Below, in pieces: positions 1-64,000 of a stretch of 64,000 nt of DNA. Source of the DNA: an uncultured Nitrososphaerales archaeon. Its GTDB lineage: Archaea; Thermoproteota; Nitrososphaeria; Nitrososphaerales; Nitrososphaeraceae. Made by a program: the position numbers and the translations under genes. The notes below the pieces were generated by a model. The model saw only the letters and a program-made list of their open reading frames with translations, did no database searches and had not been told where the DNA came from. Every line of letters begins with the position of its first letter. Within the stretch, counting starts at the first letter, position 1. The stretch spans positions 1 through 64,000 of the forward strand of contig CAVPXM010000026.1 of the NCBI GenBank assembly GCA_963709405.1. Reading direction: 5' to 3'.

Positions 1-1454
1 CGTTATTTCCTGAAGAGGAGCAGAGAAATAGAAAATCGGCTAAAAAATCAACACTAGTCAAAGGAATAGAAAAAACAGAAAAGACATCATAAATCGATAA
101 ATTCTAATCTTTACAAAGTGTTCTGCTCGAGGACAAAAGAACAAGACATGACTAACTAAACGAAATTTGATCGAACACTATATAAAAACTTGGAAAAATG
201 ATCTTCGTATCTTTTGTACCTATCCAGATATCGTATACTTGCGAGTAGATCAGAAGGCTTGCAGAAATTATCGGTTAAATGTTATCAAAGAATCCACAAA
301 CAAATTACAATGAATTAGGATGGCATCAATGAAATCTTCTTCGATCATAATCAGAAGGCAAAATGAAGAAACATTACATCTGTTTTTTCTACTCAGATTT
401 CGTAAGCCTCTGTGTCTGTGCTCATAGGGCGGGATCAGCTAAGGAGGTATCTCCTCCAGATTTTGCTTTATTGGATACTCCTGAAATTGTTAGAAATATT
501 TGGGATCCTTGGAATGATATGTTGGAAAATATTTTGTAGCCAATTATCGATAGATCCCGCATACTGTTTGCCAGTCGTCTCTCGGACTATTATTTCACAT
601 CTACGTTCTTTAGATTATGTTTAATTTATCTGCACATTTTTTATGATAGTATTTTTTGTGAGCATCGTCCTGAACTAATAATCATATCGCTCCTATCAAA
701 TTTCATCTTTCAATGACGACATAGACCATTCTGTTTAAGAATAATATATCTTTCAACATCCATATATTTTAAGAGGCTAGTCATAACTAAGCAAACAATA
801 CTAGAGTTTGTCTTATTTAAGGTGTTTCATTCGAGAATATTTAACTTCAGAAATACTTCGCAGCCATATCCAATACATTATTCGCATAATCAAGATATCC
901 TATGCATTGGTTTGCTTAAAGATACATTCCCAATAGGAGTTTGTATATTTGTCTTATTTGCATTTCTTATCTATCTATTATTTAGTATTGGATGAATTAA
1001 TCGATCATCTAATATGCATTCACCCCTAGTGACTTGACTACTCTGATATAGCCGGTGTCTGAACACCAGACTCAAAGTAGGCATTGCAAATAAGTGGGCC
1101 CCAAGATCAGAATTGCTGGAAAAATGAATCCATCGGCTAGCAGAGCCCACTGTTCTATGAATGGATCGCGTCAAATGCATAGAATTAGTAAAACACCCGT
1201 ATCGGTAACTCATTTGAGGTAGGCTGGTGTTGGCAGTTATGTTTGAACATAATTAAATTCAGCATTTCGTTCATGGATTGAAGCCAATCCAGTTATGATG
1301 AGACTAATTATTGAGGTAGGCGCACCTGTGACGCGAACCTTTCGCTCCTTGCTATTAAAGTAGCCACATCTAGAAGACAATTTTCGAATTATGGAGGTGA
1401 ATTATGTAATGAAAGTCATTTAACTTCTGGCAGACAGAATAAGAATAGTAATAT

Positions 1455-1880
1455 ATTATTTGTTTACATCCGCCATTGAAAGCTTTGCTTCTAAAGAATT
1501 CATGTCGGCTATCTCAGTTATATTGTCCAAGAGATCTATGTTTTCAAATGGTTTCCGAACATAATATCTCCCTCCAAGGGCAGGAAATAATTCATTCTTC
1601 AACGCACTATAGTCATGCAATTCACCCAATACAGCTAGAAAACATATTCTAACTTAGCTGTCTACCATTCTTAGTTGTTTATAAAATTCAAAACCATTTA
1701 TTCCTGGGCGGACTTGATATCTAAATATAACTAAATCACAAGCATTAGATCTGAAACTTTTCAATGCTCGTAGAGGCGAATTACATGTCTCAATTTCAAA
1801 GTCACTTTTTTCTAAAATGGGACTGAGCTCGAAAATAAAATCTTCCTTATCATCTACTATGAAGATTAGTCGTGTTTATC
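1455..1880 (-). pseudogene. Response regulator receiver domain, degraded
   Basis: Manual minus-strand translation gives ..IVDDKEDF..DLVIF..PGINGFEFYKQLR..ICFLA..YVRKPFEN, with an internal stop. It lies directly downstream of the histidine kinase. Confidence 0.7.
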
Positions 1881-1898
1881 CTTTCTTATTTTCTGTCA

Positions 1899-3645
1899 CT
1901 AATTCTTTTTCTCTTTTCCTACTCTTCTTGTTATATGTCTAACCTCTTGTTCATTTTGTTGCCGTCCATAGTCAAGCTGTTTATCAGTTGAGAGTGGCAA
2001 CGTGAAGTAAAAAGTTGCCCCTTTGCCATTTTCATTATTTTCAGCCCATATTTTACCCCCATGAGCTTCAATAATATTTTTACAGATATACAATCCTAAG
2101 CCAGTTCCCGAATATGAACTGCTCACAAATTTAGAAAACATATTCGGGAATATCACTGGATCAATACCCTCTCCAGAATCCTTTACACTTACGACTATGG
2201 ATTGATTTCCTTCTTCAAGGTCGTATTTATCTACAAGTATGGATATGAATGATTCTCTTTCTTTTTCAGAAAATTTTAGAGCATTACTAATTAAATTCGA
2301 TAATACCTGCGCTATTCTGTTTTTATCAACTTCTACTATTATGTCATCATCCCTCAGTCTTAGTTCGTATGATATTTTTACCTGACCTATTTGTTGTTTT
2401 ATCTCACTTTTTATATTCTTCTGTTGTATCTTACTGGTATATTCTTTTAGAACATCTGCTATTACAAGGTTAAAATTTATCTCTTCTTTGTTTAGCTTTA
2501 ATGAACTACTTTCAATCTTTGTTACATCCAATACGTTATCTGTAAGTCGTTTTAACCTTCTTGCATTCCTTATAACAACGTCCAAATAATCAAGTTGTTT
2601 AGGATCTGTTGTCTCAGAACGTATAATTTCAGTCAGTCCCAGTATTGGCTGTATCGGTGTTCGTAATTCATGAGCTGCCACGTTAATGAATTCATCTTTC
2701 ATTTTTTCAGACTCTTTTAGTTTCTGGTATTGCGTTTGGATCACCGCATTTCTGTCTCTCAATATTGCATTATATTGAATGCTTGATAATGCTAGGGCTA
2801 TTATGTTGACAAAATATGCTGCATCCTTGAGAATATGCGCTACATTATGCGCTGTATCAAATGATGCGACTGAAAATGCCATTATTGTTTGACCAAAAAT
2901 ATCAATTAGTATGGCCAAAACTATTCCCTTATAGAAAACGTCAGTTTTCTTATAAAGTCCCCTTTTATAAAAGTAAACTAAAGCAATCAAGAATAGCACA
3001 AGGGATGGAATTTCATATGGCCTATGTATAGGAGAGTTATCCAATACTGAACCAGGAAATACAATGTAAAAAGAGCTGACGGCTAATACGGCGGACGCAA
3101 TAGCGAGTACTATCAAAGAAATTACAAGCAGTTTTGGAAGCTTTTTTGCTTTCTTTTTTCCCTCCTGTTGTCAGCTGTCCTGAGGTAGCTGGGGCAGAAG
3201 AATCTGGACTAGATAAGATCGGATAACCTACAATTGCTATAGCCAACATAGCACTGAGAAATATTCGTCCAGCAAACCATGTTTGAGGTATAAAATATTT
3301 TAGAAAAATAGGCTGATCCATAAAATTAAAAGATATTATCACATGAAGAACGTCGATAGCAGCGTTGACTAGAAAACCTAGGCCAATAAAGAGACTGAAT
3401 CTATCATTTAATGTACGCGCCCTAGACATATAATAAAACGCCAATATTGCGGCAAATATTACTGCATTCAATTCAATATAGAAATGATGGATTTCCGATG
3501 CCATCCAGGTATTAGGGTTTAGAGATAGTAGAGTAATAATACAGAGAGGGATACAAGGCACAAGAGTATATTTTATTAGAGTTTCATACTTAGGAACGAA
3601 GAATGAGGAATCGTGAGATAATATCCGATCTAAATGTATTGTCAC
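1899..3645 (-). CDS. Membrane sensor histidine kinase (MASE3-like N-terminus plus HisKA/HATPase), split by one frameshift near 3100
   Basis: ORFs 3037-3645 and 1899-3116. H-box AAHELRTP, N-box NLISNALKF, DSGEG and GTGLGL boxes, several TM helices. Confidence 0.9.
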
Positions 3646-4178
3646 AATTTATTTCACAAGGGTGTCTTATCTAACGTACTCTGTATCTATTGAACTTTCC
3701 TGTTATTTTTTATAATGCGGTTAGGACTTGTCACATAATTTTTATTCCTTCAACCAAATATGTTCTATTATATCTCAAATACAATCTTAACCTCAATACT
3801 CACGGGACAGAGAAAAGCATAGGGATTATCATTAGTAAAAATACTATATTATGTGATCCGAATTATTTGATGATGTTACTATTAGGTTTAAGACTAGATA
3901 AGTGTGAATTCGATTGAATCGAGAATGTAAAGCGAGTAAACGACGTATCTTTTCTACAGGGATTGTGCAAAAGCATAGTTTAGATGGAATGACTGAAGCC
4001 AGTATTGGTGGTTTTGATAATAATGGGAGAAGGATTAAGGAATTCGCGGATCAATTTAAAATAATGCTTTTTGATTTGCTAAGTCTTGTGCCGTTAAGAA
4101 CCTTAAAGATATATCACCTATCCATGGCATGGCATGAACAGTGATAGAAACATGAAGAGCTACGATATGGCATCTATT

Positions 4179-4850
4179 TTAAGTAATTTTCACTGCAATC
4201 GCTTTCAAAAACGATATAGCGTTATTCTCTGCACCGATCATTAGCATATAATGTCCAGGTATCAAATCCTTCGAAGGGGTAAAAATAAAGATGATTATTT
4301 CTTTCTTCTTTTTATGACCATCAATTGTGAACGAATTCTTGCTAAAATGTCCCAGAGAATTGTCAAGATTTCCAGTTGTAGTGAAAGTTCCTGATACAAC
4401 CATATGGATAAAATTGTCGTTTGTAGAATGAAATGCAGACGTTCCTGCTGCCTTTAACCTTAATCTTAATTTTTTCACTCTCACCCCTTTTTATCGTTAG
4501 CTCTTTCTTTTCTAGATTAGACTGAATATTTACTGAAAATGGCAGGTGTCTGTCAATCGCATCTACCTTACCGATCTTATTTTCTGACCACTCTGTAAAC
4601 CAAATCTGTTGGGCATTGCCGCTATTATCATCACGTTTCTCTATAGAAAACTGCAATATGTTGGCAATACCACATGTTTGCTTAATATTGTTACTAACGC
4701 TAGAGTTTATTATTTTATTGAATGAAGGACATGTGCCCCATAACCTGTTTTGTGAAGGAATCCAATACTCTATTAGGGTCCTTTGTGAAGGATCAAATCT
4801 GGCTATCTTATTTCCTTCCCATTCATTGAACCAAAAAGACCGACCCGCAT
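4179..4850 (-). pseudogene. C-terminal fragment of a Vgb (virginiamycin B lyase)-like beta-propeller protein
   Basis: FWFNEWEGNKIARFDP and IWFTEWSENKIGKVD blade motifs. Frameshifted, 5' end missing. Confidence 0.65.
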
Positions 4851-4884
4851 TTTTGCATAGATAGATAACGGCATTGAAGTAAAT

Positions 4885-5505
4885 GTGTCAGCCCAGACTC
4901 AATCAAAAGCTGACTATAAGAGTTTACTGGATAACTCCAGTGATATACAGAGAGTTACATATTCAAGTAATGGAAAAACACTTAACACGACTCTCTGGCT
5001 AGGCGGCGTAGTAAAGGAAACACCTTCTGTCTATGGAGCAAGTACTGTAGCATATGGATTGTTAGTCGATGCAGACAATAATCCTACTACTGGAAAATTT
5101 GGTGTTGATTACCAAAAGGAAATTCAATGGAATAACAAAACTAAAAATTGGAATAACTTGCTTGTTGAGTATTCATCTCCAGAACATTTTAGAACTATAG
5201 AATTGAGAATAAACGATACACGCTTCTCTGATAACCAAAATTATATTCCTCTATCACTTGATCTGAATTCGATAACTTCTCCAAGTAAATATAGAGTGAT
5301 GTACTATGCGACAGTAATTTATAACAATAATTCTAAGATAGTTTTAGATCTTACTAACTGGGTTGATATTCCTCCGCCAGAATTTACTATCTCTACTCTA
5401 CCAGAGCCTGTAGTATTGAGACAGGGCGAACAAAAGGATATTGGTGTTCAATTGAAATCCAGTGCTGGTGTTACAACAACGGCAGTCGGCAATGAATCAT
5501 CATAA
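4885..5505 (+). CDS. Hypothetical extracellular beta-rich protein, probably truncated
   Basis: 206-aa ORF with a DADNNPTTG motif and no clear start or end context. Confidence 0.5.
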   Translation: MSAQTQSKADYKSLLDNSSDIQRVTYSSNGKTLNTTLWLGGVVKETPSVYGASTVAYGLLVDADNNPTTGKFGVDYQKEIQWNNKTKNWNNLLVEYSSPEHFRTIELRINDTRFSDNQNYIPLSLDLNSITSPSKYRVMYYATVIYNNNSKIVLDLTNWVDIPPPEFTISTLPEPVVLRQGEQKDIGVQLKSSAGVTTTAVGNESS

Positions 5506-5923
5506 CTATAGAAGTTTTTCCTAAACTCTTTTATGTAGGATTGATCTCTCGTCATTAATGTACTGTCATCCTATAGAGATATTCCTGATACAAGTACATC
5601 TGACAAAACATAGAATAGCACATTATTAAAGTTACCAAGTTAAGTATCAAATTTTTTATCTACAAATGTTGTCCTAATCACGAAGAGATGAGAGATGTTT
5701 TATAGACCTAAATTATGATACTTAACTTACTGCAAAATAAGCAGATGATTTATTCGTATGTTTATTACAATATTAATATATAGTATTTTCTAAGGCGGCT
5801 AATGTAGAACACATCGATTTCGAAGAACTTTTACATGTCTATCTACAAAGTATTTTCTCTTATCGTATATAATATATAATTATTCGTAAATGTGTAAAAC
5901 CCATATTCAAATTTTGAATAATA

Positions 5924-7170
5924 ATGACGATAAGTGCTGGTGACACTTCGTGGGTGCTCATTTCCACTGGGCTGGTACTGTTAATGATACCTGCTTTAGG
6001 TTTTTTTGAGGCGGGCTTAATCAGAAGTAAAAACGCTCTTTCTACACTTATGCAGACGTTTTCTGGCCTCATAATCCTTTCAATTCTTTGGTTTATCATC
6101 GGATTTACGTTGGTATATGCCCCATCTCCTTGGGGGATAATCGGCGGGCTGAATTGGACATTTTTCAATGGTGTTCCCATTAATACGTCGCTTAATTATG
6201 CACCAACAATTCCTGGAGTCACGTTTGCGACATATCAAATGATGTTTGCCGTCATAACTCCTCTACTTATCACTGGTGCCTTTGCTGAAAGGTTGAAGTG
6301 GGAGGCTTTTTTTGTGTTTATTATTGCATGGAGTATTTTCATCTACTATCCGCTAGCACACTGGGTGTGGGGAAAAGGTTGGCTTGCGCAGCTTGGTGTT
6401 TTTGATTTTGCAGGTGGGATTGTTATTCATACAAGCGCAGGTATGGGTTCGTTAGGAGCAGACTCTTTGTACTAGGGAGAAGGAAAAATTTTGGCCCAGA
6501 CATAATGGTACCCCATAACATTCCTCTTGCCGTCATTGGTGCTTCCATATTATGGTTCGGCTGGTTTGGATTCAATGCAGGTAGTGCCCTTACATCTGGG
6601 GCATTGGCCGGCAATGCATTGTTAGCATCTCAAATTGCATCTGCAACATCTGGGATGGTTTGGATAGTGCTTTCGTGGAAAAAGTCCAAGAAGCCATCTG
6701 TCACAGGGGTTATAACCGGAGCAATAGCTGGCTTAGCTGGAGTAACACCAGCTGCCGGATACATTAGCGCCCAAAATTCATTCTTTCTTGGAATTATATT
6801 GGGTTTTGCATCATATTATGGAATTTTACTTCTAAAGCAACGACTGAAAATAGATGATGCTCTAGATGTAAGCTCAATTCATGGAATCACTGGTATTATA
6901 GGCTCCCTTGCCATTGGCTTTGTTGCAAGTAGCATAATCAATCCTGCAGGACCAAATGGGCTATTATTTGGGAATGTAGCACAGATTGGGATTCAAGCAC
7001 TTGGCGTCATAGTGGCAGCCACTCTTGGTTTTGGAGGAACAATAATTATTATGAAGATAATTAATGCAGTTATTGGCCTAAGAGTTAAAGAAGAAGAAGA
7101 AGAAATTGGTCTAGATACTACCGAGCATGGCGAACGAGAGTACGGTGACGAATGGGGAGTAAGCGTATAA
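5924..7170 (+). CDS. amt: Ammonium transporter (Amt), frameshift near 6470
   Basis: DTSWVLISTGLVLLM, QMMFAVITP, DFAGGIVIH, PHNIP..LWFGWFGFNAGS, DDALDV..HG motifs. Confidence 0.95.
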
Positions 7171-7517
7171 TGAAAAAAATCGTTGCCATGATAAGGACTG
7201 AGCGAGTACAAATCCTAAAGGAACATCTTAGCGAGATAGGGATTACTGCCATGACAATAGCCGATATTACCGCATGGGCTGGGCATGGAAAAATTAAGTT
7301 GCAGCGAAGGGGAATTCCGGTATCGTATGACCTAATTCATAGGGCCAAGGTTGAGATCTTTATTCCAGACGATTTGCTCGATCTAGTAGTGAACACTATA
7401 ACAGAAACTACTCGGACTGGTAAACCAGGAGATGGTATAGTAATCGTATCAAACGTAGAACAAATAATTAATATCTACACTCTACAAAGAGGAGAAAATG
7501 CCTTGGGTGAATCTTGA
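7170..7517 (+). CDS. glnB: Nitrogen regulatory protein P-II
   Basis: MKKIVAMIR start overlaps the amt stop (TAATG). Contains RTGKPGDG and KVEIFI. Confidence 0.9.
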   Translation: MKKIVAMIRTERVQILKEHLSEIGITAMTIADITAWAGHGKIKLQRRGIPVSYDLIHRAKVEIFIPDDLLDLVVNTITETTRTGKPGDGIVIVSNVEQIINIYTLQRGENALGES

Positions 7518-8326
7518 TCCTATAATGCTCGAAGATCATTGAAATTGAATAGCAAGAAGATAAGATAAGATAGAGGAGATTAGAGAAGGTATCTCAGCAA
7601 GCAAAAGTATCACATTATATATTTAGTTGATAAAAACAAAGTCATATTGCATGGCAATCCACAATCATAAAGCCAACTAACTAACTGGTCGGGTCAATAG
7701 GCTGTAAAAAAGCGTCGGATGTTGAGATTGAGATGTTATCGATAGAATCTTATAAATCCCGTTTCAATATCATTATTGATGAACGCGGACACAGACTCAA
7801 TTCCAAGTGAAATCAAAACTTGGTTAGCAATAATCGCGTCCACACTTACAGCCGGAAGCACCGCAGCCGGTTTTTTAGAAAACCGAAATTAAAGATTCAA
7901 CATAATGAAGCTAATCTTCCGGCAATTTATTCACCGCAGAGAACATATACTAATACCCAAATTTCCAGAACTTATCTAAGAATCCATGTAAGAAATTCTG
8001 GTGGAGAAACTGCCACAAACTGCGAGGCAAGATTGATAACAATACCCACAGTAGACCAACCATATCCAGCAATACAAGAAGTGATACTTGGCTGGGAAGG
8101 GTCTGTTGACGGGGTTAATGAAAATATAGAGCCGAGAAAAGACATTAACCCGAAATCTAGAGAGTTAGTTCACGTTGTATTTTCTGACTCCAGTTTTCCA
8201 GCAATACCGGTAGTTCCGCCACCGCCGAAACATGCTGTCATCTCATCCGTAGCAGCGCTCACAGCAGAAACACCAAGGATTGTTGAAAATGGATATTCGC
8301 CAGCTGATTATGATATAAAAATAACT

Positions 8327-9344
8327 GCTTTGTTGCACAAATCATTATCATATTGGTATGAGTTTGTTGACCAATTGAGATTTAGCTAACATGTAATGAG
8401 ATTATTGTTGGACATGATTAACTGGTCTTTTTATAACAAATCGCTAGTTAGGCGAGGTGAAGTTATTCTAGATTTTGATGTCATAGATAGTTGGTATAGT
8501 GAGTTGGACGGAATGAATGATGGAAAGAGGGGTGGACAGTACCACTATCCAGATTCGTTTATCCAATTACTAGGTTACATGAGGGTATATTTTCATCTGC
8601 CATACCGGCAAGCAGAAGGCGTAGTCATAGCTCATGCTGGTAATAAGAAGATACCATCTATTCCAAATTACAGTACAATTAACAGACGTGTTAATAACCA
8701 GGATATCAGAATCAGCGAACGACATGAGGTAGGTAATGATGATGACATCATTATAGCATTGGACAGTACAGGAATCAAAGTTGCTAATAGAGGTGAATGG
8801 ATACGACATAAATGGCACGTAAGAAGAGGTTATCTGAAAATACATGTAGCAGTAAACATCAAGAATAAGAAGATTATTTCTTTGGAGGTTACTAGCGAAG
8901 AAGTACACGATGGCAAGATGCTAAAGAAGTTGATTGATAATGCTTCTGCAAATAACAATGTAAAGGGTGCGTTAGCAGATGGTATGTATGACAGTAATAA
9001 GAATTTTAGATATCTATCCAAGAACCATATTAAACCTGGTATGAAGACAAGAAGTAATTCCAAGGTCAAGACAGGCAACTGTCAAGCAAGGAATAGGTCT
9101 GTAATGAGACAACAAACAAATCTCAAAAGATGGAAACATAGCGTGAGCTATGGACAAAGGTGGATGGCAGAAACAGTATTCTCGTCTATTAAAAGAACAT
9201 TTGGCGAATATGTAACTGCAAGAAACTTTCAGAACATGGCCAAGGAATTGACCCTAAAAGCGTCACTGTATAACATGTTTGCTACGATAATGTAGAGAGG
9301 TATAGATAATGTGTGAGGGAATAAAATGATTTATGCAACAGAGC
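8327..9344 (+). mobile_element. IS5-family insertion sequence, complete
   Basis: TIRs gctttgttgcacaaatcatt / aatgatttatgcaacagagc match 18/20. Direct repeat aaaataact at 8318-8326 and 9346-9354. Confidence 0.92.
8396..9295 (+). CDS. tnp: IS5-family DDE transposase
   Basis: WSFYNKSLVRRG, ALDSTGIK, ADGMYD, YGQRWMAETVFSSIK motifs. Confidence 0.95.
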   Translation: MRLLLDMINWSFYNKSLVRRGEVILDFDVIDSWYSELDGMNDGKRGGQYHYPDSFIQLLGYMRVYFHLPYRQAEGVVIAHAGNKKIPSIPNYSTINRRVNNQDIRISERHEVGNDDDIIIALDSTGIKVANRGEWIRHKWHVRRGYLKIHVAVNIKNKKIISLEVTSEEVHDGKMLKKLIDNASANNNVKGALADGMYDSNKNFRYLSKNHIKPGMKTRSNSKVKTGNCQARNRSVMRQQTNLKRWKHSVSYGQRWMAETVFSSIKRTFGEYVTARNFQNMAKELTLKASLYNMFATIM

Positions 9345-9460
9345 TAAAATAACTATAACATCTGGAAATGTAAGTTGTCGAGGGTATTTTAGATTACATG
9401 TCGACGCTCAATGGAATAGATTGAGTATGAGAAAACTAAGTTGGTTTGAGAAGCGCAGAC

Positions 9461-9955
9461 TTAGAGATCTTCAATAGATGCATTCTCAATAATCGTTTTC
9501 CATTTATTATCTCCACCAATCTCAATTCCACAAACCTCAGCCGGAGTCTTTCCTTTCAATGCCTCATGAGGTCTCACATAGTTATGAAACAACTGATAAC
9601 CAGTGAGAATCGGCGTCTCTGATTTCTTTAAGCCTCTCATAACCTTTTCTCTGTCTCTAACTTCACCATTCAATCTTTCCATCTTGTTATTATTATGATC
9701 GCCCTGTAATCGAATATGTCGTATGTGTCTAGTTCGCGGGCTTCTAAGGGTAGAAAACTCTTGTCTGAATGCGTCGTTATAGTTTCTAGCCCAGTCACTT
9801 ATCAGTACAGTTGGATTTTTGCCCGCGATCTCTTTCGCTTTTCTAAACAATGGCTTTACATCCGCGGTGAATTTAGTATCTGCGACTTGCTGCGCAATCC
9901 AGAATCTAGTTTCGTCATCCATTAACGCATACATGTATTTCATATCGCTTGCTTT
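9461..9955 (-). pseudogene. IS6-like DDE transposase, 5'-truncated
   Basis: YMYALMDDETRFWIA, LISD, NNNKMERLNG, HNYVRPHEAL..TPAE. The first part of the called ORF is antisense to another IS remnant. Confidence 0.8.
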
Positions 9956-10203
9956 CAAATGACGATATGAGATACAACAAGAATCACTAAAGATAGTAGA
10001 ACACACCATATGCAAGATCAAGAAGTTTGGAATAATGGGTACTAAGTTCAGAAACAAACTAAGAAGGTACAATAACATATCTGATATTGTATCCGGTATA
10101 CTGAACTTCAGAGTGATGCAGTCTAACAGGATTTCAATATAAGAATACAGTCAAAATAGGCAGACATTAATAGATCATAACTGCTAATTACGCAAGAGAT
10201 CTA
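9956..10203 (+). mobile_element. 3' remnant of an IS5/ISL2-type transposase with a probable right end
   Basis: Translates IVEHTICKIKKFGIMGTKFRNKLRRYNNISDIVSGILNFR..*, followed by ttacgcaagagatcta. Confidence 0.65.
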
Positions 10204-11679
10204 CTATATAGAGGAAGAATACGACTGTCATGATTGCTCACCATTGTTAATAGGAACAAAGACCATACTAATTGATTATTATGTGATAACGAAAGAACCT
10301 ATGTATAATAGAGAAACTGTGCTGGCCAAAGGTCTAGATGGCATAATGTATACATTGATAGTTCAGCCAGAGCGTTAGTTTCTATCCGACGAAAATTTAC
10401 AGTCAGACTAAAACGATGAAAACCGACGAAGACTTGACAGAACCTGACGCTAACTAGGAGAACACGGAGAAAGTTGTGTGAGCGATCATCATTCTTCAAC
10501 AATGTTAATTCTTGTTATCTTAGAATCGTTAAGGTGTGCTGCCTATCGCATTTTCAATCTGGTCTTTACCATCTTCCGCACTATTACATTCAAACGTGCC
10601 TTCTACTCGAAAACTATAACGTTTTAGCATTTGTTTCTATTTCTCTAACAATAACAATAACTTTTCTATCTTTCTAGCCCCTTGTTAAGACATACCTTCG
10701 GTCTCGCAGTCCTAACTGCTCCTCGACGTTTGCCAATACAAATTTCATATATTTGCATGAAATACTTGTTCTCCATCAAGACCTCATTGTAAGTCGTAAG
10801 GCAACTTCTAAAATCTCTAGCTCAGGCTTGGTGACTTGTGAGGTAAAGGTATCGTTATTATGTTGTCGACTCCTGTATAGTGTTTTCTACGGAAACGACA
10901 GGTGCATTCACATTTGCTCGAATGTCCTAGATTAATTTTAACAATTCTCTGTCGGGAAATGGAAGGAATCCTTGGTCATATGCTTTAACGATCAGAGACA
11001 TTTAATTTATTATCACACCATTATCCATCAGCCAGACCACTAATCATGAGAAAACAACTCGCACAAGGATAAACACCATCATCATCATCATCTAACACCA
11101 TCATCGCCACTAAAAACCAAAAATTATTATCAAAGATTGAGTCCTTCATAAAACCACTTTTTATAAAATTTTAATTTCTATAAGCTACTAATGCTTCAAC
11201 AGACCTTCCACTTTCACCAGTAAGATTTCGACATCTTGATATAGGCATGCCTGCTCAGTCAAGACAACTTATCTTAAATAATGATGCATCATTTACTACC
11301 TCTAAATCTTGTCTATCGAACTCCTTATCCCAAACCGTCTTAATGGCCGTTGGTAATACTGCCCTAGGGTCATAAATTCATGACATACATAAATGAAATT
11401 GGAAATCAATAAAAAGGACAAACAGAAGTCTTATGTGGTTAGTCTTTGTAGAAAGCAGGCATTGGATAGATTCCATCAAAGCTTTCTAGAAGCATAATGG
11501 ACCTATATAGTCTATAGCCAAATGGATTGTTTGATGGGTTGTTGGTGTGATAGCGATTGCAATATTGATATTAGTTATACTCGTGCCTACATTGTTGTTA
11601 AATAATCCAATCAGTTTCTAATGATTGGTGGCCTGCATTCTAGTTGTTTAAACTACAAAATCAATATCAGTCAATCAAT

Positions 11680-11892
11680 TCAATTGAAAGGATGTGTCTT
11701 AATCTTATGAATAGCCTTATATCCGAGTGTCTTAACTTTATCGTCAACACTTGATTCAATTATTTCAGTTATCGGTAATATTGCTCTATTTCCATATTGT
11801 GCAAGCGCATTAATTGCTTCTATTTGTTCTGTTGAATTGACCGAATGGATTGCCGTTTCCTTTATTCTCTTAATCTCATCATGTTCAGACAA
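11680..11892 (-). CDS. Small helical (HEAT-repeat-like) hypothetical protein
   Basis: AINALAQYGNRAILPITEII amphipathic helix pattern. Confidence 0.55.
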   Translation of the reverse strand: MSEHDEIKRIKETAIHSVNSTEQIEAINALAQYGNRAILPITEIIESSVDDKVKTLGYKAIHKIKTHPFN

Positions 11893-12332
11893 TTTTTCTA
11901 ACCTCGTCTAGATCCTTTACGATAAGGACGACTATTATACTTACTAATTTTATATATCTTCTTCTAGTCCTATTCCACTCTGATAGGGTTAATTTTTTAA
12001 AAATCACGATCTCGAAATCTGACTTACAAATGGATAGAACTATTCCATCGTATAGACTAGCCTCGGTCGACTAACAGACACAATAAAGAGCAACTTGATA
12101 AGTCTGATAGGAAGGTTTTCGGCCGGCTTGTTCCTACACTGCTAATCCAACAAGAATACTACCAATATTCATGTCTATTATCTTTCATCATTATAAAACA
12201 CTAAGAAAGATGATGGATGAGACAAATACGACACGAAGGACAGAAAGACAAATGAGTAGTCATATTCCGTTAAAACAATTAGACGGAAGACGAGTTACAG
12301 TCCCGAGATATGATCCAATAAAATGGCCTACA

Positions 12333-13367
12333 TTAAAGCCAATCTGATAAAACTGGGTCGTATACTTTCTTCCTTGTATCATCTAAGCTATTTCGTTCTT
12401 TTACCAGACCCTGTTGCTTTAATTCATCAATTGCATTCTGGATTGTCCTTCTTGGTAAGTGAGTTAAGGAAATAAGTTCACTTTGTTCAATGGGATGTTT
12501 TGTCTTTATTATATAATAGATGAATTTAGAAGCGGGTCCACCTTCAGGTTCTTTGCGATTGTATGACACATCATATGATGACTTGGATAAAAAACCTCTC
12601 CTCTGTGCCTCGACTTCCGCGATAACGTCAGTACTAACTCCTGCAAGGTTTACACGTTGACCAAATTCTGCAATCATAGCCGATTGTTGATGTTCAAGTG
12701 GTGTTTCAAAAATAAAATTACTAGGAGGATACCTTGCAGTTAATGCCTCTATAAAGCTCCATTTAACGAGGCCTTTTTCATCATAAATGCCAACATTGAT
12801 ACCTTCATTTGCTTCGAGTATCACCTTGCTATTATTATTGCTATTGAAATTAGAATTTTTCTTGGATTCCTTTACTTCACTTGTTATTTTCATCAATTCT
12901 TCTATCTTTTCTAATGTCTTGTTGACTCCTAGTTGATGTCGTGGATCCTTTCTCCCGACTATCCAATGATATCCAAGGCCTTTTGATAAAATAATATCTC
13001 GAATCTTTTCTTTATGTTCAATATTTAGATCAATATTATTTTCGCCAATTTCTATTATGTCGAACCCATTTTTAGCGGCTTCTGTAACGAATCTATCGAT
13101 TGAATTTTCCACGATGGCATATTCTGTAATTGTACTTCCTGTTGAAACAAGAACATTGTACTCATGATAAAACTTTATTTTCTTTTGCAACAGAGTTTCA
13201 GGCATAAGTAATGGCAAAATACCGTAAATTTTTACGACGTCTATCATAGGAGAGAGGATTTCAAAATTATCGGCATCTGTACCTTGTAGCTTGTCTATAA
13301 CATAAGTTAAACCCTCTTTCCTAGGCTTTTTATCATCTACTCTACTCTTAACTAAATCATCGAGCAT
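12333..13367 (-). CDS. comA: Phosphosulfolactate synthase (ComA)-family protein with a C-terminal winged HTH
   Basis: KPRKEGLTYVIDK, GFDIIEIGE, VILEA, IFETP..Q..FGQRVNL. C-terminus LPRRTIQNAIDELKQQGLV..DTRKKVY. Confidence 0.85.
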   Translation of the reverse strand: MLDDLVKSRVDDKKPRKEGLTYVIDKLQGTDADNFEILSPMIDVVKIYGILPLLMPETLLQKKIKFYHEYNVLVSTGSTITEYAIVENSIDRFVTEAAKNGFDIIEIGENNIDLNIEHKEKIRDIILSKGLGYHWIVGRKDPRHQLGVNKTLEKIEELMKITSEVKESKKNSNFNSNNNSKVILEANEGINVGIYDEKGLVKWSFIEALTARYPPSNFIFETPLEHQQSAMIAEFGQRVNLAGVSTDVIAEVEAQRRGFLSKSSYDVSYNRKEPEGGPASKFIYYIIKTKHPIEQSELISLTHLPRRTIQNAIDELKQQGLVKERNSLDDTRKKVYDPVLSDWL

Positions 13368-13397
13368 TGAAACTCAAGATATATGCAGAATATAGAT

Positions 13398-13445
13398 TAA
13401 ATTCTTTTCTAGTGTTAAAAATAACCTGGGTATCCAGGGTGCAGT
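13398..13445. repeat. Repeat family B, left-arm copy
   Basis: aaattcttttctagtgttaaaaataacctgggtatccagggtg matches the reverse complement of 57732-57768 and 44535-44577. Confidence 0.8.
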
Positions 13446-13625
13446 AATGGCTCAATCGCCTGTTTCTTTTAGGTATCTTAATTATAGTGCAAGCTTCAGC
13501 AGTCCTTTATTCGGAGCAGTCCACATCAATATCTCACTACCATTATCATCCAAGTACCCGACAACGTTTCTAGCATATCTGTACGAATTTCAAATAAACC
13601 AGTACAGATTAGTACAGAAAAGTAA

Positions 13626-14648
13626 ATGAGTTCAATTCATACTTTTAATCTTGAAGCTATCAAGCCACAAGCTGTTTGTAATGGAGGCTCTCGAGCGATG
13701 GCTAATGAGAATAATTTCTCTTTACTTAAAGGAATGGCATTGTATTTGCTGCGACTAGACAGTGGTGGTATAAGAGAACCACACTGGCATCCAAATGCCT
13801 CTGAACTCAGCTACTGTTTATCAGGTAGAGCTCTTATGACCATCTTCAGCCCTGGAGCTGGACATGATACCTTTACTGTCGATACGGGTGAGCTTGTGTT
13901 TGTTCCTAAAGGCTATCTTCATCACATCGAGAATATCCATCACGGAGAAACTAAATTCGTTATTGCCTTTAACCACGAGAGTCCGGAAGATATTGGAATA
14001 TCTGGATCAACTGGTTCAATGACTGACAACGTACTTGGAGTCACATTTGGAGTTGAATCTGATTATTTTGGCAAATTCAAAAAATCTAGTCAAGATTTAC
14101 TCATAACCTCCAAATCCAATCCTTATAATACCACAACCACTTATCAGAAAATTCCTAATTACCACAAATTTAACCTTAAGGCTTTTCCACCTACGGTACA
14201 AAGCGGTGGAGGTACGGTTTCTCTAGGCAATGCCAATAATTTTGGGATTCTTAGTGGTCTTGCTTGTTATCTTCTGACTTTGAAACCTAAAGGCATACGG
14301 GAGCCTCACTGGCATCCTAATGCAGCCGAATTGGACTATGTCATAAGTGGAAGAGCGCGGATGACCATCTTCAGTCCAGGGGATAACGTGGATACGTTTG
14401 AAGTTGGCCCTGGTGAAATCGTTTTTATTCCCTCCGCGTACTTTCATTATATAGAAAATGTGAATGCTAGTGAAGATATGCAATTTGCAGTCTTCTTTAA
14501 CCATGAACGACCAGAAGACATCGGCATTTCAGGCGCCCTAGGTGCGTATTCAAATGACGTCCTAGGATCTGTTTTTGGTTTAGAGCCAAAAATCCTGGAT
14601 GCATTACCAAAATATCAGGAGGATCTCTTCGTTGTGTCTGGAGGCTAA
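13626..14648 (+). CDS. oxdC: Bicupin of the oxalate decarboxylase family
   Basis: Two IREPHWHPNA.E Mn-binding cupin motifs, each followed by a H-H/Y-IEN motif. Confidence 0.85.
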   Translation: MSSIHTFNLEAIKPQAVCNGGSRAMANENNFSLLKGMALYLLRLDSGGIREPHWHPNASELSYCLSGRALMTIFSPGAGHDTFTVDTGELVFVPKGYLHHIENIHHGETKFVIAFNHESPEDIGISGSTGSMTDNVLGVTFGVESDYFGKFKKSSQDLLITSKSNPYNTTTTYQKIPNYHKFNLKAFPPTVQSGGGTVSLGNANNFGILSGLACYLLTLKPKGIREPHWHPNAAELDYVISGRARMTIFSPGDNVDTFEVGPGEIVFIPSAYFHYIENVNASEDMQFAVFFNHERPEDIGISGALGAYSNDVLGSVFGLEPKILDALPKYQEDLFVVSGG

Positions 14649-14711
14649 TTAATTAATAGGCAGAATAACAATTGACAGTCCACCAGATCATGGTTGTTGA
14701 ATTAATCGTTT

Positions 14712-14850
14712 GGGCGCGCGCAAATGAATGCGCACATGACACGTTCCTAATGATGTTCTCCACATCGTTATTAGAAGACCCTATTTCCGATATTATTATG
14801 GTAGATTTTACAAGAATCCGATATTGTCCAATGGTTTAAACTTACTGGTT
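14712..14850 (+). repeat. Repeat family A, internally deleted copy
   Basis: gggcgcgcgc head, then catcgttattagaagaccctatttccgata..tccgatattgtcc. Confidence 0.65.
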
Positions 14851-15286
14851 GTAAACACGGTTCTACTCTAACCAACGAATAATAATTTTGATAATGACGC
14901 GAGTCGGCCGTCAGACCACGATCCAGGAAATTCTAATTCACTGCTAAGTCAACTGCTAGGCGAAGAATCTACAAACTATCGCTTTAGAATGAAACCTGAG
15001 GATTTAACTATCTCAGATACCGTGCTGTTTCTTGACCTCAGTCTGATTCTAGCATTTGCTTGCTTTGCCAAGCGCTGCTGCAGGAAAATTACTGGTACAG
15101 ATGTTCATTTTTGTTTTGGCAGTTGTTTTGAACACTGGGATCATACGTAGTTACACCGATTTATCGAATTTAGTAAGAGCAGTAATCAAAATTCAGAGAT
15201 GATCTGCCATTAATTGAAGCATCACTCTTACGGCTTAAGATGTCATCGTGTTATGTGATAGGTCTTATCTATCGTACTACATATTT

Positions 15287-15480
15287 AGCGCGGGCCTCAT
15301 GATAGAGATGCATATACATATAATGCTCTACCATCGATGTTCGTATATAACGAACAGTCCGTCTACACAGATGATGTCTCATCTTAGAGACTGTTATAAT
15401 CTGGCGTACCGCACATCTGTATCAGAGAACATTTTTCCGATATAACTATAGAGGGTTATTCAAATCTGAATTTGCCTAAC
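15287..15480 (+). repeat. Repeat family A copy
   Basis: gcgcgggcctcatgataga..gtctacacagatgatgtctcatcttagagactgttataatctg..tttttccgata. Confidence 0.85.
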
Positions 15481-15587
15481 ACGGATTGGCTAAAGAAATG
15501 TATTGCCAATCTCACTTTGTAATATGTCCGACATATGTTAGAACGAAGAATAATGTATTTCTCAATTCAAAAGCCTCAATTTATTGA

Positions 15588-15857
15588 TCAAAATTTAGGC
15601 TTCAGAGTGCAGTCTGGGGGTATAGGTCCTTTATCAGGACAGGCAGGAGGAGTCGGACCATTATCGCGCATCAATGCCTTTTGATTATCGCTTGCATGAC
15701 CAATAGCTGTTAGTCCAGTAGCATTTTTTGGTTTAGTACTGACACAACAACCATCGCAATATTTAGGACATGGATTCGATTTAAGTGCAAATGTAGAGCA
15801 TGAATAAAATGGCATGATAAGCGAAACAGCAATCACAGATAGCGTGATATATCTCAC
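15588..15857 (-). CDS. Small secreted Cys/Pro-rich protein
   Basis: Signal-peptide-like N-terminus, CPKYCDGCC and PPACPDKGPIPPDC. Confidence 0.7.
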   Translation of the reverse strand: MRYITLSVIAVSLIMPFYSCSTFALKSNPCPKYCDGCCVSTKPKNATGLTAIGHASDNQKALMRDNGPTPPACPDKGPIPPDCTLKPKF

Positions 15858-15949
15858 TCTTTATTAGTATAGTATTCAAAGCGGGGTTGGGGCGATTACC
15901 AACTCTTGTAGTAAGTTAGTTTAGCCAACTATCTTATACACAAACAATT

Positions 15950-16330
15950 TCATGACTCAAAACCTTGAACACTTACTGTGTCAATATCCATCCAGATATT
16001 AGTTCCAGTGTAAATGAAGCTCTAAGCCAAGTGATCCTACCTAGAATATTCTTCATCCCGCATGCATGATAACTATAAAGTTTGTATAGTTCCAATAAAC
16101 TGGGTTAGGTCCACTAATGTTAGAATCGTCTTTAACATAAGTAACTATACCATTAGTCGCAGCAAGTTACTGGAGTATTTTCTGGAACAAGGAAATCTAT
16201 TGCATTTCGGAGTTTCCCTATATGAGCTGGGGAAGAGGTCTTATCTATTCTTTCTAACAAATTCTCCGGTACCGGTAATCTATAACGGTTAACAGCCCTC
16301 CTTTCCAAGCCACGTCCTCAAGCTGTAGAC
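15950..16330 (-). pseudogene. M23-family metallopeptidase remnant
   Basis: Manual translation YRLPVPE..SPAHIGKLRNAIDFLVPENTPV/LAATNGIVTYVKDDS..NFIVIMH, with frameshifts and stops. Confidence 0.7.
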
Positions 16331-16971
16331 ATTCAGGCTTGATAAAATCCTATCTATCATCTGCTATATTTTGGAACTCGTTATTTTTCTTTCTTTAACC
16401 TTACAATAGATCGTAATTTATTTCGTGTGCTGTCTGAGCAAGATTCTTACCTGGTTAATGTGTTATTGTACAGTACCAGCAAGCAAAAGGATACATTCAC
16501 GTCATAAGTCTAAGGCTTATCTTTTTAAAGGCCTCATCTAGACAAAACCGTGAGAGGGAGTTTTTACCAGTCATGGTACTAGAGGTCTTGTCGCTACTAC
16601 TAGTACACGGCTGAGATTTTGTCCCTATGTTTGATTCCATTTGCTTGCTGGAAATTGTTGCGTTACGTATTAACAACTAGTTAGCAATTTATCACTTATA
16701 TAGAGTAGAAAAATATTGCGCTATAAATATTACAGAAAAATCTTCCTCTGGACTTGAGAATTTGATATTGTCCGACATGTTGAAAATTACAATCTTGAAT
16801 CACAGGAATCGCATTATGTAATCTAGTATGTTATTAATCCTCGAATTATTATTAATCTAGTCGTTATGATACGATTGATAGTTCACAAATTATCTCTAGA
16901 CAAAAGACTCAAACTATTCGCCTATGTCAATAGGAAGTTCCTTATTTGAACCGTTAATTCTTAATTCTTTA

Positions 16972-17270
16972 TGTATCCTGACTCCATATAGAAAGTGTGG
17001 AGATTACAGAGATCATAAACGGTGAAAGCAATGTACTAGATACGTTTTTAAATTTTGTTTCTAAAGCAAAAAATCGAATAGATGCTTATGTTGATCATAC
17101 CCGTCCTGTATTAACAGTAAATATCGACCAAATAAAGAATTCAATTCTAGATGCAAAATGAGGAGTGATTAGAATGAGATGCATAACTGAAATCAATAAA
17201 GAGAACCTTTCTAGTTGTAAGGATCTACTTAACATAGTCGACGAACTTAGACACATTGATGGAATTAAAG
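16972..17270 (+). pseudogene. Remnant of the N-terminal sensor-type domain typical of Nitrososphaera histidine kinases
   Basis: KNRIDAYVDHTRP..(stop)..RCITEINKENLSSCKDL..ELRHIDGIK. Confidence 0.55.
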
Positions 17271-17343
17271 ACAAAAAAGATATTGGGAATTGCTGGTGCC
17301 GTTACCATCAAACCGTCCGCACCACAGACCGCCATGTGTATCT

Positions 17344-19008
17344 TCATCCACATAGTTGACTTCGTAATTGCCTGGCCATCTCAGCATGTAATCCACCTAC
17401 AGCCATATGTCTGTTAATTGCTTGATCGCATGCTCCTGAGTATTTATTGTTATCTTCTCCAGGACCAGAACTAAGGGCATTGACATTATTGTCATCGGGA
17501 CTACTCTTGACAAACCCATTACCACTTTGGCCATTTCCTGAAAACCTATCATTATTGCTCTTGCTATCGCCTGATTGAACTCCAATGACATTTACTGCAT
17601 TACCATCTCCCTGTATTTGGTTAGCTAGGTTTTGGCAATTAACATCAGAGGCGCCTTTTCCATTTCCACAAACGTTAGCCTGTGCGATTGCTTGGCTTTG
17701 ACCATGATGTCCATGTCCATTGTTGTCATTGCCAGCACCACCACCACCGCCAGCTCCGCTCTGTTGTACACCAATCTGTCCTGTCTGGCCATCATTACTA
17801 CCACTATTACTACCATGACCATGACCATCTCCTCCACCTGATTGAACTCCAATGACATTTACTGCATTACCATCTCCCTGTATTTGGTTAGCTAGGTTTT
17901 GGCAATTAACATCAGAGGCGCCTTTTCCATTTCCACAAACGTTAGCCTGTGCGATTGCTTGGCTTTGACCATCATTACTTCCATCCTTGTTATTACCGCC
18001 ACCTTGTACTTGATTTGCAATGTTCTGACAATTTACGTCACTTGCTCCGTTGCCATTTCCACAAACGTTAGCCTGTGCGATTGCTTGGCTTTGACCATGA
18101 TGTCCCTGTCCATTGTTGTCATTGCCAGCACCACCACCACCGCCAGCTCCGCTCTGTTGTACACCAATCTGTCCTGTCTGGCCATCATTACTACCATGAC
18201 CATGACCATCTCCTCCACCTGATTGAACTCCAATGACATTTACTGCATTACCATCTCCCTGTATTTGGTTAGCTAGGTTTTGGCAATTAACATCAGAGGC
18301 GCCTTTTCCATTTCCACAAACGTTGGATTGTGAAATCACCTGCACTTGGTCGTTATTGTTGTTATTGTTACCTCCGTTATGATTGTGATTGTTACGGTCG
18401 TTATTGTTGTGACCACTATTATGGTTATTGTTATTATTATCATTGTTACTAATTACTTCGAATGATGTACTAACAGTCTTTGCAGCATATCCGTTACCAG
18501 ATACCCTCGCCGCAACATCGAAGGTACCAGTATCTGCACTAGAACTAATTCTTACATTGAAAGTTGTTTGTCCGTTATCATCTGTATAAGAAGATCCTGT
18601 TGCCACTTTTCCCGAAGGAGGATCTATTGCAAGCCTAACAAGCGCATTATTAATCTTATTATTCGTATTTGCGTCTCTTACTATCACTGTAATCTTTTGT
18701 GTATCGCCTTGTTGTATCGGATCTTGATCGACGCTGACCCTCGTTTTAAGTTGTTTTGCCGCATAAGCTTTGTTATCCTCTTGGCCAGTTCCATTAAGAG
18801 GATTGAAGGGCAACAAATACAATTGTGCAAAAATGGAACTGCATAAAATCATGGACATTACAACTAATGCAATTGACGAAGCTATCGGAGTATTATTTGC
18901 ATGTATCTTTCTAACTGAATTTAAATTAGTCAATATTTTATGTCTAGGAATTGGACAGCATAATTTTATTAAAGATTTAAGAATATGATTTTCATATTCG
19001 AAATACAT
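17344..19008 (-). CDS. Exported protein with a TM/signal segment, an Ig-like domain and Gln/Asn/Gly-rich Cys-bridged repeats
   Basis: Hydrophobic segment at about aa 44-65, beta-sandwich-like region at aa 85-185, four NVCGNG.GASDVNCQN.ANQ repeats. Confidence 0.85.
   Translation of the reverse strand: MYFEYENHILKSLIKLCCPIPRHKILTNLNSVRKIHANNTPIASSIALVVMSMILCSSIFAQLYLLPFNPLNGTGQEDNKAYAAKQLKTRVSVDQDPIQQGDTQKITVIVRDANTNNKINNALVRLAIDPPSGKVATGSSYTDDNGQTTFNVRISSSADTGTFDVAARVSGNGYAAKTVSTSFEVISNNDNNNNNHNSGHNNNDRNNHNHNGGNNNNNNDQVQVISQSNVCGNGKGASDVNCQNLANQIQGDGNAVNVIGVQSGGGDGHGHGSNDGQTGQIGVQQSGAGGGGGAGNDNNGQGHHGQSQAIAQANVCGNGNGASDVNCQNIANQVQGGGNNKDGSNDGQSQAIAQANVCGNGKGASDVNCQNLANQIQGDGNAVNVIGVQSGGGDGHGHGSNSGSNDGQTGQIGVQQSGAGGGGGAGNDNNGHGHHGQSQAIAQANVCGNGKGASDVNCQNLANQIQGDGNAVNVIGVQSGDSKSNNDRFSGNGQSGNGFVKSSPDDNNVNALSSGPGEDNNKYSGACDQAINRHMAVGGLHAEMARQLRSQLCG
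17570..18324 (-). repeat. Intragenic near-identical direct repeats
   Basis: A block of about 105 bp at ~17570, ~17838 and ~18218. A second block at ~17660-17803 and ~18052-18195. Confidence 0.9.
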
Positions 19009-19273
19009 AATAATCTAATAAGGCGAGAATGTAGAATTAAATCATAGATGAAAGTAATCGAAAATGAATACTTCTCTTTCTATAGAATTATGATACAGAT
19101 TATTGATTGATATTAATACTTATCCCGCTCACTAGCATGCATATATTAAAATTTCATTTCCAAAATTGGAATATATTGGTAGTAACTAATGATATATATA
19201 CAACAATCATAAGCTAAAACGAAGAATAGTAAACAAATATTTTACAATGAATAATAACTAAAATAGTTTATAT

Positions 19274-20260
19274 TTGGAACTGAGCGTAAATGAACTATTG
19301 TTAACAGAGTCTCTACGTAGGAAGATCTGTAAATGTGACAGACCCAAAGCGTTTCTAGATACCATAGGAAAGAACAGCATAAGGACTAGAAGCAATTATG
19401 GAATCGCGCTAGTCCACTTACAGAGATTCCTTTACAATCGATTTAATGGAGAACATAATGTAGATTCTATTATCGATTTAATATCAAGTAATCAGATAAA
19501 TGTTTATGAGTTACTCGATAATTTTGTTTCCTTTGAAAGTATAAAGAAAAATCAGGAAAAAAATAAACCTCAGAGCATAAAAACTCACCTAGTAGGAATA
19601 AAATCATACTTTGCATATTACGATATAGATATCATACCATCTAAATTTAAAAGGAAAGTAAAGATGCCAAAAACCCTTAAGGAGAAGGAGGAGCCAATAA
19701 ATGCCGCAGATATTAGAAAAATCCTATTGTCGTGCAATAACCGCAGGCTTAAAACATATCTCTTGATTCTGGCCTCCGGAGGACTACGCGCAGTCGAAGG
19801 ATGTGCAATAAGAATAAAGGATATCAATTTTAAGGTCAACCCCACTATGATACGTATTCGCGCGGACTATACTAAAACAAGAGTTGCACGAGATATTTTC
19901 ATTTCAGATGAAACAACTCGATATCTTAAGCAATGGCTAGATTGGAAATATCGTGAGAGAGGCTTAAATCCCGATGATCTGATATTCAATACATTTAACG
20001 TAGAATCAAAGCCCGAGACTCTGTACGTAAAGTAGAAACAGAATTTACTAAAGTACTAAAGGTTGCTGGTTTAGACGACAGGAAAGAAGGAATGAGACGA
20101 AGGAAGATCACACTACATTCGCTAAGACGCTTTGTTAAAACAGTGATTTCTGATGAAGTTGGAGGAGACTATAGTGAATGGTTCTTGGGTCATAATGGCA
20201 GCGTCTATTATACTAAAAAAGAGTCTGAAAGAAGAGAGATATATCTCACTTCCTCTCTTC
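19274..20260 (+). CDS. Tyrosine recombinase/integrase, frameshift near 20030, C-terminus apparently truncated
   Basis: ASGGLRAVE (R), YTKTR (K), TLHSLRR (HxxR), FLGHNGSVYY (H/Y). Confidence 0.9.
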
Positions 20261-20377
20261 CTTTCTTCATTCCTCTAAAATGTATTTGTTGTGATATCTA
20301 GATATTGAGCATGATTTGATATATCTGATTATTCTGAAATTTGAGAAGCATAGATGCTGCAGTAGCTGGAGATGCCT

Positions 20378-20435
20378 ATAATAGAATTCAAAACTATCTC
20401 GGGTATCTAGGGTGTAAAACGCAAGGTCCAATTAT
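20378..20435. repeat. Repeat family B, right-arm copy
   Basis: tataatagaattcaaaactatctcgggtatctagggtg matches 57803-57840. Confidence 0.75.
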
Positions 20436-20439
20436 AGTC

Positions 20440-20635
20440 AATCGACTCCGCCAATTGATGGTATCTATAGATAGTAGCATATTAGTGGATGTAAACCAAA
20501 ATATTTAGGTCTATTAATATCTAGCAAGTTTTTAACATATCGGACAATATCTGATTCTAAGTCCGGTTTAGTTATCTCGGAAATGGTGTCTTCTAATAAC
20601 GATATGCAGCATATCAGATTATAAATATTTTCAGT
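20440..20635 (-). repeat. Repeat family A copy (3' part)
   Basis: ctatagatagtagcatattagt..ggtgtcttctaataacgatatgcagcatatcagattataaa, with the palindrome at 20601-20615. Confidence 0.85.
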
Positions 20636-20799
20636 ATTTAGTGTGAATTGACTTTACATGTATCTCCTGTCTTGTGTGTATTGCAATTTTCATATAGGTG
20701 ATCGTTACCATCTGAAGAGCATACACTGGGCCATATAGCCCACATTATGTCATCAAACTTCAAATATCATTTGACTCAGTAGCAGATTAAATTAGTCCT

Positions 20800-21395
20800 T
20801 AAATGACATACAACAGAATTTGATCTCAAGGACTCTTCACCCTACGGTACGCCTTACGCAGATTGGATAAAGAAGTGGTGGCAGTGGAATGTCTCTGTAC
20901 CCAAAGCAGAACATCCACAAACTAATCCAAAAACGGTTTGTGCGACGAAAGTATCAGGGCAAGTATCTTTCATAGTTCAGAGCTATCAAGGTCCCCAACA
21001 CTATTCATGTACAATTCCTGCCAAGAACGCTATTATGGTTCCTATATCAACTGGATCATGCACTTCAATCGAAGCGCACTCCACGAAACTGGCTGACCTA
21101 GTCAATTGCGCATCAAATGGTGACCAGCATCTCACATTCAAAGCGACACTCGATGGCGTACCGCTCAATAATCTTGAGAATAACTATGCCACAACCAATC
21201 TTTTTAATATGACGCTACCAAATGATAATTTCGAAAATCTCAAAGGTGGCACGTACCCGACAGGGGCTGGCGGTTACTTTGTTTTTCTAAAACCTCTTCC
21301 AGCTGGTGAACACATCTTACAGCAAGGGTCCTCAATCCTACCGATCTCTCCTTTAACTACGACTATGATGCATCATATGATTTAAAGGTTCGATA
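20800..21395 (+). pseudogene. Exported hypothetical protein (WWQW family), frameshifted
   Basis: PYGTPYADWIKKWWQW..CTIPAKNAIMVPI..GYFVFLKPLPAGEH. Confidence 0.6.
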
Positions 21396-21592
21396 AATCT
21401 GTAATGTTGCAATCACTGCAATCACAAACTGAGATTACCTGATTTCGAAATTATTATACTAAGACAGATCAGTGAGATCACAACGGCTATGTGACAATGG
21501 GTTAGCAATTTACATGGCCTATTTAATTATTCATTTGGCATCTCTAACGATAGGAGGTTCAGCGTTTCCTGTTTTTGGTCTCATTTATCACT

Positions 21593-22870
21593 TCAGCAAC
21601 ATATTCTTTGATTTCTATATCTGTGAGGGAAGTGGCAATACCAGTATCTTTCGGAATCACTCTCTGAAACAGCTTTCACTTTTCTTAGAACCCTTTCAGT
21701 TACTGTATTAGTCATTTCTGCGCTAGCAATGTTTCCGATGAAATTAACTTCAGCTTCCACTGATTTCCGGATAGATGCTCGAAGTTTGGAATCCTGAGAT
21801 ACAGAAATAGCAGATGAATATATCCCGAAAAATACCAAGTATGAAGATAATCCCATGAATGAAACTGAAAGTAGTCCAAATGGAGGAAATGGGCCAGTTA
21901 TTATTTCTTGAGGCCGATACGAAATTAATAGTAAGAGTAGACCGATTCCAGAAATAACTAGGTAGCCCATTACCTTTGCATTTTGGATCTTACGCGCTAC
22001 TAGCATAAAAGCTAGGCCAAACAGAATCCCACCTATAGGCGTGCTAACTTCAAGCATCAAAACATAAACAATACTGTAAAGCATTGGGTTTCCAGAACTA
22101 TAATCAAACAACATACTTGTCACCAAGGGTTGGAATTGACTTAGAAAGTAGAGTAGTGGAACAAGCATGATTATCCAGAACTTTATTGTGCCTAGCCTTT
22201 TCCGATAGCTTTGTAATAAAAGGACAGTTCCTAACCAAAAAAGTACGAACGTAACGCCAGAGGAAATAGTGTACAAGTCAGCCAATGATGAGTAATGAGT
22301 GTGCATAATAACTCCCCCATATGGGCTCGGTTGAATGACATCAGAGACGTAAGCTGAACTGATCTGATACATATACCATCCCAATAATCGCATTAATCGA
22401 AAGACTTAAGCTTGCAAATAGATAAGCAAATGTGATCCTACTCTTGTTCAATCTCAGCCATGTTATGAATTTGTACGATAATAGGCCCATAACTGCTACG
22501 GCGGTTACAGAACTTATCATGAATACCAATTCCAGATGAATAAGATAATATGAAAGCGTGAAGTTTATTTCAATCAGAATTATTACTAAAATAACAATAA
22601 TAGCCAATTGCGTCAAGCACCATTGCCTTATACATGATTCTTAGTATCGACTTTTCAAAAGGAACATTTCTTGTGTGAACAAAGTTCAAGATGATGAGCT
22701 GTGAAATGATACTTAATACGCTTAATGCAGAAAATATCGGGATATCATCAGCAGAATTGTGGGGAGTTGAAAATCCTGACACATTCACAATAGACACTTC
22801 AAGAACTAGGCAAATAATTAGCGCTGATACTACTCCAAAAACAGTCCAATAGTTGGACATCATTTTTATA
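21593..22870 (-). pseudogene. Multi-pass membrane protein split into three ORFs
   Basis: Consecutive hydrophobic ORFs 22570-22962, 22341-22616 and 21593-22393. Confidence 0.7.
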
Positions 22871-22927
22871 AATGTCATCCTCGAGTAGGATTGCCAGTCA
22901 GAGTCATTTCGAAAGCTAACATACTGA

Positions 22928-22990
22928 GGTAGATTGCAATCTTTTGAACGTTGCGCTCTCATAGCTTTGGAGTTAAGAAAAGTCGTCTCT
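22928..22990. repeat. Repeat family C copy 1
   Basis: ggtagattgcaatcttttgaacgttgcg..tttggagttaagaaaagtcgtctc, near-identical to 29299-29358. Confidence 0.85.
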
Positions 22991-23371
22991 GAACAAAGTT
23001 CTACGAAAGAGCTCGGGCAGGAGAAGTAGATTACACGTTAATCTATATACAAACAATTGAGAGGCAGAAGTAGAACGACTAGTCAAGATTGGGCAACCTG
23101 CTATCCATGGAGATATAGATGAAATGTCGGCCTTGTAACTACATTGTGGAACATGGTTTGATAATCTCTCTCGATGCGATACCTCTATCAGTAATTCAAT
23201 GTATTATATAGCTCAAGTTAAATTCTATCTATAATGTCAGCGATAGTTGATCTTGTGACCTCTTTGAATATGTACCTTTCAATAATTGAAGATTAAGGTG
23301 CCTAAATAATCATGATTACTCATCGCTAAATAATAATGAAAATAAGTTAAAGGATATTAACTAGTATCCTC

Positions 23372-23627
23372 ATGAAGATATATCTAACCTTGCCGATTTT
23401 CTTAGATGTTCATTCTATCGGAACATCGACTGAGGAGGATCTCATTAAAGCGCAGAATGCACCAAGAGATGAACTAGGAGTGAAAGGTGGTGAATATTCT
23501 CTACAATCTAGAAGGCGGAATGATTTATTGCTTGTTAGATGCACCAAGTAAAGAGGCAGTGGAAAAACATCACGGTAACATAGGTGTAAAATGCGACTGG
23601 ATAATGGAAGTAAAAACTACTCGATAA
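23372..23627 (+). CDS. DUF4242 / SCO4226-like small metal-binding protein, frameshifted
   Basis: PIFLDVH..LGVK / IYCLLDAPSKEAVEKHH..CDWIMEV. Absent from the ORF track. Confidence 0.75.
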
Positions 23628-23774
23628 ACATAAATTATATAATGACTTTGAGCCAACACCTAATTTGTATATCTCAGTCAGGGCGCACACGCACTTAAGT
23701 TTCCAGTTACGGTGATCAATTATACATAGAATGCAAAGCATATCTCAGGCATTCCCATAATTGTACCTAAATCA

Positions 23775-23960
23775 GACTATATCGAATATAACATCAGATC
23801 CAGAATGAAGTCGAAAAAAGTGTCTTATAATACGATATGCAGCGTATCACGATTATAAACATTCTTAGAAACTGAGGTATCATCTGTGTAGACTGACGGC
23901 CCTGTGATTAACAGATAATGATGATAAAAATTTATGCGTATGTCTAACATAAGGCGCGCC
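23775..23960 (-). repeat. Repeat family A copy
   Basis: aaaagtgtcttataatacgatatgcagcgtatc..attataaacattct..atctgtgtagactgac..ggcgcgcc. Confidence 0.85.
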
Positions 23961-24189
23961 AAATTATGCCAGTTATACTGCAAATGGTTAACACATCATA
24001 GATGATAAATATATAACATACAGGACATTTTCGAAATGGTAGCATAATTTGGTAAAAAGAGTACGAATAATTAGTCTTGGGGACATTTTTCGTTTACAAG
24101 ACATTTTTGGTTTACATACATTAGCAATTGAGGCTATAATTCACACCCATCAGCCTTCCAAAGGCAATGCAAAGGAAGAGAGATGGTAA

Positions 24190-24390
24190 AAAATGACATG
24201 CTTATCTCAATGGTCCAAGATTGTTCAGGTAAAAATGTAAGAGGATATCGCAAACAGAGTTATATTATCACAATCCCTAAAACTATTTGTCGCCTTATCG
24301 GATTAAAAAAGGGTATCTATTACTATGGGAGTTGAGCAAATACGAACAAGGCACGATTGTATTTAGAAAATTAGGAGATAACGCTTAGTG
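24190..24390 (+). pseudogene. AbrB/MazE-like DNA-binding protein remnant
   Basis: QSYIITIPKTICRLIGLKKG..GTIVFRKL. Confidence 0.5.
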
Positions 24391-24642
24391 TCATCTAGAT
24401 TCGACACAGAAGAAACAGCAAAGTACAGAAAAAGGAATTAGGGAAGGGAACGGCACCAGATTGGAGAACAACGAGCAGAATGGCAACAACAGACGATCTC
24501 TTTAAACAGATAGTTGCAGCAACCAAGGGCAGAGCAAACATTCACCGAACAGACAGCAACAACAACGATGTAAAGGTCTATCACACTGATCAAAATGCTA
24601 ACAGAGTAAGGTAACAAAAGACAGGAGGTTGTACAAAGAACA

Positions 24643-25368
24643 ATGCCGAATAAGCAAGACCTACCAACAACAAGACAACCAACCGACAAAGAAATCATAA
24701 CAGGACAACAGCAAATCATACACCAACAACGCGATACAATCGACGATCTAAAAGCTCAACTAGAAAAGTCACAATAGCATAAAGCATTTCTAGAAGCGAG
24801 AAATAACGAATATACTTTAATCTCCAACGCTGCCGCTCTAACCCCGGCATTACTTTCATTCAAGCAAAGAATGCATACCTTCAGCAGACAGAATGATATG
24901 ATCAACAGAAACAGAGAGATAGAGAACCAACAACGCAGGGTACAATTCGACGAACAAGATCGCCTAAGACGTGAAGCAGAAGAGAAAGCAATCTTAGATG
25001 AAAACCCTAACCAAGTCAAATACTTCCAAACAGAGAAGGATAAGATACTACAGACCAAGGAATACATGTTAGCAAAAGCGACAGAGTTCTATGATCTTAA
25101 AAACGATGATATAGATAAGTACGCTACTCTGCCACACGGAGCAGATAACTCAGCAGTTAAACACTTGCTATAAACCTATGAACATGAAAAGGGTTTCTTG
25201 GTTTATCAATGTCGTTACTGTGAAGAAGAGTTTAGTAGCTTGGGTAGGTTTGAAGTACATTGCTACAGTGAGGATCAAGCAGGCCATAGATCTCGTCTGT
25301 TACAGAGCATAGAAAGCGAAGCAACGCAGAACATTGCCAAGATAAACGCAGAACTACAAAAGGTTTAA
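24643..25368 (+). pseudogene. Coiled-coil protein with a C-terminal C2H2-like zinc finger and two in-frame stops
   Basis: One frame from MPNKQ to YQCRYCEEEFSSLGRFEVHC..H..KV*, with stops near 24776 and 25171. Confidence 0.65.
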
Positions 25369-25396
25369 AAAGCGATGACTATTGTTGGCTTGAGAT

Positions 25397-26122
25397 ATGG
25401 CAACCTTTGTACTAGTTCATGGATCGAGTCACGGCGGATGGTGCTGGAAAAGGGTAACTCCTTTACTGAGCAAAGATGGCCATGAAGTGTATACACCAAC
25501 TCTTACTGGATTTGGCGAAAGAAGTCATCTGGTATCCAAAGATATTGGATTGGATACTCACATACTTGACATAATCCAAGTACTGGAGTATGAAGGTCTC
25601 AATAAAGTAATATTAGTCGGCCATAGTTATGGAGGATTAGTTATTGGAGGCGTAGCAGAGAAAGTTCCTGAGAGAATTAGACGCCTTGTTTATCTTGATG
25701 CATATATACCACAAGACAACAAAAGTGCATTCGATATAGAATCCTATCTAGAAACCATTTCAAGATTTCAATTTCAGGATTTCAAGAAAAGAGCGCTAAA
25801 GGAGCAGGGAAGGGAATGGTTGATTGCATCATATAAACCAGAAGAATTCGGCGTGACAAATCCCGATGATATTAGCTGGATGAATTCCAGATTGTCTCCT
25901 ACGCCTTGGCATACTCATGACCAACCGTTAAGAATAACCAATCCAAAGTCCAAAATACTTCCTAAAAGTTACATTTGTTGTTCTGAATTTGGAAATGCTC
26001 ATTTTAAGGCTCAAGAGTCACCAGTAGATTGGGATTATCATGAATTAATGAAAGGACATGACATAATGATTACAGCTCCAAAGGAATTAGTACAACTCCT
26101 CGAAACTTTAGAAAATAAATAG
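25397..26122 (+). CDS. Alpha/beta hydrolase (methylesterase-like)
   Basis: FVLVHGSSHGGWCW, GHSYGG nucleophile elbow, GHDIM. Confidence 0.9.
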   Translation: MATFVLVHGSSHGGWCWKRVTPLLSKDGHEVYTPTLTGFGERSHLVSKDIGLDTHILDIIQVLEYEGLNKVILVGHSYGGLVIGGVAEKVPERIRRLVYLDAYIPQDNKSAFDIESYLETISRFQFQDFKKRALKEQGREWLIASYKPEEFGVTNPDDISWMNSRLSPTPWHTHDQPLRITNPKSKILPKSYICCSEFGNAHFKAQESPVDWDYHELMKGHDIMITAPKELVQLLETLENK

Positions 26123-26498
26123 GTTGAATTCGATCTAGTCCACTACAGCGCTTGTGCTCGCCGAAGCTGTTGCGCACTGCTAGCTAGTTTTTCATTAGGT
26201 GGGCGAATCGCTATCGCCATTACAATATATAGCTATAGTCTAATTCTGTACTGTACCTGAACTAAGTCAGCTTGTTCGCAACAGGTATAAAATTCCGTGT
26301 GTATTTCGTCCTTATATTTTCGTTCTTCCTCTTGTCCCCGCTTAATTGCAACTTTCTGTTCGTATGTCAATTCGTAAATTTCTTGCGTCATACCACAATG
26401 TATGTACGAACAGGCTTTTAAACCATCGATTATTGTTACAATTCTTGCATTTTGTTGTTACCAAACCGCATAATTATTAGTAGTTTATGACGCAAACA

Positions 26499-26548
26499 TG
26501 TAACTTATACATAGTATAAGATGTAACTTATATTATACATAGTATAAG
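26499..26548. promoter_or_regulatory. Tandem palindromic sites, operator- or iteron-like
   Basis: ttatacatagtataag occurs twice. The first copy forms cttatac-ata-gtataag, and tgtaacttata is also duplicated. Confidence 0.45.
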
Positions 26549-26655
26549 TAATTGTATATAGTTCTCAAAGTACAAGAAAGAAAATTAACTTATCCACAAA
26601 GTACCCGTTTGGTAATCTCTTGACATTTTTCACACGTTCCGATTTTTTAATTGTG

Positions 26656-27149
26656 GTAGTCATATCTATCTATCATGCATGTTGCAAACAGAGGGCTAAA
26701 CTTGACAACGTTAGACTTGTCGCTATATCTGGTCTAGATATTGGTTTCTCAAAAACTGCTTTTACAAATCCAGTGACGCAATCCTATTTTGCAGTTGATA
26801 GCTCGACACTCTTACCAACTATACAATTGGTTGCATCATCGCAATCTCTCCCTTTCGATTTTACTGCCGTTTTATGATTCGTTTGATTCGGTGTTTGTAT
26901 CTGTGTCTGTTGTTATTGTTGTTGTTGTTGTTGTTGTGGGTGATCAAATTCTGGCCCGTTACATGCTGACTTTATGCCTACAACACACACGCCTACCTTT
27001 GGTACTTCTTCCTTTGCAAGTGTCTGATTTTGATTCTTCTGCTGATCTTTAGATTTAGCTTGAGCATGAGCAACTACTACAAGCAAGCTCAAACCAAGAA
27101 CGGCAGCAACAGCAACCACGTAAACAATTGACGATGACGATAGTTTCAC
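26656..27149 (-). pseudogene. Secreted Gln-rich, Cys-containing protein with premature stops
   Basis: Signal peptide and VCVVGIKSAC. The TAA falls within a CAA run and the frame continues (RDCDDATNC..DCVTG). Confidence 0.6.
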
Positions 27150-27228
27150 GATAATATCACTTAGTCTCTTGTTTTAAACTTGCCTTGGTAAAATCGTCTT
27201 GATCTATCGGAATATTGGACATTAATAA

Positions 27229-27471
27229 TTAATTTGACACTTGATTAATAACTCTCCTTCTTTCCTCATCGTTAATATCTGCTAAAACACTTTGCAATGT
27301 CTCCAGTTGTGTATTAATCTCTTCTACATACCTCTGGTTAAATAAATCAGGCCTTACTTCTTTTTGCTTTTCTTCTATCTTCTTTTGCAACATTTGCTTA
27401 ATTTCTTCAGAGGTTAACAATTGCCGATTATCAGAGATATGATGATGATATGAAGTAATAACTACTGACAC
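27229..27471 (-). CDS. Small helical hypothetical protein, paralogue of 46499-46699
   Basis: TSEEIK..L.K.I.EK..V.P..LET.QS.LADI.DEE.RR is shared by both. Confidence 0.65.
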   Translation of the reverse strand: MSVVITSYHHHISDNRQLLTSEEIKQMLQKKIEEKQKEVRPDLFNQRYVEEINTQLETLQSVLADINDEERRRVINQVSN

Positions 27472-28036
27472 ACCATTTACAGAGGGAGGGTTGTAATGTC
27501 TTGCTTGTATATATTGGGCGTCTGTTGGACTTGCGACATTACTAGCGCTTCCTTACCTCATTACTGGACGCTACTACAACGTTACCAGTGTGTCTTCGTG
27601 TTAAGATGGCACCTCAAAAAAACACATCCAACCCCAATTCTCCCATTTGTATTTTCTGCAAAGCATCGAAAATATACCTAATCCGTTAATCACTTTCAAC
27701 TCTACGGTTTATCCTATAGTATACAAATATACTTTTCAAAAAGATAGATAATATCTATCATATTAGCGAAATTAAATCCGCATTAAGCTGTAGAGCACAT
27801 CTATTCAAGTTTCTTATCGTTCAGTGTAAAGCGTTGCAGAAATATTCAACAGTCTATTCCTTCATATGAATATGCCAACTCTCTGAGTGGATCGTTTCGC
27901 ATATGTTTCTGCAAACCATGAGGGAATAGATTTCAGATAAAAACAAGTCGCCAAAAGCAACGAACTATTGACGAGAGAGGAGTACAGCATATTTTCCATT
28001 ATTTATTTATCCCATAATCCTTTCCTACCATTGTGC

Positions 28037-28453
28037 CTAGTTACGATCCCTTAATTGAGATTCCCTTACCTCTTGCTGCCAATTATGAATCAAAGTAACT
28101 TCAACTGTTTTCACTTCATGACTAACAGGGGATTTACTATTGTTTAGCACAAATGCATATGCATCGCTTATAGTAGGCTTAAAGACATCATTAATCTTTA
28201 GACCACTTCTGCTGTAATACAAGTTAATTTCAGAACTTTCGTGATTTTCTTTCCATTTGGAAACATCTTTTCTGCTAACAATTAGAACTTGTATTTCGTC
28301 ATCAGAATTCTTTACTTGTACATCAAAACCAAGTCTATAACCAAACATGAGTACGAGATTTACACCGAAATACAATATTTCATAGCCATTAGAATTTCCA
28401 GGAGGTATGTTAAATTCATTAATGTTTCTCATAATGTGAGGAAGTATTTTCAT
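28037..28453 (-). CDS. Hypothetical beta-sandwich protein
   Basis: 138-aa ORF with YAFVLNNS. Confidence 0.55.
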   Translation of the reverse strand: MKILPHIMRNINEFNIPPGNSNGYEILYFGVNLVLMFGYRLGFDVQVKNSDDEIQVLIVSRKDVSKWKENHESSEINLYYSRSGLKINDVFKPTISDAYAFVLNNSKSPVSHEVKTVEVTLIHNWQQEVRESQLRDRN

Positions 28454-28721
28454 TAGTAGATAAGAGAACAGGTATGTTATTATCTTCTACTTTCATAATG
28501 AGTCTGGGAAATGATGTCAAAAGGAGTGTTTTTCTTCGTATTGGCTATCATTTTAATATCAATCATCATTTGGATTTTTAAACAAGTAATCTTTTTTCAT
28601 TAATGTTATATTTCACATTTGACCTCTGACAGTCAATAGCCGCATTGTTATGTTAAAGTTAATAATATATTCTGTAGGATTATCTAAGATTATATTATCA
28701 TTACAGTGATTACTAACCATC

Positions 28722-29298
28722 ATGTTTACAAGTAGATGTAATTTTTTTTGTATTTATCGCTGCGAAACATTCAAAATTATGTCATTGCTATTTTTAGCAG
28801 TGACATTAGTTTGCTTATTGTCGATTAGGTCGAATACGTCTTACTCTACAACATCTGTATCAGCTATTTTTGGTGCATCCGCTTCGATAACTTCTAACAA
28901 TAATTTCTTGACATATCAGGACAATACCTTAGGAATAAAAATAGATTATCCTACTGGATGGATACACGAATTACATCCTGGTGGTCTTGTTACCTTTCTC
29001 CCAAGTCTAGAAGGTAACACAAATACATATCCTGCAGGTCTTGGCATAACAGTTGAACATTTAAAATCAAAAAACATGCCACTTAGTGAAATAACAAAAA
29101 TACAGATTCAAAAACTTGACACAGAACCATCCCGATTTTAAACTTCTAGAATCAACCGACTTTAGGTTAGCAGGCAATATGGCCTACAAGATAGTATTTA
29201 CTGCAACAGACGGTATGAAGCATGAACGAAAGGCGATGCAGATTTGGACCGTAAAGGGAGATAATGCATATCTTATTACATACAAAGCAGAGCCTGCT
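28722..29298 (+). pseudogene. PsbP-like exported protein, frameshifted and 3'-truncated by repeat C
   Basis: FLTYQDNTLGIKIDYPTGW..LAGNMAYKIVFT..MQIWTVKGDNAYLITYKA. Confidence 0.75.
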
Positions 29299-29475
29299 GG
29301 TAGATTCCAATCTTTTGAACGTTGCGGTCACAGTTTTGGAGTTAAGAAAAGTCGTCTCGTTTCGTATTCTAATTGCACTCTATTATTATATACAGTAATT
29401 ATAACTTCAATTCTTCCTTACATTAGAAAATAACCCGGGTATCCCGGGTGTTAGATGATACTAGATCCAATTCTA
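29299..29475. repeat. Repeat family C copy 2 followed by a family B left arm
   Basis: C at 29299-29358. aattcttccttacattagaaaataacccgggtatcccgggtg at about 29409-29450. Confidence 0.8.
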
Positions 29476-29861
29476 TGGATAAGATCTCCCCATTATACCC
29501 TATCCAACTTCAAATCACTAGGGACAATTGGGATGTAGAGAAGCGCGCCTGCTCGTGTTCCTATCTATCAACTGAATTGATAGACCAATCTCAGCTCGAT
29601 AACCTACTTCTTTTATGATAATCCGACAATGCCATGTGTAACGCTCCCAAACCGTAATTAAACCGAGCCCATGTAAAACAAAATCCTTTTGCTCCTTGCA
29701 AACTACTTCCTGAAATAAAGAAGGCAGATTTGGATTTGATAGAGCATCATATCCAATACAAAGGTCCTGCTGCGCATAAATCAGAATTATTAAAATGCCC
29801 CGAATGGGTTATTCTATAAATAGGTAACACTCCCGGACTTAATTACTCATGAACAAAATTG

Positions 29862-30185
29862 TTGACTCTACAAATTGATACCTATAGATAGTAGCATATT
29901 AGTCGATGGGAATCTGAATTGAAAGATCTGTGAATGCGAATGGCCGTACAGATTATACTACCAGTAGTTTAACTTTCAGCTATACGTCTAGAATGTAAAG
30001 TACATCTCAGGCTGGTAACTAATTCCAATAATAGTTATCCAAATCGAAATCAGATCCAAAATAATTATATCGGAAATAACGTTATGAATACGATATGCGG
30101 CATGCCAGATTATAAATATTATGTCAAATGGGACATTAGATGTATAGACTGACAATTCGATATACATGTACATTGAATAGATAAA
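29862..30185 (-). repeat. Repeat family A copy
   Basis: ctatagatagtagcatattagtcgat..tacgatatgcggcatgccagattataaatatt..tgtatagactgac. Confidence 0.85.
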
Positions 30186-30189
30186 ACTT

Positions 30190-31030
30190 TCATTTGTATG
30201 TCAGTCATTGGCAAGCGCTTATGCCGTCACTCCGCTTCCATGTGCCGCAGCTTGCGCGCCATTTAAGAGCTCCCCGGCTACGTATGCCACTTGCTGTAAG
30301 CAACATGCTGCAAATGCGCCCAAGCCCAAGGCACCCATCAAGCCAGCGAGCGTCGCGTCCAGTGACGCAACCGGGAGCCAAGCCCGCAGTCCTAAAGTCT
30401 AGATTCCCCAAGCCCCCTTCAGTGACCGAATTACATCAAGGCCAGGTGAAATTCGTTGATGACAATACTAATACACAGTTGGTCCCCTTTCAATACAGAA
30501 GCTTAAGAAGGCATTAGACGGAGGTAGTGCACTACCCCCAATGACCCAAACGCCAAGCGGAGGAGGCAGTTGTGGCATTGTCAAATACGAGGGACATAAT
30601 TATGGGTGCCGCGCACGAAGACCAGGTTGACCAGAATGACGATAGTTTCGAGTATGGTGGCACATTTCTTATACCAAACAAAGACGATCAATTGACTATT
30701 GAATTTGGTGGGCTGCCACATAAACAGGGCTTGGACAGAAGTGGATACAAGGTTGCGTTTAACGAAGGTAAATCAGGAGTCTTTATGTGGAAACAGGAGG
30801 ACACAACTTATGTACCGATAAAAACAGCAATAGGAGGTAATACTAATTATCAAGCTAAGGCAGGCTCGAAAGTCAACGTAGTAATCCGTAAACAGGATAT
30901 AGGGCCGTCTTCTGCCCCAACTGGTGTAGAGAATCAATGCCTATGCCGACGGGCAAGCTAGTTGGACGTTGGAGGGACATGAATTCACGGCCACTTGGCT
31001 CAAAGCCGCCATATACCGGACACCTTAAAG
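30190..31030 (+). pseudogene. GC-richer foreign gene remnant with a Cys/Ala/Pro-rich N-part
   Basis: Fragmented ORFs 30208-30402 and 30572-30961, with composition visibly different from the flanks. Confidence 0.4.
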
Positions 31031-31032
31031 GC

Positions 31033-31341
31033 TCAAGAGCAGGATTCAGGAATGATGGACTGAACGGTTGTCATACTAAAAGCTCGCTGTCCCAAGGGAA
31101 CAACGGGACCGAGTAGATTACTGATAGAATCGACTGACATATTGAGTTTAGTTGCAACGGTTGTTATTATTGCTCCATTTGTAATACATCCTACTGCTTT
31201 ATCCCCAGCACTAGTTAGCATGCCGTCGGGATTAATCAAAGAATCACATGACTCAAGCAGGTATGATTGTGCTGAACCACAGAGAGTTGTCCAAGGCAGG
31301 CAATCTGAAACACTTGATTTCAAATCTGAAAAAGAGAGCAA
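31033..31341 (-). CDS. Cys-containing hypothetical protein fragment
   Basis: WTTLC..SYLLESCDSLINPDG.LT.AG.KA.GCI pattern. Confidence 0.45.
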   Translation of the reverse strand: MLSFSDLKSSVSDCLPWTTLCGSAQSYLLESCDSLINPDGMLTSAGDKAVGCITNGAIITTVATKLNMSVDSISNLLGPVVPLGQRAFSMTTVQSIIPESCS

Positions 31342-31543
31342 AACCTAACGTAAATCGTGAAGGAATTAGCCTTAAGCAACTATGTGTTCTGCTGCTACTC
31401 TTCCGTCGTCCAACTATCTACAAATTTGACACAGAGACAGGATTCGATAATTTCTTATCTCAATTTAAGTTAACTAGACAACAACTTATCCAAAATTTAT
31501 ATACACCTCTGGAGATAGAAGCTACCGATACTTAGGAACAGAC

Positions 31544-32212
31544 TTGGAGGTCCCTTCAAACGACATTGAGATTACTAGTGTTGATGTAATATATAGAAAA
31601 GATTCGACTGGAAAATATCATCGTGTGATGCAACCTGAATTTTATTATTATTGTACAGTTAAAGGGCTAACTGAAAGAGAGATTATATATTCTGATATAC
31701 GTCGACCATCTTCGTCTTTTAAAATTACAAAGAACCAAGCAAAGAAAGCATTTAGCATATTACGTAAAGAAAATCTCCTTAAACCAATTGCTAAGTATAA
31801 TGATGAATCATATATGCAATTTCAGACGAACGGTTTGACAAGTTTTTACAAGATTGCCTTGGAGTCTGAATTCATCTCTGATTTAATAATAGGAGTCTGG
31901 GATTCCATTAGGCCTCCTAGGCCTGAGGAGATACAATGGCTTGAATTTTTTATTGGCGAAGAAGGTACCGATCGAGTTAGAAATCGAGCCGATGAAAGAA
32001 AGAAAACCAAACATGGGATGGCAATAGAAGAATTCCGCCAGTGGTTAAAATGGTGGAAAAGTGCCCTTAAGCAATCAGAGGATGATGCAAAGAAAATGGT
32101 TACTGATTCCATAAAGAAACATAAATGGATTATAAAGGAATATCCATATTCAAATGAGCTCTTGATACACGTTTATCCAAACTTTTTGAAGGATACATTT
32201 CAGTTCAATTAA
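31544..32212 (+). CDS. Hypothetical protein, possibly the 3' part of a longer gene
   Basis: 222-aa ORF with coding-like composition. Confidence 0.55.
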   Translation: MEVPSNDIEITSVDVIYRKDSTGKYHRVMQPEFYYYCTVKGLTEREIIYSDIRRPSSSFKITKNQAKKAFSILRKENLLKPIAKYNDESYMQFQTNGLTSFYKIALESEFISDLIIGVWDSIRPPRPEEIQWLEFFIGEEGTDRVRNRADERKKTKHGMAIEEFRQWLKWWKSALKQSEDDAKKMVTDSIKKHKWIIKEYPYSNELLIHVYPNFLKDTFQFN

Positions 32213-32553
32213 CATAAAATAATCAATTACTCAACTAATTATTATTCCTATTAACTGAAGTTCATCACGTTGGATAGTCAGATGCATACAGATAGATTCA
32301 TACAAAAGAGGACATATTGCGAGGGTAGGTGAGCAAGCTCCTCAGACATCATTAATTAATTTAATTAAATACATGCATAGAATTAATCCAATAAGTATCG
32401 TCATGAGTAATCGCTAGTGATATCCTTCAGCTGGTGATATGGCATAATAAAATCTGTCAGTCAGTCAAGTCTAGTGGTTTCAATTTATGGATCAAAGCAC
32501 ATCAATCTTAGAAGATATCTAAAAAAGATGCATTACTAAATTAGCAGTGCTAA

Positions 32554-33039
32554 TTATACAAGAGAACTATTATTATTCTCCAAAACTGCTATCGTAGCCG
32601 TTTTTCTGTGTTCAAAGATCCTTTGTAGCTGTTGGTTTGCATAACCTTCAAAAAGTTTTCCAAAAATACCATATGGTAATTCAAATTCAATTTCGTCTAG
32701 TACCTTTGTTTGCTTGCCGTCAATATCATAAAATACGTGTCTGTGTTTCCACTTCTTGAATGGACCTTCTAACATCTCATCTATATATTCATAAGTTTTG
32801 AAAGAGGTAATTTTTGAATGCCATCTAGACCTTCTTTTGGCAATTATTCTGCCAGTAAGCCATATCTCTTGTCCTTCAGCAATGTTTTGGCTAGTGGTAT
32901 CAATTACTTGGATATCTACTTCCAAAGGGGTTATTATCTTTAAATGTTTGACTGCAGTATAAAAACTCCAGACCTTGTCAATATGACGGTTGACGATAAA
33001 TGTATGAGTAAATACTCGCATTATGTTAAAGAAGATCAA
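32554..33039 (-). CDS. SRPBCC/START-family protein
   Basis: VWSFY..LKIITP, YIDEMLEGPFKKWKHRHVF, IFEHRK. Confidence 0.85.
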   Translation of the reverse strand: MIFFNIMRVFTHTFIVNRHIDKVWSFYTAVKHLKIITPLEVDIQVIDTTSQNIAEGQEIWLTGRIIAKRRSRWHSKITSFKTYEYIDEMLEGPFKKWKHRHVFYDIDGKQTKVLDEIEFELPYGIFGKLFEGYANQQLQRIFEHRKTATIAVLENNNSSLV

Positions 33040-34053
33040 GTATATTACACTAATAGCAATATCGTTTTCAGATATCTTCGATTTACAATTTAGACAGATA
33101 AGGCTAGCGTAATGCTATAATGATCTATGTGGACTAATTATGAATATCAATATCGTACCTTCGTATTTCAGTCATGTATCTGGATATTTTCGACCTTTTG
33201 TCACTGTTTAACGCCAGATAAACCTCTGGCAAGAAGAGTCTAGTCGGCAATGATTTTAAATTCGTTCTATCTTTCAGTCTGAAAGGTTTAGATATATTGA
33301 CAAATCTTTTAAAATTAAAGAAGCGCTTCTAATGTGTTGACATTCGTTATTTGCTTTCTTCTACATGAATGTATGACCAGGTACAGATTCTATTTAATGA
33401 CCCTCAGCATTGAGTACTGGCATTGATTTGATTTGATTTGAATCAACATAGTGTGAACAAGCTAATTTGAGTTGACAAGTACTAAGCAAAACTTATCTTC
33501 TTGACTTGAATTATAGCAATTGTGGATCCACCAAATTATATTATTATTATCTTGAATAAAGAGAATAACCGCTTAACATGAGATTCGATATTTGAGAACA
33601 ACCCTTCATTGTGAGTAGAAAATATTAGTCATACACAAAACGCTGGCATCAGACCGAGGAGAATGCATATCCTTATTGGATATCCATAATAATCATTTAC
33701 TTGTTACCCAATCGTATCTACTCAATGCATAATAAGTATTCTCAAAGTAAATTATTAGAGTAAATTGATATTGTTAAGTACACTTAAGTGGATAAGAGAA
33801 TGGAGGTAAACCGAAATAAATAAGTTATTAGAATATCAAAATGCTTTAGACTTTAGACCCTATTCGTATTTACAGTTGGAAAGCCTAAGTTCCATACGTT
33901 CGAATTAGTTATATTCTTAGATAACCCACAAAAAGGATTGTAACGTGGTCTAAAATATGTCAAACCTATCAAATCATAAACATGCCATGCATAACGAGAA
34001 AGTATCAAACGCTAATGAACGTAAGTCGAATGACCACCCATTTTCATATATAG

Positions 34054-34347
34054 GTGAATAACCAGATGAATAAGGTTGCTAAAATCATCGGATTTGTGAC
34101 TGCGGTAGTGACGTTGGTCTTTGTAATACAAATACGTGAACTAAATGCAAAATCAGATCACGACTCAATCAATAAAATGGCGCAAGAAGCCAAATTATTG
34201 GTCAAGAGTTTTAAAAATGACGATACTAAAATCGGTAGGTGTAGATCTTTATCAGAAAGCCCCAATTCAGAGAATGTAACTACATGTATCGAGAAGGCAG
34301 TAGGATCGGATGATAATGATCTGGCATTATTGAATAAGATCAATTAA
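34054..34347 (+). CDS. Small exported protein with a Cys pair
   Basis: N-terminal hydrophobic helix and two Cys residues. Confidence 0.55.
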   Translation: MNNQMNKVAKIIGFVTAVVTLVFVIQIRELNAKSDHDSINKMAQEAKLLVKSFKNDDTKIGRCRSLSESPNSENVTTCIEKAVGSDDNDLALLNKIN

Positions 34348-35842
34348 TTTAATTCCAAGCTCGTTATCTTCTCTTAGTACTGTATTTTATATTTTGAGGC
34401 AGCGATAACTATATCAAAACCCATTATTCGCTTCCACTTACTATAAACCGAAGAATGCTAATTGGTTGATTGACTTGTGATCGGACTTCCCTCTTATCTC
34501 ACAGATATTTAGATAATCCTTCAATTATATATGTATATGACAATATACATGAATGAAAAAACCGTTTGCATGTATTTTTTATAGTTAGAATATATAATTC
34601 AACTTACTTATTGGTCAATTATTGGTACTTAGACGAAATTGTGATCCGCTTTGAATAGCGGATGGTTAGCGTTAGAGACAGCTGTATACCCAAACATTTT
34701 GTGATCGGGTACGGAGCTTAAGCCTGGGATAAAACCAGATCGCCTATGTTAACGGTATAAATGAACTTGTAACCTTAGGTTCACGACTTTCTAGATGTTG
34801 CGTTTAGATGAGTAGAACGACTATGTAGAAGCCATATTACACAGTCAAAGCTTTGTAAGAGTATAACACCAATAGTCTATTAAAATAATCGAGGTACGCT
34901 AGATTTGTGGATACTATGTTCCGCCTTTTGAAGCATGCAAGGATTCCCCTGTTTTCTAACAGGAAAAGCAATCACATGTTTACAATATGGCAACACGTAG
35001 TTCTAGTTGGAATCATACAGTATGAAGGTAAGAGTTATAGAATGTTTGTTTGTGGATTGGCTGTTCGAGGCGTAATACCTTAGGTTGTTTCTACGGCTGT
35101 CACGAATTTCACACTTGACAACGTTACAGGAATTTACAGAAAGAATTAACGATGCATTTGCTTGAAAAGATAATTTCGTCATTCATTGTAATTAGCGGTA
35201 CCAAGCATATCTTTGTAGAGATAGATTCGAGAGGATTGATATACACGTTTATCACAGTATCATTATACTGATCGAACAGGTTGAGAAGAGAAGAAAATAT
35301 CCGATATTATCAATTGGAGCTGAGATATTAAAAAAGACCGTATGTTCGATTAAAATAAGACTCGGCTCCTACAAAACATGACAACATAGATTTCAAGCCA
35401 ATCCTAACAAGAATATCTGAAATTGGTCCATTATCCGTAGTTACAGGTGACAAGGTATATGATGGTGAAGAAGATAATCATGACTTGAAATAGAGAAAGA
35501 TTACATGGTTTCAGTGATATTCCAGCTCGATATGATGATGACATACCGATATGGATAACATGTGGAAGATACTGAGGAAAACAAATTAGAAGATATTCTA
35601 AGGTGCTATACAATCAAAGGAACAAGAGGGATGAAACCATAGTTTCCGTATTAAAAGGCCGGTTGGAGAGCACTTGATGTCTAGATCAACTAGAACGCAA
35701 AACAGGGAATTGTCTTCCAGATGCATAACCTACAACATGCACAGACTGGCTAATCTCATAAAATTGATGTTTTCTATAAAACCTTCAATTAATTTACAAG
35801 ACTTTCCTGTTTTTTAAACCTGGGACACTTAAGGGATATATC

Positions 35843-38504
35843 ATGGTATTGACCGCTCCAAAGTTATTGTCCAATTACAGATGTCCGAATTGTGGCTCTT
35901 TAACCTCAGTTGTTGCTAGTAGGATCTATAGCGGAGGGCTGATTTTTGTTTGTGGCAGATGCAGTATTTGTGGTGTTGTTAGATCGATAGACAATCAAGA
36001 TGAAGCATATTTAGAATTCTTGGATATGTACGATAATGGACAAACCTCTAAACTACAGGATTTGGAATCATTAAGAGATCAAGAAAAATTTTTACGACCA
36101 ACATCTGAAATAGACTCTTTACTATATTGCAATCACGCAAAGGAAAACGAATTGCTCAAGACAATACTCTACTCTAAGAAAGATTATATTGTTGACTTTC
36201 GAGTATTTCAAGAATCTACACCCGAAACAGGAGGTGAACTTGAGCTTCTCCCCCTTGATGAAGGAATACTTGAAGCTCTATCTGCAAAGAATATCAAGAA
36301 GCTTTACAAATTTCAAGAGGAGTCAATTAAACAAGTCTTAAGAGGAAAGGATGTTGTGATTGTTGCTCCAACTGCTTCAGGTAAGACAGAGGCCTTCTGT
36401 ATCCCTATAATACAAAAAATCTCTGAGGAAATCCCACACTTTTCTTCGTTAAGGTCCAAAAATATTAGAGGAAACGAAAAGGTGTTTGCAGTTTTTGTAT
36501 ATCCGACTAAGGCATTGGCACGAGACCAGTTACCAAAAATAAGACAAATAGGCAGCAAATCTGGGAATAAATGTGAACATATTTGATGGAGACACTACGA
36601 TGGTCGACAGAGATTCAATAATCACCACCTCAGTTCCAGAAATCATTATTACAAATTTCGATGTAATACATTACCATTTACTTAACAGGACACGATTTTC
36701 ACGTATAATTAAAACCGCGAGGTTTTTAGTTGTTGATGAGGCTCATGTCTATACTGGTGTATTTGGAGCAAATATCCATCATGTCATAAAAAGATTTCAA
36801 AGACTAACTAACTCATCAAGACACAGGGGAAAACTCCAAATAATTGCTGCTTCTGCCACTTTGTCAAATGCCAAAGAATTCTGCAAGCAATTATTCGATA
36901 GAGAAATGGACTTGATATACGGTACAGGCAGGAAGGGTAGAATAAACTTCGTTATCATGTTTCCATCATTACACTCACAAAGATCGTTGATACTTGATTT
37001 GCTAAAGCAGACTACTACGAGAAAACATAAAACTATCGCCTTTAGTAAATCTCATTTGTCTTCAGAACTCTTGGCCTTTTATTCATCAAAACAAGGTATA
37101 TCAATAAAAGTACATAGAGCGGGTTTACTAGCAACTGTGAGAAAGTCTGTGGAAGAATCATTTAAGAATGGTAAATTGATGGCGATCTCTGCGACCCCAA
37201 CGTTAGAGCTTGGTATAGATATTGGAGACGTTGATGTTGTCATCTCAGACATTGTACCTGTCAACAGACTGATTCAAAGGTTGGGAAGGGCCGCAAGAAG
37301 TGGTCAGGAGGGATATGCATTTCTTGCTTTAGGTAACGATCCAATAAGCCAATATTACAAGCTACATCCTGATGATTATTTACAAGATCAAGAATTTGCA
37401 TATACTGATCCGAGTAACCCATTTGTAGAAGAATATCAAGTTCTAGCGATGGCATGTGATAAGCCTATATCCATATCCGAATCACCTTCAATAATTACCA
37501 TACTCGATCGGCTTATTTCAAAGGATCTAGTCAGATTATCAAATAGCGTGTTCGTACCTAATTTTAAAAAAGCTATGGAAGTCCTGAGAGAATTCAATAT
37601 AAGAGGAATAGGGACCAGGGTAGGCATATTTTATAATGGAAAATTAATTGGTGAACGCCAGATGCCTCAAGCAATCGAAGAACTTCACGATAATGCAGTA
37701 TATTTCTTGGCTGGAAGAAGGTATCATGTCCAAAAACTACATTTTAGGAATGGTAAGCAAAACAGTCGGATGCAAGAACAACAGGAACAACTACAACAAC
37801 AGTCTGTGCCCTACGCTGAGCTGAAATCTATTCCCAATGACTACCCATACTATACAAGAGCAATAGTTAATGAATTTCCTACTATTTTGGAAATTCATGA
37901 TCAAAAAATGAGTTACGGTCTAGAAGTCAAGTATTGTTCTTTAAGAATTCAAAAGAAAGTGATCGGCTATTCGAACGTAGAAGTTGGTAAAGAAGCATTA
38001 CAAGGGACCAAAATAATGCTTGAAAATCCCATAGAATTTGAATTTATATCGAAAGGATTGGTTTTTAAGGCGCCTATTCCAGAATCCGTTGCAAAATCTG
38101 CACAAGATGAACAATATGTAGAAATGAGTGGTTATCATGCCTCAGAACACGTCATAATCGAAGGAAGCTCAATGATAACAGGAGGAGCGTCTCAGGATTT
38201 GGGTGGAATATCACTTGGCTCTACAGGTTCAATATTTATCTACGATGGGAGTGTAGGTGGAAATGGTGCCAGTAGGGTTTTATATGACAAATTTGATAAA
38301 GCGATTGCAAGAGCATTAACGATATTATCTGATTGTCCGTGTATGAGTGAAAGTGGTTGTCCCAGATGTACTTACTCTTACAGATGCGGAAACAATAATG
38401 AATACTTGCACAAGGCGTCGGCTACAGAGATATTGAATAGAATTGTAAATGGCGAACAAACGCGAATAGGAGACACTACAATTATAGATAAGCCCTTGGT
38501 CTGA
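35843..38504 (+). CDS. DEAD/DEAH SF2 helicase with a C-terminal DUF1998 Zn domain (Hrq1/MrfA-like), frameshift near 36560
   Basis: N-terminal CxxC pairs, APTASGKT, DEAH, SAT, TLELGIDIG, QRLGRAAR, CPC..GCPRC..C. Confidence 0.92.
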
Positions 38505-38952
38505 TCAAAGTCAAAATTAGGTACAATCGAAAAGAATTGTAGCTTTAATAATAATAATAATAAAGTTGAACATCAACCAACATGGAATATATGCGTATAA
38601 AACTTGGTTTGGCTTGAACTTTTGGTTACATATTGAGAGTGCTTGACCGCTGGTTCAGCACCATCGGCCATTTTGGCAATTATTCCTTAGACGCCGGCTT
38701 CCAGATTGGATCTGAAATGTGACTACTGCAGGAGGACATGGCTACCAGAAGGTACTAAACTTCTGCCGACAAAATAATACTTGCAGAAGAAGCAATTAGT
38801 TATGAATAAGGTAAAGATATCGTATGTGTTTTAACTAATTAATATAAAGTCCATATCATAATATTTTCGCATATTAAGAATATTTTGCACATATCTAAGC
38901 AGTAATATTTATCTTATATGATATATCCTCTTAAGTAGGTGCTAGAAAATAT

Positions 38953-39819
38953 ATGACAGAAACAACTGCTAAACAGTACGCACACCCAGAAGTCTTAGTC
39001 GATATACCATGGGTAGAAAATCACCTCAAAGATCCAAACATTCGGATCGTTGAAGTAGATTATGACCCTGTAGCAAACTATGAGTTAGGGCATATTCCTG
39101 GCTCTGTATTAGTGAACTGGAGGCACGACATAAATGATCCTATAAATAGGAACGTATTAAGCAAACAGGCTTATGAAGAGCTAATGCAAAGGATAGGGGT
39201 CAGTAACGATACAACTCTTGTATTGTACGGTGATTTTAATAATTGGTTTGCTGCATTTGCATTCTGGGTATTCAAGTATTACGGATATAAAGATGTAAGA
39301 ATATTAAATGGCGGTAGAAAGAAATGGTTAGCAGAAGACAAACCTGTAACAAAAGAAATTCCCAACTATCCTAAAGGAAATTTTAGATTAGAACAACAAT
39401 TAGAGCCTGACCAAAATATAAGGACATTTCTTAATTACGTACGTAATACTCTAGGAACAAATACACTAATAGATGTCAGAAGTCCTAAGGAATTTACAGG
39501 AGAAATTACCGCACCTCCGGAATATCCTACAGAACATGCCCAGAGAGGAGGTCACATACCAAATGCTATCAATATTCCATGGGGGCAAGCTGTGAATGAT
39601 GATGATGGAACATTCAAATCGGTCGAAGAATTGAAAAAATTATACGAATCTAAAGATATAACTCCAGATAAGGAAGTCATAACTTACTGTAGAATAGGTG
39701 AAAGGTCTTCACATACTTGGTTTGTTCTTAAATATTTACTAGGATATCCAAACGTAAAGAACTATGATGGTTCATGGACAGAATGGGGAAATATGATAGA
39801 TAATCCGATAGAGAAATAG
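38953..39819 (+). CDS. Thiosulfate sulfurtransferase (two-domain rhodanese)
   Basis: GHIPG, CRIGER active loop, YDGSWTEW signature. Confidence 0.95.
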   Translation: MTETTAKQYAHPEVLVDIPWVENHLKDPNIRIVEVDYDPVANYELGHIPGSVLVNWRHDINDPINRNVLSKQAYEELMQRIGVSNDTTLVLYGDFNNWFAAFAFWVFKYYGYKDVRILNGGRKKWLAEDKPVTKEIPNYPKGNFRLEQQLEPDQNIRTFLNYVRNTLGTNTLIDVRSPKEFTGEITAPPEYPTEHAQRGGHIPNAINIPWGQAVNDDDGTFKSVEELKKLYESKDITPDKEVITYCRIGERSSHTWFVLKYLLGYPNVKNYDGSWTEWGNMIDNPIEK

Positions 39820-40274
39820 AAATAGGCATAAGAAGCAAAATCTAGAAAGGGTTGATCTGCATTCTTTATATCTTTGCATCATCAAATTGGTCGGTAATTG
39901 ATCATATAAGTACACTTATTGATAAAATAGTTTGGCATGAATATCCACTTGATAGATCGGTCGTTCCCATCAGAAGCAGCTAAATGATCTGCCACCCTTT
40001 TTATATACCGTATTAGTTTTAAGGTTTGCATTGAAAGTTAGCTGTCAGTTGTCAATGTGTTACGCCGCCAGACTGGATTGGGATGTCACTATAATTCACA
40101 AAATGACGTAATACGGCTTATGTAAATCCATACATGATTTGTCTAAAACTCAATAAATCTAATACACGCTATGAATACCCCAGAATAGAGCCCAACAAGT
40201 CGAATTCTTGCTTTCGACTCATATCTCATTACATTGGGGAACCGAGAAAGAGATGAAAATTCCTAATGAGAATG

Positions 40275-40621
40275 CAGGTTTGTAAAGACTACTATATCTG
40301 ATCTTGGTTATGCTGATTACTCTGAATATTTTATAGGATATTCTGGCCCTACATACTGGCCTAAAAAAGGACTCTGAGAAAGCCGAAATATTCCGCTAAA
40401 TTGAACGTTATTTAACTTTCCTAAATGTCCATCAATTAGAAAGGCAGGGCGCTGACATACAAACCAAGGTAGAGGAATTGGAAGAATTAAATCAGTCGCT
40501 AAGACAGCGTGATAAAGTGAAAGATGATGCCGTAGCACAATTATCTGATCAGCTTGTCTCTTTATCACCAAGGTTACAAGAGATTGAGAGAAAACTCATG
40601 ATTGAAGTCAACACGCGGTAG
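40275..40621 (+). pseudogene. Tyrosine recombinase C-terminal remnant
   Basis: RFVKTTISDLGYADYSEYFIG..TYW..YLTFL..QLERQGADIQTKVEELEE. It resembles RFVKTVISD..DYSEWFLG at 20128-20190. Confidence 0.8.
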
Positions 40622-41287
40622 CAGGGTATGTTCTAATCTATAGAGATCGTTTTTCGTTGGTTTCGTGGCGAAAATTACCGTGGACGGCAAATCATTGACC
40701 TTCGTTATAGCCTTTCCACCCACAGTCGTTCCCCGAGTGATGAACGTGTTAAATGAGCTGCTGTTTAGATATGGGGCGAATACCTTTGCTGGTCCAGTAA
40801 AAGGTTTACTCAGATCTCTGTTTTCCACTATGACGACAGGATCTTTAGTGGTTACATGAACGCTGATCCTTGACTTCAACAGTACCGGTCCATATCCAAT
40901 TGGAGAACGAGTTTCATTTATGAGATATGAAGAGTATCTTACATTCCTTAAGATAAGAATTCCCTCGACCGGGGATGAGTCGGTCATTCTATCATTGTCA
41001 TGTACAGCAAGGGAGTTACTAAGAGTATACGGATTAGGAGTAATCATGAAGGTAGCATTTGGTAACAAATTATTGGTTCCCATTAGAGTATTCAATATAG
41101 TTATGCTGCCCGTAGGCACATTAGGGCGAGGATTTTGAGATATCTGGGGTACATCTTGCATGTTGACCAAGTTCCCGGGTAGAAAAGGTATTGGGGCGAT
41201 CGTACTTGAAACTGAAATCGCGTTTCTCGTATCCAAATGACCTCGGTTTGATTCATGAGTCAGGCTTTTCGAGCTAGTGTACAGCAT
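40574..41287 (-). CDS. Exported protein with a prealbumin/SpaA-like Ig domain, probably truncated
   Basis: GSITILN..LLPNATFMITP..YLINETRSPIGY. Confidence 0.55.
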   Translation of the reverse strand: MLYTSSKSLTHESNRGHLDTRNAISVSSTIAPIPFLPGNLVNMQDVPQISQNPRPNVPTGSITILNTLMGTNNLLPNATFMITPNPYTLSNSLAVHDNDRMTDSSPVEGILILRNVRYSSYLINETRSPIGYGPVLLKSRISVHVTTKDPVVIVENRDLSKPFTGPAKVFAPYLNSSSFNTFITRGTTVGGKAITKVNDLPSTVIFATKPTKNDLYRLEHTLLPRVDFNHEFSLNLL

Positions 41288-41545
41288 ATTCTTAGCATTT
41301 AAATACTCATCAGCAGTTTGCAGCTATTCCTTACCGCTAATCTTGAGCAGATGCTCCTCCATTATCATCAAAGTCAGAGCCATGACTAGTGCGAATATAC
41401 TCTTGCTCACAGCCGTTAATACATTTTCAGGTTATTTAGGTTAGCGTTTGAGATTAGGCCGTATAACTGTCACTAGAAGTGGGAATATCAACTGGACTTA
41501 TTTTTAACTAGCGTAGCAATTTTCTTATCTATAAGACGCTTTATT

Positions 41546-41680
41546 TGACACGCCTCGTGGTAGACACGCACATAAACTTTTGTCATCGTATTGAGGTGTC
41601 AGTCTATACATTTGATGTCTCATTTTAGAGAATGTTTATACTCTGGCATGCTGCATATCGTCTTAGAACAATTTTTTCTG
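41546..41680 (+). repeat. Repeat family A copy
   Basis: gtcagtctatacatttgatgtctcattttagagaatgtttatactctggcatgctgcatatcgt. Confidence 0.85.
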
Positions 41681-41834
41681 ATCAGAAGCTTGCAGTTGCG
41701 ACAGGCAGGCTCAAGTGGTACAGAGCATGGTCATAATACTACTAAAACCAGTGAGTATTATCCCCTAACTCTCCAATCATATTATTACCACCAACGATAA
41801 TTAAAGGGAGAAGGGCCTCTTCGGTGTACAAAAA

Positions 41835-41905
41835 ATGACACCTGATAAAGTTGCAATCATAACTGGTGGCAGTTCTGGTATTGGAAGGGCAACTGCAGTA
41901 TCAAA
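41835..41905 (+). pseudogene. N-terminal stub of a short-chain dehydrogenase (SDR)
   Basis: MTPDKVAIITGGSSGIGRATAV carries TGxxxGIG and stops where a repeat A copy begins. Confidence 0.75.
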
Positions 41906-41907
41906 CC

Positions 41908-42095
41908 GACAGTCTATACATCTGAAACATTACTTTAGAAAAACGTTTTTAATCTGATATGCTGCATCTCGTATTATAGAACACTCTTTCCGAAATATAA
42001 TATCAGACTTTTCAAGATCTGATATAGTCCGATGTGTTAAAACTTAGTGGATATTAGCAGAATAAAATACATTGATTCATATTGACTAATTATTA
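41908..42095 (+). repeat. Repeat family A copy, headless
   Basis: cagtctatacatctg..taatctgatatgctgcatctcgtatta..tttccga..tccgatgtgttaaaac. Confidence 0.85.
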
Positions 42096-42231
42096 TTGTC
42101 CAATTTGTAGTTAATCCACATTTATACTGTACTATGGCCAAATTGATTGTAGAAATGATTTTCTGGAATAAATTAACTACTCGAGCAAAATAACACGGTA
42201 AGTGATATGATAAACCCAACCTCTTCTATTC

Positions 42232-42486
42232 TTAATTTCCATTCTTCATATTCTTCTGCTGTAATCTATTGCGTCTGACGATTTCCTTGTCAATTTCTTG
42301 CTGTTTTATTTGCTCTCCTCTACGCCCTGGTGTTTTTCCTTCCTGCTGACTCACCTTTCTTCTTTCTTCAGACATCTCATCACCTTGAGAATAGCTGCCA
42401 GCGCCTGGCTGCTTTTTTTTCTTTTGCAGCTCCTGTGCATATCTTTCCCGGAAAGATTGCTCTTCCTCAGTATCATTATTAGACAT
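42232..42486 (-). CDS. Small charged hypothetical protein
   Basis: 84-aa Glu/Lys/Arg/Gln-rich ORF with an ATG start. Confidence 0.6.
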   Translation of the reverse strand: MSNNDTEEEQSFRERYAQELQKKKKQPGAGSYSQGDEMSEERRKVSQQEGKTPGRRGEQIKQQEIDKEIVRRNRLQQKNMKNGN

Positions 42487-42812
42487 ATGCTCTATTTGCT
42501 TTCTATATTATAGCTATATTACTTTTTACTTTCTAAATTCAAAACATTAACAACTTGAGTCAACTTTGTCTTGGATTCCATCCAACCGATGACAACGCTT
42601 CTCTCTCCATATATTATTGTTATACCTTGCTTAATGAATTTTCTAAATCAATGGAACATTGACTTAGCTGTGATGGATAAGAAAGGAAAAATACTACGGA
42701 ATTCCGCTGATACTAAACAACAATAATAATAATAATACACTATCTGATCCTATTTATGAAGATATAACGAGGTTATTTCCAGAGCTTTCTGCTTAATGCA
42801 AAAAAGTCTATC

Positions 42813-43250
42813 CTACTGCGTCACCTCTATTTTTCCTACCATAGTAGGATGTAGTCTACAAAAGTAAGAAAACTCTCCTGTATTTGTAAACTTGTGGGAA
42901 TAAGTTTTAGATGGCGCTATTAGAGATGCTAACCCTGAATCAAATACTTGCCCTGCATTGGGAGTATTAGGTACACCTGACGTAACTGTATGGATATTAT
43001 TATCATTATTAGTCCAAACAACTGTACTGCCAATTTTTATCTTGATATCATTTGGCGAGAATGCTTTGTTCCCCAAGGTAGCTGCTCCTTTTACAATTAC
43101 GATGTCTGTTGCATTACTAGTTGTAGTAGACGAAGCATGTTCTTGTTGCATTCCAGCCATCATTCCATGTTGCTCATTATTAGTGGTTGCACCAGTAATT
43201 GTTGCTGCAGTAGTTGAGGTTATCTTTCCATGTGGATCTGCTTTCTGGAG
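42813..43250 (-). CDS. Cupredoxin (plastocyanin/azurin-like), 5'-truncated
   Basis: FSPNDIKIKIG..WTNND..HTVT, with type-1 Cu ligands in YFCRLHPTM. Confidence 0.9.
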   Translation of the reverse strand, partial: LQKADPHGKITSTTAATITGATTNNEQHGMMAGMQQEHASSTTTSNATDIVIVKGAATLGNKAFSPNDIKIKIGSTVVWTNNDNNIHTVTSGVPNTPNAGQVFDSGLASLIAPSKTYSHKFTNTGEFSYFCRLHPTMVGKIEVTQ

Positions 43251-43731
43251 GAATTCAGATAGATACATTAACCAACCTGAAAGAGGCCCAAGTTTTCACA
43301 CCCCTGCATTTATGCAAGGATATGACTCAGGCTTCAACTCGTGCTCTGTCCATCAATCCAATAATATGTCGTCCTCAAACTCACTCTCTCCAAGCACGGC
43401 GTCAGAATTCCCCGCAATGGCAAACCAGGGCGATCAAGCAAGCTTTGGAGTCGCAATAATTGTTGCAATACTAGTCATTATATCATGTGTAGTACTCGCA
43501 ATAAGAAAACTAATCACAAGAGGTAAACACAGAGAGAGACAGCACTTTTCAGATTCAGTAAAGGAAAGCGTATTAAAGAAACAAAATCATAAGTGTGCAC
43601 GGTGTAAGCATATCCTTAACGTAGTTGACTGGGATCATAAGAATGGAGATAGATCAAATAATAGTGAATCAAATTGTCAGGCATTATGTCCGAATTGTCA
43701 TGCCATAAAAACAAGGAGTAATAGAAAATAG
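43250..43731 (+). CDS. Membrane-anchored HNH endonuclease-domain protein, 5'-truncated
   Basis: TM helix (FGVAIIVAILVIISCVVLAI), then CARC..DWDHKNG..N..SNCQALCPNCH. Confidence 0.8.
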
Positions 43732-43927
43732 CCGTTATTGATTATATTCAGTATGTTCTATCTGGCTGCTGTGTTAAGATTATTTTTATGTAACATTGAG
43801 CAGTTCACAAATATGCGCGCAACTAATTATATCCTCAAAAACAAGTTAGAGCAATTGCTAAATTTGTAAGTAATATGTGATCATGATCTGTTCTTAATTA
43901 TGGACATTAACGAGCCTGAGGATGTCA

Positions 43928-44270
43928 TCATCCCTCTAAACAGTTCTTGTCTAATATAATGCAGCATATGGCGCGCCCCACCATTCTACTACTACTCAAT
44001 CTCTGCTTTATCTTATCATTAATGAGCCATATTCTAAAATCGCGCGACAGATAATTTATCGCAGGTCTTTGACCATTCCATCGTTGTATTATTTTAACTT
44101 CCTGCCCACGCTTCGAATTGATGGTATCAGGAACTCTTACAAGACAGGAGTTTATTGTAGGATTATGTTGAGAATCTCCTTTCTTATTCGTTAGAAACTC
44201 TTCTGCAAACTGCATAAATTTAGATGTCAGATCTTTTCCATCTGACGTTACTGAGTAGAATCTAATGGAA
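43928..44270 (-). pseudogene. Primase-like fragment of the thaumarchaeal primase-PriX family
   Basis: FAEEFLT.KKGD..H.P...SCLVRVP.TINSK..EVKIIQRWNG.RP. Family recognised from memory. Confidence 0.55.
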
Positions 44271-44517
44271 TTCGTGTAGCGTTACTACGTATAGGAGACT
44301 TTATCCGAAAAAGCTGATAATCCTGTAGCAGCCTAAACAGTATGCATGACAGATCTATAAATAGGGACACATTACAATTTCCTGCTTACTATACAGTTAT
44401 GCGTCATCTTCATTCGGATATTGGTCTCCAGTTGAGCTCTCTCGACAGTCCATGAACTTGATTTGTACGATCTTGTCTAGAGCTATTAGACGAGCTTCAT
44501 CATGATGCATTGATTGT

Positions 44518-44620
44518 AATTGGATAGGGATTTACACCCGGGATACCCGGTTAATTTCAACTCTAGAGAAGAATTTAGTGATGTATATAGAAGATTATAA
44601 GACAAAAGTAAATTATAATA
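44518..44620. repeat. Repeat family B, left-arm copy
   Basis: cacccgggatacccggttaatttcaactctagagaagaattt, nearly identical to 57732-57768. Confidence 0.85.
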
Positions 44621-44821
44621 GCTGATTTCTTGACTGCTGCATACGGGCCAGGGCTGAGTGCAATCAGACAGGAAATATTCACGCATCATTTAAAGCCTTT
44701 AAATCAGAAAGCAAATGTGCTTGTAAGCTCTGCTTGATTGATTGACTGATTGATTGATTAATTGAGTAATTTTGAACCGTGTTAATAATTTGCTTTTAAG
44801 GGTGGCCGTGAATTAGAGACA

Positions 44822-45122
44822 ATGAATACTCTAAGCCTATTCGTGATCGTTTTACTGGCCTCGCTGGCAGCCATTGCGTTGGCTGTATTCGTTGCATCTA
44901 ACCCCTTAAGTGTCATGGCAAAAGATAGCGGCACCTTCAGCGGTGACAGTAGCGACAGTAGCGACAGTAGCGACAGTAGCGACAGTAGCGGCGATACCAA
45001 CAGCAATAGCAATGACAATAGCGATCCCGTTGAATCCTGATACTATTATAGAAATGTGGTATAGGCTCGTGCAGGATGACGATAATAACATCAAACCAGA
45101 ACAAGAATACGAAGCTCTCTAG
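44822..45122 (+). CDS. Small exported Ser/Asp-rich protein containing a 9-bp tandem repeat
   Basis: Signal peptide and (gacagtagc)x5 at 44945-44989. A frameshift probably extends it to 45122. Confidence 0.55.
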
Positions 45123-45234
45123 CGATATCTCCAGACTTTTTTGATTATATAGTCTTTACACCTTTACTTCGTGTCGAATACGCTCGCTTTGTTTCTAAAC
45201 TATATTCTTGTGGTGATCAACAACTGATGCTATC

Positions 45235-45765
45235 TCATGATAATATCGGTTCTTTTATTCTAATGCTTTCGATTAATTTCTCAAGATAGCCTAGACATTG
45301 TTCAAAATACGGAATTGCTTTCATATTGGTTTTTGTATAATTAGCTAATACTTCAAAAGCTTCCTGAGAAATTAAGGAATTTCCTAATGAATAATTTCTT
45401 AGTTGCCTTATAGTCCAATACCAGTTACCGTATTGATTTGCCTTATCTAAATCATTTAACAGATCAATACTCTTAGTTTCAGATGATAATGCGCTTTGGA
45501 TTTTGTCTAATTCAATCCTGTCAGATGGGACCGTCAAGCCAAATTTATCGTTTATCTTAAATAGAAGAGAGTCAACCGTTCCAATCATTTGACAAAGAAA
45601 TGAGTCCATCTCTATTTCTGCACTTGTTCGGACTTCGCTTGATGTAAGATCGTTATATCTCAATTCAATATCCTGTAAATTCTTTAAATGTTGTCGGCAG
45701 GCATAAAGCTTAAAGCTTATTCGGTCAGTCTGGAATCTCGAAAAATCTTCAGTAGACAAAATCAC
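45235..45765 (-). CDS. Helical hypothetical protein, HEPN-like (tentative)
   Basis: EMDSFL..D.LL..IN and W..IRQLRN motifs. Confidence 0.6.
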   Translation of the reverse strand: MILSTEDFSRFQTDRISFKLYACRQHLKNLQDIELRYNDLTSSEVRTSAEIEMDSFLCQMIGTVDSLLFKINDKFGLTVPSDRIELDKIQSALSSETKSIDLLNDLDKANQYGNWYWTIRQLRNYSLGNSLISQEAFEVLANYTKTNMKAIPYFEQCLGYLEKLIESIRIKEPILS

Positions 45766-45867
45766 TTATAGAGCTGACTTGTACTCAGCTGATATTTAGT
45801 TTTATTGCAGGATCATTTGTGGCTGAAAAATGATAATAATTTAGTTCTATGAATAAAAAAAGAGGCT

Positions 45868-46265
45868 ATCGTATAGGATGGACTGCGGCGTAACTGCTTC
45901 ATTAAATGGAGAAATGAATGAGCTCATTTCTTATTCTCTTTTTATATTATCTAAGGTATTTGGCGCGGGCGGTCATGACTTATATACAAATAAAGCGTTA
46001 TCTGATCAGTCTCGTTATATATCAAATCTTTGGTCTATAGATCTCACGCTTCATTTCCAAGAATGCTTATAATCTGGCATGCCGCATATCATATTATTAT
46101 AACGCTATTTCCGGGATATTATGGCGGATGTGTTAAAAAATCCGATGTTGTCAGATGTGTTAAACGTACTGCATGTTAACGTAATTAGTATGTTGATTCG
46201 CATCGACCAATTGCTACTATCTATAGATATCATCAATTGGGAGTCGACAGATATTAAGTTCATCA
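45868..46265 (+). repeat. Repeat family A full copy with a 5' extension shared with 54404-54700
   Basis: ggatggactgcggc..catttcttattctctttttata..ggcgcg..tataatctggcatgccgcatatc..ttgctactatctatagatatc. Confidence 0.9.
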
Positions 46266-46498
46266 CGAGTCTTGATAGATAGCCTTGTTGAGCTCAGACT
46301 GGTTTGTATAGCTAATTGGTTGATAATGGAAAAGATGAACAGGCACACGAAAGAAATGATCACGATTATCAATGATTTAAATCTGAAATGGCAAAGGTTG
46401 AGCATTTTAATAAAAATATGGCATACACAAGAGTGCCTCTCCCTCTATAAGTGGTGTATTAGTAGTTATTTAATTGCCTAATTATTATTATCTAATAA

Positions 46499-46699
46499 TT
46501 GTTCACGTCTGAAGAGATCAAAGAAATTTTGAGAAAAAGAATTACAGAAAAGGAGAAGAAGGTAAATCCTCGCCGGTATAATCTAAGGCAAGTAGAAGAT
46601 GCTCTGGCGGAACTAGAGACGTACCAAAGTTTTTTAGCAGATATTACGGATGAAGAGGCTAGACGTGAAATGAATAAGAGTAGGATTAAAAGTTGTTAA
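46499..46699 (+). CDS. Small helical hypothetical protein, paralogue of 27229-27471
   Basis: Shared protein motif and shared upstream sequence. Confidence 0.65.
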   Translation: MFTSEEIKEILRKRITEKEKKVNPRRYNLRQVEDALAELETYQSFLADITDEEARREMNKSRIKSC

Positions 46700-46721
46700 T
46701 CACGCATAGGTGCCACACAAA

Positions 46722-46905
46722 GCGCGCGCCTCATGATAGAAAATACACATTTTATCATCTTAACCAAACGTGAGTCTATACATATGATCTCTCAATCCAG
46801 AAAACCTTTTTAAAGTGATATGTTTCATAATGTAAATAGAAGACGCTATTTCCGATATGGTTATACCTAACTTTACAAGAATCTCATGTCGTCTAAAATG
46901 TTAGT
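46722..46905 (+). repeat. Repeat family A, diverged copy
   Basis: gcgcgcgcctcatgataga..gagtctatacatatg..tagaagacgctatttccgata. Confidence 0.75.
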
Positions 46906-47228
46906 CCGTTAACTATTCTAAAAGGATCCGTCTTAGTGGCAGTCGTGGCGGATCATCTGGTGACGACAATTGAGGATTCTATTTCCAAGCGGCTGAGATA
47001 ACAATCACTTACCATCGGCAAGAGAGATTCAGTAACTAGTAGCAGAAATGATTAAGGAGATCTGGGATAGGATCAGCAATACGCTGCGAAAATGACTAAT
47101 GAGAAACGATAGGTACTATAGTGTCGCTTTGCCAATGTTAGCAAAAGCGACAAGATAGAGACCAGTGATGAAGTCGCAAATCCTATCATATTATCATTGA
47201 AACCAACCTATTCCATGATTTTTCTTAC

Positions 47229-47453
47229 CTACTTACATTGGACATTCATACTAAACGATGTTGAACTTCCAGATCCGGTCTGGTTTTTTTCACAGTTTTC
47301 CGGTAGACCGCTAATTGCGTTGGCCATGTCATGGCCCTTCTTAATCATTTGGTCAATGTTGAGTTCTGCTTTTGCTGTATGGGTGTAGGCTGTCATAGTC
47401 ATAGTTATCGAAATAACAATGGCTATTACGACAATAACAGTGATAGTTACCAT
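47229..47453 (-). CDS. Small secreted protein with a Cys pair
   Basis: Signal peptide, ENCEK..VQCK. Confidence 0.55.
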   Translation of the reverse strand: MVTITVIVVIAIVISITMTMTAYTHTAKAELNIDQMIKKGHDMANAISGLPENCEKNQTGSGSSTSFSMNVQCK

Positions 47454-47674
47454 AGGAAACCTGACGCATTATACCATTTAATATTTGGGATTTATTTATT
47501 TCAGTGTCTGTTATAGAAGAATCTCACCTTCATTTTCATGTCTAGGTATTCCAATGTGTTAGTCTATACTTCTGAGGTCTCATAGTCGAAAAGGTTTTTA
47601 GCGCGGTATTTTTCACACCGTTAATAGAATATCCGATATAATTTGATTGATTTTCGACTACGAGAGCTTATGAT

Positions 47675-48009
47675 TAGTCAACACATTGTACAAGTACGTA
47701 TTTTCTATCTTTAGTTTTTTCCAGACTTATTGGTAGAAAATCACCACTCATTGCAGAATTAATATTATATTTGATCATGTAGTTCGGAGTAAAGTCCGGT
47801 TACCTAAGATTACGACATCTATCGAGCCAATCCCTAATAATATTGGATGCTTCATCAGCAGAACATTTTCTGACGTTAATAAGGTAAGGAGTTACGATAC
47901 GCCTTACAACAAATTTCTTATAATCAACTAAGGGAGTTTGCAATTGCTTCTCGATCCACCAGATCGTTGTTGAACCTGCAGTCCGAGAGCGCGCCGGTCT
48001 AGTGGACAC
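47675..48009 (-). pseudogene. PriX (primase non-catalytic subunit)-like domain remnant
   Basis: WIEKQLQTPLVDYKKFVVRRIVTPYLINVRK..IIRDWLDRC. Confidence 0.7.
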
Positions 48010-48476
48010 CTAATTATATTATTCTCATAACCTGTGGATAATAAGTTATTTCATCGATAGAAAAAAGTTTTCATGTAGAGAACAACTTATGTATCACATG
48101 AGACTAAATTAATTCCAATGCCCATTGCATATGTAAAAAATTCTAATATACAATATGAGCAATTTTATGGAGAAGAGAAGAATAAAGCGGGAAATAACGA
48201 AAATCTTAGATCAAAGCATGTTTTATTCATACATGGCATGGGGTCATCATCTGCTGCTTGGTGAGATATTCCTGAGGCGTTAACTAAAATAGTTACCTCT
48301 AAAAATGAGCACTTTCATACGATAAATTTATATTTAATTGGTTTTGGTAAAAGTGACAAGCCACTTACAGGTGGATATATAGCTGCAGAAGTTGCTATAA
48401 GGAATAAAGAACGAATAGAAAATCTTGTCTTGATAGATTCCTCAGGAACGCTGAGGCAACCAACACCTCTGTTAAG

Positions 48477-49652
48477 AGTTATGTAAACATGTAGATGCTT
48501 TCTCCATGTAAACTGTTTATACTAGTTTTGCCTCTATGTTTTTTATTATAATCACATGCCCAATCAGATACTGCTTTACCTATATCACGTTCATTTTGAA
48601 AGGTGGAATTGTTTATTGCTTGTCGTTGCATCCATAGCCATCTTACCTCTATCAGATTGAGCTCGGGTGATCTGGTGGGAAGAAATACAAGGTGTATCCT
48701 TGGATGATATTTGGATAATACTGCTTTCACCTTGTTTGATTTATGTATCGATACGTTATCAAGTATCAGAAATATCTGCTTGATACTATCGTCATACTTT
48801 TGGTCCATTCTTTTGATAAAATCTAAAAACTGTTTTCCGGTTTTCTTTTTGTAGCCATGCGTCCACATTTGATCATTGGTATAATCGTATATACCAAACA
48901 CGTTTAGAATTCCCTTTGTCTTTTGAGCTTTGGATACCTTAGACTGTGTAGAGGACCAAGATGTACCGCCATATGTTTTTGCTACTATCGGTCCTTTCTC
49001 ATCCTCGTAGAGCAGGACCGAGTCAGAAGACAGGTTACTGTATCTTAGTTCTTCAATTCTCTTTTTTTCAAATGATATTCAGGATCTAGGCTGTATCCCA
49101 GAGTAATCTTTGACTGCCTATATTTTATTCCGTGTTTTAGGAGGATATTTCTAACCTCGGTGTGGCTGATAGCATCTACAAGGCTCATCTCCTTGGAGAC
49201 AAATCCTGCTAGTACTCTTAATGACCATGTGGAAAATGGTAATCCATAATCTTTTCTTGAATTTTTGGTTGCTATCTCCACAATCTTATTCTCCATATCG
49301 TCAGATATTTTGAGTGGTTTATGCTTGTGTATTTTTGATGCTATTCCATCTATACCTTTTTCATTGAAACGATGAATCCATTTTCTTATGTTGCTATCAT
49401 GATGGTTAGTTGCCTTCCTTATTTCAGGAACTGTGTATCCATCATCCTTAAGAAGAATAATCTTTGCACGGTATCCAGATTCTCTATCCTCAAGTATGCT
49501 ATCATGTAACCTATTCTTTTCATTATTTGTAAGCAATCTGAGGAATGTATCCCTCATGCTGATAATTTAAAAGAGAGTAAGCTAAAGGTGTTATGGTATC
49601 TGAACGAGCACTGTTAGTTTACAGAAGAGCATTACATATTCTTTACATAACT
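48477..49652 (-). mobile_element. IS630-family insertion sequence, complete
   Basis: TIRs agttatgtaaa / tttacataact. Flanking direct repeat gttaag at 48471-48476 and 49653-49658. Confidence 0.9.
48479..49557 (-). CDS. tnp: IS630 transposase in two frames joined at an A7G slippery run near 49065
   Basis: HTH ORF ([18 protein letters not shown]), then [24 protein letters not shown]. Confidence 0.9.
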
Positions 49653-50600
49653 GTTAAGCCAGTATCTCAATGTAGCAATGGACCCAGAGCCTAATAGAGA
49701 CAAGGTGAAAGAGGTATTCAAGCAGATGTATGCAAATCCTCTATTATTGTCTGATATAGTGGTTGATGTCTTTATGACAACAATCAGGGAAGAAGGTGCT
49801 AAAAATGCTTTCAAAACTGCCTTTAATGACAGCACTACCCGACCGATCGGCTTCAAAAGGCTTGAGAAGCTTAAGCATATCCCTTGTTTATTGATTTGGG
49901 GAGATCAAGATAATGTAATACCTGAAAAAAATTCCAAAGATTTTAAGGACGCTCTGATTAATGCTAAGTATGAGATAGTCGAAAACGCTGGCCATGCCCC
50001 ATTTGTAGAAAAGACCTCTATAGTATATGAAAAACTACGTTCATTTCTAACTTGATAGATTTCAACCATAAGTTTGTCGCAGGTGGTCTTCTGATCTAGC
50101 TTTCCAGCATTGGTTAAAGCAAACTAAGCTTGAGCAATCAATTTAAGTGACGTTGCATTTTGTCAGAAAGCTCCTCCATTAGGGACCCAATTAGCATATC
50201 TCTCCGGACAATAATTTCTGTCGATTAATAGACATCATGCCATAAATGCTCACGTATATCTCAAACTACAAAATACTTGATCCTGCTACGAATTTGGTTC
50301 ATCATTACTAAAAAAGCGACTAAGGGATTGGGCGCGGTTCTCGACATCCAATTGTCTTGTAATTGTATCGCTAGTGATTTGAAGTTGGATAAGGATATAA
50401 TTGGGGGGCGTTATCCATAGAATTGGATATAGTATCATCAGAGGGCGAGTCTGAGATTAACCAGAAAATCAGGTTTGGTTAAGGCTCAAGCGATGATTAA
50501 CAGATGTTCAGGAAGAATAGTCATATTACTATCATCATCTTTTGGAACTTTTACGTTACCTTTTACATAGTGTTTATTGTCATGGGTTCTGGTGCCACGT

Positions 50601-51437
50601 CTAGGATTTCAAGAAGGACAACAGGTCGGCGTTGAGCTGATCCTGATGGGTTGCAGTGAGGCCGTGAGGTGCGCCAGGATAGTAGATTTCCTTCGCGCCC
50701 TTGATGAGCTTGGCCGATTTCTTAGCCGAATCCTTGACGGGAACGATTTGGTCGTCCTCACCATGCATGACCAAGGTTGGGACATCGAACTTCTTGAGGT
50801 CCTCGGTGAAATCAGTCTCAGAGAAGGCCTTGATGCTTTCGTAGGCGTTCTTGAGGCCAGCGTGCATGCTCCAGAGCCAGAACTGATCCAGGATTCCCTG
50901 GGAGACCTTGGCCCCCTGCCTATTAGCGCCGTAGAACGAGATGGCCAAGTCCTTGTAGAATTGCGAGCGATCCTTGGTTAGGCTCGAACGCAAGTCATCA
51001 AACACTTCCATCGGCAGGCCCTCCGGATTGGTGGCTGACTTCAGCATGATCGGCGGCACAGCCGCGATTAGGACAGCCTTGGCAACTCTCTTCATTCCAT
51101 AGCGACCGATATAGCGGGCGACTTCGCCGCCGCCGGTAGAGTGTCCCACTAGCGTGGCTTCCTTGAGATCAAGCGCCTCGATCACGGCTGCAAGATCGTC
51201 GGCATAGCCGTCCATGTCATTTCCCAAATAGGTCTGGCTCGACCTGCCATGGCCACGACGGTCGTGTGCAACCACGCGGAAGCCATTTTGGGCTAGGAAA
51301 AACATTTGGCCGTCCCAAGCGTCTGAGCTTAGGGGCCAGCCGTGCGAAAAGGTTACGACTGGACCTTTGCCCCAGTCCTTAAAGTAGATTTCTGTGCCGT
51401 CCTTGGTCGTGATCGTGCTTGAGTCTGATTTACTCAT
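50601..51437 (-). CDS. cpo: Non-heme chloroperoxidase / arylesterase (alpha/beta hydrolase)
   Basis: [42 protein letters not shown]. Confidence 0.92.
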
Positions 51438-51619
51438 TGATAATCCAGTACAAATTAGAGTTTATAAGTATATAAAAGGAACAAAAGTACAGTTGCAATA
51501 CATTTTAGGCCCAGAAAAGAAACTTGTAGATAGTTGAAATAACGCTCATGTTCTTTATCTTCTTGTATTTCTTTTCTTCCACTATCAGTATTAGTCCATC
51601 TATTAAAATTTTCACCGTT

Positions 51620-52207
51620 CCGTTTGTGTCTCAATCTGATGCAGGTGAGGCAAAGATTTTTTCTCGTTTCATCAATAAAGATCGGGGAAGGTTTTCTAGT
51701 ATTATAAACAAGAGACCAATCGTGAGCAGACTGTTCTTTCCATCCAGACGAGCTTTCGGGTTTTATGACAATATGTGCAAGCTGATCCCTGCTGTGCGAA
51801 CAGCGCGTATTCAAGTCTTCATCGTACCTCATCACCGTTGGAGAGAAGGAGGCTATAAGGGATGGAAGCATATGAATCCATCACAAATCCGTTCAAACGA
51901 GTCCCAGAGTTTTGCTACTGGAACTTGGGGTGGAGAGTTTCATCCTGAATTTGGTCCTCGCGAGGGAGATGTAATCGTGCTCGAGCACTGGGCACAAAGC
52001 GGCTTTGCCAATACGGATCTTGATGCTCAACTCAAGCAGCGGGGGATCCAGAAAATAATCTTGGTCGTAATGATAGCGAACACCTGTATCGAAGCCACAG
52101 ATCGTCTTGGCATGGAGCTTGGCTACCATGTTAGTCTCATTAAGGATGCAACTGCTGCGCTCAATCATGAAGGCATGCATGCAATAGTTTTTTTATCTAC
52201 CGTATAG
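51620..52207 (+). pseudogene. Isochorismatase-family cysteine hydrolase, truncated
   Basis: GTWGGEFHP..SGFANTDLDAQLKQRGI..ANTCIEAT..ELGYHV..DATAA. Confidence 0.8.
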
Positions 52208-52370
52208 AAGTTGAATCGATGGTTTGAGGGGGCGCGATCCAAGGATTAGAATAGAATGACATATACAAGTTTACGTGTTGGTTTAGGCAGTGGCTATTGC
52301 TAAGGGCTTCATTTAGGAGTTGCAAAGTCATCAAACCTCAAAATAATTCTTGTCCTATAAACGCATTATT

Positions 52371-52560
52371 TGGCGCGCGCCCTAAGGCTGAGTTGCAAAT
52401 GAAGTGTTCTCATTAGGTCTATTTCTCATCAAGGTCTATATATCAAATCAATTGAGTCTATACAGATAATGTCTCATATCTAAAAATGTTTATAATCTGA
52501 TATGACGCATATCGTATTAGAAGACACTTTTTCTGATGGATTTATACTGGATTGATGAAG
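52371..52560 (+). repeat. Repeat family A copy
   Basis: ggcgcgcgcc..gagtctatacagataatgtctcat..tttataatctgatatgacgcatatcgtattagaagacac. Confidence 0.9.
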
Positions 52561-52675
52561 CATTCTATATGGTTCTGTTTGACTAGAATCAAGGGAAGCT
52601 TTCTAGTAATCTGATTCTATCTAATTTTCATTTTTATCTCCCTTAAACACGGGATAACCCTCCGTTCACCTAAGT

Positions 52676-52787
52676 TATCCGTAAAGGTTGCGGTCACTTA
52701 ATCTATTTCGACGAGAACCAACGTACTGAAAGCGGGAAATGGATTCCATTAAGTAACGACACAGGAGAGCCGCATCAATGTCAATAG
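52676..52787 (+). pseudogene. Zn-finger-like mini-domain, copy 1
   Basis: RKGCGHLIYFDENQRTESGKWIPLSNDTGEPHQCQ*. Confidence 0.55.
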
Positions 52788-52860
52788 ACAGGAAAGGAGA
52801 CTATGCTTTGTATACCCTTAAGCAAAACATATTAGTCGCATATTTTATGGGGTAATCTGT

Positions 52861-53160
52861 ATGAGCCAAAAAACCATGGCTATAATTTTAATATCTACAA
52901 TGATCACTATCAGTATAGCCACAATAACTAATAATTGTATTAATATTGCTTTAGCACAGCCTGGTTCAACTCTACCGGCAGAATCTGGCCGGCCTTCACC
53001 ACCAGCATATCCATCACAATCAACAGGACATCTATCATATCCATCATCATCGCTAATACCACATGCTAAACAGGCGACAAAAGTAAATCCAACGCCTGCT
53101 GGAAATATTACTGCTAGTGGTCCTTCACACTTCACTTCTTCCCCTATTCACAGTAAGTGA
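52861..53160 (+). CDS. Small exported Pro/Ser-rich protein
   Basis: Signal peptide and a low-complexity mature region. Confidence 0.55.
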   Translation: MSQKTMAIILISTMITISIATITNNCINIALAQPGSTLPAESGRPSPPAYPSQSTGHLSYPSSSLIPHAKQATKVNPTPAGNITASGPSHFTSSPIHSK

Positions 53161-53194
53161 ATAGCAGGAACAAAGGCGACAGAGTGAGAGACGT

Positions 53195-53323
53195 TATTAT
53201 AGCTGCCGTAAAGGCTGCGGCCAGTTAATTTATTTTGATGCAAATGACGAGAATGGACTTGCTGAAAGCGGCAAACGGATTCCATCGAGTAAAGACACGG
53301 GACAACCACATCAATGTCAATAA
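53195..53323 (+). pseudogene. Zn-finger-like mini-domain, copy 2
   Basis: SCRKGCGQLIYFD..ESGKRIPSSKDTGQPHQCQ*. Confidence 0.55.
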
Positions 53324-53393
53324 CAAGAAATAATACTGATCCTGAAGAACTTCGCAAGTTGGAAGGAGTGATATGAATGTGGACAAAGACATT

Positions 53394-53568
53394 GGGCGCT
53401 GATATCCAAACCAAAGTGGAAGAATTAGAGGAATTAAATCAATCACTAAGGCAGCGTGATAAAGTAAAGGATGATGCAATAGCACAATTATCAAATCAAC
53501 TTGTATCTTTATCAGCTAGATTACAAGAGCTTGAGAGAAAACAAAGCGTAAGCATACCAAGCCAGTAA
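53394..53568 (+). pseudogene. Tyrosine recombinase C-terminal coiled-coil tail remnant
   Basis: GADIQTKVEELEELNQSLRQRDKVKDDA is the same peptide encoded at about 40447-40530. Confidence 0.75.
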
Positions 53569-53915
53569 ATACTTGTTCAATTTTTAACTCTCAAGTTAAT
53601 GACATCCAGGAACCTAGAACTATTTTCTGTTACGCCATTTAGTACTATTGGCAGACAGAATGTCATAAGCTTGATGAGTAAATGTCCAAGTCTAAAAGTG
53701 CGCGCAGGCATAAGAATACAACGACCATAATAAAATATACTGCCTAGATTCTCAAAATTGCCTATTATCTGTTCAAGCTCTTGGTAAATACAAAATAAGG
53801 TTTACGATGCCACAGTATAACTATAGTGAGGTACTATCTACTCAGTCTTGAAACAGCATTAACTAATCTGAAAAATGGAGGCGGCAAGGTTCTCTTAGAG
53901 GAGATTGGACTCTAA

Positions 53916-54335
53916 ATGAATTATATTATATTCGCAGCTATGGCAGCGATCTTGGTCTTTACCACACTGACATCCAACACTTTCGCACACGTATCAGATC
54001 AACAACGCTATAATGATGGATATAATGCTGGCCAAAACTACGCGGCCTGCGATTATAACAATTGCTATCATAGTGATCATGGTTACGATACAGGCTGCCC
54101 AAATGATAAAGTACATACTAACGAATATTGTGATGGATACTCACTTGGTTATACTAGTAAATGGAATTCATTAGCAGGTGGAACATCGACACAGCAATCT
54201 CAATGCCAAGCGCAGGGTGGATCTAATGTACGTGTAGATGGCAGTCATAATAACATAATCATAACTCCTAGACAGACCCAAAAGCAGTCATCAAATAGTG
54301 AATCGAATTCTGAAAATGCTGACTACGGTAAGTGA
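53916..54335 (+). CDS. Secreted Cys/Tyr/Gly-rich protein
   Basis: Signal peptide, YNDGYNAG..C..HTNEYCDGY motif. Confidence 0.7.
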   Translation: MNYIIFAAMAAILVFTTLTSNTFAHVSDQQRYNDGYNAGQNYAACDYNNCYHSDHGYDTGCPNDKVHTNEYCDGYSLGYTSKWNSLAGGTSTQQSQCQAQGGSNVRVDGSHNNIIITPRQTQKQSSNSESNSENADYGK

Positions 54336-54403
54336 TCTGAGGAGGTGAATAGAAACAATTGAAAAAATTAGTAGTAACTAGCCTAGCATTAGCGATGATG
54401 ATG

Positions 54404-54700
54404 ATCGTGTAGGATGGACTGCGGCACAACTGCTTCATTATATGGAGAAATGAATAGGCTCATTTCTTATTCTCTTTTTATAGTATCTGCGGCATCTGGC
54501 GCGCCCCTGACTAACATATGGATAAAGTATTATCTGTCTAATGCTATGTATATCGAACCAAGTCAGTCTATACAGATAGTGTCTCATTTTAGAGAATGTT
54601 TATAATCTGATATGCCGCATATCGTAATAGAAGACACTTTTTCCGATAGAATTATTCTGGATCTGATGGAATATCCGATATTGCCCGATATATCTTAAAA
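54404..54700 (+). repeat. Repeat family A copy with a 5' extension
   Basis: Contains gatatgccgcatatc at 54609-54623 and aligns with 45868-46160. Confidence 0.9.
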
Positions 54701-54701
54701 T

Positions 54702-55001
54702 CTACCTATTCGCTAACTCTGCTAATGTATCGCCATGACACGGCAGAGGTGCACACCAACAACCTAGGACTTTGCCTTTTAACTCTGGAAGCTGGTTCAT
54801 TAATTCGTTGTTTTCTGGGGATAGTAACCATGTCCTATGCTTGGCTATAACTTGTTCTCTAGTACCGTCTTTACCGACTACGAAGGGATTACCCCATCTT
54901 CCATCGCTGCCGCAAATATCTCGACGTATAGCCAGCGAAGGCCGGCCAATATACACATCATAAGGCCATTTCTTGCAATGGACTACGAACTTGCTGGTCA
55001 T
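54702..55001 (-). CDS. DUF4326-family protein
   Basis: VYIGRPS..WGNPF..LKGKVLGCWCAPLPCHGD. Confidence 0.88.
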   Translation of the reverse strand: MTSKFVVHCKKWPYDVYIGRPSLAIRRDICGSDGRWGNPFVVGKDGTREQVIAKHRTWLLSPENNELMNQLPELKGKVLGCWCAPLPCHGDTLAELANR

Positions 55002-55413
55002 TTCTCATTCGTTGCCTTATCTTATAATTTATTCAGTCTCATATGCTTGTATACAGAATCAAGAATATGAATTAGAACAAAAGCAAAAACCATATAGTCA
55101 TAGTACGAAAATTTAACAAACGGCTAAGGGAGTTAGGCTTAGCGTACATGTGTACTCGGATAGTGTCGAGCATACACACCAGCAACTGCTAGAGCTGTAC
55201 GCAGGTATTGAGACAGACTTACGCAGTCATGGAATTGCAATAGCTCCTATGTCAGCGGCAAACGGAGCAATGAGGGAATAGGCGATGGACCTGTTATTAA
55301 CCAAATGTAATCAAGGAATTAATAAGTGGAGTGCCGCACTTAGTTTAAGAAAAATATCCACCGTAAAGTAAAGCATAAATCTACTGGTGACCTGAAATCT
55401 CATTAACATATAC

Positions 55414-55998
55414 TTGTCTTCTGAGTTTGTAATTAAGAAAGGGCCGAAACAATGGGAGGCCAAAATATTCTCAGGAAAAGAGGAAATCGCTGAAATAAAG
55501 AAAGGAGAAGGCCTTAGTTTTAAACTCGTAAGACCCAAGGACAAGATCGAATGGGTGCTTGCTAATTTGGTGCATGGTGAGCACCGTCCTTTCTCTTTCT
55601 CAGTGCGCAAGGCTGGAAAAAAAAGCACCAGCCCGTATACTGACAGCAACGACTTGGGAGATGAAATATTTGTTGTCCGTGACCAGTTGTTCAAGCATAA
55701 TGGCAAATTTTACATGCTCGCAAGTCATCCAGAGGATAAGTCTTGGAATGAATATGTTAATAGTTCAATCAGGTACATCTGTAGGCTAGATGACTTTCCT
55801 TACTCAGAGCTTTCAGAAGTCGACTACCATCATTACACTTTACGGGACAAGATAAAGAGATTTCGCGGTAAAGCCGTTGGTGAAGCTTCAGGTTTGGGAA
55901 TAGAAGAGCGAGGTCACCGTGTAAGGCTAGATAGCGAATTAGAGGACGTAGGGTTATTCATCGCTGCAATTTCATATTTGCTTTATGCCTCGGGCTGA
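55414..55998 (+). CDS. Hypothetical protein
   Basis: 194-aa ORF directly upstream of the oxidoreductase. Confidence 0.65.
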   Translation: MSSEFVIKKGPKQWEAKIFSGKEEIAEIKKGEGLSFKLVRPKDKIEWVLANLVHGEHRPFSFSVRKAGKKSTSPYTDSNDLGDEIFVVRDQLFKHNGKFYMLASHPEDKSWNEYVNSSIRYICRLDDFPYSELSEVDYHHYTLRDKIKRFRGKAVGEASGLGIEERGHRVRLDSELEDVGLFIAAISYLLYASG

Positions 55999-56075
55999 TA
56001 AATAGAAGTAGTTTCACGAGATATTTTTCGGCATGATGTAACTTTAATAAATCAGGCGGTCCACATTCATTTTAA

Positions 56076-57565
56076 ATGGTTGACCCAAACCGCGTTGGTG
56101 GATTTCCTTTTCGTAAAGCAGACGCAGAACAACGGAAGATCGATTTTTCAGAGGTTCAACAACCCTACTCTGAGGAAGAGGTTATGCAAGAAGCCGAGCG
56201 TTGTCTTTTATGTGGAACTCCTGTTTGTATAGATGCTTGCCCAGTTCTTTTGGATGTTCGAGGTATGAACGAGGCTGCGGCCAGAGGAGACTTCAAAACA
56301 TCCTATGAGCGGATCAGAGAAACAAACCCCTTGCTGGGTGTGACTGCCAGATGCTGTCCTCAGCTGCAAGGATTATGTGAAGATGCTTGCGTTTTGAAGT
56401 GGTCAGGACAGCCAATCGGGATCGGTCTCATTCAAAGATATATTGCAGACTGGGAAAGAAAAAATCGACAACCACCTGTATCCATCGAACAAGATACGGG
56501 AAAAAAGGTGGCAGTTGTCGGCGCTGGGCCCGCTGGCCTTGCAGGTTCTGCTCTTCTCAGAAGATATGGTCATCAGGTAACAATATACGAAGCATCTATT
56601 ATGCCAGGCGGGACCGCATGGTATGGGGTTCCAGATTATCATCTGCCTAAAGAAGTTTTAATTGATGAAATCGAAAAAATTAAAGCGATGGGGGTCAACA
56701 TAAGAACCAACACTACTGTAGGAAAAGATGTAACACTCTCTCAACTTCTAGAGGAAAATGATGCAGTCCTAATTACTACAGGCTCGAAAGACACTGCGAA
56801 CCTAGAGATCCCCGGAGTTAATCTTAAAGGAGTTCTGAGCGGATACCAGTTTCTTGAAAGTGTTTTCTTGGAAGGACTGGAAAGTTACTTGAGTAATCCA
56901 AAGTATAGTCTGGGTAACGATATTATTGTAATAGGCGGTGGAGACACATCTCTTGATTGCGCGAGGACTGCGTTAAGGCTTACAAAAGGGAAAGGCAACG
57001 TTACCGTATTATGCTTGCAGCCTGAAACCGGATTACATGTTGACCCAATAATGCTTGAAGAAGCAAAGGAAGAGGGAGTGAAGTTCAGGTTCCTTGGGCA
57101 GGCAAAGTCTTTTGAAGGTGACAGTAACGGACATGTCGTAGCGACAATAATTGACAGTGTACACATGAGTGCTCCTGATCAGTCAGGAAAGAGGCATCCA
57201 GAGGTTATACCAAATAAAGAATTCAAGATGCCAAGTTCTACAGGTACTTATAGCTATTGGTAGAGGTCCAAATTCCTTTCTCCAAAAGAAGGCCGGAATC
57301 AAGACTCGGCAAGCGTAATTCGATTGCAATTGCTGATGACTACAGAACATCTATGAATGGGGTCTTTGCTGCAGGAGACGTAACTAGTGGCGAAACTCTA
57401 ATTGTAAAGGCAATGGAAAAGGGACGTGAGGGCGCTCAAAGAGTTCACGAATATCTAATGGATTTGGAAGCCGACCACATGTCGTTTTACGAAAAATATT
57501 ACACAAAAATCTCATATGATAGGATGTTGGAAGGCAAAAATGATGTTAGCTCACCTCCTGATTAA
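56076..57565 (+). CDS. GltD/SudA-like FAD/NAD(P) iron-sulfur oxidoreductase, frameshift near 57240
   Basis: RCLLC..CIDACP, GAGPAG, GGGDT..D, VFAAGD motifs. Confidence 0.9.
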
Positions 57566-57731
57566 AGAATCAAAGTGTATTTCTGTTCTTCTTGCAGTAC
57601 ACGGTCCACTAGGCATAGGCGTCACAAGTGAATCAGTTGTCCTAACGGACTTGGTGTAATAAGCAATGTTAGAACACCTAATAAGATGCTAAATACAATA
57701 TTGCATTTCCTATGATTAAGGGTCATGCTAT

Positions 57732-57840
57732 GGATACCCGGGTTATTTTCAACTCTAGAGAAGAATTTGAGGAATATGTAGGACGATATATTAACCGAAA
57801 GTTATAATAGAATCCAAAACTATCCCGGGTATCCCGGATG
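57732..57840. repeat. Repeat family B complete unit with inverted ends
   Basis: ggatacccgggttattttc ... aaaactatcccgggtatcc. Confidence 0.85.
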
Positions 57841-57879
57841 CAATATTAGGACGATATCTGTATAATCAACTGCTGCTAG

Positions 57880-58165
57880 CCCTGACTTACTAATGAAGTG
57901 TTATCTTTACATCGCACCAAGTCAGTCTATACAGATAATTCTTGATTTCAGAGAACGTTTATAATCTGGCATGCTGCACATCTGCATTAAAAAAACAATT
58001 TTTCCCGAGTTAACTGTATGAATTTTCCACAAAATCTGAAATAATCCGACGTGTTAAAACATGCTGGATATTAACAGAATTGATTAGGCGGTTCATATCG
58101 ACTAATTGCTACTATCTATAGATATCATTAATTTGCAGAGTCGACAGATTTTGTTTATGAGTTCA
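57880..58165 (+). repeat. Repeat family A full copy
   Basis: ccaagtcagtctatacagata..tttataatctggcatgctgcacatc..ttgctactatctatagatatc..gagtcgacag. Confidence 0.9.
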
Positions 58166-58619
58166 TCAAGTCCTGATAGTTTTACCTATCAATAGGATCA
58201 GACTAGTAAGTTTGGAGAATTTTAGTAAGTCTGATTTATGTGCCTCAAGGAGCTTTGCTTGATGTGATGCCCTACCGATTTCAAATGTACATTTTTTATG
58301 TCAAGATGTACTTTATAGTAATAGTATCCTTGATTTTTGACGATTATCAGATAACACGGACTTTGCTCGAGAGTGTGTTCCGAAAGTGGGGCATATGGAG
58401 TATTCGGATCCTCATAAAAGAAGTTATCTATAGGATCTGGATTTGCTGTGTGCTGCTTCTATATGTATAGCGGAAAGGTTATTTAACTGGGGACACAAGC
58501 ATGCGCGCCCTTCAACATCCCCGTCAGGTTTCCGTTAATATCACTAATGATTTGATCATGGTCTTCGCTTTGTCCTTATGTAAGATGTCAGGCCGTCATA
58601 GACGTCATGGTATCCATAG

Positions 58620-60436
58620 TGGTATAAAAAAAACAAACATGTAGTAATCAGATCAGTAGTTTCAACAATTCTTGCGGTCACATTGATCTTGACTATAATT
58701 GTCTCTGGTGGACAAGTTTCAGCAGACATTAACAAAGTCTCCATTTGCTTTTCCACTTCCAATAAGGTCGCCAGACTTCCAAAATATTAAATTTACTGAT
58801 GGAGTAGCAAGCGGCGATGTTTCACAAAATAGTGTTGTTTTGTGGACACGTGTAAACCAACAGGGACGGTTAACACTTGATGTTTCCACTCTCCCAGACT
58901 TTAAGATACCAGATTTTAAGAAGAGTAATATTCCAGCATTAAAAGAAAATGACTTTACTGCCAAAGTTACGGTAACTGGTCTAAAACCAAACCAACAATA
59001 TTTCTACCGATGGAGCGCCGGTAGAATCGTAAGCGAATTAGGAACGTTCAAGACCGCTCCTACGACTGCAGTCGCTACCAATATACGTTTCTCATGGAGC
59101 GGGGACACTGATGTAAGCACGATTGATGGAAAGCGTGTCTTTGGGAACTGGAAGAGCCTTTTATCGGCGCTATTTGAAAGACCAGATTTTTTTGTTTATT
59201 TGGGTGATGTCATATACTCTGATTCTAGAGCTGGAGGTGATCCAAGGGTTCCTGCTGCCTCAAACACTTGATGAATTTAGACAGATTTACAAAGATTCAC
59301 GAGACATTTTTGCCTTACGCACTTTACTACAGAGAGTACCAACATATCCATTATGGGATGATCATGAAGTTAGAAGCGATTGGGCCGGACAGACAGTTGA
59401 TCGTTTCTTTTATAATATAGGTAATAAAGCATTCCAGGAATACATGCCAATTGGCAAAGTGCAGACTGCCAATACCGATGCACAATGTGCAGGACCGCCA
59501 CAGTACAGAGTATTTCATTGGGGTAAAGCTCCTGACGTCATAATCATTGATACTCGCTCCTGTCGTAGTGATAATGCTCAAAATATATGCAAGGGGGATA
59601 TAGCTCCAACCTTGCCAGCATTTGTGAGAAACCAATTCCCGGCATTCTTTCCACCACAATTACCTCCAGGATGCATAAATGCGGTAAATGATCCAACACG
59701 TACAATGCTTGGAAACACACAAAAGGCCATGTTTAAAGATGCTCTTGCACACTCCACTGCTAAATATAAGTTTGTTATAAGCTCTGTATCAATGCAACAG
59801 GCATATATTTTTCCTTATGATAGATGGGAGGGATATTCTGCAGAGCGCAATGAGATCTTGAACTTTATTCGAGATAACCACATTCAAAACGTAATCTTTC
59901 TTACCACTGACGAACACTTGAACATGATGAATGATGTATTTATAGATCGCTTTACTAATCCTACACCAATAGCCTACGAGTTTATAACCGGCCCGATAGC
60001 TGCATTGACTGACGAAAATAATATTTTGAAAATCTTTCCTGTTCAAGGTCCTCAGGCAGTGAAGGCAAAACAGGATATTCTAAACTTGGTTGTAGGCGTT
60101 GACTGTAGCAATCTGAATGCATTCTCTTATGGCTCAGTTGATATAAATTCAAAGACTGGGGTAGCTAATGTCACCCTCAAGGATGAGAGCGGAAGGACTA
60201 TCAGGGATGAGACAAATCAAAATATTGCATGTACAAAGACATTCGGGACAGAATCATCCACTAGTTCATCTCCAACTTCTACAACACAAAATCTTGATAC
60301 TCCAAAGAGTACCACAAATTCTATAGAGGGATTGTTACAACAACAGCAGAAAAATCGTACTGAAGGAATGTTCCTTCAGCAAGAAGAGGCAAGACAAATG
60401 GATAGAAATTTCCCAGGCCAGGAAGAAGGCAACTGA
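58620..60436 (+). CDS. phoD: PhoD-family alkaline phosphatase, exported, frameshifted
   Basis: GVASGD..VLWTR, YLGDVIYSD, WDDHEV, IDTRSCR, DRWEGY..ER, LTTDEH. Confidence 0.88.
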
Positions 60437-61342
60437 AAGACTTTAGGTATTTAGATTGGACTACATTGACACTTCTCGCGCGCATTTCGCGCGCGACTAG
60501 GTTTGGCTGCTGGAATGAATTAGCACGGTTCTAGAATCTCTAGCATAGTATTTTTGCATGACCTCTTAGTTATAGGTGTCATATTTACGGATTGGAAGAT
60601 GTCATCGTGTATTAAAAGTCATACTTAATAGATGCGCTATCGGGGGGCGCGCGCCTCTCGATAGACATGTACATGAACTAAACCTTGAGATAGCCAGAAA
60701 TTAGAAAGCTATATGTACAACAGATAATTCCTCAGTGCCACTTCCTCCAGGAAATGTTTTGTTAGAGGAGGCTTTCAAAGATGCATGGCAAATAATAATC
60801 ATCATATCAAAGCACGGCATCTCATGTAAGGATAAAATATTTCAAGTTTGCATCTGATGAGGAACACAGCATTATGTCATTTGCAGGTAAAAGTTGACAA
60901 GATAGAATATCGCCAAGGGACTTTGAAACATGGCGCGATATCCCAGATAAATACGTAACACTGGTATCTGTTTGAGTGTCATCGAAATTGCCAGCCGGGA
61001 TCAAAGATAACTAGATACTTAATAGTGCGATATGCTCATTTGTCATATGGCATTCATCTGCCAATTAGTATCGGTTAGCGTTTAAGGTATTTAGTCGCAT
61101 TTGGAAAATTTTTGTATTTTAAGCCACAATACATGTATAGTTTCTTAGAATCTATTTCTTTTACCATATTACACATCAAGTTGATATTGGGTCATAACCA
61201 TGCATAAACGTACATGCTTTATTCCTATCCTTACCCAGAAGTGATTGTCTATAAACCCAGCGTATTGACAAATTCCATGCACAATTTCTATATGTTTACC
61301 CTTCCTTAATCATACCGTTCCCAAAAATTGCTCTATTAATAA

Positions 61343-61364
61343 TTAATAATAGATTTATTATTAA
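61343..61364. promoter_or_regulatory. Inverted repeat upstream of the nikR-like gene (possible operator)
   Basis: ttaataata-gatt-tattattaa, with TATA-like tttaaata at 61381. The AT-rich context lowers its significance. Confidence 0.35.
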
Positions 61365-61409
61365 AAAACAAACATACCTATTTAAATAAGCTAATAAGAA
61401 TAATAACTG

Positions 61410-61793
61410 TTGCCGATTGTCAGCGTGTCGCTGAGTAGAGATCTTCTTAATGATCTGGGCATATTGCAAAAAAGACTTGGTTTTACAGGTAGATCAGAAA
61501 TAATCAGGGCGAGCGTTCGCACTATGCTGTCTGAAGAGAAGGAAAGGGAAGATTTAATCGGCCAGATTCACGCTCTCTTCTTGGTAACTCACGATGAGAA
61601 ATCCGACGATGAAATTAACGAAATGAGACATACTTATGACAAGTTGATAACTACGCACTTGCATAATAAAATAGACCGAGATAAATGTCTCGAGATATTT
61701 GTTCTAAAGGGTGACGCCAGTCAGATAAGAGACATGACAAGGATGTTTCAATCTAACAAGAAAATGGATAATGTTAAATTAATCACAATGTGA
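61410..61793 (+). CDS. nikR: NikR-family ribbon-helix-helix metal-responsive regulator
   Basis: IVSVSL..GFTGRSEIIR, HLH..CLEIFVLKG. Confidence 0.85.
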   Translation: MPIVSVSLSRDLLNDLGILQKRLGFTGRSEIIRASVRTMLSEEKEREDLIGQIHALFLVTHDEKSDDEINEMRHTYDKLITTHLHNKIDRDKCLEIFVLKGDASQIRDMTRMFQSNKKMDNVKLITM

Positions 61794-62426
61794 TATGGAA
61801 ATGCGTTATATTGAGGGCAGTTTTTTGCGTGCGTGAATCTAATGGCATCAAACAACATATTTGAAATCATACCAGATCCCAATTCTTCACGAATTCCATT
61901 CGAATAGCTATTCCCTGGTAAATTATGATCTGACGTATCTGAAATAAAAAATGGAATCATGAGTGAGGAGTGCTACTATCTCAGCTACTTTATTTTCACA
62001 TTTTCATTTTTCTAATCAGGGAATTTATAATTCACCTATTATTAGAATGAAAACATTCAAAAATTACTAATCAATGGTAAAATTGAACGTGTAAGCATTA
62101 CTTTTCACTGGGGTGTTTGTAATAATTATTAATATTTATCACTATGGATTTTAGACACTTTGAAGTGTGATGGATCATGAACTGTATTGTTCTCAGATTT
62201 AATTGCATCCCTTATTGCAACTCATGATGGTGTTGAGGATTCAGGTATGGTTGATGTATGTGACATTGGTCAAGATCTTTTTCGCACACTCAGGTGGCCC
62301 TTCCATATCGTTAGTATTATTAAATTCTTTATACACGACCACATTAATATTATTAACAAAAGTATATAAAGTTATTAGTTTCTATATCATATTACGCAGA
62401 AGCTTAGTAATCTGTTAATTGGATTA

Positions 62427-63341
62427 TTGCTCGTTATTATAATAACGTCAATCTCAGAGAGTGTTTTTTCAACTGCTAGCACCAGTGCTATTACTACAAG
62501 CTCCTTTAAAACTAACGCATCTAAACTGAAGGTTATAGCATCTTTTTTTCCAATCTATGAATTTGTAAAGAAAGTTGGCGGCAATAAAGTAGATGCGTCA
62601 GTATTAGTTCCTGTCGGGGCTGAGCCTCACGATTTTGATCCTACTATTCAACAAATTCAGAATATTGAATCGGCTGCCGTATTGGTATACAATGGAGCCG
62701 GGATGGAAGGAACATGGATAAACAAAGTTAATCCAAAGTTTGCAATTGATTCCAGTAAAGGTTTAAACTTACTTTCTAGTAATGATCCCAAGATTCATTC
62801 ATCAACAGACCCTCATATTTGGCTAGATCCAATCCTTGCAATCCATCAGGTTGAGAATATACGCGATGGCTTGATGAAGGTTGATCCTACTAACTCCGTG
62901 TATTATAAGAATAATGCTCAGAGCTTTATTGGACAACTAATGTCATTAGACAACGCTATAAGAGGAAACATTTCTAGTTCCAATTGTGCAAAAAGAGAAT
63001 TCGTTGCTTTCCACAATGCTTTTGGCTACTTCGCAAAAGAGTACGGTTTGAAACAACACGGTATTCACCAAGGTTTAACACCTGAAGGAGAAATACTCCC
63101 ACAACGGTTGGTAGATGTAGTACAACTTGCAAAGAAGATTGGCATAAATGTAATTTATTCTGAAGATTTGATCGATCCTCGCTCAGCTCAAACTATAGCA
63201 GATGAGGTTCCGAATGGAAAGGTGTTGGTTTTAAGTCCAATCGAAGGGATAAAACCACATGAACAACAAGAGGGAATAGGCTACATTGATAAGATGTATC
63301 AAGACCTGTCAGATTTAAAGGAAGGTCTGCAATGCAAATAG
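62427..63341 (+). CDS. znuA: Zn/Mn ABC transporter substrate-binding protein
   Basis: EPHDFDP, DPHIWLDP, FHNAFGYFA. Confidence 0.92.
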   Translation: MLVIIITSISESVFSTASTSAITTSSFKTNASKLKVIASFFPIYEFVKKVGGNKVDASVLVPVGAEPHDFDPTIQQIQNIESAAVLVYNGAGMEGTWINKVNPKFAIDSSKGLNLLSSNDPKIHSSTDPHIWLDPILAIHQVENIRDGLMKVDPTNSVYYKNNAQSFIGQLMSLDNAIRGNISSSNCAKREFVAFHNAFGYFAKEYGLKQHGIHQGLTPEGEILPQRLVDVVQLAKKIGINVIYSEDLIDPRSAQTIADEVPNGKVLVLSPIEGIKPHEQQEGIGYIDKMYQDLSDLKEGLQCK

Positions 63342-63688
63342 TAGTAGAATCACTCGAGACTAAACGCCATGACTATAATAATCTCTTATCGTCTCATTCT
63401 TTATCTTCGGATGACATCTTATTTATTGTACACGATGACCTTTTAGTAATCACTGATATTATTGATAATGTAAAAAACATATACCTTGGATGCACTCCTG
63501 CGTTCCAAGTAAACTATAACAGAGAAGTTGCAATGCTTTGCCTGCAGGTTAGAAAAGCTGGGGAAGTCCTTCAAGAGATAGGTGGATTACCACGGATGAA
63601 TTCAAAGCCAATTATACATGTACACGTGCCTTGTGCTTGCCAGAACATAGATTTCAATGATAATGATTGGAAAACCTATGTTCATTAA
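63332..63688 (+). CDS. Hypothetical protein in the position expected for the ABC ATPase
   Basis: Overlaps the znuA stop. No Walker A or ABC signature. Confidence 0.35.
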   Translation: MQIVVESLETKRHDYNNLLSSHSLSSDDILFIVHDDLLVITDIIDNVKNIYLGCTPAFQVNYNREVAMLCLQVRKAGEVLQEIGGLPRMNSKPIIHVHVPCACQNIDFNDNDWKTYVH

Positions 63689-63723
63689 ATCATTAGTTCA
63701 TATGATGTTCAGGAACTGTCAAT

Positions 63724-64000
63724 ATGATATTTGAGATTCTTCAATTTGGTTTTATGCAACGTGCATTAATTTCTGGAATTGCAATCGCTATAAATTGCTC
63801 TGTAATTGGACTTTTCCTTGTTTTGAGACGACAATCGTTATTCGGCGATGCTCTTTCACATGTAGCTTTTGGCGGAATAGCTGTCGGTCTATTTACAAAT
63901 ATATATCCGATATGGACAGCTTTTATAGTATCTATTCTAGCATCTTTGGGAATTACTAAACTAAGACAGTCCGCAAAAATTTCTGCAGATTCTGCTGTTG
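63724..64000 (+). CDS. znuB: Zn/Mn ABC transporter permease, runs off the window
   Basis: MIFEILQFGFMQRAL..GLFLVLRRQSLFGDALSHVAFGG. Confidence 0.9.
   Translation, partial: MIFEILQFGFMQRALISGIAIAINCSVIGLFLVLRRQSLFGDALSHVAFGGIAVGLFTNIYPIWTAFIVSILASLGITKLRQSAKISADSAV

Follow-up and report, generated by a model that had tools for sequence, protein, structure and literature searches.

Repeats A and B of a Nitrososphaeraceae genome as probable non-coding modules of stacked, decayed integrative elements

In a stretch of 64,000 nucleotides from an uncultured Nitrososphaerales archaeon (the window, taken at its full length), two repeats, A and B, recur among accessory genes and integrase remnants between 13 and 58 kb, which raises the question of what these repeats are. 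An earlier note on this DNA had offered two answers: a tyrosine-recombinase system that shuffles gene cassettes in the manner of integrons or Xer/pdif modules, or the dispersed ends of an element family that integrates repeatedly. Repeat A (~140 nt) and repeat B (arms of ~47 nt, or ~45 nt in B pairs) were both confirmed at the positions given there. An nhmmer search with a profile of A derived from 10 copies in the window (match threshold E < 1e-3) gave 77 matches on 37 of the 100 contigs of the 4.8-Mb Nitrososphaeraceae MAG, 13 of them inside the window. A was found in all six congeners searched but not in any of the 24 genomes from other genera. The window copies were as follows (nhmmer E values in parentheses).

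14751–14840, plus strand, partial A, profile positions 47–136 (2e-11)
15357–15492, plus strand, full A (8e-27)
20528–20641, minus strand, A, profile positions 22–139, convergent with an integrase (9e-23; sequence also read)
23760–23897, minus strand, full A (1e-27)
30026–30153, minus strand, A with a higher-GC stretch just beyond (1e-26; GC profile)
41598–41736, plus strand, A upstream of an SDR stub (2e-28)
41910–42044, plus strand, A that truncates the SDR (4e-20)
46032–46171, plus strand, A followed by a palindrome at 46198–46240 (1e-29)
46770–46908, plus strand, A (6e-24)
47558–47649, plus strand, A, profile positions 1–98, abutting a PrimPol 3′ remnant (nhmmer match)
52453–52592, plus strand, A (1e-29)
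54562–54700, plus strand, A with the top score (9e-37)
57921–58060, plus strand, A followed by a palindrome at 58104–58144 (4e-27)

The median similarity between A copies was ~69%, and it exceeded 95% in only 0.4% of pairs. Conservation was highest in the blocks TCTATACA and TTTATAATCT, and the A-type conserved non-coding stretch covers ~140–270 nt. A is conserved in sequence; RNAalifold gave no consensus fold for 38 copies on either strand. Terminal inverted repeats and sharp common ends were absent from the coverage profile and the alignments of A, and no target duplications were visible. Of 40 pairs of neighbouring A copies, 32 had the same orientation (P = 2e-4), and copies also occur in tandem, a few hundred nucleotides apart. 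Left-half copies often end at profile positions 94–106, and right-half copies begin at positions 22–59, not where the left halves end. In two independent high-identity pairs the partner sequence switches at A position 94–96, A forming a hinge between variable left and right flanks.

The conservation peak at the TATA-like block and its adjacent palindrome would fit a host promoter/operator of an accessory-enzyme regulon, kept by selection for co-regulation and not by mobility. Also in line with this idea, A lies ~320–350 nt upstream of the SDR gene in the C18/C44 duplicate pair, and the copy at 41598 starts ~240 nt upstream of the SDR stub in the window. However, we found no consistent ORF downstream of A: the first same-strand ORF of at least 60 aa starts anywhere from 156 to more than 2000 nt past the A start, and these ORFs are mostly tiny. 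The length of the conserved stretch goes far beyond the needs of an operator, many A copies face the 3′ end of a gene, and the tandem copies also argue against such a regulon, which we consider very improbable.

A profile search of the genome for B yielded 34 matches in 23 loci, with six arms in the window, which are given here together with the palindrome module.

13388–13444, plus strand, solo B arm, hairpin and T-run on the minus-strand reading (B profile; hairpin call)
20360–20417, plus strand, solo B arm between the integrase 3′ end and the palindrome and A (B profile)
29397–29453, plus strand, solo B arm with the strongest terminator-like hairpin of the region, 7 pairs of which 6 are G-C (B profile; hairpin call)
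44532–44579, minus strand, solo B arm (B profile; hairpin call)
57732–57843, no strand assigned, back-to-back B pair forming a 120-nt palindromic MITE-like unit, with arms at 57732 (minus strand) and 57785 (B profile)
20442–20479, no strand assigned, palindrome module with a perfect 14-nt core; other copies at 46198–46240, 58104–58144 and 29876–29935

A hairpin followed by a T-run was called for four of the six window arms, and B arms look like terminator units of this kind. The 11 B pairs in the genome measure 115–127 nt and have inverted arms of ~45 nt with a tandem 9-mer in each; solo arms are as common as pairs (12 versus 11 loci), and conservation extends past the outer end of some arms. 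A degenerate B-like stretch was noticed near 52645 by reading only. The 10-nt core of the palindrome occurs six times against 0.4 expected, and 13 of the 23 B loci have an A copy no more than 2 kb away, against 1.2 expected (0 of 2000 random draws reached 13). Because of these two excesses, the A/B pattern is not attributable to chance. The proximity of B and A described in the note was recovered at 57732–58144, where they are adjacent, and at 29397–30153, where they lie near each other. It was not recovered at 52371–52660: the B profile found nothing at 52371, and the stretch is the upstream extension of A with a GGCGCGCC box.

The following features of the neighbourhood bear on how genes are arranged relative to the repeats.

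41835–41957, plus strand, SDR stub, matching residues 5–22 of the SDR N-terminus and then running into A 41910
32571–39906, no strand assigned, conserved chromosomal block (helicase, rhodanese), syntenic in five of five congeners and interrupted by an IS at 34821–35776
48479–49557, minus strand, IS630-like transposase in two ORFs (DDE_3 and HTH domains)

As proposed, a bicupin (oxdC-like, two Cupin domains; 13626–14648) is bracketed by B 13388 and the partial A at 14751, and a 66-aa ORF (46499–46699) lies between A 46032 and A 46770. The SDR match ends where A 41910 begins, and contigs of two soil runs carry different sequence after 41899. The GC shift at the edge of A 30026–30153 was likewise present (0.457 at 30001–31000 versus 0.375 in the preceding kilobase). 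The proposed disruption of a PsbP gene did not hold: PsbP_2 matched two adjacent ORFs weakly (E 0.006 and 0.008), and the gene extends as far as position 173 of the 184 in the profile, so that B can hardly be said to break it. IS transposases are abundant in the region. The genes located between A copies occupy both strands at a low coding density, and many are fragments, the 'broken' genes being partly uncertain because the MAG carries indel errors. For homologues of the cargo genes in relatives, A and B were absent nearby in five of six loci.

Three integrases are represented in the window by remnants.

19262–20268, plus strand, tyrosine integrase (PF00589)
40276–40594, plus strand, C-terminal fragment of a second-family integrase at the right edge of the conserved block (tblastn, 77–84% identity; C42-type residues 315–420)
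53395–53544, plus strand, C-terminal fragment of a second-family integrase (sequence comparison; repeat family D7)

The first corresponds to residues 1–336 of the 411-residue open frame of a paralogue on contig C49 that is 92% identical to it and has 405 aa when counted from its start codon; the window integrase has one frameshift near 20030, and its C-terminal quarter is replaced. It is followed by the B arm at 20360–20417, the palindrome at 20442–20479 and the minus-strand A at 20528–20641, as the note had described for B and A, and the convergent integrase-to-A layout is common to this integrase and the intact C49 paralogue. An HxxR-like motif and a GH..YY stretch are kept, which we take to be the catalytic region.

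We considered the possibility that neighbouring tyrosine recombinases use A, the palindrome and/or B as crossover sites, between which segments are swapped as cassettes in an analogue of integrons or of Xer/pdif. The integrase directly beside B, palindrome and A, its retained catalytic stretch, the varied accessory genes between co-oriented A copies, the hinge at A position 94–96 and the left halves ending at 94–106 are all consistent with it, as is a marginal excess of B within 5 kb of integrases (4 of 26 loci versus 1.07 expected, P = 0.024). However, the genome-wide enrichment of A and B near integrases that the note had proposed as a check was not found, with A or B within 2 kb of 1 of 26 integrase loci versus 1.6 expected, and A adjoins an integrase in 1 of 15 loci of the second family. 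The starting points of the right halves do not match the ends of the left halves, the similarity values of A copies give no sign of recent exchange, and A, unlike attC, has no consensus fold. On inspection by eye we saw no dif-like 11-6-11 core (28-nt site), the spacers of three palindromes being 1, 3 and 0 nt. The intact C49 paralogue scored 67.5 bits against XerA (NCBIfam cut-off 220), 32.1 against XerC (335), 29.5 against XerD (330) and 22.9 against the integron integrase TIGR02249 (265). The placement of inter-A genes on both strands at low coding density and the cargo homologues of relatives that lack A and B also argue against this idea. Taken together, we regard crossover sites of this type as quite unlikely, and a working integron-like gene-shuffling machine could not be shown.

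Compared with an integron, the locus shares repeats in one orientation that are separated by diverse accessory genes, with a tyrosine recombinase at one end, but it differs in having no attC-like fold, an integrase not of the IntI type, genes that are fragmentary and on both strands in place of co-oriented single-gene cassettes each with its own site, and a repeat that, in relatives, is not carried along with the cargo gene. The Xer/pdif modules known from Acinetobacter plasmids consist of accessory genes flanked by short palindromic sites. The present locus resembles them in this respect; however, its flanking A copies are direct and not alternating, no 28-nt site was seen by eye, and its integrase is far below the Xer cut-offs. 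The note had held that repeats distributed independently of integrases, together with conserved gene order between repeats in relatives, would speak against its reading; the repeats were indeed largely independent of integrases, but the gene order between them was not conserved in relatives.

A keeps a constant place relative to the gene for a 345-aa primase-polymerase (PrimPol), just beyond its 3′ end and on the other strand. The AlphaFold 2 model of this protein (pLDDT 83.5) combines an AEP catalytic fold with a PriX helix bundle, and the PriX domain was also detected by PF18689 (E 8e-10), NCBIfam PriX (67.6 bits, cut-off 50) and a PDB PriX profile (E 2.6e-13). The best folds for this model were the RSF1010 RepB′ primase (E 5.6e-6), Prim-Pol enzymes including CAPP Prim-Pol and S-2L PrimPol (3H20, 7NQD, 6ZP9 for RepB′ and Prim-Pol), and Sulfolobus PriX (4WYH, 5OF3). 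The predicted AEP-like domain differs from the RepB′ and Prim-Pol catalytic domains in a sequence identity of only 11–14% and in belonging to a multi-copy, mostly decayed gene. For 12 of 22 tblastn matches to the PrimPol C-terminus in the MAG, the opposite strand carries A no more than 400 nt beyond the end of the gene. In congeners the full unit consists of a tyrosine integrase, 1–2 kb of other sequence, an 842-aa ORF, PrimPol, and A on the opposite strand ~30–120 nt past the stop codon; this order was observed in congeners L056 and L039 and is reversed in L038. The unit is not always complete: L059 lacks a match to the 842-aa ORF but has integrase, PrimPol and A, L041 has the ORF, PrimPol and A, L040 has the ORF and PrimPol without A, and the two intact PrimPol paralogues of the present MAG (contig C38) lack A. 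About 3.7 kb of the unit is 72–79% alike across four species. The 842-aa ORF had no family in Pfam, PHROGs, NCBIfam or PDB; a Walker-A-like motif read by eye prompts the guess that it might be a helicase.

In the MAG itself, units are mostly reduced to A with a PrimPol 3′ piece, or to A alone. The window contains remnants of two PrimPol genes.

44003–44242, minus strand, PrimPol remnant, residues 154–233 (tblastn, 77.5% identity)
47710–48003, minus strand, PrimPol 3′ remnant, residues 237–334, convergent with A 47558 (tblastn)

Contig C79 has four PrimPol 3′ remnants in the same orientation, with A just past the gene 3′ end in three cases; these remnants lie 5591, 5337 and 4824 nt apart and are 61–88% alike, with SDR, peptidase and IS genes in between. 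In the window and on other contigs, remnants likewise form co-oriented runs, among which integrase fragments, IS transposases and accessory enzyme genes are interspersed, and in L039 three A copies are piled behind one element. These results support the second answer of the note, in that A is, in congeners, the terminal non-coding module of an integrase/842-aa ORF/PrimPol array, and remnants of such units are stacked in one orientation; its interpretation as a whole was partly supported.

The position and strand of A, fixed relative to the PrimPol stop codon across species, also bear on the idea that A and B are independent MITEs that IS transposases mobilize in trans, with no functional tie to integrase/PrimPol elements and clustered through insertion into dispensable DNA. 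The B pair has terminal inverted repeats and small size, as MITEs do, and recalls archaeal MITEs, as these are generally described, in its ~120-nt length, long inverted arms and many copies. The abundance of IS transposases and the truncation of the SDR by A at codon 22, where the soil-run contigs run on with other sequence, could be read in the same way. However, besides its fixed position, A lacks the ends and duplications of such elements. For B, no consistent target-site duplication was visible in the flanks of pairs and no larger B-bounded element with a transposase gene was found as a parent; the frequent solo arms, their terminator-like form and the conservation beyond their outer ends also differ from a MITE. 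We therefore judge this explanation unlikely.

The explanation that we favour, and consider somewhat probable, is that decayed integrative elements of one genus-specific family lie stacked in the 13–58 kb region, as in a graveyard, with A and B as conserved non-coding modules of that family and not as cassette-shuffling sites. According to passages of Krupovic et al. (2019; PMC6563490), thaumarchaeal integrated elements carry an integrase and a primpol-type module, whose primpol and partner are sometimes separate genes, together with accessory cargo, and form arrays through re-use of one site. The present elements resemble them in these features, with the integrase (PF00589 and phrog_1 matches) inside the element, upstream of the 842-aa ORF and PrimPol in L056, L039 and L038, and a replication module. 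They differ in that the primase is fused to a PriX-like domain, that its partner is the 842-aa ORF without known family, and that the element has a 140–270-nt non-coding module surviving as ~77 mostly solo copies in the MAG. A further difference concerns the attachment sites: no flanking direct repeats of at least 16 nt were found around three integrase-to-A units, the element ends thus being undefined, and no clean empty site was found within the MAG. Because integrases are not near A genome-wide and the second family is rarely near A, an integrase and A may in most cases not belong to one element.

As read from their motifs, the modules suggest the following roles. The first ~95 nt of A would be a promoter/operator module, in which the block TTTATAATCT, similar to an archaeal TATA box, has an A-rich stretch before it and a 7-1-7 palindrome after it. 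Past ~95 nt, A would be joined to one of two alternative modules: the 3′ flank of PrimPol, or three CCGATAT-like repeats together with the palindrome and a B arm. A putative transcript with its start in A would either read through the PrimPol gene or the integrase in the antisense direction or terminate at the hairpin and T-run of B, and might suit copy control or a regulatory RNA, for which plasmid pRN1 reportedly offers a parallel. Co-orientation would arise where related elements had integrated head to tail at one site again and again and then decayed, with the accessory genes as their cargo or as captured host DNA; divergence after tandem duplication could give such co-oriented arrays as well. 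In a more far-reaching version, which we consider quite improbable, A-type modules would be the junctions where integrase/PrimPol elements stack head to tail and trap accessory genes, with a crossover near A position 95, and the arrays would represent a working archaeal cassette-capture system that helped to expand the genomes of soil Nitrososphaeraceae to 4–5 Mb.

We built a profile of repeat A, a non-coding repeat, from 10 copies in the window and searched it against all contigs of the genome to which the window belongs (G000). The search returned 77 copies over 37 contigs, including 13 in the window; repeat B, which consists of solo arms or back-to-back pairs, was represented by 34 arms at 23 loci, with six arms in the window. 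These profile matches recovered both repeats at the positions proposed in an earlier note on the sequence, and both are real and biologically meaningful. B occurs close to A, since 13 of the 23 B loci were within 2 kb of an A copy compared with 1.2 expected, and adjacent A copies were co-oriented in 32 of 40 neighbour pairs. A was present in all six same-genus genomes, and was absent from 12 other genera of the family (0/12) and from 12 genomes representing other families in the order (0/12). Rfam (gathering thresholds) and ARAGORN gave no match across the window, so that A and B correspond to no curated RNA family and the window contains no tRNA target; a literature search found no description of these repeats. 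Over the whole genome, the orientation of A was weakly associated with the sign of the local GC skew (odds ratio about 3–4, P 0.01–0.05, for copies that are non-independent).

At individual loci, several arrangements in the note were confirmed: the integrase–B–palindrome–A cluster at 19.3–20.6 kb; the B pair with A at 57.7–58.1 kb; a bicupin with B on one side and a partial A on the other; a small ORF flanked by two A copies; the SDR stub truncated by the A copy at 41910; and a step in GC content at 30 kb. No B was found at 52371, and the stretch read as B proved to be an upstream extension of A. The claim of a PsbP gene broken at a repeat also fell, as the assignment to PsbP is a weak one and the gene lacks very little at its 3' end.

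The core of A spans ~140 nt, with a median pairwise identity of 69% and an identity of >95% in only 0.4% of pairs. Its best-conserved blocks are TCTATACA (positions 6–13) and TTTATAATCT (positions 38–47), followed by a 7-1-7 palindrome; upstream of A, a further ~100 nt with a GGCGCGCC box is common to many copies. Beyond position ~95, two types of alternative continuation were observed, namely CCGATAT-like repeats with a perfect 14-nt palindrome and a B-like arm, or the 3' flank of a primase-polymerase (PrimPol) gene. The boundaries of A are graded rather than sharp, and RNAalifold gave no consensus structure for A on either strand. B arms fall into two subtypes, each terminating in a tandem 9-mer for which an alternative fold is predicted, a G+C-rich hairpin of 7 bp with a T-run behind it; back-to-back pairs of 115–127 nt account for 11 of the 23 B loci, and four of the six arms in the window are predicted to be terminator-like. 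When A was tested as the promoter of a gene family, no consistent ORF was found downstream of its copies.

Clustering of the ORFs around all A copies revealed one family in a fixed position, lying on the strand opposite A and ending ~150–170 nt past the start of A. This ORF is the C-terminal part of a protein of ~345–385 aa, the PrimPol; 12 of its 22 C-terminal matches in G000 have A just past the gene end on the opposite strand, and intact copies of the gene were found in congeners. A stretch of ~3.7 kb comprising an 842-aa ORF, the 345-aa ORF and A is common to four species at 72–79% identity. At three congener loci (L056, L039 and L038), the 842-aa ORF and PrimPol have an integrase upstream of them; at a fourth (L059), the integrase is upstream of PrimPol and the 842-aa ORF had no match.

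The 345-aa protein has a significant PriX domain match. The best fold matches of its final model, based on a 47-sequence alignment (pLDDT 83.5), were RepB' primase, CRISPR-associated Prim-Pol, cyanophage PrimPol and PriX, with which a protein-atlas lead agrees; a first AF2 model from seven sequences had been discarded (pLDDT 47.5). This PrimPol-PriX family is represented by 2035 clusters in public and metagenome proteins at E ≤ 1e-5, where it is labelled merely 'PriX', and the mobile-element context of the family and its partner ORF is, to our knowledge, undescribed. The partner, the 842-aa ORF (e.g. L041:1126–3654 in congener G003), had no match in Pfam, PHROGs, NCBIfam or the PDB, and only hypothetical clusters, at 0.85 or less, were returned by the protein atlas. 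It was always upstream of the PrimPol gene, and by eye it contains a GSGKN motif resembling Walker A, short VASVA repeats and, close to the C-terminus, a C2H2-like motif. Separately, G000 contig C38 carries intact, diverged PrimPol-PriX paralogues at 95328–96479 and 46830–47891, with 44–51% identity to the mobile subfamily and no A nearby; one of them, which adjoins Rad50/Mre11-like genes, may be domesticated or resident.

PrimPol remnants were also found in arrays. On contig C79 (3.6–20.8 kb; L029), four co-oriented 3' remnants, 61–88% alike, are spaced at 5591, 5337 and 4824 nt, with A just past the gene's 3' end in three of the four and SDR, peptidase and IS genes between them. The same pattern is present at 41–58 kb of the window, where eight co-oriented A copies occur together with two PrimPol remnants, a single integrase fragment, hydrolases and an IS630-like element; the C79 array is the cleaner of the two. 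At L039, three A copies lie behind one element. In Thaumarchaeota, elements that carry an integrase and a primpol module have been described, as have arrays that arise when one site is used repeatedly (PMC6563490). The best reading of A and B, which we hold to be somewhat more probable than not, treats them as control modules and relics of integrative PrimPol/integrase elements that have become stacked.

The general link of the repeats to integrases is weak. A check for genome-wide enrichment of A and B near integrases had been suggested in the earlier note; among the 26 integrase loci (PF00589) in G000, A or B was within 2 kb at only one, the window's own, compared with 1.6 expected, and within 5 kb A was found at four (2.6 expected) and B at four (1.07 expected, P = 0.024). 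A second integrase family is very abundant, and its C-terminal fragments occur in the window at 40276–40594 and 53395–53544; A is directly adjacent at only one of its 15 loci, with A 3.3 kb away at one other locus and a B pair 1.6 kb away at another. The window integrase shares 92% DNA identity with an intact paralogue on contig C49 up to position 20249, and has one frameshift and lacks its last quarter. It retains what we take to be its catalytic region, and by NCBIfam cut-offs it is neither an Xer nor an integron integrase.

The earlier note had also proposed that A and B serve an active system that shuffles accessory gene cassettes in the manner of integrons or Xer/pdif modules, which we consider improbable and unsupported. 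Three leads keep the idea of recombination alive. Among A neighbourhoods, two independent pairs of high identity change partner at A position 94–96 (position ~95 lies, for example, at 41692 and 54656 in the window). Six of 13 left-half A copies end at profile positions 94–106. Finally, contigs from two soil runs agree with the SDR stub as far as 41899 and then diverge, and by our reading the sequence that follows continues an SDR frame. These observations are compatible with modular exchange at A, or else with the insertion of a unit headed by A.

Only 32.6–39.9 kb of the window is syntenic (five congeners), with block edges 2.4 and 1.7 kb from the nearest A, in species that are ~75–85% identical in genes and thus too diverged for a fine breakpoint test. 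The flanks of this block in relatives map onto many G000 contigs, and 40–60 kb is matched in relatives only by scattered repeats. Homologues of the cargo, the accessory genes between repeats, had no A or B within several kb at five of six loci (three segments, in congeners G004 and G001). A search for att sites around three integrase-to-A units returned internal tandem repeats only, and an empty-site search within G000 gave one messy candidate (C43 versus C6) and none clean. When contigs of four soil runs were compared with 40–60 kb of the window, numerous joints were located between copies of A, B and the palindrome, but all of them have short sides of 21–42 nt at repeats, and such joints could stem from other copies or from the assembly graph.

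The window is the opening 64 kb of contig C26 in an assembly of 4.83 Mb (100 contigs, GC 37%). Genomes of this genus of uncultured soil Nitrososphaeraceae are large for the family, with 3.4–4.9 Mb in five of six congeners (the sixth is a 2.1-Mb MAG, 75% complete) and 1.2–3.5 Mb in the other sampled genera. Pfam annotation of the window identified ordinary archaeal genes (Amt, P-II, ComA, rhodanese, helicase, PhoD and ZnuA), interspersed with IS transposases and numerous short or split ORFs. Some of these splits are probably assembly errors. Contigs of all four soil runs, compared over 40–60 kb of the window, are each missing one base at 57243, one at 57305 and several at 56002–56052, positions within or just upstream of a split GltD-like gene (56076–57263 and 57257–57565), and this split is therefore probably an assembly indel error; those of Amt, helicase, PhoD and a histidine kinase may be errors as well.

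Near-identical sequence to 50001–60000 was present in soil and sediment metagenome runs from 11 studies, eight runs containing half or more of the sampled words; in soils, the organism or, at a minimum, this region is widespread. On the minus strand at 17344–19008, a 554-aa ORF with internal direct repeats of ~126–267 nt and a weak MG2 domain match probably encodes a repetitive surface protein. A tandem 9-nt repeat (44938–45000; 5–7 copies) encodes Ser/Asp-rich or Val/Ala/Thr-rich runs, depending on the frame. An IS-like stretch of ~960 nt (34821–35776), directly upstream of a conserved helicase, is present in G000 in 17 copies and in congener G004 in at least 35, the latter at ~77% identity.

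With A and B read as relics and control modules of stacked elements, the window shows one route of DNA build-up, in which related integrative elements stack and then decay. What remains after such decay would be conserved modules of non-coding DNA, pieces of the genes for replication and integration, and accessory enzyme genes that are still intact. We know of no genetic system for this archaeal group; if A is a promoter, a copy-control module or a recombination junction, it would provide a handle on the control of mobile elements there.

Follow-up and report, generated by a model that had tools for sequence, protein, structure and literature searches.

Repeat A is most likely a lineage-specific, non-coding DNA cassette that acts in cis and not a gene for an RNA. 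It was studied starting from the window, a stretch of 64,000 nucleotides from an uncultured Nitrososphaerales archaeon, whose genome contains about 95 profile matches distributed over 38 contigs and both strands. Its copies measure 0.2–0.35 kb, encode no protein and carry a promoter-like TATA box. The repeat occurs in each of the seven genomes that represent the genus and, outside it, in 2 of 231 genomes from the same taxonomic family, and a strict version of its pattern matched only two Nitrososphaeraceae MAG records among the GTDB species genomes and none of the viral contigs searched. As a tentative explanation, to which we assign somewhat less than an even chance, small selfish elements of the replicon type would have used the cassette in cis as their control region or origin, and recombination would have scattered and shuffled it.

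A profile made from the copies returned 14 matches in the window at E <= 3.4e-10, and all 12 copies that the initial annotation had listed on the two strands are covered by profile matches (Table 1). Its three faint traces were recovered as well, weakly in case of 60625-60679 and 16744-16791, and the fixed order of modules that it described is borne out by the copies. When searched as words, GAGAATGTTTATAATCTG with up to three mismatches occurs 8 times in the window against 0.10 expected matches, and a 16-mer of the tail 8 times against 1.14. Some copies continue past the tail at which the described repeat had ended, as seen between 58173 and ~58690, where the extension shows a codon-like pattern of mismatches (~58270-58450) and terminates in GCGCGCC. 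The window alone holds at least eight repeat families, and the many that surround repeat A had previously been missed.

Table 1. Copies of repeat A and adjoining gene pieces in the window.
Position	Strand	Feature	Remark
~14680-14722		PriX-type gene piece before copy 14751..14862	joined at GGCGCGC; PriX-type fragment comparison
14751..14862	+	partial copy, profile 135-247	E 1.8e-20
15263..15485	+	copy comprising head, core and spacer, profile 2-221	E 1.3e-43
16744..16791	+	faint trace, spacer only, profile 180-231	E 3.3e-4; inverted-repeat pair I23
19274-20035	+	integrase fragment converging on copy 20427..20634	
20427..20634	-	copy without head, profile 117-326	perfect tail palindrome at 20462-20473
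23754..23977	-	copy comprising head, core and spacer, profile 9-233	E 3e-47
29855..30218	-	single copy, two profile matches with extra insert between	29999-30218 = profile 29-270; 29855-29917 = tail 254-318
41522..41800	+	copy with intact left end, profile 1-294	profile match
~41836-41905		first 23 codons of short-chain dehydrogenase gene, after copy 41522..41800	
41899..42101	+	copy beginning inside core, profile 80-284	directly joined to cut-off dehydrogenase start; remainder of that gene absent downstream of the copy
45940..46271	+	best full-length window copy, profile 4-333	240.7 bits; tail palindrome 46218-46229
46711..47033	+	full-length but diverged copy, profile 16-323	E 3.6e-39
47535..47644	+	fragment of the core, profile 66-181	E 3.3e-17
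47682..47995	-	broken PriX-type gene, 3' part, converging on copy 47535-47644	homology ends at GGCGCGCC (47995)
52348..52639	+	copy retaining left end, core and spacer, profile 2-284	E 5.7e-45
54476..54723	+	copy with core nearest family consensus, profile 4-247	TATA-like word 54598-54604
57883..58172	+	copy without left end, profile 42-333	tail palindrome 58113-58124
58173..58690	-	extension common to other copies: relic of 109-aa gene X, converging on tail	
60625..60679	+	faint trace, head only, profile 8-58	E 2.7e-4

The cassette begins with a fixed left end, ATTCTTATCTATAG, followed by a box, GGCGCGCC, and its anatomy further includes repeated GTCTAT words, a half-conserved palindrome GCAYATC and two or three TCCGATAT words. 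Its core contains TTTATAA, a rightward-pointing word resembling an archaeal TATA box, which is preceded by GAAAAT(G) and follows an A-rich stretch that we take to be BRE-like in view of the purine/A-rich consensus of that element. The long form ends on a perfect palindrome of 12 bp, TATCTATAGATA, and a palindromic 10-mer, TATCTATAGA, is present at both the left end and the tail. In the core, no word is kept better than TTTATAA, which is exact in 52 of 92 copies and within one mismatch in 85 (52/57 in copies of this genome, 33/35 in those of others), and the tail palindrome is exact in 25 of 34 copies, with a median of 16% exact for all 7-mers. TATA-like hexamers in the genome of the window peak 25-45 bases upstream of long ORFs, and the cassette fits the BRE/TATA pattern of a putative archaeal promoter. 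The left end is sharp, with 59 of 95 matches starting at profile positions 1-30 and unrelated DNA to its left; right ends are variable and cluster at ~211-230 and 311-333. These conserved ends had been overlooked in the initial annotation.

The view that no reading frame is conserved was confirmed, as the copies show no three-base periodicity, their best frame contains a median of 3-4 stops and only one of 51 long copies per strand is free of stops. They also reside outside intact genes, as had been noticed, with none of 71 TATA sites located within an ORF of at least 100 aa and 2% of repeat bases in long open frames. Such frames account for 0.41 of the flanking bases, compared with 0.57 genome-wide, and no preference for either strand is seen among the nearest ORFs (31 vs 23, p 0.34; p 0.34-1.0 over settings). 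Repeat A does not fit an integron attC site or gene cassette array, in which all sites point the same way and follow the 3' ends of the cassette genes; its copies occupy both strands, and the strand bias is missing.

A small non-coding RNA, transcribed from a promoter in the head or core and ending at the T5 run, could make use of the TATA-like word, the T-run and the intergenic position of the cassette. It would also agree with contigs of an RNA library in overlap with cassettes, some of which are pieces of other copies reaching from head to core (with loose ends at 52458). These RNA runs consist of assembled contigs without start or strand information, and the coverage of run X16, at 22 of 30 bins, is of the kind expected of DNA contamination. 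However, Rfam returned no match at the gathering score and just two chance-level rows at E <= 1 (E 0.3 and 0.91), and RNAalifold found neither a consensus structure nor a single predicted pair on either strand, both for 55 copies of this genome and for 36 copies from six genomes. The folding energy is the same as in shuffles, and a second RNA library covers only coding genes in this region, which is no proof of absence. Of the stems suggested by the initial annotation, CAGAT/ATCTG pairs in no more than 60.0% of cells and TCTC/GAGA in 61.6%; the proposed stems overall are paired in 60–72%, barely above shuffles (65.4% compared to 63.5%). The structured RNA thus does not pass the test that the initial annotation had itself set, and since a family match, a consensus fold and convincing covariation within repeat A are all lacking, this reading is unsupported and a small RNA gene appears highly improbable.

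The copies of repeat A are old. Their median pairwise identity is 0.66 within and 0.64 between genomes, identity above 85% is seen in only 13 of the 2146 pairs compared within genomes, leaving no young copies, and 77 of the 95 genome matches are less than 85% alike; pairs in genome G000 with long flanks of 95–99% identity are larger segmental or assembly duplicates. At the same time, conservation is concentrated at particular sites, with a per-site variance 9.8 times binomial (chi-square 2196, 209 df) and a correlation of r = 0.79 between copies of this genome and those of six others. Because this strong site-specific conservation is independent of the genome, a protein-bound function at the level of DNA is favoured, and the retention of the same sites by old copies in every genome argues for such a role, as judged from sequence. 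If the copies were instead dead relics of one ancient burst or of a decayed larger element, they would constitute neutral debris, and their constraint would be only apparent, owing to subfamily structure, which could inflate the heterogeneity between sites, and to a profile search favouring copies with the strongest words. The similar divergence within and between genomes would be in line with this interpretation, and so would the many fragments with arbitrary break points, the location in gene-poor, repeat-rich DNA and one copy that is split by an insertion sequence. Yet differences between sites are tenfold above the prediction for neutral decay and recur in independent genomes, and at the observed identity intact neutral words of 7-12 bases should be rare, whereas TTTATAA is kept in copies of this and of foreign genomes alike. 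We regard dead relics as quite unlikely.

The main rival of a control or origin region is a MITE-like element or 'solo end', whose TATCTATAGA-bearing ends would serve as binding sites for a transposase or recombinase with its gene in another place, with the core promoter as passenger, a scenario we consider somewhat unlikely. The initial annotation had similarly proposed a non-autonomous mobile element or a protein-binding or recombination site, of which the conservation of sites favours protein-bound DNA; neither a partner transposase nor a duplicated target site nor a clean insertion turned up. For a MITE-like element speak the ends as best-conserved parts, the sharply defined left boundary next to unrelated DNA, the dispersal of the copies over contigs and strands and their location in islands rich in insertion sequences. 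The perfect 12-bp palindrome is found at 17 sites, 15 of them in cassette tails, compared with 3 for a control word. One locus carries the cassette here but not at the orthologous place in four sister genomes, although the junction in this single comparison is a truncation, and both gene junctions examined are truncations on both sides rather than insertions. Classical inverted repeats were not seen either, nor was a target-site duplication at the left ends inspected. The earlier statement that terminal inverted repeats are missing holds with respect to extended inverted termini but not to the palindromic 10-mer common to left end and tail; the left-end word in reverse orientation has 6 matches in the window vs 2.2 expected, which is not above chance. 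Equally at odds with a MITE-like element are the variable right ends and the absence of young copies. The ends of three insertion-sequence families of the window differ from those of the cassette and offer no parent for it, head-only copies continue into unrelated DNA, and homologues of the adjacent integrase are unlinked to cassettes (the only linked one among 26 tblastn matches being that of the window). An IS200/IS605-derived palindrome-associated element was rejected, as the Y1 transposase PF01797 and TnpB PF07282 have no matches in the genome of the window (91% complete), with positive control genomes, and the DNA of repeat A folds no better than shuffles. Among the small dispersed repeats known from prokaryotes are MITEs, Correia elements and REP/REPIN, some families of which carry promoters. 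Repeat A resembles these in being short, non-coding, intergenic and multicopy on both strands, but it is longer, modular and very old (~0.65 identity), has variable right ends and shows no classical terminal inverted repeats, no target-site duplication at the left ends inspected and no matching transposase.

Alternatively, the host might use the cassette as 'mobile promoter' or landing pad for transcription factors, where a TATA/BRE promoter with operator-like words would serve a neighbouring accessory gene. This would account for the TATA-like word as most constrained part of the core and for cassettes located 130-400 bases upstream of unrelated co-directional genes, including short-chain dehydrogenases (at six places, in three differing gene groups) and several genes of unknown function. 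On contig C61 of G000, a cassette occupies the place of the native upstream region of a gene, but that gene is truncated and not rewired. Moreover, among 71 TATA cassettes, a co-directional ORF of at least 100 aa starts within 400 bases in only 9, compared to 10 convergent and 19 divergent cases, and the nearest ORFs are without strand bias. We find such host use very unlikely. In bacteria, homologous promoters located before unrelated genes are outlined in 'Promoter reuse in prokaryotes' (PMC3575422), and repeat A shares with the cases presented there a homologous promoter-bearing stretch adjoining unrelated genes but differs in that most of its cassettes have no co-directional gene downstream.

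Only 31 of the 95 cassettes lie within 1.5 kb of any of five repeated gene families, and a position next to a PriX-type gene applies to a minority of cassettes. Viewed from the genes, 15 of 29 PriX-type loci and 13 of 23 loci of the 109-aa gene X are found within 1.5 kb of a cassette, a space that comprises at most 6.1% of the genome, and all 28 are on the strand opposite to the cassette. In 12 of the 15 linked PriX-type loci, the cassette is located downstream in convergent orientation, 15-373 bases from the stop codon. This link to both genes had escaped the initial annotation. The PriX-type gene is repeated and mostly broken; its intact relatives match Pfam PriX at 42.5 and 42.7 bits, the N-terminal likeness to primase-polymerases is weak (15.6 bits, below cut-off) and the names of its catalytic motifs are presumptive. 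The two intact PriX-type genes, on contig C38 of G000, are more than 6 kb away from the one cassette detected there, and the analysis turned up no intact element with defined ends that combines a cassette with an unbroken PriX-type gene. Since the PriX family is widespread (1265 matches) and annotated as cellular primase subunit, the repeated copies could be decayed duplicates of a host gene rather than genes of an element.

As control or origin region, the cassette would function as DNA, offering a set of sites to binding proteins, and would be left over from elements whose genes, encoding the PriX-type primase or the 109-aa protein X, face it. Because the gene invariably runs on the strand opposite to the cassette, the cassette promoter would fire towards the 3' end of the gene, which would resemble the counter-transcript of small plasmids. 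Against this speaks a T5 run ~10 bases past the predicted start, which would terminate a transcript early. The cassettes would have outlived and outnumbered the genes of these elements, and recombination and illegitimate joins, often at GGCGCGCC, may have spread and shuffled them through gene-poor islands. In a bolder version, which we regard as decidedly unlikely, repeat A would be the origin or cis element of an undescribed minimal selfish replicon of soil Nitrososphaeraceae, with units of ~0.8-1.4 kb that contain only a cassette and a PriX-type or X gene; cassettes without a gene would be replicated in trans, which would make them a primase-dependent analogue of MITEs, and they would have contributed to the expansion of the 3.4-5 Mb genomes.

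The genomes of ammonia-oxidising archaea are commonly portrayed as compact. Those of this genus comprise 3.4-5 Mb (2.1 Mb in one assembly that is 75% complete), with many repeat families in gene-poor islands. A non-coding cassette in a hundred copies that has kept its TATA box for longer than the species have been in existence would offer a handle on the growth of such archaeal genomes, on the movement of promoters and origins in archaea and on the role of the repeated PriX-type genes. For annotation, it marks stretches that are neither genes nor known RNAs and that would otherwise stay blank. If repeat A were only relic DNA, its interest would be local.

Cryptic integrated elements of Thaumarchaeota, as surveyed by Krupovic et al. 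(2019, PMC6563490), span 2.6-98 kb (n=74 across 20 genomes) and have an integrase and attachment sites as their defining features; most are of unassigned type, and the words 'MITE' and 'non-autonomous' do not occur in the main text of that survey. Repeat A originates from the same phylum, and some of the elements described there encode replication proteins of the primase-polymerase kind, but in contrast to these integrase-defined elements it shows no link to an integrase. Another counterpart is found in the plasmid pRN1 of Sulfolobus islandicus, whose origin, in the accounts of PMC3869888 and PMC4234260, is a region of 166-232 bp directly 3' of the primase gene orf904. Whereas the pRN origin is defined by a stem-loop of 100 nt that replication requires, repeat A lacks such a structure, and its single-strand folds are no better than shuffles (z -0.71, -0.58, -0.77). 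Its neighbour is a PriX-type protein without the helicase domain, unlike in pRN1, and it exists in ~95 chromosomal copies instead of on a free plasmid. Like the pRN1 origin described there, repeat A is non-coding, ~0.2 kb long and, for a minority of cassettes, located directly 3' of a replication gene of the primase family. According to the same reports, plasmids with only the origin of pRN1, devoid of orf56 and orf904, can be transformed if both are supplied in trans, an arrangement under which gene-less copies would be allowed.

The repeat family denoted as repeat A, whose copies we refer to as cassettes, is real and larger than the initial annotation had stated. In the window, the search for an 18-mer of its core with up to three mismatches returned eight matches compared to 0.10 expected, the search for a 16-mer of its tail eight compared to 1.14 expected, and the groups defined by a repeat-finder coincide with the places of these motif matches. 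A profile seeded with 11 copies of the window and iterated over the whole genome (4.83 Mb in 100 contigs) converged after yielding 88, 92 and finally 95 matches, which are distributed over 38 contigs with 14 located on the contig of the window. After removal of those that are at least 85% alike, 77 of the 95 copies are left, with the removed ones including larger segmental or assembly duplicates of 95-99% identity. Restricted to the window, the search with this profile recovered all 12 copies listed initially and the three places where faint traces had been noticed, at 47535-47644 (E 3.3e-17), 60625-60679 and 16744-16791 (E ~3e-4).

The anatomy of the cassette is summarized in the table. Its left end is sharp, as 59 of the 95 matches in the genome begin between profile positions 1 and 30, whereas sequences bordering this end on the left are unrelated from copy to copy. 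The right ends form separate clusters at profile positions ~211-230 (21 matches) and 311-333 (24 matches), repeat A thus being modular instead of having one length, and certain copies continue for ~440-520 bases past the tail, such as in the window from 58173 to ~58690. The words TCCGATAT and GTCTAT and the palindrome TATCTATAGATA characterize the cassette. A further palindrome in the core, described as GATATGC/GCATATC, is paired in 72.2% of cells, but its conservation is confined to the right half.

Features of the cassette and of its surroundings (positions refer to the window unless a contig is named; cassette sequences are from the profile consensus)
Feature	Position	Sequence	Remarks
Cassette, left end		ATTCTTATCTATAG	followed by ~12 variable bases
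Cassette, right of the ~12 variable bases		TTTGGCGCGCC, then TCATGATAGACA...TTATCATCA, then TGTCTATGTATATCGA	
Cassette core, first part		CAGTCTATAC - variable - TCTCATTTTAGAAAATGTTTATAATCTG	
Cassette core, remainder		(G/A)(C/T)ATGCnGCAYATC - GTATTAGAAGACAC - T5 - CCGATAT	
Cassette spacer		1-2 additional TCCGATAT words	
Cassette tail		CATCGACTAATTGCTACTATCTATAGATATCATCAATTG..GAGTCGACAGAT	long form only
IS family 1	8323-9348		DDE_Tnp_1; ~29 copies, some 96-100% alike
IS family 2	34821-35785		unnamed 965-nt unit; ~12 copies
IS family 3	48467-49658		IS630-like; ~10 copies
IS of ~1.06 kb	C21:284222-285501, C79:8319-9561		DDE_Tnp_4 transposase; splits a repeat A copy; the two places 96% alike
~125-nt element	57732-57856; also near 29405-29487, 44532-44620, 20377-20417		
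~160-nt dispersed repeat	53385-53545, 40447-40595		at least 19 copies in the genome; tens per genome in every genus member, 78-90% identity
~250-nt repeat	C36:63171-63424 (locus L057 3071-3324)		begins exactly at the end of a cassette fragment; many copies in all genus genomes
Ammonium transporter	5924-7170		split into two ORFs
DEAD-box/MrfA-type helicase	35843-38504		split into two ORFs
Glutamate-synthase-small-chain-like gene	56076-57565		split into two ORFs
PhoD	58699-60436		split into two ORFs
139-aa secreted-looking protein	53916-54335 (+)		rich in Cys, Tyr, Asn, Gly; family of 7 loci

The absence of a conserved reading frame and the location of copies outside of intact genes, both noted initially, have been confirmed. 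Mismatch rates by codon position (0.23, 0.23 and 0.26) are devoid of periodicity and the best frame of each copy contains a median of 3-4 stops. None of the 71 cassettes carrying the TATA word resides within an ORF of at least 100 aa, and 2% of cassette bases are part of open frames of at least 120 codons, compared to 57% genome-wide. Conversely, the suggestion of a structured RNA is not supported. At the gathering score, the window has no match in Rfam, and a search at E ≤1 with two copies and their flanks returned just two rows at chance level (E 0.3 and 0.91). RNAalifold assigned no pairs on either strand for 23-58 copies of the genome in four sub-ranges, and a set of 36 copies drawn from six genomes likewise remained without pairs. 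The proposed CAGAT/ATCTG and TCTC/GAGA stems are weak (paired in 60.0% and 61.6% of cells), and the whole set of suggested stems shows 65.4% pairing compared to 63.5% for shuffles. Similarly, the folding of three cassette stretches as single-stranded DNA was no better than in shuffles (z -0.6 to -0.8). We regard it as very improbable that repeat A acts as a small RNA. In a comparison of four public runs over 19 kb, where the two RNA libraries exist as contigs only, library X16 covers 22 of 30 bins, as would result from DNA carry-over, and cover in library X18 is restricted to coding genes. The DNA runs contain up to 0.86 of the sampled words; their contigs break at repeats, and the joints listed resemble other copies and not excisions. 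Neither the RNA nor the DNA runs are counted as evidence here.

One element of the core resembles a promoter. Archaeal TATA boxes with an A-rich BRE follow a known consensus and, judged from its sequence, TTTATAA with GAAAAT(G) in front fits such a putative promoter, which would point rightwards according to its BRE-like side. Across 1097 long ORFs of the genome, TATA-like hexamers are most frequent at 25-45 bases in front of the start. Of the 71 TATA cassettes, 9 are accompanied by a co-directional ORF of at least 100 aa that starts within 400 bases, 10 by a convergent and 19 by a divergent one. With only 9 of 71 accompanied by a co-directional ORF, the cassette does not generally serve as promoter of the adjoining gene, and its use by the host as a promoter cassette appears improbable to a high degree. 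A cassette array was equally discarded, since the nearest ORFs lack strand bias in six settings (p 0.34-1.0).

The family has a narrow distribution. BLAST searches with one copy identified it in each of the six remaining genus members and in a single genome of another genus, and found nothing in 33 further relatives. Within the family Nitrososphaeraceae, repeat A is present in 9 of 238 genomes, including all seven of the genus, the single genome of genus g15 and one of five of genus g13, and it is absent in the 225 genomes from 15 other genera. In a set of 185,579 species genomes, a strict three-word pattern matched only two further records, each titled as an uncultured Nitrososphaeraceae MAG, and it had no match in IMG/VR. 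The consensus in other genomes is identical to the one defined here. Pairs of copies have a median identity of 0.658 if both come from one genome (2146 pairs) and of 0.643 if they come from different ones (2963 pairs), and just 13 of the within-genome pairs exceed 0.85, so that pairwise identities provide no sign of a recent burst.

Despite this divergence, sites are conserved to a different extent, with a per-site variance that is 9.8 times binomial (chi-square 2196, 209 df) and a correlation, across 206 sites, between copies of this genome and those of six others (r = 0.79). Two 7-mers are retained best, the tail palindrome (TATCTAT, exact in 25 of 34) and TTTATAA of the core. Of 92 copies, 52 contain TTTATAA without mismatch and 85 with at most one mismatch (52 of 57 in this genome and 33 of 35 in others), compared to a median of 16% exact for all 7-mers. 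This uneven conservation looks like selection on short protein-binding words, to which subfamily structure and the preference of the profile itself may add. That the copies would be neutral relics is, in light of such a pattern, improbable.

An all-against-all comparison of flanking ORFs revealed several gene families, two of which stand out. The first is a PriX-type gene, which is repeated and mostly broken in this genome. Its intact relatives on contig C38 (353 and 383 aa) match Pfam PriX with 42.5-42.7 bits and show a weak N-terminal likeness to primase-polymerases (15.6 bits, below cut-off). As the wider family, with 1265 database matches, is named primase X or non-catalytic primase subunit PriX by its sources, the gene may derive from a cellular one. 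The second is the 109-aa gene X, which constitutes the 'extension' beyond the cassette tail, where mismatch rates (0.26, 0.28 and 0.53 at ~58330-58450) are codon-like; for gene X, a 131-aa gene and other neighbours, Pfam and PHROGs contain no family. Of the 29 loci of the PriX-type gene, 15 are located within 1.5 kb of a cassette, as are 13 of the 23 loci of gene X, compared to a share of at most 6.1% of the genome that is this close to any cassette. All 28 linked loci are on the strand opposite to the cassette and 21 converge on its right side. Cassettes of the PriX form end at profile position ~221 and the stop codon of the gene follows 15-373 bases further, and on contig C30 the order tail - X - head - core indicates that cassette and X can be arranged head to tail. 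Cassettes outnumber the genes, as members of the five gene families tested are located within 1.5 kb of only 31 of the 95. In the family of the 139-aa protein, three of seven loci are directly upstream of a cassette head, with a hairpin and a T-run 3' of the gene; it has no Pfam family, and its PHROGs row (E 3.4e-4) is probably due to chance.

The best-supported interpretation, which we consider possible rather than established, is that repeat A is a cis element that acts at the level of DNA and goes back to a control or origin region in small selfish PriX-type/X units. Ancestral units would have been built around the PriX-type primase gene or gene X, and the cassette would have contributed a promoter-like TATA box, candidate binding words and palindromic ends, whereas the copies of today would mostly be gene-less, old and shuffled.

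A GC box recurs at junctions of cassettes. Its sequence GGCGCGCC occurs 40 times in the genome compared to 7 expected, a ~six-fold excess, and marks places where modules of several repeat families adjoin, and GGCGCGC occurs 226 times compared to 76 expected, with 55 occurrences within 150 bases of a cassette. The box is encountered in three settings, the cassette head, the PriX-type linker and the 5' end of X. At ~14712 of the window and at C83:20856, a piece of the PriX gene is fused to the cassette head exactly at the GC box, where PriX homology also stops at 47995. Two junctions between a cassette and a gene, examined closely, are ragged joins and not clean insertions. At 41899, a cassette starting within the core adjoins a dehydrogenase gene of which just the initial 23 codons remain, and at C61:27271 a core fragment adjoins a 5'-truncated gene. 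At the orthologous loci of four sister genomes, the upstream part of this gene is intact and the surrounding 2.5 kb are free of cassettes. Comparison of orthologous regions at three loci (L054, L056 and L057) and at 50.6-54.4 and 56.9-59.3 kb of the window revealed only other repeats in mosaic arrangement, and clean synteny was absent. A scan of the window detected no tRNA genes and thus no tRNA-linked integration. Since a single base is missing at each of 41830, 52188, 53838 and 57243 in contigs from other runs, some gene splits near cassettes may reflect assembly indels or strain differences instead of pseudogenes.

Alternatively, repeat A could be a MITE-like element mobilised by an enzyme not found here. 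Inverted ends and a parent element were not found and no target duplication was seen at the left ends inspected, which makes this explanation unlikely, though still worth considering. The only feature common to both ends is the palindromic TATCTATAGA. The separate ~125-nt element, with genuine inverted repeats at its termini (GGATACCCGGG...CCCGGGTATCC), 13 copies in this genome and others in sister genomes, looks like a classical MITE. The ends of the insertion sequences in the window do not match repeat A, and head-only copies continue into unrelated DNA instead of delimiting a longer autonomous element. A link to integrases was dismissed, as of 26 tblastn matches (~20 places) to the integrase fragment in the window only the window's own is within 2.5 kb of a cassette. 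Neither a Y1 transposase nor TnpB, as expected for a palindromic element of the IS200/IS605 type, was found in the genome, and the cassettes do not share the one orientation of integron-like arrays.

Our literature searches returned no description of such a repeat for Nitrososphaera. Cryptic elements bearing a primase-polymerase are described in a survey of elements integrated into thaumarchaeotal genomes, and the words MITE and non-autonomous are absent from its main text (PMC6563490). In the plasmid pRN1, the origin is reported to comprise 166-232 bp that adjoin the primase gene on its 3' side, and plasmids containing only this origin could be transformed if the proteins were provided in trans (PMC3869888, PMC4234260). 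Although the pRN1 origin is defined by a 100-nt stem-loop without counterpart in repeat A, whose folds are similar to those of shuffles, it would offer the nearest working analogy for a cis element derived from PriX-type/X units.

Follow-up and report, generated by a model that had tools for sequence, protein, structure and literature searches.

A dispersed element with inverted iteron arms beside primase-helicase genes: a candidate replication-origin-type site in a soil Nitrososphaeraceae genus

The origins of SaPIs, as described in PMC9371898, lie directly downstream of rep and have an AT-rich center that is flanked on either side by two or more iterons, in opposed directions; the cognate origin is bound by SaPI Rep or by a fused Pri-Rep protein (PMC9371898). 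In the Sulfolobus plasmid pRN1, the PrimPol-SF3 gene orf904 is followed, within 166 bp, by an essential stem-loop of 100 nt, and the authors of that work propose such a structure as the assembly point for replication proteins of this domain type (PMC4234260). Taken together with the putative origin of phage BIP-1, the essential stem-loop is ~100 nt long and falls within 166-232 bp downstream of the gene (PMC4234260, PMC3869888). Within the pRN family the structure of the stem-loop is conserved and its sequence is not, and iterons are explicitly absent in the account of PMC4234260. Integrated elements with primpol-S3H replication proteins are also known from thaumarchaea (Krupovic et al. 2019, PMC6563490). 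The main text of that paper contains neither the phrase “origin of replication” nor the word “MITE”, and we found no cis-acting site of the kind reported below described in it. Our literature searches returned no paper on MITEs in Thaumarchaeota or Nitrososphaera, and no description of a cis-acting replication site for mobile elements of ammonia-oxidizing archaea.

Here, we analyze a dispersed element, Repeat B, in a 64-kb stretch of DNA from an uncultured soil Nitrososphaeraceae archaeon (hereafter, “the window”) and in related genomes. We describe its anatomy, where it lies relative to a helicase gene, and how arm sequence and helicase clade correspond. From this architecture, and by analogy with the systems above, we favor with moderate confidence the reading that Repeat B is a lineage-specific replication-origin-type site of integrative plasmid-like elements in one genus of soil Nitrososphaeraceae.

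The likeness to SaPI/PICI origins, as these are described in the source cited above, is one of layout, and we claim no sequence homology. Both kinds of site lie immediately downstream of a helicase or primase-helicase frame (which is not so for the orphan copy of the window), both have paired, opposed iterons around an AT-rich center, and in both the iteron sequence is matched to the cognate helicase, here by correlation. The differences are that the host is archaeal, that the protein combines PrimPol (archaeo-eukaryotic primase) with D5_N and DUF5906 rather than being a SaPI Rep, that the iterons are 9 bp long and only two per side, versus the 5-6 bp given for SaPI, and that many orphan copies are scattered in the chromosome.

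Anatomy and distribution of Repeat B

A Repeat B unit is ~115 bp long and consists of two inverted, GC-rich arms of 17 nt (CACCCGGGATACCCGGG) flanking an interior of ~85 nt. Mean GC content is 70% in the arms and 24% in the interior; for the genome as a whole it is 37%. Each arm is made up of two tandem 9-mers, CCCGGGATA, and the two arms are oppositely directed. In the window, GGATACCCGGG occurs at 57732-57742 (+) and again at 57824-57834 (-). These two sites, together with a match to an nhmmer profile built from the 11 full copies in the window's genome (G000), confirm the complete unit that the initial annotation had placed at 57732-57840. Because the outer 6 nt of its left arm have decayed, the unit is correctly bounded at 57726-57840, and the inverted ends, rightly recognized in that annotation but given as 11 nt, belong to arms that are 17 nt long in the family. 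Allowing one mismatch, the window contains five GGATACCCGGG sites versus 0.27 expected, a number reached in none of 100 shuffles. The profile search yields five loci on the window's contig, one full and four truncated:

57726-57840, + strand: full core copy, an orphan without an adjoining helicase gene (model positions 4-115; profile match at 57729-57840, E 5e-30)
57686-57725, + strand: diverged remnant of the conserved “left extension” beside the full copy (approximate bounds, set by eye)
57726-57742, + strand: left arm of the full copy; inner 9-mer kept, outer 9-mer decayed, with 6 outer nt off consensus
57743-57823, + strand: AT-rich interior of the full copy, 27% GC
57824-57840, - strand: right arm of the full copy; two tandem 9-mers CCCGGGATA, one mismatch to the 17-nt consensus
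44535-44621, + strand: truncated copy with left arm and interior (model 1-85)
29359-29450, - strand: truncated copy with a perfect left arm and with the left extension (model 1-95)
20377-20414, + strand: truncated copy, right arm only (model 78-115), 79 nt past an integrase reading frame
13392-13441, - strand: truncated copy (model 1-50); a ComA-family gene starts 25 nt downstream of it

The three left arms reported to stand alone at 13398, 29410 and 44535 and the right arm at 20378 are real truncated copies, since the profile finds a locus at each of these places. At the “trace near 52645” there is no profile match at E <= 1 and no motif match at <= 1 mismatch. The canonical letters of the outer arm are present in loose contig ends of other Repeat B copies in public soil contigs. 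Next to the arms, the interior of the window copy carries a sub-terminal dyad, CTCTAGAG on the left and TTATAATAGAAT..AAAACTAT on the right; in the family at large the internal dyad reads CTCTAGAG in one subfamily and CCTAAGG in the other, which by eye may be a compensatory change. The truncated copy at 13392-13441 sits in the divergent gap between the ComA-family gene (12336-13367, - strand) and a cupin gene, and this AT-rich remnant could be a source of promoter sequence.

Across the 4.83-Mb genome, the profile detects 23 Repeat B loci (11 full, 12 truncated), five of which fall in the window, a stretch that makes up 1.3% of the genome; the 17-nt arm with 0-3 mismatches is found at 33 places. 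Most copies have 60-80 nt, in some cases 130 nt, of conserved sequence beyond the left arm. This left extension is absent from the copies on contigs C12, C17, C54, C73 and C75, which start exactly at the arm. Homology among copies mostly ends within a few nt of the arms, so that borders are sharp. None of 47 copies (23 in G000 and 24 in loci of its relatives) overlaps a stop-free frame of at least 110 codons by more than 20 nt, and such frames make up 59.9% of G000. Truncated copies arise through ordinary decay. The one on C37, for instance, is a plain deletion derivative (~245 nt) of the duplicated C96 locus. In the C12 copy, the left flank of the C75 copy is joined to the right flank found at C17 and C54, and these mixed flanks therefore point to recombination inside the element.

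Of 41 related genomes searched with the complete unit, 8 give a match. Seven of these are the seven genomes of the genus; the eighth match, in another genus, spans 28 nt (E 1.7e-4), so that beyond the genus there are only chance-level matches, and the order's 16 other families give none. The 17-nt arm at <= 2 mismatches occurs 8-28 times per genome in the seven genomes, versus 0 for a reversed-pattern control. In a search of one genome for each of 185,579 species, exact matches to the arm pattern fall in 14 contig stretches, 12 of them in contigs titled Nitrososphaeraceae archaeon MAGs and two being isolated bacterial matches. Metagenome contigs add 22 stretches with the arm pattern, of which the profile confirms 20, and the viral contigs scanned with this pattern give 0 matches. 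From this distribution we conclude that Repeat B is restricted to the genus and present in every sampled member of it.

Primase-helicase genes and clade-matched arms

An all-versus-all search of the proteins encoded around the copies reveals one gene that recurs beside the right arm in four species. Its Pfam matches are D5_N and DUF5906, which identify an SF3 helicase. In five of the seven genus genomes, one Repeat B copy lies 20-45 nt downstream of the stop codon of this helicase (G000:C6, G001:C48, G004:C22, G005:C195 and G002:C29). The 3' end of the gene abuts the right arm, and the relative orientation of gene and element is constant in all five; the metagenome contig L085 has the same helicase-then-Repeat B arrangement. 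When the five linked copies are aligned, the 3' end of the helicase gene is strongly conserved and the 20-45-nt spacer is unalignable; after the spacer come conserved arms and sub-terminal segments, followed by the conserved left extension. The helicase on G000:C6 is a truncated remnant without the PrimPol part, and the distal arm of its copy has decayed.

The intact module is found on G002:C29, a contig of 8.6 kb. It encodes a 757-aa PrimPol+D5_N+DUF5906 protein, and Repeat B follows this gene after 40 nt. The contig also carries two unknown ORFs and a tyrosine integrase of 409 aa, from which the intact Repeat B unit is 5 kb away. The ends of the contig do not overlap as a sign of circularity, and a 21-nt direct match between the interior of the element and a site beyond the integrase is at chance level (E 0.56). 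With its tyrosine integrase and primpol-S3H fusion, the module agrees in gene content with the cryptic integrated elements and ICEs of PMC6563490. In G000, contig C49 carries a truncated Repeat B copy, a homologue of orf110 and a full integrase in the order seen on G002:C29. The window itself has a related integrase:

19262-20298, + strand: frameshifted tyrosine integrase, its protein 76-81% identical to the integrase of G002:C29

Helicase homologues in G000 are restricted to contigs C6 and C73. Linkage to mobile-element genes in the expected order is seen for two of the 23 copies, namely C6 (truncated helicase) and C49 (orf110 and integrase), and no helicase remnant was found beside the other 21, the window copy included. 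Judged by Pfam, which gives 22 integrase matches, an integrase is present within 5 kb of four of the 23 copies, three of these copies being independent, versus ~1 expected; judged by tblastn, eight copies lie within 4.2 kb of an integrase fragment. The enrichment of Repeat B near integrases is modest, and the association is weak in the fragmented assemblies of the relatives. In a phage collection, the closest full-length relative of the helicase is ORF2 of a Nitrosopumilaceae spindle-shaped virus (27.7% identity over 99% coverage). ORF2 is directly followed by another ORF, which therefore leaves no room in which to seek a comparable downstream site.

Genes of other helicase clades in the genus are likewise followed by an element of this kind. 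An automated search for inverted arms of 16 nt (<= 2 mismatches, spacer of 50-120 nt, within 500 nt past the stop) finds them behind 10 of 14 helicase genes examined in the genus, versus 3 of 400 random 500-nt windows of G000. Three genes of G004 that fall outside this definition have the same layout with ~78% arm complementarity (by eye; L070, first listed pair), and the fourteenth gene is that of G000:C6 with its decayed distal arm. These elements are 105-127 nt long and start 14-190 nt past the stop codon. As read from the sequences, each arm consists of two tandem 9-mers in all five arm types:

Type A (Repeat B), CCCGGGATA twice per arm: G002:C29, G000:C6 and the other helicase-linked copies
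Second type, GTATCCATA repeats: G002:C39, G001:C152, G001:C64, G006:C535
Third type, TGTCTTAAC repeats: G002:C161, G002:C125, G002:C83
Fourth type, TGGCCTAGG / TGGTCTAGG: G000:C73, two genes
Fifth type, TTGCCCTAG / TTGCCTTAG: G004:C75, G004:C24, G004:C84

The five arm types map onto five helicase clades, a correlation in which protein identity is 72-100% within clades and 28-59% between them. An arm of the second type is also present in the window, close to the full Repeat B copy:

57900-58620, no strand assigned: dispersed ~700-bp repeat whose end (58593-58621) is an arm of a GTATCCATA-type element, the arm also being placed at 58604-58621

In related genomes, the GTATCCATA-type element follows a different helicase clade. 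The ~700-bp repeat has dozens of copies or fragments in G000 and up to 41 matches in one relative, and it is often located 0.2-2.5 kb from Repeat B copies. The elements behind the two C73 helicase genes (G000:C73 97787-97898 and 81298-81409; L066) share a CCTAAGGAA.AATTT box with one Repeat B subfamily, which, despite the different arms, hints at a possible common ancestry of the element types.

A site directly after a stop codon might also serve transcription. Repeat B could be a two-way terminator, each end having a GC hairpin and then a T-run in the inward direction, either alone or combined with an outward TATA-like box (TTATAATAG), or it could be a small-RNA gene. A GC hairpin of 6-7 bp can form in each arm, with TTATTTT or ATAGTTTT after it, all copies are intergenic, and the helicase-linked ones come directly after the stop codon. 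However, the element shows no orientation bias to the downstream gene: an ORF lies to the right of 35 copies, on the same strand in 15 cases and on the opposite strand in 20. Scans of the window for tRNAs and Rfam families found nothing, and the clade-specific tandem 9-mers are left unexplained. We therefore consider a transcription signal improbable. Contigs from an RNA library cover the neighboring genes and not the element, which is uninformative either way because contigs cannot show transcription.

Target sites, partner elements and junctions

The initial annotation had proposed a MITE, and in form the comparison with the MITEs of bacteria and archaea holds. Repeat B has the appropriate size, 17-nt terminal inverted repeats, an AT-rich non-coding interior, 23 dispersed intergenic copies, truncated relics, and homology that stops near the arms. 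That none of the 47 copies intrudes on long stop-free frames, even though these cover 60% of the genome, speaks for the same interpretation, as does the situation in related species: in 3 of 3, no copy follows the gltD-like orthologue, though the intergenic DNA there is unalignable. In this scenario, a classical MITE would have been moved in trans by a DDE transposase, and one copy would have landed beside the helicase gene of an ancestral element. We regard it as unlikely on several grounds, the first of which is the lack of a target-site duplication. We scanned 25 of 32 full copies (five were skipped because the arm was not located, and two were dropped because they share flanks with another copy) at offsets of 0-8 on each side and lengths of 2-9. 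Across these 567 offset/length combinations there was no copy-specific duplication (best permutation p 0.017), although the copies are old and a short duplication may have decayed.

An autonomous partner is missing as well. Arm pairs in the seven genomes are all 90-125 nt apart, hence there is no long element with these ends, and no autonomous element ending in such arms was found in the seven genomes, a negative result from assemblies of 75-96% completeness that falls short of proof. In G000, arm pairs 300-12000 nt apart at <= 5 mismatches occur only at chance level, and the IS630-like and IS5-like elements of the window have different ends. Further points against a MITE are the 60-130 nt beyond the left arm that are common to most copies and the tandem 9-mer arms that co-vary with helicase clade. 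A single ancient insertion beside a helicase gene could be enough for the linkage in clade A; it would not account for the analogous elements of four other helicase clades, each with its own arms at the same place, which independent insertions leave unexplained.

Pairing of left and right flanks within the genome brought up segmental duplicates only, and no empty paralogous site. We also compared positions 44000-63999 with contigs from public reads (three DNA runs and one RNA-library run), none of which skips the element. Contigs of two other soil samples have it at the same place; these contigs extend from the gltD-like gene into the element and end at 57761. Paired, inverted, hairpin-forming units in intergenic DNA are reminiscent of REP/BIME-like palindromes handled by a RAYT (Y1 HUH) transposase, or of an IS200/IS605 derivative. 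G000, which is 91% complete, has no match to Y1_Tnp (PF01797), whereas 6 of 14 control genomes do, and the probability of this reading is in our view close to negligible.

The other proposal of the initial annotation was that the unit represents the joined left and right ends of a larger element, in the manner of attP. Full copies would then be attP-like and halves would be attL and attR. In the window, the halves at 20377 (right) and 44535 (left) are indeed co-oriented and overlap in TATAATAG, an integrase gene ends shortly before the right half, and partial copies tend to break off between model positions 66 and 101. However, that integrase lies outside the segment bounded by the two halves, and the break points as a whole spread from 43 to 108 with no single shared core. 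The C37 copy owes its truncation to a plain deletion, neither the C49 module nor the integrase of the window is flanked by significant direct repeats, and the unit on G002:C29 is intact and 5 kb from the integrase. With neither a consistent distant pairing of arms nor flanking direct repeats, we judge an attachment site or junction highly improbable. The broader idea that the unit is part of a larger element survives in another sense: Repeat B is a non-coding module downstream of the primase-helicase gene of an integrase-bearing element.

A putative origin-type site and its orphan copies

If Repeat B is an origin-type site, the helicase would bind the iterons of its own clade, by analogy with the SaPI Rep/PriRep origins and the origin stem-loop of pRN1, and would load on both sides. 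The AT-rich center would then be melted by the helicase and synthesis primed. Copies orphaned from their helicase would decay by point changes, deletions, and recombination within the element. The analogy with pRN1, as that system is described in PMC4234260, extends to the PrimPol + SF3 helicase architecture and to the G002:C29 copy, which when folded as DNA gives a comparably long hairpin (-23.4 kcal/mol, z -6.7). Among nine copies folded in this way, z was <= -3.1 in six, the weak ones being the window copy (-2.0), G001:C48 (-1.8) and G000:C6 (-0.7). The difference from pRN1 is that the arms of Repeat B are conserved iteron pairs around a variable center, and that most copies pair as DNA only at the 17-nt arms, forming a terminal stem and no long stem-loop.

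Both the full unit of the window (57726-57840) and its four “solo arms” are best read as orphan copies without an adjoining helicase. The sharp borders of orphans count against the origin-type reading, as they are predicted by a mobile unit and not by simple decay of whole integrated elements. Three orphans (L012, L013, L018) have at least 130 nt of left flank in common with the helicase-linked copy of G001, which suggests that they are relics of integrated elements. The orphans that start exactly at the arm (C12, C17, C54, C73, C75) instead suggest a discrete unit. An orphan may have its source in a relic, in mobilization, or in recombination at the arms.

One further variant, which we hold to be quite unlikely, is that origin units have “gone MITE”: they would have spread as chromosomal orphans that bind an incoming helicase as decoys, or that are copied by the replication machinery of the element. 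If this were true, orphan arms would titrate the initiator and amount to an incompatibility-type immunity against that plasmid lineage. G000 contains about 21 orphans of type A and about 15 of the second type, yet neither of these orphan-rich arm types has an intact cognate helicase there, and for the second type no helicase of its clade is present at all. The arm type with two cognate helicase gene copies in G000 (211 and 306 codons, versus 585-799 in other clades) has no orphans. This distribution is a hint in support of decoys.

To our knowledge, there is no genetic system for ammonia-oxidizing archaea. A primase-helicase gene with its clade-matched iteron element constitutes a compact and concrete candidate for a minimal replicon, and therefore a candidate vector. 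The orphans, for their part, show that at the level of raw sequence a putative origin-type site can pass for a MITE, which calls for caution in repeat annotation. They also raise the question of what such copies are: junk, mobile units, or a chromosomally encoded form of plasmid incompatibility.

Several other features of the window and its genome are worth recording. The frameshift that splits the gltD-like gene (56076-57565; sites 57243 and 57305) coincides with a 1-nt difference at 57243, and the base at 57243 is absent in contigs of three other soil samples; many split ORFs may therefore be in part assembly indels or strain-specific differences rather than pseudogenes. G000 has 22 Pfam integrase matches and a size of 4.8 Mb, versus 1.2-3.5 Mb for most listed members of the family, and the genus seems loaded with mobile-element debris. 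An IS630-like insertion sequence at 48472-49657 has HTH and DDE_3 frames and 16-nt inverted ends, and it is a multi-copy element, since its read depth in other soil samples is ~10-fold that of its flanks. Another dispersed repeat of ~115-140 nt, at 34821-34955, has ~10 copies in G000 and is also present at positions 1-140 of G002:C29, one end of that contig. Finally, a DEAD/Helicase_C/MrfA-Zn-binding helicase at 35780-38501 is split into two frames, and a C-terminal integrase fragment is located at 40276-40428; together they suggest an island of foreign or defense-type genes spanning the 20-45 kb stretch.
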